This document shows, piece by piece, positions 1-27,321 of a stretch of DNA of 27,321 bases. The notes below the pieces were generated by a model that was not told the origin of the DNA, ran no database searches, and saw only the letters and a program-made list of their open reading frames with translations. The stretch lies in assembly GCF_018420025.1 (NCBI RefSeq), contig NZ_JAEDAM010000003.1, positions 1 through 27,321 of the forward strand, written 5' to 3'. This DNA is from Candidatus Vampirococcus lugosii (GTDB lineage Bacteria; Patescibacteriota; Gracilibacteria; Absconditabacterales; Absconditicoccaceae). A program made the translations under genes and the position numbers. Numbering within the stretch: the first letter of the stretch is position 1; the number at the start of each line of letters is the position of its first letter.

Positions 1-1
1 A

Positions 2-208
2 AAAGTATATAGTTATAGATGGTTAATAGAAGAAACATATAAATATTTAAAACAAGAATATAATTTAGAGAAAATACATTTAAGAAGTGAAGTTGAAAGA
101 CTAAATAATTATTATATGTATGTCTGGTTAGAAGTAGTTGAATATATATTACATAATTGAAAATTTTTCCGAAATAGAAATCAAAGAAATTACCTACAGA
201 ATCAATAA
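2..208 (+). CDS. IS4/IS5-type DDE transposase, C-terminal fragment (5' end cut by the window edge)
   Basis: Frame 2 translates to KVYSYRWLIEETYKYLKQEYNLEKIHLRSE..., which contains the Y-x2-R-x3-E-x6-K signature of IS4-family DDE transposases. The ORF ends at TAA 206-208 if the TGA at 158-160 is read as Gly, and at 160 if that TGA is a stop. Confidence 0.55.
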
Positions 209-257
209 AATTAACTTTTTTCTTTAATTTAGGTGCAGAAGATTAATTAATTTTCTC

Positions 258-285
258 TTGAAAAATTAAATAAAATCATTATATA
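258..285 (+). promoter_or_regulatory. Sigma70-like promoter candidate for the first tRNA array (TTGAAA-N16-TATATA)
   Basis: TTGAAA lies at 258-263 and TATATA at 280-285, about 50 nt upstream of tRNA-Gln. It shares the core AAAATCATTATATATA with the site at 724-751. Confidence 0.4.
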
Positions 286-336
286 TAAAAAATCATTTAA
301 TGAGATGAATTAATATTTTGTTGGATTATATTATTT

Positions 337-409
337 TGGGGTATGGCCAAGCTGGTAAGGCAACGGGCTTTGAACCCGTAATTCCTAGGTTCGAGTCCTA
401 GTACCCCAG
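337..409 (+). tRNA. tRNA-Gln (anticodon UUG)
   Basis: The cloverleaf folds by hand. The acceptor TGGGGTA pairs with TACCCCA (U1:A72, G73). The anticodon stem is ACGGG/CCCGT with loop CTTTGAA, and the T arm is CTAGG-TTCGAGT-CCTAG. It is very similar to E. coli tRNA-Gln. No CCA is encoded. Confidence 0.9.
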
Positions 410-422
410 TTTTTGTTTTTTA

Positions 423-494
423 TGCGGGATGGAGAAGTGGTATCTCGTCGGGCTCATAACCCGAAGGTCGTTGGTTCGAGTCCAACTCCCGCAA
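423..494 (+). tRNA. tRNA-Met (CAU), probable initiator tRNA-fMet
   Basis: The anticodon loop is CTCATAA. Three consecutive G:C pairs close the anticodon stem (TCGGG/CCCGA) and there is an A11:U24 pair, both initiator hallmarks. The sequence resembles E. coli tRNA-fMet overall. The 1:72 position is U:A rather than a C-A mismatch. Confidence 0.85.
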
Positions 495-528
495 ATTATA
501 ATATATTTGATAATTATTTAAGATGAGT

Positions 529-601
529 TCGGGAGTAGCTTAGTTGGTAGAGCGCCTGACTCTGAATCAGGAGATCGTAGGTTCAAGTCCTATCTCCCGA
601 G
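529..601 (+). tRNA. tRNA-Gln (anticodon CUG)
   Basis: The acceptor TCGGGAG pairs with CTCCCGA (U1:A72, G73, which are Gln identity features). The anticodon stem is CCTGA/TCAGG with loop CTCTGAA, and the T arm is GTAGG-TTCAAGT-CCTAT. Confidence 0.8.
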
Positions 602-618
602 AAAAATTAGATATATAT

Positions 619-700
619 GCCGAGGTGGTGGAATTGGCAGACACGCTTGGCTTAGAACCAAGTGCCTTACGGTGTGCGGGTTCAAGTCCCGCCCTCGGTA
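619..700 (+). tRNA. tRNA-Leu (anticodon UAG), class II with a long variable arm
   Basis: The acceptor GCCGAGG pairs with CCTCGGT. The anticodon stem is CTTGG/CCAAG with loop CTTAGAA, followed by a long variable arm GTGCCTTACGGTGT. The T arm is GCGGG-TTCAAGT-CCCGC. Confidence 0.9.
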
Positions 701-723
701 GGTTATAAATATTGAAAAATCTC

Positions 724-751
724 TTGATTTTCTAAAAAAAATCATTATATA
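724..751 (+). promoter_or_regulatory. Sigma70-like promoter candidate for tRNA-Asn (TTGATT-N16-TATATA)
   Basis: TTGATT lies at 724-729 and TATATA at 746-751, with the same spacing and the same AAAATCATTATATATA core as the site at 258-285. It sits about 15 nt upstream of tRNA-Asn. Confidence 0.4.
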
Positions 752-766
752 TATATCACAATATTT

Positions 767-839
767 TCCAAGGTAGCTCAGTTGGTAGAGCAAGTGGCTG
801 TTAACCACTGGGTCGTGGGTTCGAGTCCCACCCTTGGAG
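767..839 (+). tRNA. tRNA-Asn (anticodon GUU)
   Basis: The acceptor TCCAAGG pairs with CCTTGGA. The anticodon stem is AGTGG/CCACT with loop CTGTTAA, and the T arm is GTGGG-TTCGAGT-CCCAC. Confidence 0.9.
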
Positions 840-883
840 TATTGGTTTATTAATTTAGATTTTAAGATTATTGTTTGTAAAAT

Positions 884-1144
884 ATGGCAATTACAAAATC
901 AGCTAAAAAAGCTGTTAAAAGGAGTGAAAAAATGAGGGCTAGAAATTTAGTTTTTAAGTTGGAGATGAAGTCTTCTATAAAAAAATTAAAAAAAGCAGTT
1001 TCTGAATCTTCTTGAGAATTTGATTTACTTTTGAAAAAGGCATATTCAAGTATTGATAGAGCAGCTAGAAGGAATATTATTCATAAAAATAATGCTAGTA
1101 GAAAAAAATCTAATTTGTCTAAGTTAGTAAATAAATCTATATAA
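884..1144 (+). CDS. rpsT: 30S ribosomal protein bS20
   Basis: The product is 86 aa: MAITKSAKKAVKRSEKMRARNLVFK...IIHKNNASRKKSNLSKLV. This matches the S20 pattern (MANxKSAKKR...HKNxAxRxKxxL). It contains one in-frame TGA read as Gly. Confidence 0.9.
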
Positions 1145-1168
1145 AATTTTTTATTAATAGTTTTATTT

Positions 1169-1240
1169 GCCAGCTTAGCTCAGTGGTAGAGCAACCGCCT
1201 TGTAAGCGGTAGGTCGTGGGTTCAAGTCCCACAGCTGGCT
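1169..1240 (+). tRNA. tRNA-Thr (anticodon UGU)
   Basis: The acceptor GCCAGCT pairs with AGCTGGC. The anticodon stem is ACCGC/GCGGT with loop CTTGTAA, and the T arm is GTGGG-TTCAAGT-CCCAC. Confidence 0.9.
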
Positions 1241-1247
1241 TTGTTTT

Positions 1248-1324
1248 GGGGGCGTAGTTCAGTTGGCTAGAACGTCTGCCTGTCACGCAGAAGGTCGCGA
1301 GTTCGAGTCTCGTCGCTCCCGCCA
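1248..1324 (+). tRNA. tRNA-Asp (anticodon GUC), CCA encoded
   Basis: The acceptor GGGGGCG pairs with CGCTCCC. The anticodon stem is TCTGC/GCAGA with loop CTGTCAC. G73 is followed by a genomic CCA at 1322-1324. Confidence 0.9.
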
Positions 1325-1327
1325 TTT

Positions 1328-1402
1328 GGTCCTATCGTCTAGTGGTTAGGATATCGGGTTTTCATCCCGAAGACCGGGGTTCGATTCCCCGTAGGACTGC
1401 CA
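1328..1402 (+). tRNA. tRNA-Glu (anticodon UUC), CCA encoded
   Basis: The acceptor GGTCCTA pairs with TAGGACT. The D arm is the Glu-type GTCTAGTGGTTAGGAT. The anticodon stem is TCGGG/CCCGA with loop TTTTCAT. A genomic CCA lies at 1400-1402. Confidence 0.9.
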
Positions 1403-1411
1403 TTTTTAATA

Positions 1412-1488
1412 GGGTGATTAGCTCAGTTGGCGAGAGCACTTGCCTTACAAGCAAGGGGTCATAGGTTCGAGTCCTATATCACCCACCA
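1412..1488 (+). tRNA. tRNA-Val (anticodon UAC), CCA encoded
   Basis: The acceptor GGGTGAT pairs with ATCACCC. The anticodon stem is CTTGC/GCAAG with loop CTTACAA. A genomic CCA lies at 1486-1488. Confidence 0.9.
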
Positions 1489-1938
1489 CTTATAAAATAT
1501 ATTTATTGTTTTTTTTAAAGTTAATTATTCTCTTTTGTAATATTGTTTTGTTAATGTTTTATTTTTGATTTTGTATATAGTTGTTGATTTCTTGTTTAAT
1601 TTTTTGATAAACTATTGTAAATTTTTTTCTTTTGTTATTTTTTTTTGAGTAGGCTATTATTTTTTATTTAGTTTTTAAAATGTATTATATTTTGATAAAT
1701 TGAAATAAAAAATGTATTAGTCTATTTTTGTTATTTTGTTATTTAATAAATTTAATGGGTAAAATTGTAAAATAAATTTTATAGAAAATAAATTTAATTT
1801 TCATAATATAAATAATACTGATAAAAAAGCTTATTTAATAAAAATTGCTATTATGAAAAAATATAGTTTGATACTAAATAGTGTTATTTTATCTTTGAAT
1901 TTATATAATAAATTATTTATTTATTTTTAATAAAAAAT

Positions 1939-2427
1939 ATGTTTAGTAGGGAAAAAATAATAAATTGTTTAAAAAATAATTGGAAAAAAATATTATTGTT
2001 TATTTTGTTAATTATTTTTTGATTTTGTTTTCATGTTTTTGTACTTATTGCTGGTAGTATAGTTTATTTTACTTATTTTTCAGCTTTTCTTTTTTTAATT
2101 TTTTCTTTTTCTATTTTTAAAAAATTTTATAAAACTTTATTTTACTTTATTTTATTTTTAGTTATATCCCAAATATTAATTTTATTAATTTCATTTCCAA
2201 AATGTAGTTATAATTTTAAATATCCAATGTATTCTTGTAAATGTTTAGGTGTCAAAAAACAAGAACTTTTTGGAACACAGTGTATTTGAAAAATAAAAGA
2301 ATGTTATGATTATTTAAAAAATTCAAATATTTGAAAAGAAGAATCTTTAGAATTATCTTATGAAGATAAATATCATTCAGAATTTAAAGTTTCTTGTGAT
2401 AATTTTCCAGATAAATTAATGAAATAA
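1939..2427 (+). CDS. Hypothetical small membrane protein with a Cys-rich C-terminal tail (162 aa)
   Basis: The ORF is uninterrupted when TGA is read as Gly. The N-terminal half is strongly hydrophobic, with about three predicted TM segments (LLFILLIIFGFCFHVFVLIAGSIVYF...). The C-terminal ~75 aa are hydrophilic and contain 7 Cys. I recognise no family. Confidence 0.6.
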
Positions 2428-2536
2428 GTTAGATAATAAAATTTGAAAAATTAATTATTAATTTGTTTAATTAATTAAAATTTAATGACAAGAGAAAAAT
2501 TTTAAATTGAATATGTAAATAATATTGATAAAAGAC

Positions 2537-2564
2537 TTGAATTATATTAATTAATTATTAATAT
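2537..2564 (+). promoter_or_regulatory. Promoter candidate (TTGAAT-N16-TAATAT) upstream of the Cys-rich repeat protein gene
   Basis: TTGAAT lies at 2537-2542 and TAATAT at 2559-2564, 65 nt upstream of the ATG at 2629. Such matches arise easily by chance in AT-rich DNA. Confidence 0.3.
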
Positions 2565-2628
2565 ATAGACATATTAATTTGTGTAATTTATAAATTAATA
2601 TATATTTATATAATAATTAATTATAATT

Positions 2629-4602
2629 ATGAAGAAAATAATTTTGTTTTTTATGTGAATATCTTTTTTGTTTTCGATATCTTATTGAAATAACGAATAT
2701 TATAATAGATTAAATTCTTGAGAGAAATTAGTTGTTGATATATATATATCTGAATGATATAATAATGTTTATAGAAATTCTGCTAGACGAAATAATAAAG
2801 GTTATATTATACATAATTATAAGCGTTATGAAATTTCTTATGATCAATATAAAGATCAGATTATACAAAATCTAAATGATGCAATATCTGATGATAATAG
2901 TGATTTTGAAAATTCAATTTATTTGTGAATTCTTAACAGATTATGATCTGGTGAATATTTTTCTGAAGATACAGAAGAAAGATGAACATATAATAATGAT
3001 GATATAGGTTTAGATTATTCTTGTATATTTCCAACATGAGAGAATAATAGACCAGAATGAGAATGAGTAGAATATTGTAAAGATTGATGTAAACCAGTAC
3101 CTGATGCTGTACAGCCATCCCCTAAACCAAAATATCCATATTGGAGATATGTGGATTGAAATTTAGATACTGAATGTACATGGTCATGCAAAGAATGATA
3201 TTCAAAAAAATGATATTGATGTGTATCAGGTGTTGAATATGAATTGTCAAATAATGTATTATCACCTGATGCTAGAGTAGATATTAGAGTTGCTTGACTT
3301 AAAGAAGATAATGCTTTAGTATGTCGGTCTGTGCATCAACATCCTAATGTACCTGATGCAGTGAATCCTACTAAATGTGATAATCCACCAACTAATTATG
3401 TAAAAGTTTCTGAACATAAAGAATGAGCTTGATGAATATGATCTTGGGTTTATAAAGATTCAGAACGAAGAGCAACAATACATTATGATAAAATGATTTA
3501 TGATGAATGAATTCAAGTTCAATCACATATGTATAATGAATCTACTTGACAAAAAGGTTCTAGTTGAATTATACATTCTTTATGAAATGACTCAAGTTTA
3601 GATCATAATGATGATGCAAGAACTTGAAATGAAGATAAATATGGTTGTAGGTGACTTACACCAGTTGGTGAAAAAGTTATAAAATGTTGATATGGTGGTT
3701 GTAGTGATGATCTTATTGATGAAGATCTTCATGGTTGACATATTTGGGCATATTTACCTTCAAATACAGGAAATCCTAATGAACTTTGATCATGTAAATG
3801 GGCATGTAAAGATTGATATAAACCGGATTGAAATAGATGTATTCCTTTTGAGGAACGAAAAAAATTATGAGGTAGTGGTGTTCAAATATCAAGTGATACA
3901 TTGACACCAGATTCAAATGTAAATGTTGTTATTCATTGACTTAGACCAAATAATTGATGGATATGTCAGTCTGTACATGCACATCCTAATGTGCCTGATG
4001 CAGTAGATCCTACTAGATGTGATAATCCTCCGACTAATTATAAAAAAGTTTCAGAATTAGTAAATAATTCCAATTGGAGATATGATGGTCTTATGTATAA
4101 AACAGAATTGAAGTATAATCCTAATGTTCATGCTGAATGAATTAAATTACAATATGCTGCATATACTGAAGGTGTTTGAGGTATTCGTTGAAGTGCTCGT
4201 TATAGTAAAATTATTAAAGTATCAGAACAGACATCTCAGCCTCAACCAAATAATAATTGATGAGATATTAATATTAAATTATCAAGTAATGAATTAAAAC
4301 CAAATTCAAATGTAAATCTTGAAATTAATTGAATTGAAAAATCTAGTTCATGGATATGTCAGTCTGTACATGCACACCCTAATGTGCCTGATGCAATAGA
4401 TCCAGGTCGTTGTAGTAATCCTCCAACTAATTATAAAAAAGTTTCAGAATTAAAAGGTTCTTGGGTATACCAAAATTGATCTTTGAAAACAGAATTGAAG
4501 TATAATCCTAATGTTCATGCTGAATGAATTAAATTACAATATTCTATTTATGACGAAAATACTTGAAAAAAAGGTTCTAGTCAAGTTATTAATGTTAAAT
4601 AA
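2629..4602 (+). CDS. Secreted Cys-rich repeat protein (657 aa): signal peptide, two C-x-W-x-C-K-[DE]-G-Y EGF-like knots and three ~115-aa repeat modules
   Basis: I translated the ORF codon by codon and found no TAA or TAG in frame, and many TGA codons read as Gly. The N-terminus MKKIILFFMGISFLFSISYG looks like a signal peptide. A conserved module C-x-SVH-x-HPNVPDA-x2-P-x2-C-x-NPPTNY-x-KVSE occurs three times. I recognise no known family. Confidence 0.75.
3229..3579 (+). repeat. Intragenic repeat module 1 (divergent copy)
   Basis: It encodes ...LVCRSVHQHPNVPDAVNPTKCDNPPTNYVKVSE...EGIQVQSHMYNESTGQKGSS, which aligns with modules 2 and 3. Confidence 0.7.
3877..4221 (+). repeat. Intragenic repeat module 2
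   Basis: It encodes ...WICQSVHAHPNVPDAVDPTRCDNPPTNYKKVSEL...TELKYNPNVHAEGIKLQY. Long stretches are nearly identical to module 3 at the nucleotide level, offset by 393 bp for the first block (3961-4059) and 387 bp for the second (4100-4156). Confidence 0.8.
4261..4599 (+). repeat. Intragenic repeat module 3
   Basis: It encodes ...WICQSVHAHPNVPDAIDPGRCSNPPTNYKKVSEL...TELKYNPNVHAEGIKLQY...TGKKGSS. The stretch aaaacagaattgaagtataatcctaatgttcatgctgaatgaattaaattacaatat is identical to the corresponding stretch in module 2. Confidence 0.8.
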
Positions 4603-4624
4603 CTTTTATTAATTATTTTTTATA

Positions 4625-4682
4625 AAAAACTTGGATTAAGTTATATATTATTTATATAATTATGACTTAATTTAAGTTTTTT
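4625..4682 (+). terminator. Rho-independent terminator candidate (long AU-rich hairpin plus T run)
   Basis: AAAAACTTGGATTAAGT (4625-4641) pairs with ACTTAATTTAAGTTTTT (4665-4681), using two G:U wobbles. T residues follow. It lies 23 nt after the stop codon. Confidence 0.5.
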
Positions 4683-4841
4683 ATATTACAAATTATACTA
4701 TTTTATATATGAATATAGTATAATTTTTTTCTAAAAAAAATATAGAAATATAATATATTTTTAATAGTACAAAACTATTGAAATATCTTTTAAATTTCTT
4801 ATATATTAATTATAATAGTTTATTTATAAGAAATATTTTTT

Positions 4842-6878
4842 ATGGATTTGAAAGAACTTAAAACATCATCTAGATATTTGAGTATATTAAATGCTAATTG
4901 AATTTATAATATCAAAGATTTTTTTTTATATCTTCCTAGAGATTATGAAGATAGAACAGAAATAAAAAAAGTTAGAGATCTTGTGATTGATAATACTACT
5001 CAAACAACAAAATGAGAACTAATTTCAAAAAATATGATAAATACTGCTAGATGAAAAAAATTAATAGAAATTATATTAGAAGATGAAATATGAAATAAAA
5101 TTTTTGTAAATATTATGAATAATACTTATTATTTTCAAACTTTAGAAAAAGGTAAATTTTATGTTATAGTTGGTAAACCTAAATTTCAGAGATGAAAAAT
5201 AATTTTTTGGAATCCTAAAATAATTAATTCAGAAAATATGAAAAACAATGAACAAACATGAAGAATATATCCAATATATTCCGAACTTATGTGAATTAAA
5301 GCATCTCGGTTTGCCAAAAAAATTTTGGAAAATATTGAAAAGCTAGATTATTTGTTTCCTGATCCACTTCCTCAAAGTATAATTAATTCTTATTGATTGT
5401 TAAATTTATGAGAAGCTATAAGAAATATTCATTTTCCTCAAAGTTTTGAAAAACTTACAAAAGCTCAATATAGAATATATTTTGATAAAGTATTAAAAAT
5501 ACAAATTGTATCTCAAATCTCAAAAATAAAACATAAAAAAGAAATTAAATCTAAATTAATTCCTAAATGGGAAGTTATAAAAAATTTTTTGAATACATTG
5601 CCTTTTGATTTAACAAATGCACAAAAAAAAGCTATAAAAATTTGTATAGAAGATATTTGTAGTTGAAAACCTATGTTGAGACTTTTGCAATGAGATGTTG
5701 GTAGTGGTAAAACTGTTGTTGCTATTGCTATTGCTTATTATATAAAAAATGTTTTGGGTAAACAAAGTGCAATTTTGGCTCCTACTGAAGTTTTGGCAAA
5801 ACAACATTTTTTATGAATTAATAAGTTTTTACTACCTTTATGAATAAAAATTGATTTACTTACTTGATCTACATCACTGAAAGATAAGGAAAAAATAAAA
5901 CAAAATTTATTTAATTCTAATACTGATATTGTTGTATGAACTACTGCTATTATTCAAGATACTGTTGATTTTTGTAATTTATGATTTGTAGTAATAGATG
6001 AACAACATAAATTTTGAGTAAAACAAAGATGATATTTAAAAAAATTTAATACTCCTCATATTTTGCAAATGACTGCAACTCCTATTCCAAGATCTCTTGC
6101 AATAGCTTTTTTTGGTGAATTTGATGTTAGTATTATTGATGAACTTCCAGCTGGTAGGAAAAAAATTCATACCAAAGTAATTACTGAAAATCAATTTAAT
6201 AAATTGAAAGAATGGATCTTACAAAAAATTGATCAAGGTCAACAAGTATATATTATTACGCCATTGATAGAAGAAAGTGAAGCTATGGAAAATGTAGCTA
6301 ATGTTATGCAAGAATATGAAAATACTAAAGATTTTTTTTCTTCAATATCTGATAAAGTTGATGTTTTACATGGTAAAATGTCGTCCAAAGATAAAGATTT
6401 AGTTATGAATAAATTTAAAAATAATAAAACAAAAATATTAGTAAGCACTACAGTAATAGAAGTTTGAGTTGATAGTCCTACAGCAACTATTATATTAATA
6501 AAAAATTCTGAAAGATTTGGACTCTCTCAACTTCATCAACTTCGTGGTAGAGTTGGAAGAAGTGATTTACAATCATATTGTTTTTTAATGACAACTTCAA
6601 AATCTCAAGATACTATACAAAGATTAAAAAATATGGAAAAATATTCTGATTGATTTAATTTATCACAAATAGATTTACAAACTCGTGGATGATGAGAAAT
6701 ATTATGAATTAAACAATCTTGACAAACTGATATTCCTATTAATATTTTGATGGATACAGAATTTTTGGAAAAAGTACAAAATGCTAGTATTGATATACTA
6801 CAAACTTATCCTAAATTAGAAAATTTAAATTTACTTAAAAAAGAAATTTTGAAATCTGATCCTAATATTTTAAGTTAA
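4842..6878 (+). CDS. recG: ATP-dependent DNA helicase RecG (678 aa)
   Basis: Motifs found: [14 protein letters not shown] (Walker A, first Gly is TGA), [47 protein letters not shown] and TRGGGEILGIKQSG. The frame stays open across the whole gene with TGA read as Gly. Confidence 0.95.
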
Positions 6879-7073
6879 TTTTATTAAATTATATTGAAAT
6901 TATTTATTTTTTTTATTATAATTAATTGTAATTAAATTTATAGTTTATTTAAATTAATTTAAATTGTCACATATATTTAAAATATTCGTATTGATTTATG
7001 ATACTGTGATTGTTTATTTTATAAATTTATTTTATGTTTTTGCAATTTTTATATATCTAACAATAATTTTTTG

Positions 7074-7937
7074 ATGAAAATAAATGATTTTTTTGAGGAA
7101 AATAAAAAAATTTCGCCTACACAAGAAGAAAAATTTGATATTTATCAAATGTTTATACAAAAGACTCAAAAAAGAACTATACTTGATAGAGTTCCATTTT
7201 ATTCAAAAGTATTAATATATACTGTTTTCTTGTTTTTCTTATTTTTATGATTTTATACAAGTAATGAAGAAAAAAATAATAAAACTGGTATTATTGCAAG
7301 TACAAGTAAATGAACTTGAGACTATGTTTCAAGTCCTGTTTCAAAAAAAGAAAATATATCATATTCTGAAACTGAAAAATTTATAAATAAATATTATGAT
7401 TTTAGGTTTTTTGAAAAAAATAAAGATATAGTAGATGAGCAAGATAATCTAAATACAGATACTGTTTTGGCATCAAAATGAAAGCAATTATTATCGGAAG
7501 AAAATTTATGACAATTTAAAAATATTGTTAATATATCTTTTCTCAAAGAAGATCTTGATAGTTTAGTAGTCTCATATATGAATTGAGATAAAGATAATTA
7601 TCATAATTCTTATGAAAATGTTTTATGAAAAATAAATAATTTATATGAAATATTTGAAATGGAAAAATATTCATATTTATTAGAATTATCTTCTAGTTCC
7701 AATACTAAATCTATATCTAATTTACTTATGATTACAGATCAGTTAATATCTAGATTAAATAATGATTATATAATTACAAAAGAAGAATCTGAAATTTTTA
7801 ATGTTTTTATAGCTTGGTTAGTTATTCTTAGAGAAAGTGATTTTTGAAAATTTAAATGAGAAAATTTTACTGTTTTAGAAATTTTGGATCAACTTAATGT
7901 TGAACAATTTAAAAAAAATTTAACACTTAATAAATAA
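7074..7937 (+). CDS. Hypothetical membrane-anchored protein (287 aa)
   Basis: The ORF is uninterrupted under code 25. It has a single hydrophobic segment (VLIYTVFLFFLFLGFY) about 45 aa from the N-terminus, followed by a hydrophilic Asn/Lys/Glu-rich domain. I recognise no family. Its stop lies 1 nt before the next start. Confidence 0.6.
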
Positions 7938-7938
7938 T

Positions 7939-8379
7939 ATGGAATTTGATTTTCATTATTACTGGATAGCTTTGTGAATATTGTTTATTATAATAGAAAT
8001 ATTTATTTTGACATTAGATTTTTTAGCTTTGTGAATTTCTGCTATTTTGACTTGACTTTTATCAGCCGTATTTTGATTTTGATTTGAAATGCGGTGGTTA
8101 AGTTGATTTTTTTTTATGTTTTTTTCAATAATTAATATTTTTATTTTTAGAAAATTTTTGTTTCCATATATAAGATCAACAATTAAATCAGATAGTCCTA
8201 TGAGTGCAGATAATTTTGTTTGAGAAAAAGAAATTATACAAGTTGTAAGTTGAGAAAAAGTAATATTTCGTGATGGTTGATATTGGCCTGTATATTGTGA
8301 AGAAAAAATTAATAATTGAGATACTGTAGAATTGTTAGAAATGCATTGATGATGATATAAAGTTAAAAAAGTATTTTAA
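7939..8379 (+). CDS. NfeD-family membrane protein (146 aa)
   Basis: The N-terminal part has 3-4 hydrophobic helices. The C-terminus is an OB-like pattern, VGEKEIIQVVSGEKVIFRDGGYWPVYCEEKINNGDTVELLEMHGGGYKVKKV, typical of the NfeD C-terminal domain. It contains 13 in-frame TGA codons and only one GGN codon. Confidence 0.6.
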
Positions 8380-8394
8380 ATAAAAAAATTAATT

Positions 8395-9276
8395 ATGTGT
8401 TTTTTGAAAAGAAATATAGATATTTCCAATTTTTCAAATTTTAAAACAAAAGCTAGTGCTAAATATTTTTTTCAAATAAATAATTTACAAGATGTTTTAT
8501 TACTTAATGATTTATTTGATTTTGCAAATAAAAATAATTTAAAAATTTTATTTGTATGAGCAGGAACTAATATTCTTTTTGCTTTCTATGAATTTGATTG
8601 AATAATTATCAAAAATAATTTGAATTGATTTGATTATGATAAATGAGCAAAAATATTGAATATTTATTCAAATGAATTAATTTCAAATATTTCAGAAAAG
8701 TTAGAATATGAATATGATGAAAATATATGGCATAGATTTATATGACTGCCTTGAACAGTAGGTTGAGCTATTTATTGAAATGCGGGATGTTTTGGTTTGG
8801 AAATTTCATCAAATATATTAAATGTTGAAGTTTATGATTTTATAAATTGAAATTTTTTAATATTAAATAAAGAAGATATTAATTTTTGATACAGAAAATC
8901 TTTTTTTAAAGATAATTTTTGATATTTAATAATTAAAGCTAGTTTTGATTTATCAAAAATAAAAGAAAAATATTCAAGTGATGTAGATAATATTTATTTT
9001 AGAGAAAATAAACAGCCAAAATGAAATTCATGTGGTAGTTTTTTTCAAAATCCTTCAAAAGATTTTTCTGCTGGTAAATTGATACAAGAAGTAAATTTAA
9101 AATGATTTACTTATTGATCTGCTTTTTTCTCTGATAAACATGCAAATTTTCTTATGACTAATAAAGATTTTTGAGATTATAATGATTTATTATATTTAAT
9201 AAAATTGGCACAAAAAAAAGTAAAAAATCAATTTAATATAGAATTAATTCCAGAAGTTAAAATTGCAACAAACTAA
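8395..9276 (+). CDS. murB: UDP-N-acetylenolpyruvoylglucosamine reductase MurB (293 aa)
   Basis: Motifs found: VGAGTNILF, GLPGTVGGAIYGNAGCFG, QPKGNSCGSFFQNP and SDKHANFLMT. I translated the ORF fully and found no TAA or TAG in frame. Confidence 0.9.
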
Positions 9277-9392
9277 TTATAAATATTATTTATAATTGAT
9301 TTTTTTAAAATAAAAAATATTTATCTCTTGAATTTTTGTTATAAATAAATATATTAATTTCTTATATTTTATATATATAAATATTAAAAATT

Positions 9393-9902
9393 ATGAATTT
9401 ATATAAAGATTTGACTACATGGGAAAAAGATTGAGAAACTATAAATTGTATAGTTGAAATAAATAAATGAAGTATGGTGAAATATGAATTTAATAAAGAA
9501 CTAAATACGATAGAAGTAGATAGATTTTTTACTACTCCTATGCCAATACCTTATAATTATTGATTAATTCCAAATACTTTCAATGAAGATGATAATGATC
9601 CATTAGATGTTATAATATTATCTGAATTTTCAATAAATCCTTGAAGTATTTGTAAATGAAAAGTAATTTGAGTTTTACATATGATAGATTCTTGAGAAAT
9701 GGATGATAAAATTATAGTAGTTCCTGAAAAAGAACCAACATATTGAAATATAAATACATTGGAAGATCTACCTTCAATATTAAAAACTCAAATTGAATTT
9801 TTTCTTACATATTATAAAAAAATAGATTGAAAAACTACTGAACTTAATTGATGGTCTGATAAACAAGAAGCTATAAAATTAATTAAAAAATCACAAATAT
9901 AA
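9393..9902 (+). CDS. ppa: Inorganic pyrophosphatase, family I (169 aa)
   Basis: Motifs found: VEINKGSMVKYEF, PYNYGLIPNTFNEDDNDPLDVIILS and DDKIIVVP. All 10 glycine positions are encoded by TGA, and there is no in-frame GGN codon. Confidence 0.9.
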
Positions 9903-9937
9903 TTATTGCATTTTTTGTATTTTATAAATTTTTTATT

Positions 9938-10246
9938 ATGAATAATTTAATTAATACTGATACTTTAAAAAAATTAAAATCTAGTTTTTTGATTAAACTT
10001 GAAAGAAAAAATAAAATAGTAGATAATTGGGATGCTTATGATGATGAAAAAAAAGAAAATATAATTAATGTAATTGATGAAATTATTGAATTAGAAAAAA
10101 AAATAGTTCTAAATTGAATTAATGAAGATAATTCTTTTGTTGAAACCTTCAAATTTCATATATCAAAATCTATGGTTAAAGTTGTTAAATTAAAAGAAGA
10201 TAATGATAATATTGATGAAATAGAAAAATTACTTGATGATCTTTAA
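9938..10246 (+). CDS. Hypothetical small acidic protein (102 aa)
   Basis: The ORF is open with one TGA read as Gly. The product is charged and likely helical (…DEKKENIINVIDEIIELEKK…IDEIEKLLDDL). I recognise no family. Confidence 0.45.
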
Positions 10247-10261
10247 AAAAATCATTAATAT
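10233..10261 (+). promoter_or_regulatory. Promoter candidate (TTGATG-N17-TAATAT) with the same AAAAAAATCAT spacer motif as the tRNA promoters
   Basis: TTGATG lies at 10233-10238, the spacer ends in AAAAAAATCAT, and TAATAT lies at 10256-10261. It is 110 nt upstream of the PBP start codon. Confidence 0.3.
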
Positions 10262-10370
10262 ATAATTATGTTAGTGATTTTTTTTAATTAATGTTAAAAA
10301 TGTATTGAATTTTTTTTATAATTCTTTAATAAAGAATATGAAAAATTTATTTTTATTTTTATGATAAAGT

Positions 10371-13238
10371 ATGATCAAAAGAAAAAAATCATTTAGAAAA
10401 ATAAAACTGTTTTCAAAAAAAAGATGAAGACCTAGAAAAAAAAATCATATAAAAACTTGGATATTTTTGTTTTTGTTCTTATTTATATTTCCTTTTATAA
10501 TTTGATCTATTTGGTTTTATAATAATATTTGGGTTCCTTTACCAGATATTTCTGAAATTGAAGATATTCCTTTTTCTGAAACTTCTCGTATTGTTGATAG
10601 AAATTGAGAAATTCTTTATGAATTATATGAAGAAAATAGAAGTTATGTTGATTATGATGAAATTTCTATTAATATGATTAATGCATTGGTTGCTATAGAA
10701 GATAGAAATTTTTGGACTAATCCGTGAATTGATGTTAGATGAATAATTAGAGCATGAGTTCATGATATTGTTAATTTATGACAAGATCTTCAGTGAGCAT
10801 CCACATTGACTCAACAATTAATTAAAAATCTTTTGTTGACTAATGAACAGACTATAGAAAGAAAATTACAAGAAATAGTTTTAGCAATAAATTTAAATTG
10901 ATATATAAGACAACAACTAAAAAATTCTTATTGAAATTTGGATGATGAAACTTTGGATAAAAAAGTTAAAGAAAAAATTATTGAATTATATTTAAATTAT
11001 GTTTTTCTTGGAAATAATTCTTATTGAGTAGAAGCAGCTAGTGATACTTATTTTAGTAAATCAGCTGAAGATTTGAATATACTTGAATCTTCAATTATAG
11101 CATCTTTACCTAGATCACCCTCTTCTATTAATCCTTACAATAATGTTATAGAACTTATGTGAGAAGTAGTTGTAAATGATGAAAATTGAGAATTGGTACA
11201 TTTGGAAGAAGATATAAAAGAATTTGCATTGGAACAAATACAAATAAATTTAGATAAATCTAGTATGGCTTTTCATAATTCTACAAATTCTGTTTTAAAT
11301 TTTTTGAGGTGATTATTGAATTTTAAAGCTGAATATAATTGAGAAGAATATAATATTAAATATAAAATTTGAAGAAAAGATTTAGTTTTGATAAGAATGT
11401 TTGTTGATTGATATATAAATCAAGAAGAATTTACAAAAGCAATTATAGATTGAGCAAATATTTCTTTTGTCAAAAAAGATGTAAATATTAAAGCACCACA
11501 TTTTGTTTTTAATGTTATAGAGTATTTGGAAAAAGAATATTCATCAGAAATTTTAAAAAAGGGTTGACTTACTATAAGAACAAGTTTGGATTATTCTCTT
11601 CAGCAAAAAGCTGAAGCATCAATTAGAGAAAATATTGAAAATATAAATGAACAATGAGCAAATAATGCATCAATGATTTATGTAGATACTAATAATTGAG
11701 ATATACTTTCCTATGTATGATCTGCAGATTATTTTAATGAAGATATAGATTGAAATGTAGATATGATTAAGTCTATAAGACAGCCTTGATCTACCTTGAA
11801 ACCATTGATTTATGCAAAGGCATTTATGGAAAATAATTTTACACCTGAAACACCGATTTATGATATTCCTATGAGAATAGGTGGTAATAGACCAAATAAT
11901 TCTGATTGACAATTTATGTGAATTATGCCTTTAAGTAAGGCATTAGCTTATAGTAGAAATATACCAGCCATTAAAATGTATTTTATAGTTGGTCAGGAAA
12001 AAAGTCTTAAAAAGTTTTTTGCCGATTTATGATTTACAAGTTTTGATGATGATGTTACTTATTGATATCCTATGGCATTATGATCATGAGAGATAAAAAT
12101 GATAAATTTGGCAAATGCTTATTCTCATTTATCGGTAAATTGAAGTCCTCCAAAAATAAATCCTATATTAGAAATTACTTGAAATGATTGATCAATTTTG
12201 TATAGAAAACAAATTGAAAGACAAAAAGAAGTAATAAGTCCTTGAGCTTCATATCTTATATGGAAAATATTATCTGATATAAACAATATGCCAAGTTCTT
12301 GGAGAAGTAATTTTGTTTTTGATTGAATAGATTTTGCTTTAAAAACTTGAACTTCAAATATAAGAACAAATTCATGAAATTCTTTGCCAAGAGATTGATG
12401 GTTAGTTTCATATACTCCTAATTCTGTATGAATTTTTTGGGCATGAAATACAAGATGAGAGGCAATGAATCCTTGAACTTATTGATGACGGGTAAATGCA
12501 CCAGTTTGGAAAACTTTTTTTACTAAATTGAAGGATGAATGATTGATTAAAAATTCAAAAATAAATCCTGTTGAAATAAAAAATGTTTCTATAAATGAAA
12601 TAACTTGAAAATTGGCATCTTCAAATACATTGTCTAATTTAATTGTTAATACTGTTGCTCATATAAAATCTATTCCAGAAAAAGATGATTCAAGTTTTAA
12701 ATCAATATATGTTGATACTCTTTGTGATTGAGCTGTTAGTGATAATACACCATCAAGTGATCTAAAACAAGCTTATTTAATAGAACCAGAAACAATAATG
12801 CCTTCTTGAAGAGATAAAAATGATGTAATTCAATGGCGAAAAAATACTTGAATAAATAAATATTCAGAAATTATTTGAGCTCCTGTTTTTATAGATGAAC
12901 CAACTCAAAAATGTCCTGAAAGAGCTATAATTGCAAATGAATGATATATTTCTGTATCTATTGAAGATTTAGATGATTTAGATGATTTGTTGAGAAAAGA
13001 TTCTATAAAATATTTTGTAAGATCACCATTTGAAATAACTAATGTTAAAATTTTTGTTTGAGGTTTTCAAGTATCAACACAAGATTTTTCTTGACTCAGA
13101 AAAGTTACTGATAACAGAGATTTTTCCGTTCCTAGAACAGTTAGATTTTGAAGAACTACATTGCAAGTTAAAGCAACAGATTCTATGTGATATACTGCAA
13201 GTGATGAAGTTGTAATAAATTTAACTTGAGAAAATTAA
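10371..13238 (+). CDS. mrcA: Class A penicillin-binding protein (bifunctional glycosyltransferase/transpeptidase, PBP1A/1C-like, 955 aa) with an extra C-terminal beta-rich domain
   Basis: The N-terminus has a TM anchor. GT51 motifs: AIEDRNFWTNPGID, GASTLTQQL, RKLQE and YLNYVFLG. Transpeptidase motifs: STLK, SRN and KTGT (its Gly is TGA). About 290 aa follow KTGT. I translated the ORF fully and found no TAA or TAG in frame. Confidence 0.9.
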
Positions 13239-13267
13239 TATATTCATTATAATGCTGTATATATTTG

Positions 13268-13294
13268 CTTCTTTTTATTTTTTTTAAAAAGAAG
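13268..13294 (+). terminator. Weak AU-rich hairpin downstream of the PBP gene (possible terminator)
   Basis: CTTCTTTTT (13268-13276) pairs with AAAAAGAAG (13286-13294) around a T-rich loop. Only two of the pairs are G:C, so stability is low. Confidence 0.25.
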
Positions 13295-13300
13295 TTGTTT

Positions 13301-13372
13301 GGTGCGGTCGTCTAATGGATAGGACATAGTCCTGCGAAGACTAGAATCCAGGTTCGATTCCTGGTCGTGCCA
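13301..13372 (+). tRNA. tRNA-Arg (anticodon GCG)
   Basis: The acceptor GGTGCGG pairs with TCGTGCC, using three G:U pairs. The D arm is GTCTAATGGATAGGAC. The anticodon stem TAGTC/GACTA is perfect and the loop is CTGCGAA. The T arm is CCAGG-TTCGATT-CCTGG, the discriminator is A73, and no CCA is encoded. Confidence 0.75.
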
Positions 13373-13418
13373 TATTGTTTTAATAAAAAAATTATTTTAG
13401 AAATTCTAATTTATATAA

Positions 13419-16400
13419 ATGTTTAATTTTTTGATAAATAAATTTGTTTGAGATCATCACAAAAAAGAAATAAATAAAATTTTACCTATAGTTGATAAAA
13501 TTAACTCTATTTTTGAATCTTATAATGATTTGAGTGATGAAGAATTGAAATTAAAAACTAAAGAATTTAAAGAGAGATATGATGAATGAGAAAATTTAGA
13601 TGATATTTTACCAGAAGCTTTTGCGACCGTTAAACAAGCTTGTAAAAGACTTAATTGAAAAGAATTTGAAATTGAATGAGAAAAAAAAGTTTGGGATATG
13701 ATTCCTTATGATGTTCAATTATTGGGTTGAATAATTTTGCATAAATGAAATATTTGAGAAATGAAAACATGAGAAGGTAAAACTTTGGTTGCAACCCTTC
13801 CTATTTATCTTAATGCAATTTCATGAAAATGAGCTCATCTTGTTACTGTGAATGATTATTTAGCAATTAGAGATGCACAGTGGATGTGAGTTTTGTATAA
13901 TTTCTTATGATTAGAAGTTTGATCAGTTACTAAATGAACTGCTCAAGAAAAAAGGAGACAAGAATATTGAAAAGATATAACTTATGTAGAAAATTCTGAA
14001 TTATGATTTGATTATCTTAGAGATAATTTGGCTTGATCTTTGGATCAGAGAGCTTTATTGCGAAGACCTCTAAATTTTGCTATAATAGATGAAGCAGATA
14101 GTATTTTGATAGATGAAGCTAGGACACCACTTATAATTTCTCAACCAAGTGCTGAAGCAACAGATAAATATTTAACTTATTCAAAAATAGTTAATAATTT
14201 AATACCTTCAAAATGAAAAAAGAAAAAATCAAAAACATTTTTACAAGAAATTATGACTGATGATTCAAATGAAGAAGATAATGTAGAAGAAAATGATTAT
14301 TATATAGATGAAAAAATAAAATCCATACAATTAACTTGAAAATGAATACAAAAATTAGAAAATATTATTTGAGTTGAAAATTTATATAAAGATATTTGAT
14401 ATGATGAAATTCATCATATAGAAAATGCTCTAAAAGCAAAAGCTGTTTTTCAAAAGGATAAAGATTATATTGTAAAAGATAATAAAGTTATGCTTGTTGA
14501 TGAACATACTGGTAGAATAATGCCAGGTAGAAGGCTTTCTGAAGGTCTACATCAAGCAATTGAAGCTAAAGAATGAGTAAATATTCAAAGAGAATCAAAA
14601 ACTGTTGCAAGTATTACTTATCAAAATTTTTTCAAGCAATATAAAAAAATATCTTGAATGACTTGAACAGCAATAACAGAAGCTGAAGAATTTGGTAAAA
14701 TATATGAATTGGATAGTTTACCAGTACCTACAAATAAACCTACTATTAGAGTTGATAAATGAGATAAAGTTTATTTTTCACAAGAAGCAAAATGGAATGC
14801 AGTTATGGAAGCTATTAAGTTTTATCATAATATTTGACAACCTATTTTAATATGAACTTCAAGTATTATTACTTCTGAAACAGTTTCTATGAAACTTAGA
14901 AATTCAAATATAAATCATTATGTGCTTAATGCAAAATATCATGAACAAGAAGCAAATATTATTAAAAATGCTGGTAAAAGTAATAGTGTGGTTGTAGCAA
15001 CTAATATGGCAGGTCGTGGTACTGATATTAAATTGGAAGATTGATTAAACGAAAAATTAGCTATAAATTATTCTAATTGGATAAAAAATAATATTGATAA
15101 AAATAATATTTCATTAAATATATTTTCTAATATTGAATTAGATTTGATTATTAATTGAATTAATAATGTATTTTCTAAAAATTTTGAAAATTGAATTAGT
15201 AGTAATTTAAAATCTGAATTATGAAATTGAATAAATATTGAAATTATTTTCAATAAGTCAAAAAAAGATAAAAATGATTTACTTTGTAATATAAATTTTA
15301 CTAAAAATTCTAATACAGAAACTCTTGAAGAAGATTTACATTTTGGTTTGTCAATAGTAGCAACTGAAAAACATGAAAGTAGAAGAATAGATAATCAACT
15401 TAGAGGTAGATCAGGTAGACAATGAGATCCAGGTGTTAGTCAATTTTTTGTTGCACTTGATGATGAAATTATGAGAAAAATGTGATGAGATAAAATAAAA
15501 ACTGTGGCTGGTATGTTGTTATCAAAAGATGAATTAAATAGTATGGAACTTACTCAAGCTCAATTTACTTCATCTATAGAAAGATCACAAAAACAAATGG
15601 AGTGATGGTTGTTTACTTGAAGAAAACATCTTTTTGATTATGATAGTGTGATTAATAAACAAAGACAAAGAATATATTCCAAAAGGGATTTAATATTGTT
15701 TGCTAGATCAAATGTAGAATGAAATGAGCAAATTATAGAAGATTTTGGTATAGATTTGGAATGATTTGATATAAATAATGAATTTAAATCATTTATTATT
15801 GATGTAATTGATAAAATTGTAGATACATATACAGCAAATCAAACTTGGAATATTGGTGATATGATCTCTAATTTTGAAAAGATTTTTCATATAAGTTTAG
15901 ATAAAACAGATATTAAAAAATATAATAAAATAATTGATTTTAAAAATTTTTTAAATATTAAAATCACTGAATTTTATGATGAAAAAAAATCTCAATTAAA
16001 TGAAGATATTTTTCAAGATATTACAAAATCAATTTATTTAAGAAGTATAGATAATCTTCGGGTTGAACATATTGATGAAATGCAACAATTAAGAGAAAAA
16101 GTTTGATTATTTTGATATGCACAACTTGATCCATTGATAATGTACAAAAAAGAAGCATTTGAAAAATATCAAAAACTTTTATTTAATGTGAAACAAGAAT
16201 GTATTTCTTCATTTCTTAAACTTGATACAGAAAAAATTCAATCTAATTTTGATTTTATAAATTGAAGTAATCAAGAAAAATCAAATAAAGTAGTTATAAA
16301 TAAAATAGAAGAATCCGATAAAAATAATAATTCTGAAAAACTTATAAATACTGAAAATAATGTTGAAAATATTGATAAAAAAGAAAAAACTATAGAACTT

Positions 16401-16682
16401 GTTACACAAAAAAATAATAAAACTAATATCTCAAATGATACTAATAATGATGATTGAATAGAAGTGATTACATATGAAGATGAAACTAATATTTCAAATG
16501 ATACTAATAACGATGATTGAATAGAAGTAATTACATATGAACCTACACAAAATAATTATTGAAGTGAAAATAATAAAAATTCTGTTATTGAAAATAATAA
16601 GTCAAAATATAAAGCTAAACCTAATCAAGCTTGTCCTTGTGGTAGTGGTAAGAAATATAAAAAATGTTGTTGAAAACATTAA
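13419..16682 (+). CDS. secA: Preprotein translocase ATPase SecA (1087 aa)
   Basis: Motifs found: [14 protein letters not shown] (Gly is TGA), [91 protein letters not shown] and the C-terminal zinc-binding tail [16 protein letters not shown]. Confidence 0.95.
16422..16547 (+). repeat. In-frame 63-bp tandem duplication (2 copies) in the SecA C-terminal linker
   Basis: Copy 1 (16422-16484) and copy 2 (16485-16547) differ at 3 positions over the first 57 nt. They encode [19 protein letters not shown] twice. Confidence 0.85.
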
Positions 16683-16710
16683 AATATATAGTTTGAAACT
16701 TAAATAAAGA

Positions 16711-16738
16711 AAGTGTAATATTTTACACTTTTTTATTT
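16711..16738 (+). terminator. Rho-independent terminator after secA
   Basis: A perfect 8-bp stem, AAGTGTAA (16711-16718) with TTACACTT (16723-16730), has a 4-nt loop and is followed by TTTTATTTT. Confidence 0.6.
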
Positions 16739-16830
16739 TATATGAATTTTAATGTAATGATTTTTATTTTTATTCGTATTATATATTGTATATAATAAAA
16801 TACATTTATTTAATTTATTAAAAAATATCT

Positions 16831-19800
16831 ATGAAAACGAAATTTATCATTTTATCTATTTTTTCTTTATTTTTAATTTGATTTATGCTATTTAATTTAA
16901 ATAATATTACAAATACAGTTAAAGCTAGTTATTTAAATAATACTTTTCAAGATTCTGAATTTGATGAAGCTTTGGATTGGATGCATAATTCCAAGTTAAC
17001 TAAATATAATAAATCAAATGAATTTAGACCTATTGATTCTCTTACTAGAGAACAGGCGGCAAGTTTTTTTGACTGATTTGCATCTACAATTTGAAAAGAT
17101 TGACAAGATAATTTAGATTGTGATTTTGATGATTTGGATGATGCAGATGAAACATTAATTGATAATATACAAAATGTTTGTAAATTATGAATTATGAAAT
17201 GATCTTGAAATAAATTTTATCCAAAAAAATCTATTAATAGAGCAGAATTTTTTACAGTAGTTGTTAGAACTTTGGATTCTTTCAAAAATGAAGGTCTTGA
17301 TCCATGGTGGAAAGAATATTTTGAGACAGCTCAAGATTTATGACTTACAAATGAAGATAATGTTTATGCACAAGATAGAAATATTTTGAGATATGAAGCA
17401 TGATTGATTTTGTATAGAGCTAAAAATGAAACTAATTTAAATAATTTAAAAGATCCTAAAGTGGAAGAACAAGAAGAACAAGAAAGAGAATTAAAATCTT
17501 TTCAGATAGATTTTGAACAATCTATGGACACTAAGTCAGTTTTATCAAATATGAGAATTTATCCTGAAATAGAATATGAACTTGTTTGGAGTGAAAATGA
17601 TTCTATAGCTGAAATTGCTTTTTCAAATAATTTTGATGAAGATACTGAAGTTTTGGTAAATATTAGTGACGATGCCAAAAATTCTAATTGAGAAAAACTT
17701 ACTCAAACTTTATCAAAAAAATTTAAAGTAGATTCTGCTCCTCAAATTGATTTTGTTAGTCCTGAATGAATAATTACTGATGTTAATAAAAATATTACAG
17801 TAAGATTTACATCTCCTATGGTTTCATTTACTAATTTGGATAATCAAGCTGAGTGTCCTATACAGATAACCCCTAATATTGATTGAAAATGTGTTTGGAT
17901 TACAACAAGTACTTTTCAATTTAGACCTGTTAATTCTTTCCCTAGATGAGCAAATTATTCAATATATATTCCATCTTGAATAGAAAATATTTCTGGAAAT
18001 AAAACTATTAATTCCAAAAAATTTGAGATTAAAACTCCAGATTTTGAACTTATTTCATCTCCAAAAAATATAAATAAAGATGATGATTTAGTTTTAGTTT
18101 TTAATGATAAAATTGATTTAGATAAATTTAAAAATAATTTTTCTATTTCTAATTTTGATAATTCTGAACTTGATTTTGAATATGCAAAAAAAGAAACTAA
18201 TATTGATTGACAATATGATGTTTTGACTAATTCAGTTTCTATTTTTCCAAAAAATTGAGATTGGTGATATAATAAAAAATATCAAATAAGTATAAATTCG
18301 TCTTTAACTTCAAAAAGATGAAATTTATGATTAAAACAAGATATTAGTAAGTCATTTATAACAGATAGTTTTTTAAGTAATTATAGTTTATTTATTTATG
18401 AAGATTTAAATTATGAAAATTTGAATTTAGAATGAAATATGAGATTCTCTAATTTTAAAAATATTATTTGAAATGATATTATTAATAAAAATAATCCAAA
18501 TATATTATTGTATTTTAATGAAGAAGTACCACTTGATAAATCATTATTTGAATTAGATTATGATTTTGATTTGTCTTATTTTTTGATAGAAGATAATGAA
18601 CAAATTGTAGAAGATAAGAAATCATTAGTTTTAAGTATTAATTGAAATATAAGTAATTCACTTGATGTTAAAATTAAAGCTTCTCAAATAAGTAGTAGTG
18701 ATGATATAAATTTATCTTTCACAACAAAAGAAAAAAATAAAATTTTAGATTTTGAAATGATAAATTACAAAAAATCTTGTATTACTTTTGAAAATAAAAT
18801 TCATCAAGATGAAATTAATTATGATGCTTTTGATTTTTCTGAATATTGAAATGTAAGATCTATTCAAGAAATTTATAAATATCATAGTGAACAAGCATGT
18901 TCCTATGAAGTTTGAAAAAATAAATATTTATTGTATACAAATTTAAATCCTGAAACAGATTATGTTTTGAATATATCAAATAATTTACTTGATATAGATA
19001 ATTATAATTTAGATAAAGATTATTCTTATGAATTCAAAACACCAAAAGCTATGAATGAAGATAAAAATGTAAGTTTTATTGATCAACAAGATTTGGTTTT
19101 GATTCCTAGTTCAATAAATCCTATAACAGTATGAATAGCTACTACAAATATAGAAAAAGTTAATATAAAGGTTTGTCAATGAGATCTTGAATTGATTTCT
19201 AATAATAAATTTAGTAATTCTAATGATTGTAAAGAAAAAATTCTTAATATTGAAAATCTTTGATTTGAACCAAAAATAACTGTTATAGATTTGCAAAAAG
19301 TTTTTGGAAAAGAATTTGGTAAAAATTTAATAAGTTTTGAAATATCAAAAATAGATGCTGATAAAACTAAAAGAGAACTTGAAAATGATTCAAATTTAAA
19401 TAAATCTTTTTTTGTATCAGATATATCTGCTACTTTAAAAAATGCAAAAAATTCTTTATTGTGGCTTAGAGATTATAATAATTGAAATAATTTGACGGAT
19501 CAAATAGAAAAAATAGAAATTTATAATTCTAAATATAACTATGATCAAAGAAAATACTTTTTAGAATTAGAAAAAGAAATTGCTTTTAATTCTTTATGAA
19601 ATTGACTTTATAAATTCTTTAATTCTATTGATTGAGCTAGTTTAATTGTTATTACATTAAAATCTGGGCAAAAGACTTTAATTAAAGATATTTCATATTT
19701 TTATGGTAGTAAAAATATTAATACATATTTATTTACTGATAGACCTTTGTATAGAGCTTGAGATGAAGTAAATATAAAATGAGTAAGTAGAATACAGGAT

Positions 19801-22800
19801 GCTAATTGATATATATTAAATAGAAGGAATTTTACACTAACAGTTACTTGACCAAAAAGAGAAGAAATTTTTAAAAAATCTATTAATTTAGATGAAAATT
19901 CTTCTTTTGATGTAACTTTTGAACTTCCTCAAGATTCTAATTTATGAAATTATAATGTTAGTGCTTGAGCAAATTGATGACATACTTTTTCTGTACAAGA
20001 GTTTGAAACTCCTGATTTTAAGGTTGAATCTGATTCTCAAGAATCTAATTATTTACAAGGACAAAGTGCAAAAATAAATATATCATCTGAATATTATTCT
20101 GGTTTACCTATGGCAAATGCAAATGTAAATTATACTGTTAAAGCACAAACTTATAATTTTGATGCTGTTTGATATTCTGATTATCATTTTGGTGAACAAA
20201 AAGATTTTTGGTGATATAGATACAATTATTGACAAATAAATAATAATGAATTTGTAGAATCTTGAGAAGATATTTTATGAAGTGATTGAAAATGAGTTAT
20301 AAATATTGATTTAAAAGAATATAATGAAGATAAAATTTATACTGTTTCAAGTATTGTAAAAGATCCAAATACAAAAAAAACAGTTTCTAATAATTCAAAT
20401 TTTAAATCTTTGAGATCAGATATTTTTCTTTGAATGAAATTTGATAATTATTTTTATAATTATAAAGATACTACAAACATTGATTTTGTAAGTCTTGATA
20501 TAGATTGAAATTCAATATCAAATACAAGATTTGATTTTAAAGTTTACAAAGTTGATTATGAATATGATAAAATTTCTAAACAAAGAAAAAGTAAAGAAAA
20601 TTTATTATATGAAGAAGAAATTGTTAGTAATTGACAATGAAAAGCAAGTAAAGAGTTTGAATTTAATGAAGTAGGAGAATATAGATTTGAAATAATTACT
20701 AAAGATTGAAAATATAAAACTACAAAAATATTTTATATATGAGCTCAAGGTTTACTTTCTCCTATTAACGAAAATAATGAAATATCTATAAATTCAAATA
20801 AAGAAAAATATGATGTATGAGAAAATGCTGAATTTATTATTTCAAGTCCTTATGAAAATATTCAAGCTCTTGTTACAGTGGAAAAAATGGATCAAATACT
20901 TAATTATGAAATAATAGATATTGATGATTTAAATCAAGTTTATAATTTGAAAATAGAAAAAAGATATTTGCCAAATTTTGAAATAAAAGCTTATTTGATA
21001 AAAGATGTAGCTGTAAATCAAACTGCTTTACAAGAATTAAAAGAAATTAGATTATCTATGCAAGAGATAGAACAAGAATTGCAAGAAAGATATGAATGAA
21101 TAATAATTCCTTTTCCAGAAATAATTTATGATAGATGAATTTTGCCACCAATATTTCCTATTCCACAAGAATTATCTGATGAAGATAAAGAATTATATGA
21201 AAAATTATCTTCTTATAGATATAAAGAACAAGAACTTATGCAAGAAATATTGCCATCATATTATGAATGAAGTAAAAAAATATCAGTAAATATTGATTAT
21301 GTTAAACTAAATATTCAAGTAAATCTTAATAAAAATTATTATTTGCCAAGAGATGAACAAGAAATTACTTTGACTATTGAAGATAATAATTGAAATCCAG
21401 TAAATGGACAAGCAACTATTAGAATAGTTGATGAAAGTTTACTTGCTTTGATGGATAATACTGTTGATATTGTAGAAGCTTTCTATTCTGAGGTTGAAAA
21501 TAGAGTATGAACTTCTTCAAATTTATCTTATCTTATATCTAGAATATTATTTACACAAGATTCATTTGAAAATGAATTAGAAGGTGTTCCTGATTGAATG
21601 TGATGAGAGATGTTGAAAAGAGAGGAATGAGTTGTGTATAGTGAAATGAGTTTTGGTGATGCATCTATAGCTAATTTGGGACTTGATTCAACTGATAATG
21701 AAATTGAAGATAATAATGAAAGTGAAGATAATAATGAAACTTTCATAAGAGAGGATTTTAAAGATTTAGCTTATTGGCAAGCTAGTGTAGATGTAAAAAA
21801 TTGACAAGCTGTTATTAATGTTGATCAATTACCAGATAATTTAACAACTTGGGTAATAGATTGATTTGTTTATACTGATAATACTTATGTTTGAATGTTC
21901 CAAGATGATTTTAAAGTTCAACAAGATATAGGTATATTATCTCAATTTCCAAGATTTTTGGTAAGTGGTGATGAATTTATTATGTCTGCTTTGATAGTTA
22001 ATAACACTAATCAAAAACAAGTTTTGGATGCTAATTTGCAAATGACAAATTCAAATATTTCTCAATCTAATAAACAAATTGAAGTTCCTGCAAATTCTTC
22101 TGAATTAGTTGAATTTGAAGTAAAAATTAATTCTTTACCAAAAGATGTAGATATTAATGAATTTAATTCTCAAATAATTCTTTGAGTATCAAATGAAAAT
22201 TTATCTGATACAATTAGAGTAAATAGAGCGATAAGACAACCTAGCACTTGAGAATATGTATTTACTAATTGAAGTACAAAAGACACTTCTTTTGAAGAAC
22301 AAATTTATTTGCCAGATTATTTGGAAAAAAATGCACATTTAGATATAAGTTTATGAGCTAGTATTTTAACTAATATTTTACATAATTTACAAGATTATAT
22401 TAGTTATCCTTGAGATAATTTAAATTCAAGATTAAACTTTTTGGAAATATCAAGTAGTTTAAAAAATCTTTTTGAAGATTTGTGAGAAATAGATATTTTG
22501 AATTCTTATCAAATAAAAGATTATGATGGAAATACTTATTCAATAAAAGATATTGAAAATATGATTTTGTCAGAATTGCCTGAATATTTGGAATCTAATT
22601 GAGGATTATCTTATTTTAAAGAATGTTATTGGGCAGATGATTGTAGTAATTTTAATTTAACTGCTAAATTTTTGAAATTAGATTTACAAGTAAATTGAAT
22701 TGATAATTCAAAACTTATAAATTATTACAAAAATCAACTTACACAAAAGATTCAAAAATATAATATTATTGCTAAAAATGTTTCTAATTTTATTCCTTTG

Positions 22801-23937
22801 GCAATTCATTGAGAATATGATTATATAAGAAATAATTTAAAAAATAAAGAAAATTATACTAATTTGGAAAAATTAGAATATATTAAACTTTATAATTTAA
22901 TGTCAGATAATTGAGAGTATTCAGATAAGTTTTATCAAGATTTATTAAATAATATATTCATAGAAGCTAGATCCTCACTTTTACCATCAAATAGTAATTA
23001 TATAAATAATCTTGTATCTACTTCTATGATGCTTTCTATAATGTTAGATAAATCAGAAATTGAAAAATTACAAACTGAAAATATGACTAGATTTTTATTG
23101 GAAAATAGAAATGAAGATTGAAAATATTATAATTGAGATATATCATATATTATCAAAGCATTAAATGATTATGTAAATACTACTAATGAATTAGATGATG
23201 TAGATTTTACTGCTTGAGCTTATTTGAATGAAAATTTGATAAGTGAAACTGAATTTGATATGTCAAATAGATTCTCAGTTTTTAAAGATAAAATTGATAT
23301 TAGTGAATTAGTTAATTGGTGAGAAAATAATTCATTAGGTTTTGTTAAGGAGGGTAGTGGTAAATTATATTATGATGTATGAATGAGATATTTCTTACCA
23401 AATAATGAAATATCTGCAAGAGATGAAGGTTTGATTTTGACTAGAAATTATTATGATTATGAAGAATATAACGAAGCTTATGAAAAAAAATGTAATTCTT
23501 GGTGGTGGGGACCTGCTATTTGTACAAATGAAAAAGTGAAAAATATTGATCCTATTACTAATGCAAAAAAATGAAATTATATAGTATGAGAATTGCAATT
23601 AATTGTTCCTTATGAAAGAAATAATGTTCAAATTAAAGATTATTTGCCAGCTGGTGCTGAGGTTTTGAATGTTAATTTTGATACAGTAAGTGATGATGTA
23701 AATGATGTAACTTGACAGACAAGTAATTATTGGAGATGATTTGATCATATTGAACAGTGAAATGAAATGATTTATCTGTATGCAGATCATTTGAGTGCAT
23801 GAACTTATACATATACTTATGTAATATCAGCAAGTCAAGTATGAGAATTTAATTTAAGACCTGCTGTAGCAGAATTGATAGAAAGACCAGAAATTTGGGG
23901 TAGAAGTTCTTGAATGATATTTGAGATAAATAATTAA
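16831..23937 (+). CDS. Giant surface protein (2368 aa): signal/TM segment, three SLH repeats, Ig-like domains and a bacterial alpha-2-macroglobulin (A2M/MG-domain) core lacking the thioester motif
   Basis: I translated every codon and found no in-frame TAA or TAG over 7.1 kb. SLH-like repeats: FRPIDSLTREQAASFF, FYPKKSINRAEFFTVVVRTL and NILRYEAGLILYRA. A2M hallmarks: FTDRPLYRAGDEVNIKG, VQEFETPDFKVE, YYSGLPMANANVNYTV, RIVDESLLAL, REDFKDLAYWQASV...LPDNLTTWVIDGFVYTD, GSGKLYYDVGMRYFLP, DYLPAGAEVLN and YTYTYVISASQVGEFNLRPAVAELIERPEIWGRS. Confidence 0.85.
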
Positions 23938-23959
23938 TTATTTGTTATATTATAAAAAG

Positions 23960-23986
23960 ACCAGTTTCAAAAAGCTGGTTTTTTTA
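23960..23986 (+). terminator. Rho-independent terminator after the A2M-like gene
   Basis: ACCAGTTT (23960-23967) pairs with AAGCTGGT (23972-23979) around the loop CAAA. It is followed by TTTTTTT at 23980-23986 and lies 23 nt after the stop. Confidence 0.7.
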
Positions 23987-24077
23987 TTGAAAAAAATATT
24001 TTAATATTTATAAACTATTTCTTATCTTTGGAAGATATTTTTTTAAAAAAATTTATAAAATTTATATATAAAATATT

Positions 24078-25370
24078 ATGTATATATGTTCAAATTGTTG
24101 ATATGCAACATTGAGTAAGCTTTGAAAATGTCCATCTTGTTGAGAATTTTGAACTTTGGAAAAAGATGATACTAAAAATAAAGTAAAAAAAACAGCACAA
24201 AAAACTACTTTAACTTATGGAACAAGTTTAAAAACAAAATCAATACAAGATTCAAAATTTTTTGATATAAAAAATAATGAATTAAAAAGGGTTTATCAAA
24301 ATTGAATAAAACAATGATGAGTTTATTTGCTTGGATGACAACCTTGAATATGAAAATCAACTATTATTTTACAAATTATTCAAGATTTATTGGAAAATAA
24401 TAAAATTAATATTTGATATTTCTCTGGTGAAGAATCTCAAGATCAAATATATTCAAGATTTAAGAGAATAAATAAAGAAAATAATACTCAAGATCTTGAT
24501 ATATATACAGCAAGTTCCCTTGAAGATATTGTACAAACTATTGCAGAAAATGATTATAATTTTTTTATAATTGATAGTATACAAACAGTATATTCAAGTA
24601 ATATTGATTGAATAGCATGATCACCTTCGCAAGTAAAATTTTGTTCAGAAAAAATATGAGAATTTGCTAAACAAAAATGAATAACATGTTTTATTATAGG
24701 TCATGTTACTAAATGATGAGAAATTGCTTGACCAAAATATTTGGAACATATAGTTGATATGGTTTCATATTTGGAGTGAGATAGATTTGGACAATATAGA
24801 TTTCTTAGATCTATGAAAAATAGGTTTGGTAGTACTGATGATGTAAGTATTTTTGAAATGTGATTATTTTGATTAATTCCTGTTTATGATATTAAAGAAA
24901 GAATTATAAATACTGCAAATACTAGTATTCCATGAAGTGTTTTTACAATGTGAATAGATAATGGTAGACCAGTTATAGTAAATTTGGAAGTTTTATTAAA
25001 TAAGACAAATTATAAATACCCTCAAAGAATGGCAGTATGAATTGATAACAATAGATTAAATTTAGTTATAGCTATATTGGAAAGATATTTAAAATTAAAT
25101 TTATGAAATTTTGATATATATGTAAATCTTCCATGAGAATTTAAATTTTATGATTCTGGTTTAGATTTAGCATTAGCTTGAGCAATATTATCTCAATATC
25201 AAAATAAATTAGTAGATAAAAATATTATTTTTATATGAGAAATTGGTTTAGGTTGACAGATTCTATCTAGTAAATTGCATGAAAAAAGAAAAAAAGAGAT
25301 TCCAAGAGATTTTGAAATAATAGATTTTAATAATTTAAAATATATTGTAGAATTAAAAAATTTAATCTAG
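24078..25370 (+). CDS. radA: DNA repair protein RadA/Sms (430 aa)
   Basis: It has an N-terminal C4 zinc finger (CSNCGY...CPSCGEFG), Walker A LLGGQPGIGKST (several Gly are TGA), IIDSIQ, HVTKGGEIAGPK, the KNRFG motif and a Lon-like C-terminal domain (GIDNNRLNLVIAILER...GEIGLGGQI). It ends in TAG, the only TAG stop in the window. Confidence 0.92.
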
Positions 25371-25498
25371 ATTTTTTCTTATAATTATAATTTAATTATT
25401 TGAAACTATATTTAATATAGCTATTTTAAATTTGCAAAATAAAATAATTTAATTAAAATATATGAGTTTAATATTAAAAATTAAAACAAAAATATAAA

Positions 25499-27187
25499 AT
25501 GTCTATAAATTTTAAAAAATGATTTAATTCAAGAAATAATTCAAAATTAGAAAAAATATCTAATATATCCAAAAAAGATTTATTAGATATATTATCTTAT
25601 ACATGAGTTCTTGAAAGGCTTTGAAATAGTGAAAAAAGATGAAATATATCTAAATTTAAAAAAAATAATAATTGTTTAACTGAAAGTGAATTTAAAAAAA
25701 TTAATAATATAGTATGAGAATATGTTGAACAGTATTGACAAGATATTGATTCTCTTATTTATGATAATTATGGAATAAATTTTGATGAAAAAATAGATTT
25801 ATTATTTAAACAAATATCAAAAGTATTATCTGAAAGAAATAGTGATATATCAGATTATTTATTAAATAATTGAATAAATTTTCATAAAAATCTTGATTTT
25901 ACTTGATGACTTAAATTTGATATATGAAATTTTGAAAATCTAGAAAATGAAGATTTAAAGAAATTTTTATTTAATCCAAATTTTACAAGATTAGAATGAG
26001 AAAAATTATATAGTCGTGGTTATTGATATTTTTTTAATTTAAATTGACTTTATAAAGATGAGAATTGATTTATGAAACTTGAATCAAATATATTTTTTGA
26101 TACTGTTTTTTATTATTACAGAGATATTAATAATTTATTACAAAGTTTTAATAATAAAAAAATTAGTAATATTAGTGAAGAAGAAAAAAAATCTTTATTA
26201 ATTTTATTGGAACATTACAAAAATATTTCTTTTTTCTTGATTAATATATTTACTAATATACAAAATCCAGAATTTTTTAAAAATTCTACTAAAATGAAAT
26301 GACAACAATTTCAAAAATATTATGAAAAAAATGACAACAACCCTTTTAATAATAAAGATTTTTTTGAAAAAATTCCTAGTATAATATCTTATTTGGAATC
26401 CGAAGCAGAAAAAACTGTTGATTTATTTAATGATATTAATTTATGATTTGATAATAAAATAAATTTTGAGCAAGAAAATATATGAAAAGATATGTTTGAT
26501 AATATTTGAGATTTTTTTGATTATTTAAATAAAGTAGCAGAAGAAAGTAATAATGAAGGTGAAGTTAAAAATATTAAAAAATTACAAAATAAAATTTCTA
26601 TGTCATTTATTAGAATCATAAGAGAACAAGATAATCCTGCCAAAATGTTATTAGCAGCAACTAATTTATTATCAAAAATGGATTCAAAAGATTTTGAAAA
26701 AGATTTAGTTTTGTTATGAGTTTTGTATGGTGGTATAGAATATCCATTTTTTGTGAAATATATGATTAAAAGATTATGATTAAGTGAAAAATCTTTAGAT
26801 ATTTATCTAACTACAGTGTCTAATTATAATATGAGAAATAAAAAAGAAATAGCAAGTATATGAAATTATCCTTGTAGTAAAGAAATAGATTGATGATGAA
26901 AAAATTTTTTGGTTCTTGATGATAATATTTATAATGGCTGAACTTTGCAATCATTGATAAATCAATTATGACAAAATAATAATATAATAGATGCAAGTGC
27001 AGTAGAAGTTTGACTTAGAAGAACAAATTTCTCAAAACTTAAAGAATGAAGTAATATGTCTTTTCTTCTTTCAAAAGTAAAAATGTCTGCATCAACAACT
27101 CCTATATCAAAAAAAATAAATAAATATAATAATTTAATTTTAAAATATATTTCAAATCGTTTGCCAAATATTGTTGGTAAACCTTAA
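25499..27187 (+). CDS. Hypothetical protein (562 aa) with a C-terminal phosphoribosyltransferase-like (type I PRT) domain
   Basis: I translated every codon and the frame is open under code 25. The C-terminal ~180 aa show the PRT-fold pattern LVLLGVLYGGIEYPFF...GKNFLVLDDNIYNGGTLQSL, a degenerate PRPP-binding loop. I recognise no family for the N-terminal ~380 aa, which are Asn/Lys/Phe-rich. Confidence 0.55.
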
Positions 27188-27272
27188 TTTATAATTGTCA
27201 AAAATATCTTTTGTTATAATTTTTTAATGTAAAAAGACTTGAATATATATTTATTTTCTTTATATTTTTCAA

Positions 27273-27294
27273 AACTCAATTAATTAATTGAGTT
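27273..27294. other. Perfect 22-nt palindrome AACTCAATTAATTAATTGAGTT
   Basis: All 11 positions pair with their mirror positions. It lies 86 nt downstream of the last stop codon and has no T run after it. It could be an operator-type protein-binding site or a hairpin. Confidence 0.3.
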
Positions 27295-27321
27295 ATATAT
27301 CATATTTAGTGTATATTTAAT

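Follow-up and report, generated by a model that had tools for sequence, protein, structure and literature searches.

An AT-rich Absconditabacterales contig predicted to read UGA as glycine and, most probably, CGA and CGG as tryptophan

Introduction

In which genetic code should a stretch of bacterial DNA be read when the standard code leaves it almost without genes? We have addressed this question for contig NZ_JAEDAM010000003.1 of Candidatus Vampirococcus lugosii (assembly GCF_018420025.1), the whole of which, 27,321 bp, forms the window analyzed here. The contig has a GC content of 22.8%. An initial annotation had proposed that TGA is a glycine codon throughout, and we have examined this proposal by gene calling, alignment, and codon statistics.

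Results

Reading Frames and Gene Content

Under table 11 the sole open reading frame of at least 100 aa lies at 6063–6467 (134 aa), and no stop-to-stop stretch exceeds 144 aa. The initial annotation had given 134 aa as the upper limit under the standard code and had warned that annotation in that code would be badly wrong; both statements hold. Reading TGA as a sense codon yields 14 complete genes, all on the + strand. The three longest, at 16831–23937 (7,107 nt), 13419–16682 (3,264 nt), and 10371–13238 (2,868 nt), match the uninterrupted 7.1, 3.3, and 2.9 kb genes reported previously. When TAG or TAA was taken as sense instead, no comparable single-strand gene set emerged over the whole contig. 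There are no in-frame TAA or TAG codons among 7,982 codons. The other two frames contain them at 84.5 per 1000, and the probability of such an absence arising by chance is ∼10^-306. In-frame TGA occurs 367 times, in all 14 genes, at a density of 46 per 1000 codons (4.6%). The genes terminate in TAA in 13 cases and in TAG in radA only, as the initial annotation had stated.

All the features that follow lie on the + strand. Two tRNA clusters, identified by ARAGORN and Rfam at 336–840 (Gln(UUG), Met(CAU), Gln(CUG), Leu(UAG), Asn(GUU)) and 1169–1488 (Thr(UGU), Asp(GUC), Glu(UUC), Val(UAC)), flank rpsT, encoding ribosomal protein S20 (884–1144, 86 aa, one TGA, TAA stop; Pfam Ribosomal_S20p, E = 3.8e-21). 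Next come a hypothetical membrane protein (1939–2427, 162 aa, 3 TGA) and an orphan secreted protein with three repeats (2629–4602, 657 aa, 43 TGA), which matched only itself among 5.8 billion proteins. These are followed by recG (4842–6878, 678 aa, 24 TGA; PDB 1gm5, E = 2.7e-123), a hypothetical protein (7074–7937, 287 aa, 9 TGA), and a small membrane protein that is possibly NfeD-like (7939–8379, 146 aa). The codon counts given earlier for this last gene, 13 TGA against one GGT, are correct, but its label is doubtful, the Pfam NfeD match being sub-threshold (E = 0.13). The genes murB (8395–9276, 293 aa, 15 TGA; Pfam MurB_C, 2.7e-23, and FAD_binding_4; PDB 1hsk), ppa for inorganic pyrophosphatase (9393–9902, 169 aa, 10 TGA; PDB 1qez, E = 1.5e-30), and a hypothetical protein (9938–10246, 102 aa, 1 TGA) precede a class A penicillin-binding protein (PBP) with transglycosylase and transpeptidase domains (10371–13238, 955 aa, 56 TGA; PDB PBP1a matches).

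A tenth tRNA, tRNA-Arg(GCG) at 13300–13373 (ARAGORN, Rfam), lies upstream of secA (13419–16682, 1087 aa, 47 TGA). The secA gene contains a 63-bp tandem duplication at 16420–16541. The longest gene, 16831–23937, encodes an alpha-2-macroglobulin-like surface protein (2,368 aa, 88 TGA) with the Pfam domains MG2, bMG10, A2M_BRD, A2M, bMG6, SLH, and Big_5, and is free of in-frame TAA and TAG over its full 7.1 kb. The last two genes are radA (24078–25370, 430 aa, 29 TGA; PDB 5lkm, E = 1.1e-63) and a gene whose 562-aa product ends in a C-terminal phosphoribosyltransferase domain (25499–27187, 28 TGA; Pfam Pribosyltran, E = 5.4e-7).

TGA Aligns with Glycine

For the SecA and PDB comparisons, every TGA was replaced by X prior to alignment. 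SecA was compared with 79 standard-code orthologues from many phyla; Gly is the majority residue in 25 of the 35 alignable TGA columns, and 14 TGA codons occupy columns in which Gly makes up 90% or more. A Codetta-style log-likelihood calculated from SecA for TGA gave Gly +40.1, with Asn next at −50.9, and, for all codons represented by at least seven columns, the per-codon likelihood regained the expected amino acid. In the top PDB matches, TGA faces Gly at 6/10 sites in Ppa, 9/14 in MurB, 19/29 in RadA, 13/23 in RecG, and 11/18 in PBP1, giving 58 of 94 sites in the pooled pairs (binomial p ∼ 1e-39). A DNA-level alignment with the SecA gene of an oral SR1 bacterium placed GGN opposite 21 of the 47 TGA codons of the contig.

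The initial annotation had stated that TGA sits exactly on invariant glycines. This is so for the Walker-A glycine of RecG in Q-[TGA]-DVGSGKT at 5691, for MKT-[TGA]-EGKT of SecA at 13770, for the KTGT glycine of the PBP in KT-[TGA]-T at 12348, and for the RadA Walker-A codons at 24336, 24345, and 24351. MurB carries TGA codons at 8743, 8752, 8764, and 8776; here the claim fails for AIY-[TGA]-NAG, a column that is not invariant Gly because Met lies opposite in S. aureus MurB and in a second MurB structure. The identification of TGA as glycine itself is borne out. At the level of sequence, these comparisons establish a predicted code for this contig that assigns UGA to glycine and UGG to tryptophan and leaves UAA and UAG as sole stops.

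The glycine codons comprise 367 TGA, 87 GGT, 21 GGA, one GGC, and one GGG. TGA therefore makes up 367/477 (77%), in agreement with its earlier description as the preferred glycine codon, and the codon counts confirm that ppa uses TGA for all 10 of its glycines and GGN for none. In a comparison of seven SecA genes, the TGA share of Gly codons was 0.72, 0.75, 0.69, and 0.53 at 23–30% GC, and 0.17, 0.22, and 0.13 at 33–37% GC. Heavy use of TGA is thus common to low-GC relatives too.

CGA and CGG Align with Tryptophan

For Absconditabacteria, Shulgina and Eddy (2021, eLife, PMC8629427) inferred by Codetta the reassignment of both CGA and CGG to Trp in addition to UGA to Gly. Each of the two codons occurs five times in the 7,982 codons of the contig (6.3 per 10,000 each), a frequency within the published range (PMC8629427). 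SecA codon CGG881 (nt 16059) lies opposite Trp in 76 of the 79 standard-code orthologues (97%). SecA CGA215 (nt 14061) faces Gln in standard-code bacteria, so that its reading as Trp depends on its relatives within the lineage. Among relatives translated with table 25, the column at CGA215 is W50/R9, that at CGG881 is W52/R9, and that at PBP CGA823 (nt 12837) is W14/R7; the column at PBP CGG707 (nt 12489) is variable (T15/W5/F3/R2). CGT and AGR columns in the relatives contain only 0–0.1% W. In a codon alignment of seven Absconditabacteria SecA genes, CGA or CGG stood opposite TGG 54 times and opposite AGR or CGY not once.

In total, three of the 10 codons fall on clear Trp columns, one on the variable T/W/F column at PBP aa 707, and one on a Tyr/Leu position that belongs to a paralogous repeat; five are uninformative. 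Four are carried by the orphan protein (nt 2788, 3325, 3466, and 3856). Opposite the single CGG of recG, at 5307, T. maritima has Gln, and the CGG at 8092 in the possibly NfeD-like gene lies inside a hydrophobic segment.

The contig might instead use table 25 unaltered, with CGA and CGG still encoding Arg and the Trp-facing sites representing real Trp-to-Arg substitutions. The small number of these codons, half of them uninformative, leaves room for such an interpretation, as does the finding that CGG decoding varies between related Gracilibacteria (Shulgina and Eddy, PMC8629427), and table 25 is the one used by the source record of the contig and by recent papers on Absconditicoccaceae. However, none of the testable codons (4 of the 10 on the contig) lies on an Arg-conserved SecA or PBP column. 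By contrast, Arg is the majority residue in the single CGT column of SecA and in 23 of its 27 aligned AGR columns. Real substitution would also mean that a Trp present in 97% of bacteria had been lost at CGG881, and the alternation with TGG but never with other Arg codons points the same way. We consider unaltered table 25 improbable, and conclude from the alignments that Trp, not Arg, is the most probable reading of CGA and CGG. The earlier assignment to code 25 is consequently right for TGA but incomplete. If CGA and CGG are Trp, a table-25 translation of the contig still has ∼10 Trp-to-Arg errors, in which conserved tryptophans appear as arginines.

Decoding Machinery

Arginine would then be encoded by AGA, AGG, and CGU; the Arg codons of the contig are mainly AGA, and CGU would be read by its tRNA-Arg(GCG). 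Since this tRNA reads CGU and CGC only, CGA and CGG are left to other tRNAs. A GCG rather than an ACG anticodon in tRNA-Arg is a pattern found in the CPR (Shulgina and Eddy, 2021, PMC8629427). ARAGORN and Rfam found no tRNA for Gly or Trp and no UCA anticodon among the 10 tRNAs of the contig, and tRNA(UCG) and tRNA(CCG) are likewise absent from these 27 kb; Pfam searches found no prfA or prfB within the same 27 kb. The loci retrieved from relatives carried no tRNAs. From the literature on these relatives, we infer that UGA is read by tRNA-Gly(UCA) and that release factor 2 has been lost.

UGA as Tryptophan or as a Stop

Could UGA encode tryptophan, as in table 4, in a low-GC reduced genome of the Mycoplasma/Spiroplasma or insect-endosymbiont type? 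The genome is indeed very AT-rich with UGA as a sense codon, and table 4 is chosen by automatic gene callers; a public collection holds the PBP of this contig (P0121) with Trp at 56/56 TGA codons, i.e., 56 Gly-to-Trp errors. The SecA likelihood and the PDB alignments lead us to reject this reading, which we regard as extremely improbable. No TGA column in any alignment is Trp-majority (0/35 in SecA), none of the 94 PDB sites faces Trp, and the log-likelihood for Trp is −123.3 against +40.1 for Gly. The P-loop and KTGT glycines are occupied by TGA, while Trp columns are occupied by TGG, which the SecA likelihood decodes as Trp. The close homologues, moreover, are all from Absconditabacteria. 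The initial annotation had called Trp incompatible with the TGA positions and had noted the separate use of TGG for Trp, and both points are upheld.

More improbable still, and rejected on codon counts, stop statistics, and an independent assembly, is a standard code in which TGA reflects selenocysteine, programmed readthrough, pseudogenes, or sequencing errors, or a recoded phage or mobile element: the mere fact that TGA occurs in frame is all that speaks for it, whereas the 367 codons are spread over 14/14 genes with zero in-frame TAA or TAG and align to Gly, not Cys, the independent Logan assembly SRR13241708 is identical to the contig over 11,832 bp, and the contig carries housekeeping genes (secA, recG, murB, PBP1, radA, ppa, rpsT, and 10 tRNAs), with no phage genes detected in Pfam searches of the contig genes.

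Lineage

The closest named relative by SecA is Ca. Absconditicoccus praedator, with 57% identity (51% for the PBP); the best SecA match overall is 61%. The best 120 SecA and PBP matches are almost all from Absconditabacteria/SR1, and a neighbor-joining tree of SecA places the contig beside A. praedator. The SecA of the contig is on record exactly as its table-25 translation. Gene order around secA is not conserved with respect to A. praedator. Sequence comparison thus establishes the predicted origin of the contig as the chromosome of an uncultured member of the Absconditabacterales (candidate division SR1, CPR/Patescibacteria), narrowing the placement in Gracilibacteria/Absconditabacteria (SR1) that had been made initially. 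With SecA identities of 57%–61% to any relative, the organism probably belongs to a different genus or family from A. praedator.

Discussion

We conclude, with a probability of about 0.93, that this is an Absconditabacterales contig using the known Absconditabacteria code, in which UGA is glycine, UAA and UAG are stops, and CGA and CGG are most probably tryptophan. Some ambiguity of decoding is conceivable. Both UGA-to-Gly and CGA/CGG-to-Trp have been described for this lineage before, which makes the finding correct but unremarkable.

Its value is practical rather than conceptual. Gene calling with table 11 destroys every gene of the contig. Table 4 gives full-length proteins in which ∼5% of residues are wrongly Trp, and public collections of proteins frequently contain such mistranslations: roughly one-half to three-quarters of the homologues of SecA and the PBP that we retrieved look table-4-mistranslated. 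The contig also provides a small independent data point for CGA/CGG-to-Trp reassignment, which so far is purely computational.

Glycine codon usage here is accounted for by strong AT mutational pressure. Of the glycine codons, UGA alone contains only one G/C, and under this code a change from GGA to UGA is synonymous; hence the 77% share of UGA, which has taken over in the other low-GC relatives as well. The contig illustrates how, under AT pressure, a stop codon that has been captured can come to outnumber the codons that its new amino acid had originally. GGU persists mostly at the most invariant glycines. We put forward only tentatively, as a rather unlikely extension, that the contig stems from an Absconditabacterales genus or family not yet described, one at the AT-rich extreme, with UGA as dominant glycine codon and with selection preserving GGU where glycine is most invariant. 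If so, decoding of UGA by tRNA-Gly(UCA) should be measurably less accurate or slower than that of GGN, for instance through U34 wobble with UGG, and selection for fidelity would shape where a reassigned codon may spread.

Among known systems, table 4 (Mycoplasmatales/Entomoplasmatales and insect endosymbionts) shares with the contig the capture of UGA from stop to sense in an AT-rich reduced genome, but the amino acid here is glycine and not Trp, the test for Trp having failed outright. Table 25 (Candidate Division SR1 and Gracilibacteria) is attributed to Campbell et al. (2013) and Rinke et al. (2013) in passages of PMC8629427 and PMC13059738. It has the same UGA = Gly, UAA and UAG as only stops, and UGG = Trp, in low-GC Absconditabacteria hosts, and is characterized by a tRNA-Gly(UCA) with G1:C72, C2:G71, G3:C70, and U73 and by loss of release factor 2 (prfB). 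The contig is not different in kind, its UGA use lying at the high end, but its CGA/CGG behavior is not captured by the table. A similar takeover by UGA is seen in A. praedator (Absconditicoccaceae; complete genome CP054059.1), where it accounts for 69% of Gly codons in a secA of ∼30% GC. The code described by Shulgina and Eddy shares with the contig rare CGA and CGG on Trp columns, alternating with TGG among relatives, Arg encoded mainly by AGA, a tRNA-Arg with GCG rather than ACG, and very low GC; it is further marked by tRNA(UCG) and/or tRNA(CCG) with Trp identity elements (G73, no A20). The GC content of the contig falls below the 0.26–0.38 quoted for the CGA/CGG-reassigned clades (PMC8629427).

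Reading Frames and Gene Content

The complete contig of 27,321 bp has a GC content of 22.8%. Under the bacterial standard code (table 11) it contains a single ORF of at least 100 aa, located at 6063-6467 and encoding 134 aa, exactly the maximum given in the initial annotation; the longest stop-to-stop interval is 144 aa. With TGA read as a sense codon, we recover the same 14 uninterrupted genes that had been described earlier, all complete and all on the + strand, including ORFs of 7,107, 3,264 and 2,868 nt. Together with 10 tRNA genes these cover 90.6% of the contig. The 7,982 codons of the 14 genes contain no in-frame TAA or TAG, compared with 84.5 per 1000 in the other two frames (chance probability ∼10^-306), while in-frame TGA occurs at a frequency of 46 per 1000 codons. 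Termination is by TAA in 13 genes and by TAG in radA, as previously reported. Readings in which TAG or TAA is a sense codon gave no coherent gene set comparable with that obtained for TGA. An independent public contig from the Logan assembly of SRR13241708 is identical to positions 4513-16344 over 11,832 bp, with no mismatches, and thus the in-frame TGA codons are not sequencing errors.

GC3 across the protein genes is 6-16%. Nine tRNA genes lie on the + strand at 336-1488, in two tight clusters on either side of rpsT. Among them, tRNA-Gln is represented by its UUG and CUG isoacceptors alike, even though the AT bias is extreme. The orphan gene g3 (2629-4602) encodes a Cys-rich protein of 657 aa with a signal-peptide-like N terminus and three repeats of ∼130 aa that carry the motif C-x-SVH-x-HPNVPDA-x-(D/N)P-x2-C-x-NPPTNY; no homologs were found among 5.8 billion proteins. 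Its GC content of 28.4% is somewhat above that of its neighbors, and it carries 8 of the 21 CGN codons of the window. In secA (13419-16682) there is a 63 bp tandem duplication within the C-terminal tail (16420-16541; 1.9 copies, 94% identical), encoding one 19-letter peptide twice with one TGA per copy. SecA also has an insertion of ∼100 aa (aa ∼545-642, nt ∼15050-15345) that is shared with Absconditabacteria relatives and missing from the B. subtilis protein. The gene at 16831-23937 encodes an α-2-macroglobulin-like protein of 2,368 aa with MG2, bMG6, bait region, A2M and bMG10 elements; SLH is located at its N terminus, and Ig-like domains of the Big_5 family are also present. It looks like a large surface-anchored protein of the protease-trap type, in a tiny episymbiont genome. 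In the 562 aa product of 25499-27187 only aa 383-489 are recognizable, as a C-terminal phosphoribosyltransferase domain; its long N-terminal region gives no family match.

TGA Is Read as Glycine

In order to prevent circularity, every TGA was masked as X ahead of alignment. For SecA the reference set comprised 79 standard-code bacteria of many phyla, taken from a scan of one-genome-per-species contigs that included one SR1 locus. Because the scan yielded mostly standard-code bacteria and not relatives, it serves as an unbiased reference. Thirty-five of the 47 SecA TGA codons fall in alignable columns, of which 25 have a Gly majority and none a Trp majority. Fourteen TGA codons occupy columns with a Gly content of 90% or more, one of them being the glycine of MKT-G-EGKT (Gly in 76 of 79 orthologs). 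A Codetta-style per-codon likelihood calculated from the SecA alignment assigned TGA to Gly with a score of +40.1, with Asn next at −50.9 and Trp at −123.3. As a check, the expected amino acid was returned for all codons present in at least seven columns, and TGG was assigned to Trp, confirming that it is kept for that amino acid. The alternative in which TGA encodes Trp (table 4) is ruled out by the alignment and the likelihood together.

The likelihood screen also flagged AAG as possible Arg. Relatives have Lys at these positions as well, indicating a lineage-wide Arg to Lys substitution and not recoding. Flags for ATC, CAC, CAG and TCC (one to three columns each) are noise.

Masked queries were also compared with solved structures in the PDB, counting the TGA sites that face Gly in the best match. 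This was the case for 6 of 10 sites in Ppa, 9 of 14 aligned in MurB, 19 of 29 in RadA, 13 of 23 in RecG and 11 of 18 in PBP1, the class A penicillin-binding protein encoded at 10371-13238. Pooling the five proteins gives Gly at 58 of 94 TGA sites and Trp at none (binomial p ∼1e-39 for an 8% Gly background). When the genes themselves are compared, GGN codons of an oral SR1 genome lie opposite 21 of the 47 SecA TGA codons. The earlier proposal of Gly and not Trp is therefore upheld by both the masked SecA alignment and the structure pairs, and the motif coordinates in RecG (5691), SecA (13770) and PBP (12348) are exact. One of its examples fails: the TGA of the MurB AIY-x-NAG motif had been placed on an invariant glycine, and two MurB structures have Met there.

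TGA Is the Preferred Glycine Codon

The 14 genes contain 367 TGA codons, with GGT at 87, GGA at 21, and GGC and GGG at one each. TGA accordingly makes up 77% of Gly codons, in agreement with its description as the preferred one. The individual counts noted before also stand: ppa has 10 TGA and no GGN, and the small membrane protein gene at 7939-8379 has 13 TGA versus one GGT. The name NfeD-like for the latter fares less well. The architecture fits, with N-terminal TM helices and a short C-terminal β domain, but the Pfam NfeD match is below threshold (E = 0.13), so that the assignment is tentative.

We compared GC content with the TGA share of Gly codons in seven Absconditabacteria secA genes (the window and relatives' loci L001, L003 and L084-L087). 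The share is 0.72 in the window (GC 23%), 0.75 in L001 (GCA_964483725.1; 28%), 0.69 in A. praedator (30%), 0.53 in L086 (29%), 0.17 in L084 (33%), 0.22 in L087 (36%) and 0.13 in the oral SR1 gene (37%). It thus tracks GC, from 13-22% at GC 33-37% to 69-75% at GC 23-30%, which indicates that TGA dominance is common to the low-GC branch and not peculiar to this locus. Mutational pressure toward AT would predict such dominance once a GGA to TGA change counts as synonymous.

The most invariant glycines are preferentially encoded by GGT. SecA columns with at least 90% Gly account for 14 of the 18 GGT codons but 14 of the 47 TGA codons (Mann-Whitney p = 0.003), and the PDB pairs point in the same direction (28 of 34 GGN sites facing Gly versus 58 of 94 for TGA). 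Selection for accurate decoding is one possible explanation. A neutral origin is just as possible, should newer glycines under less constraint appear mostly as TGA codons.

Lineage and Annotation

SecA of the window is recorded in a large protein collection exactly as its table 25 translation (TGA as Gly), showing that the source record is already annotated with that table. The next matches are at 61% identity (MAG GCA_964483725.1) and 57% (Ca. Absconditicoccus praedator, family Absconditicoccaceae, order Absconditabacterales). Among the best 120 SecA and PBP matches, the named ones are nearly all Absconditabacterales or candidate division SR1. In a neighbor-joining tree of SecA, the window and A. 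praedator form a group with three other sequences inside Absconditabacteria, apart from standard-code outgroups. The SR1 origin proposed from the codon usage is thus borne out. The identities of 57-61% suggest that the organism probably represents a separate genus or family. There is no conserved gene order around secA versus the nearest relatives.

The warning that this contig is open to mis-annotation was well founded. Table 11 breaks up all the genes, whereas table 4 yields believable but wrong proteins. A public copy of the window PBP, derived from the SRR13241708 Logan assembly, is such a product, with 56 Gly to Trp changes and otherwise identical. When the retrieved homologs are classified by the amino acid they carry opposite TGA, 58 of 119 for SecA and 91 of 119 for PBP are table-4-like. 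Table 4 translation of this lineage is a systematic annotation error.

No gene for tRNA-Gly, tRNA-Trp, tRNA(UCG/CCG) or a release factor was found within the 27,321 bp contig, and a tRNA scan of seven relatives' loci found none. For the decoding machinery we infer what is described for the lineage (PMC8629427; PMC13059738, both citing Campbell 2013 and Rinke 2013).

CGA and CGG Codons Fall on Tryptophan Positions

Arg-box codons in the window number 5 CGA, 5 CGG, 11 CGT, 188 AGA and 16 AGG. The ten CGA and CGG codons are at nt 2788, 3325, 3466, 3856, 5307, 8092, 12489, 12837, 14061 and 16059. The last of these (SecA aa 881, CGG) is opposite Trp in 76 of the 79 standard-code orthologs. Many database entries for relatives are table 4 translations, and therefore only sequences with Gly at TGA columns were kept. 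In these, the SecA columns are W50/R9 at CGA215 and W52/R9 at CGG881, with W ∼0 in the CGT and AGR columns. The PBP1 column at CGA823 is W14/R7, and that at CGG707 is variable (T15/W5/F3/R2).

Since table 4 translations write TGA as W, a database W in relatives is ambiguous, and the comparison was therefore made on the nucleotide sequences. With the seven Absconditabacteria secA genes aligned codon by codon, CGA or CGG lies opposite TGG 54 times and opposite AGA, AGG, CGT or CGC not once; the other 24 pairings are mostly with Phe, Tyr or other hydrophobic codons. In the higher-GC genes L084, L086 and L087, CGA is at least as frequent as TGG as a Trp codon. For g3, which lacks homologs, the four CGA/CGG codons were compared with the repeats of the protein itself; at nt 3466 the two paralogous repeats carry Tyr and Leu in place of CGA. 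None of the testable codons falls on an Arg-conserved column, those in RecG (5307), the NfeD-like gene (8092) and g3 (2788, 3325 and 3856) being uninformative.

These alignments argue strongly that CGA and CGG are read as Trp in this organism, with a probability of roughly 0.9. The initial assignment to code 25 is then correct for TGA but is not the whole code, and table 25 still writes Arg for a conserved Trp, as at SecA aa 881.

The initial annotation thus correctly identified NCBI table 25 in an Absconditabacteria contig. Both reassignments have been published for the lineage, UGA to Gly in 2013 and CGA/CGG to Trp in 2021 (PMC8629427), and the source record uses table 25. Shulgina and Eddy (2021; PMC8629427) inferred CGA/CGG to Trp for Absconditabacteria, with frequencies per 10,000 codons of under 7 for CGG and under 37 for CGA, and give the tRNA-Arg(GCG) of CPR as decoding CGU and CGC only. 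In the window CGA and CGG are each used at 6.3 per 10,000 codons, and tRNA-Arg(GCG) is encoded at 13300-13373. The window therefore resembles the code described there in the rarity of CGA and CGG, in the Trp columns on which they fall, and in the same tRNA-Arg(GCG).

Follow-up and report, generated by a model that had tools for sequence, protein, structure and literature searches.

An SLH-anchored, thioester-less alpha-2-macroglobulin-fold protein predicted in the predatory epibiont Candidatus Vampirococcus lugosii

To our knowledge, every bacterial alpha-2-macroglobulin (A2M) characterised so far resides in the periplasm of a diderm, where a lipid or Mag partners tether it. In Salmonella A2M, trapping is abolished by inactivation of the thioester, and MagD of Pseudomonas aeruginosa traps the protease non-covalently after bait cleavage, without a thioester. 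Vampirococcus, a predatory epibiont, has only one membrane, a wall of Gram-positive type and, around the cell, a thick fibrous coat; for the exact gene considered here, Vamp_6_203, A2M identity and protection against host proteases were published in 2021, and homologues in related MAGs have also been noted in print. We found no mention of an S-layer-homology (SLH) anchor or of thioester loss in the published account of Vamp_6_203, and our literature search returned no paper on an SLH-A2M architecture, in agreement with the first-pass annotation of this DNA, which was aware of none. The same annotation had proposed defence against host proteases, an idea that is not novel, having been published for this gene.

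Reading frame, genetic code and gene setting

The A2M gene of the window (the whole stretch analysed, 27,321 nucleotides at the start of contig NZ_JAEDAM010000003.1) corresponds to Vamp_6_203, and its translation is 100% identical to the NCBI entry "alpha-2-macroglobulin [Candidatus Vampirococcus lugosii]" (P0001). The gene and its flanking signals are as follows.

16703..16737, + strand: hairpin and U-run 3' of the upstream secA (RNA fold -12.1 kcal/mol, z -5.0)
16831..23937, + strand: complete A2M ORF, 2368 aa, code 25 (ORF call, 100% identity to the NCBI protein, Gly columns)
23952..23987, + strand: intrinsic-terminator-like hairpin, then a U-run, 3' of the A2M stop (RNA fold -16.2 kcal/mol, z -6.6)

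The single ORF begins with ATG, counts only TAA and TAG as stops, and is broken into fragments under translation table 11. Its 88 in-frame TGA codons are read as Gly; where they align with standard-code homologues, the latter carry Gly 212 times versus Trp 10 times, with Gly invariant in several of the columns, so that the alignment supports TGA as Gly in this gene. With TGA read in this way, the intact 2368-aa frame joining SLH and A2M parts was borne out, and the ORF listing confirmed that it is the largest gene of the window.

Because a hairpin and U-run follow secA, the A2M gene appears as its own transcription unit; the earlier claim of a dedicated terminator also held, given the hairpin and U-run after the stop, a structure that the consensus terminator scan did not detect. 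In the window, the gene lies beside secA and radA. A class A penicillin-binding protein (PBP) gene stands two genes upstream, with secA and the terminator in between, and no PbpC-type C-terminal domain was detected in its product; the pbpC (PBP1C) operon partner typical of type I A2Ms was not found at this locus. Moreover, no conserved synteny surrounds the gene across four other genomes, where the neighbours are unrelated housekeeping genes, and neither mag-like partner genes nor a magABCDEF-type operon with MagB lie beside it here or in those four genomes.

Wall anchor and A2M body

The N-terminal 960 residues comprise the following features.

16831..16926, + strand: Sec signal peptide, aa 1-32, with MKTK, a 17-residue hydrophobic core and TVKA/SY, the slash marking the predicted cleavage site (sequence)
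16945..17427, + strand: triple SLH module, aa 39-199 (Pfam PF00395, structure-profile matches, hhalign, model)
within 16945..17427, + strand: SLH repeat 1, aa 41-87 (TREQ)
within 16945..17427, + strand: SLH repeat 2, aa 97-150 (NRAE)
within 16945..17427, + strand: SLH repeat 3, aa 156-199 (LRYE)
17437..17490, + strand: charged disordered linker, aa 203-220 (pLDDT below 50)
17497..19710, + strand: aa 223-960, an all-beta stretch of about seven Ig/MG-like domains (Pfam Big_5 three times, DSSP, pLDDT, Foldseek)

Judging from the sequence, cleavage of the signal peptide is probable, and orthologues carry an NLKA/D motif at the same place. Residues 1-34 contain zero Cys, as expected from the earlier remark that the hydrophobic segment lacks a lipobox. 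The Pfam search proposed by the first-pass annotation for the N-terminal ~200 aa gave a significant SLH match (PF00395, 41.5 bits, E 1.3e-10, residues 1-230), in which repeat 2 was strong and repeat 1 weak (13.7 bits), and repeat 3 was not matched by Pfam alone; the module also matched Bacillus anthracis Sap (3PYW, E 3.5e-9). Positions 4-153 of a family profile built from 18 N-termini aligned to the complete three-SLH domain of P. alvei SpaA (6CWC, E 5e-8); the profile also matched B. anthracis Sap (E 3e-17) and the full SbsB SLH trimer, and hhalign of the repeat profiles against each other returned probabilities of 95% (repeats 1 and 2) and 96% (repeats 2 and 3). The TREQ, NRAE and LRYE motifs align to the Sap TRAE motif, whose Arg all 18 family members share in repeats 1 and 3, with R or K at that place in repeat 2, and the module is helical in the AlphaFold model (pLDDT about 85-94). 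Since Pfam, the SpaA/Sap profile and the inter-repeat comparisons agree, the original placement of three SLH repeats at 16960-17424 (aa 44-198) was essentially right, and needed only to be shifted to aa 39-199.

Non-covalent binding of this module to a wall polymer is what we infer. SLH domains have as ligand a secondary cell-wall polymer that is pyruvylated and made with CsaB, or alternatives such as polyamine-modified peptidoglycan. A UDP-GlcNAc 2-epimerase gene near an A2M orthologue on L001 was the sole hint on ligand synthesis, and the word "pyruvyl" is absent from the supplements of the Vampirococcus paper. The same SLH module opens or closes unrelated proteins of the lineage (P0040, P0043, P0054), and other published work counts 8-10 SLH proteins per Absconditicoccaceae genome. 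The linker that follows the module varies from 15 to 70 residues among orthologues.

The ~750 aa beyond the anchor had been described as Ig-like or unassigned; the former term stands and the latter does not, as aa 223-960 correspond to MG0-NIE-MG1 of ECAM, with about four Big_5-type domains in addition. Pfam Big_5 matched three times (best at 302-392), Foldseek linked the N-terminal half to ECAM (5A42, 7.9e-22) and to 4ZJG (TMt 0.48), and ECAM residue about 344 pairs with query residue about 965. The most conserved segment of the whole protein is aa 301-390, with invariant Cys342/Cys354, and such invariant Cys pairs in the clade fit an extracytoplasmic protein.

The A2M body contains the following features.

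within 19723..20742, + strand: MG2, aa 965-1050 (Pfam, 67 bits; model)
within 19723..20742, + strand: bMG5-like domain, aa 1065-1190 (models)
within 19723..20742, + strand: bMG6, aa 1204-1304 (Pfam; model)
20782..21450, + strand: bait-region domain A2M_BRD, aa 1318-1540 (Pfam PF07703, E 7.9e-12)
21022..21258, + strand: clade-specific helical hairpin insertion of ~80 aa, aa 1398-1476 (model, alignment)
21553..21738, + strand: segment proposed as bait, aa 1575-1636 (62 aa), disordered, acidic and hypervariable (pLDDT about 30, conservation, alignment)
21772..22020, + strand: A2M family domain PF00207, aa 1648-1730 (Pfam)
22387..23187, + strand: TED-like all-helical domain, aa 1853-2119 (model helices, Foldseek alignment to ECAM/SaA2M)
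22405..22428, + strand: degenerate thioester site YPGDNLNS (alignment with CxEQ-bearing homologues)
23533..23892, + strand: C-terminal bMG10, aa 2235-2354 (Pfam PF17973, E 1.2e-17)

MG2, bMG6, A2M_BRD, A2M and bMG10 all exceeded the Pfam curated cut-offs, and no match was obtained to the Pfam TED family (PF07678) or to A2M_recep, the TED fold being seen in the model only, where it is flanked by beta domains and lies within the alignment to ECAM. The two halves were modelled by AlphaFold with pLDDT 79.8 and 82.4, their inter-domain geometry being uncertain (pTM 0.46 and 0.66). Foldseek, also suggested by the first-pass annotation, indeed returned ECAM and Salmonella A2M structures as top matches for both halves (5A42, 4U48, 4ZIQ, 4ZJG), with E 3.6e-47 over ~1300 columns for the C-terminal one; single-sequence phmmer against characterised A2Ms found only A2ML1 (1.6e-9). 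With its MG domains following the canonical order up to MG10/RBD, and a TED-type domain within CUB, the protein is a member of the A2M/TEP superfamily. The claim of a full MG-domain core was upheld by Pfam and Foldseek; as for the C-terminal receptor-like domain, bMG10 was found and Pfam A2M_recep was not.

In the model, the insertion forms helices at 1397-1420 and 1450-1473 around a disordered, Pro/hydrophobic-rich tip (aa 1423-1442); by alignment, it occurs in all clade members and is missing from Parcubacteria-type and other bacterial A2Ms. The putative bait abuts PF00207 on its N-side, the canonical position, shows the lowest conservation and greatest length variation in the mature protein, and includes an 18-bp tandem repeat at 21695-21739. 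Furthermore, relatives read YPYGCxEQ where V. lugosii has YPGDNLNS, with Asn substituted for both Cys and Glu and Ser for Gln, and CxEQ was present in 0/33 orthologues. The likeness to thioester A2Ms such as ECAM, drawn in the earlier reading, thus breaks down at this motif, which neither the V. lugosii protein nor any other clade member has; because of this absence, an ECAM-like covalent trap is excluded, and any trapping must be non-covalent.

Relatives, proposed function and rival readings

The SLH-A2M architecture is common to ~30 orthologues from Absconditabacteria/Gracilibacteria assemblies, so that recurrence in other code-25 genomes, which had been left as a question, proved lineage-wide; the fusion is genuine, a variation, found throughout the lineage, on a familiar type of protein. 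Body identity is 33-49% across ~37 clade members and, kept despite thioester loss, argues for a retained function. Four to six members bear a membrane helix, a lipobox-like signal or a signal peptide only, without SLH, one subclade having reverted to a membrane-helix-only N-terminus, so that the function of the family does not depend on having an SLH anchor. SLH-anchor domain shuffling is common, and here anchor modules (membrane helix, SLH, lipobox) are swapped freely on one A2M passenger.

The nearest outgroup consists of A2Ms of ~2150-2250 aa from Parcubacteria, Microgenomates and other CPR bacteria (26-31% identity over the C-terminal 1200 aa), in which CxEQ and a Pfam-detectable TED occur in 104/111 and an N-terminal transmembrane-like segment, preceded by charged cytoplasmic residues and beginning near residue 20, in 84/111; none of the 111 has an SLH module. 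Great length and N-terminal Big_5/Ig domains are the norm among hundreds of other CPR A2Ms, and the statement that the gene is some 700 aa longer than typical consequently holds against ECAM but not against these proteins. In a crude NJ tree, from which MagD/YfaS sequences were left out, the clade groups with thioester-bearing CPR A2Ms, which suggests that its thioester loss may have been independent of type II/MagD.

A broader scenario, which we regard as doubtful, is that Absconditabacteria/Gracilibacteria evolved their own externally displayed A2M class from thioester-bearing, membrane-helix CPR A2Ms, exchanging the membrane anchor for SLH, losing the thioester, and gaining at the same time the 80-aa coiled-coil hairpin, tipped by a hydrophobic, Pro-rich stretch, and an acidic bait that is repeat-expanding and 3-4-fold longer, hairpin and bait together forming a new non-covalent capture device. 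If true, its targets could be prey periplasmic proteases freed in feeding, or other prey proteins, and the family would represent a third mechanistic type of bacterial A2M and the first shown to act outside the cell, at the predator-prey junction.

Architecture, fold, thioester absence and lineage-wide conservation of the V. lugosii A2M were established computationally, and we are highly confident that it is a secreted, SLH-anchored, thioester-less A2M-fold protein. The fuller reading, in which this protein acts as a bait-triggered, non-covalent protease trap, receives a probability of about 0.55. After Sec export and signal-peptide cleavage, the SLH trimer would hold the protein non-covalently on the cell-wall polymer, and the charged flexible linker and the ~seven Ig/MG-like domains would project the remainder away from the cell. 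From the C-terminal ~1400 residues, the models predict a complete A2M/TEP body (MG domains, bait-region domain, CUB/TED insert, MG10). A protease would cut the long acidic disordered segment, after which the rearranged body, as a MagD-like trap or decoy, would hold it or block it sterically, and wall and surface proteins of the epibiont would thereby be shielded at the predator-prey interface. Bait cleavage and trapping are what we infer from this analysis. Outward display on the wall is coherent in a monoderm predatory epibiont with a fibrous coat, and the earlier suggestion that an external A2M suits a predatory lifestyle fits in this respect. Set against the trap are that MagD acts within a six-gene Mag complex with no counterpart partners at this locus, that the reactive centre defining A2M traps is gone, that sequence similarity to characterised A2Ms is weak, and that an NCBIfam search with the protein gave no match.

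Among other explanations, a structural or adhesive coat protein appears possible, albeit unlikely: the thioester-less fold would have been repurposed as scaffold or host-binding element of the fibrous layer gluing Vampirococcus to prey and sister cells, with no protease inhibition. Such a role would agree with clade-wide thioester loss, with the many Ig-like domains and SLH anchor typical of S-layer/surface-coat proteins, with the published view that giant surface proteins build the fibrous coat, and with a clade-specific hairpin able to mediate protein-protein contacts; conservation also peaks in the disulfide-containing Ig-like domain (aa 301-390), not in the trap body, as expected of a specific binding site. 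However, a hypervariable, disordered bait-like segment has been kept, even enlarged, at the exact canonical position, the MG/CUB/TED/MG10 set is complete without domain loss, and trapping survives thioester loss in MagD. Rather improbable, in our view, is a membrane-to-wall tether, in which the N-terminal segment remains uncleaved as a signal anchor, the SLH trimer clamps the wall too, and the A2M body stays in the wall zone, not beyond. The membrane-helix-like segment of most outgroup A2Ms and the reverted subclade speak for it, but the short h-region and the polar c-region ending VKA/S (NLKA/D in orthologues) are the usual signal peptidase I context, and the charged cytoplasmic stretch preceding the outgroup helix is missing.

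The classical type I covalent thioester trap implied by the earlier comparison with ECAM is refuted at the sequence level (YPGDNLNS for YPYGCxEQ) and retains very little probability. The overall fold of the V. lugosii protein is closest to ECAM and Salmonella A2M, and the class A PBP two genes upstream is a faint echo of the A2M-pbpC pairing, but that PBP shows no detectable PbpC-type domain and is separated by secA and a terminator, the neighbourhood is not kept in the four other genomes, and the protein has no lipobox. Least credible of all, to a negligible degree, is an artefact, whether SLH and A2M genes were joined in a chimeric assembly or read-through of TGA produced a pseudo-ORF: only the gene's unusual length and its dependence on a non-standard code speak in favour, the TGA positions match conserved Gly in standard-code homologues, and both halves are modelled with confidence. 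A chimera is contradicted by the ~30 orthologues, which present the same SLH-plus-A2M order in independent assemblies (NCBI, ENA, JGI, Logan) at 2320-2455 aa.

The SLH-anchored trap, if correct, would place an A2M machine on the exterior of a single-membrane, wall-bearing, obligately predatory bacterium via an S-layer-type module. The family also offers a natural experiment on thioester-less trapping, with an enlarged putative bait, no reactive centre and a clear thioester-bearing sister group. It also supplies, at the fibrous interface where Vampirococcus-like predators contact prey, a concrete surface component that can be tested. As the gene and its presumed defensive role are already published, the step forward stays incremental unless a new mode of capture emerges from biochemical work.

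Comparison with known systems

ECAM (YfhM) and Salmonella Sa-A2M share with the V. lugosii protein the order MG, bait-region domain, A2M, CUB/TED insert and MG10, and all are monomeric-type bacterial A2Ms whose N-terminal accessory MG domains are used for anchoring, at a sequence identity of about 12%. In these two proteins the CxEQ thioester is essential for trapping, whereas V. lugosii lacks it; they are periplasmic lipoproteins of diderms, usually paired with pbpC, whereas the V. lugosii A2M has a signal peptide and SLH trimer in a monoderm, and no such pairing. Its excess of ~700 aa over ECAM is made up of the SLH module, some four additional Ig-like domains, the 80-aa hairpin and a putative bait 2-4 times longer. 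MagD/YfaS (type II) likewise have no thioester and keep a bait region (putative here) and the full A2M body; however, MagD is periplasmic, held at the inner membrane by MagB and encoded in the six-gene magABCDEF operon, and V. lugosii has no mag-like neighbours.

The long A2Ms of Parcubacteria, Microgenomates and other CPR bacteria resemble the V. lugosii protein in their N-terminal Big_5/Ig format and in coming from monoderm-like, ultra-small bacteria, but lack the helical hairpin and SLH and have short baits, whereas V. lugosii has the hairpin, a long putative bait and SLH. Finally, Sap/EA1, SpaA and SbsB (G. stearothermophilus) also present three tandem N-terminal SLH repeats after a signal peptide; compared with these, repeats 1 and 3 of V. 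lugosii are divergent, the Arg being kept in each repeat, and the passenger is an A2M body instead of an S-layer lattice domain or an enzyme.

Gene, genetic code and previous descriptions

Under the standard bacterial code long ORFs were nearly absent from the window, and a dense same-strand gene array emerged once only TAA and TAG were taken as stops. The features considered here are as follows (window coordinates).

336-1488: cluster of nine tRNAs (Gln-UUG, Met, Gln-CUG, Leu-UAG, Asn, Thr, Asp, Glu, Val)
2629-4602 (+): 657-aa secreted Cys-rich protein, 43 TGA codons
10371-13238 (+): class A PBP (transglycosylase and transpeptidase), two genes upstream of the A2M gene
13300-13373: lone tRNA-Arg(GCG), between the PBP gene and secA
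13419-16682: secA
16831-23937 (+): A2M gene (Vamp_6_203), ATG start, 2368 codons, 88 in-frame TGA
25499-27187 (+): 562-aa protein, C-terminal phosphoribosyltransferase domain after an unassigned 380-aa N-terminal region

When the query was aligned to A2M homologues that use the standard code, Gly occurred 212 times and Trp 10 at its TGA codons, and several of these columns were invariant Gly; code 4 was thus rejected in favor of code 25, and TGA is, as judged from these columns, read as Gly in the A2M gene. None of the ten tRNAs listed above has a UCA anticodon, which reading of TGA would require. Since several database orthologues are translated with Trp at the TGA-Gly sites, W and G were counted as one in conservation and tree calculations. 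The Cys-rich protein contains three internal repeats with CQSVHAHPNVPDA.DP.RC.NPPTNYKKVSE and had no Pfam match.

The A2M translation was 100% identical to the NCBI entry "alpha-2-macroglobulin [Candidatus Vampirococcus lugosii]". This member of the Absconditabacteria (CPR) preys on Chromatiaceae, and its envelope comprises a single membrane, a Gram-positive-type wall and a thick fibrous coat. Vamp_6_203 (2368 aa) has been previously listed as an alpha-2-macroglobulin and proposed to protect against host proteases, in a study whose supplement contains two more V. lugosii A2M paralogues (1895 and 1871 aa) and which uses neither the term "SLH" nor "S-layer" (Moreira et al., 2021; PMC8080830). 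Furthermore, BLAST homologues have been reported in Absconditabacterales, other Gracilibacteria, Paceibacteria and WWE3 (Zhou et al., 2022; PMC9793634), and precomputed public annotation already contains a Pfam SLH match for the protein. In the literature outside subscription journals we found no description of the SLH-A2M fusion, loss of the thioester or the inserted hairpin, so that the novelty claimed in the first-pass annotation was fair for the SLH fusion but overstated for the gene.

SLH anchor and its distribution

Residues 1-32 resemble a Sec signal peptide and contain no Cys, hence no lipobox. The three SLH repeats that had been read at 16960-17424 held up on four lines, namely Pfam, the match to Sap, a family profile and repeat-versus-repeat profiles. 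Pfam SLH scored 41.5 bits on aa 1-230 (31 bits for the strong repeat 2, 13.7 bits for the weak repeat 1, repeat 3 undetected), and the module gave a 3.5e-9 match to the Sap SLH domain of B. anthracis. Moreover, a profile built from 18 family N-termini, 14 of which matched Pfam SLH singly, reached Sap at 3e-17 and SbsB at 2e-9, and its positions 4-153 covered all three SLH repeats of P. alvei SpaA in the alignment. Profile-profile probabilities were 95% between repeats 1 and 2 and 96% between repeats 2 and 3, and the Arg of the TRAE-type motif stands in register in all three (TREQ, NRAE, LRYE); across the 18 members it never varies in repeats 1 and 3, and repeat 2 has R or K. In the structural model this stretch is helical (pLDDT 85-94) and leads into a charged, disordered linker.

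About 33 full-length A2M orthologues (2240-2455 aa, 33-49% identity) were recovered from independent NCBI, ENA, JGI and Logan assemblies, and GTDB representatives under the labels Gracilibacteria, Absconditabacteria or Patescibacteria added 13 loci. Searching with an SLH-module HMM located the module N-terminally in almost all orthologues; SLH-A2M fusions are therefore recurrent in related genomes, and their presence in independent assemblies makes the assembly chimera that had been envisaged very unlikely. The clade members lacking SLH comprised four with only an N-terminal hydrophobic helix, one with a lipobox-like ITSC and one with only a signal peptide. In a crude NJ tree, built without support values, the helix-only members sit inside SLH-bearing lineages, which would indicate a secondary anchor swap.

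Queried on its own in a word-indexed homologue search, the 177-aa SLH module brought up one 233-aa SLH protein and missed its own parent. The HMM also matched three unrelated proteins of the lineage:

P0040: DUF285 domain, SLH module at the N-terminus
P0043: large Big_5-containing protein of 1400 aa, triple-SLH module at the C-terminus (residues 1231-1398)
P0054: SLH only

Because P0043 carries this lineage-specific module C-terminally, the module would work at either protein end, and its occurrence on unrelated proteins fits a role as a general anchor; 8-10 SLH proteins per genome have been reported in Absconditicoccaceae. On contig L001, a UDP-GlcNAc 2-epimerase gene (PF02350; 3423-4790) lies ~5 kb upstream of the A2M orthologue P0016. 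In Firmicutes this enzyme is a source of ManNAc for SLH-binding wall polymers, and the gene may be relevant to the ligand of the SLH anchor.

A divergent A2M body without thioester

All Pfam matches of the A2M protein were above curated thresholds:

aa 302-392: Big_5, the best of three stretches
aa 965-1050: MG2
aa 1204-1304: bMG6
aa 1318-1540: A2M_BRD
aa 1648-1730: A2M
aa 2235-2354: bMG10

The NCBIfam scan of the full-length protein gave zero matches, and the Pfam TED family did not match. The protein was modelled as two overlapping halves with family alignments as input (aa 32-1200, pLDDT 79.8; aa 1170-2368, pLDDT 82.4, pTM 0.66), and Foldseek against the PDB ranked ECAM and Salmonella A2M at the top for both. 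The N-terminal half matched 5A42 at 7.9e-22, and 4ZJG (the ECAM MG0-NIE-MG1 fragment) with a TMt of 0.48; the C-terminal half matched 5A42 at 3.6e-47 over ~1300 columns, its top TM-score of 0.49 being to 4ZIQ, trypsin-activated ECAM, and contains a TED-like all-helical domain at aa 1853-2119. This half fits protease-activated forms better than native ones (TMq 0.49 for 4ZIQ, 0.44 for 7S64, the A2Moo intermediate, and ~0.31 for 5A42, native ECAM), a resemblance that could reflect an AlphaFold bias or a resting state without a thioester to bury. At the sequence level, phmmer with the whole protein as a single sequence against the PDB found A2ML1 and Sap only, missing ECAM, and the family profile matched the ECAM sequence weakly (1.6e-5); consequently, the link to ECAM and Sa-A2M rests on fold comparison, and the query is a divergent A2M recognized chiefly by domain profiles and fold. 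Conservation peaks in an Ig-like domain of the N-terminal part (aa 301-390), where two Cys are invariant.

At the thioester site the query reads YPGDNLNS versus YPYGCxEQ in CxEQ-bearing homologues, and CxEQ was found at this position in none of 33 orthologues. The architecture and organism read in the first-pass annotation were right, whereas the ECAM-like chemistry that it implied was wrong. In an exhaustive HMMER search, scores dropped sharply past the family, and the next relatives formed a very large set of 2000-2250 aa (26-31% identity) from Parcubacteria (Nealsonbacteria, Staskawiczbacteria), Pacebacteria and other Patescibacteria, taxa taken from a homologue search seeded with protein P0069. 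Since these relatives are equally long, the ~700 aa of excess length previously regarded as special is the usual CPR format. Among 111 outgroup A2Ms of at least 2000 aa, CxEQ was kept in 104, a transmembrane-like segment lay within the first 110 residues in 84, and SLH occurred in none; by this comparison, the clade hallmark appears to be the SLH anchor together with thioester loss. The same crude NJ tree placed the thioester-less clade as monophyletic and sister to P0065-like proteins, which have CxEQ and a membrane-helix anchor. P0065, P0114, P0133 and P0164, the closest thioester-bearing relatives, share the N-terminal-domain disulfide motif with the query and carry Trp at its TGA-encoded Gly positions; their genomes are thus probably also TGA-recoded, with code 4 used for translation.

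Thioester loss goes together with two further changes in the clade. In all of its thioester-less members, a loop of the bait-region domain carries an inserted helical hairpin of ~80 aa (aa 1398-1476; window 21022-21258) whose disordered tip, GIIIPFPEIIYDRGILPPIFPIP, is enriched in Pro and hydrophobic residues; neither Parcubacteria-type A2Ms nor those of other bacteria have it. At the canonical bait position, the disordered segment aa 1575-1636 is a putative bait, acidic, with the lowest conservation and greatest length variation of the mature protein, and 60-80 aa long in the clade versus 15-30 aa in outgroups. It includes an 18-bp tandem repeat (window 21695-21739; 2.5 copies, 96% match) encoding DNNESE units, which suggests slippage as the driver of bait length variation.

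Genomic neighborhood and predicted function

The A2M gene is flanked by secA and radA. Reading and folding of the flanks revealed a hairpin and U-run on each side, and a consensus terminator scan of 16500-24200 found none. The neighboring secA has a 63-bp tandem duplication (94% identical; 16420-16541) in a long Asn/Asp-rich C-terminal extension, ahead of the zinc-binding tail. The upstream PBP has a C-terminal extension of ~240 aa without Pfam match and lacks a detectable PbpC-type domain. Pairing of A2M with pbpC (type I) and the mag operon (type II) have been described in the literature; across four orthologue contigs the neighbors were entirely different, with no conserved pbpC pairing, mag operon or nearby csaB, so neither arrangement applies. 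PBP-A2M linkage is not conserved elsewhere, yet P0002, the closest orthologue, has an 811-aa transpeptidase three genes upstream.

In this context, the best-supported reading is that of a secreted, SLH-wall-anchored protein whose stalked A2M body would act as a bait-triggered, non-covalent protease trap or decoy; we infer all of its functional steps, i.e., signal-peptide cleavage, wall binding, ligand, bait cleavage and trapping. Bait retention and enlargement in the clade, the persistence of all A2M domains over long divergence, and the precedent of MagD, a thioester-less A2M that holds protease non-covalently after bait cleavage, argue for it. However, the reactive center is gone, Sa-A2M needs its thioester for trapping, and no Mag-like partners were found at the query locus or on four orthologue contigs. 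The main rival is an A2M fold repurposed as a coat or adhesion component; the N-terminal domain, with its very high conservation, and the coiled-coil insertion would suit such a role, while the enlarged bait and retained domains speak for the protease trap or decoy. As regards known systems, the query resembles MagD in lacking a thioester but has no mag operon, and its best fold match is to ECAM and Sa-A2M, whose CxEQ thioester it lacks.
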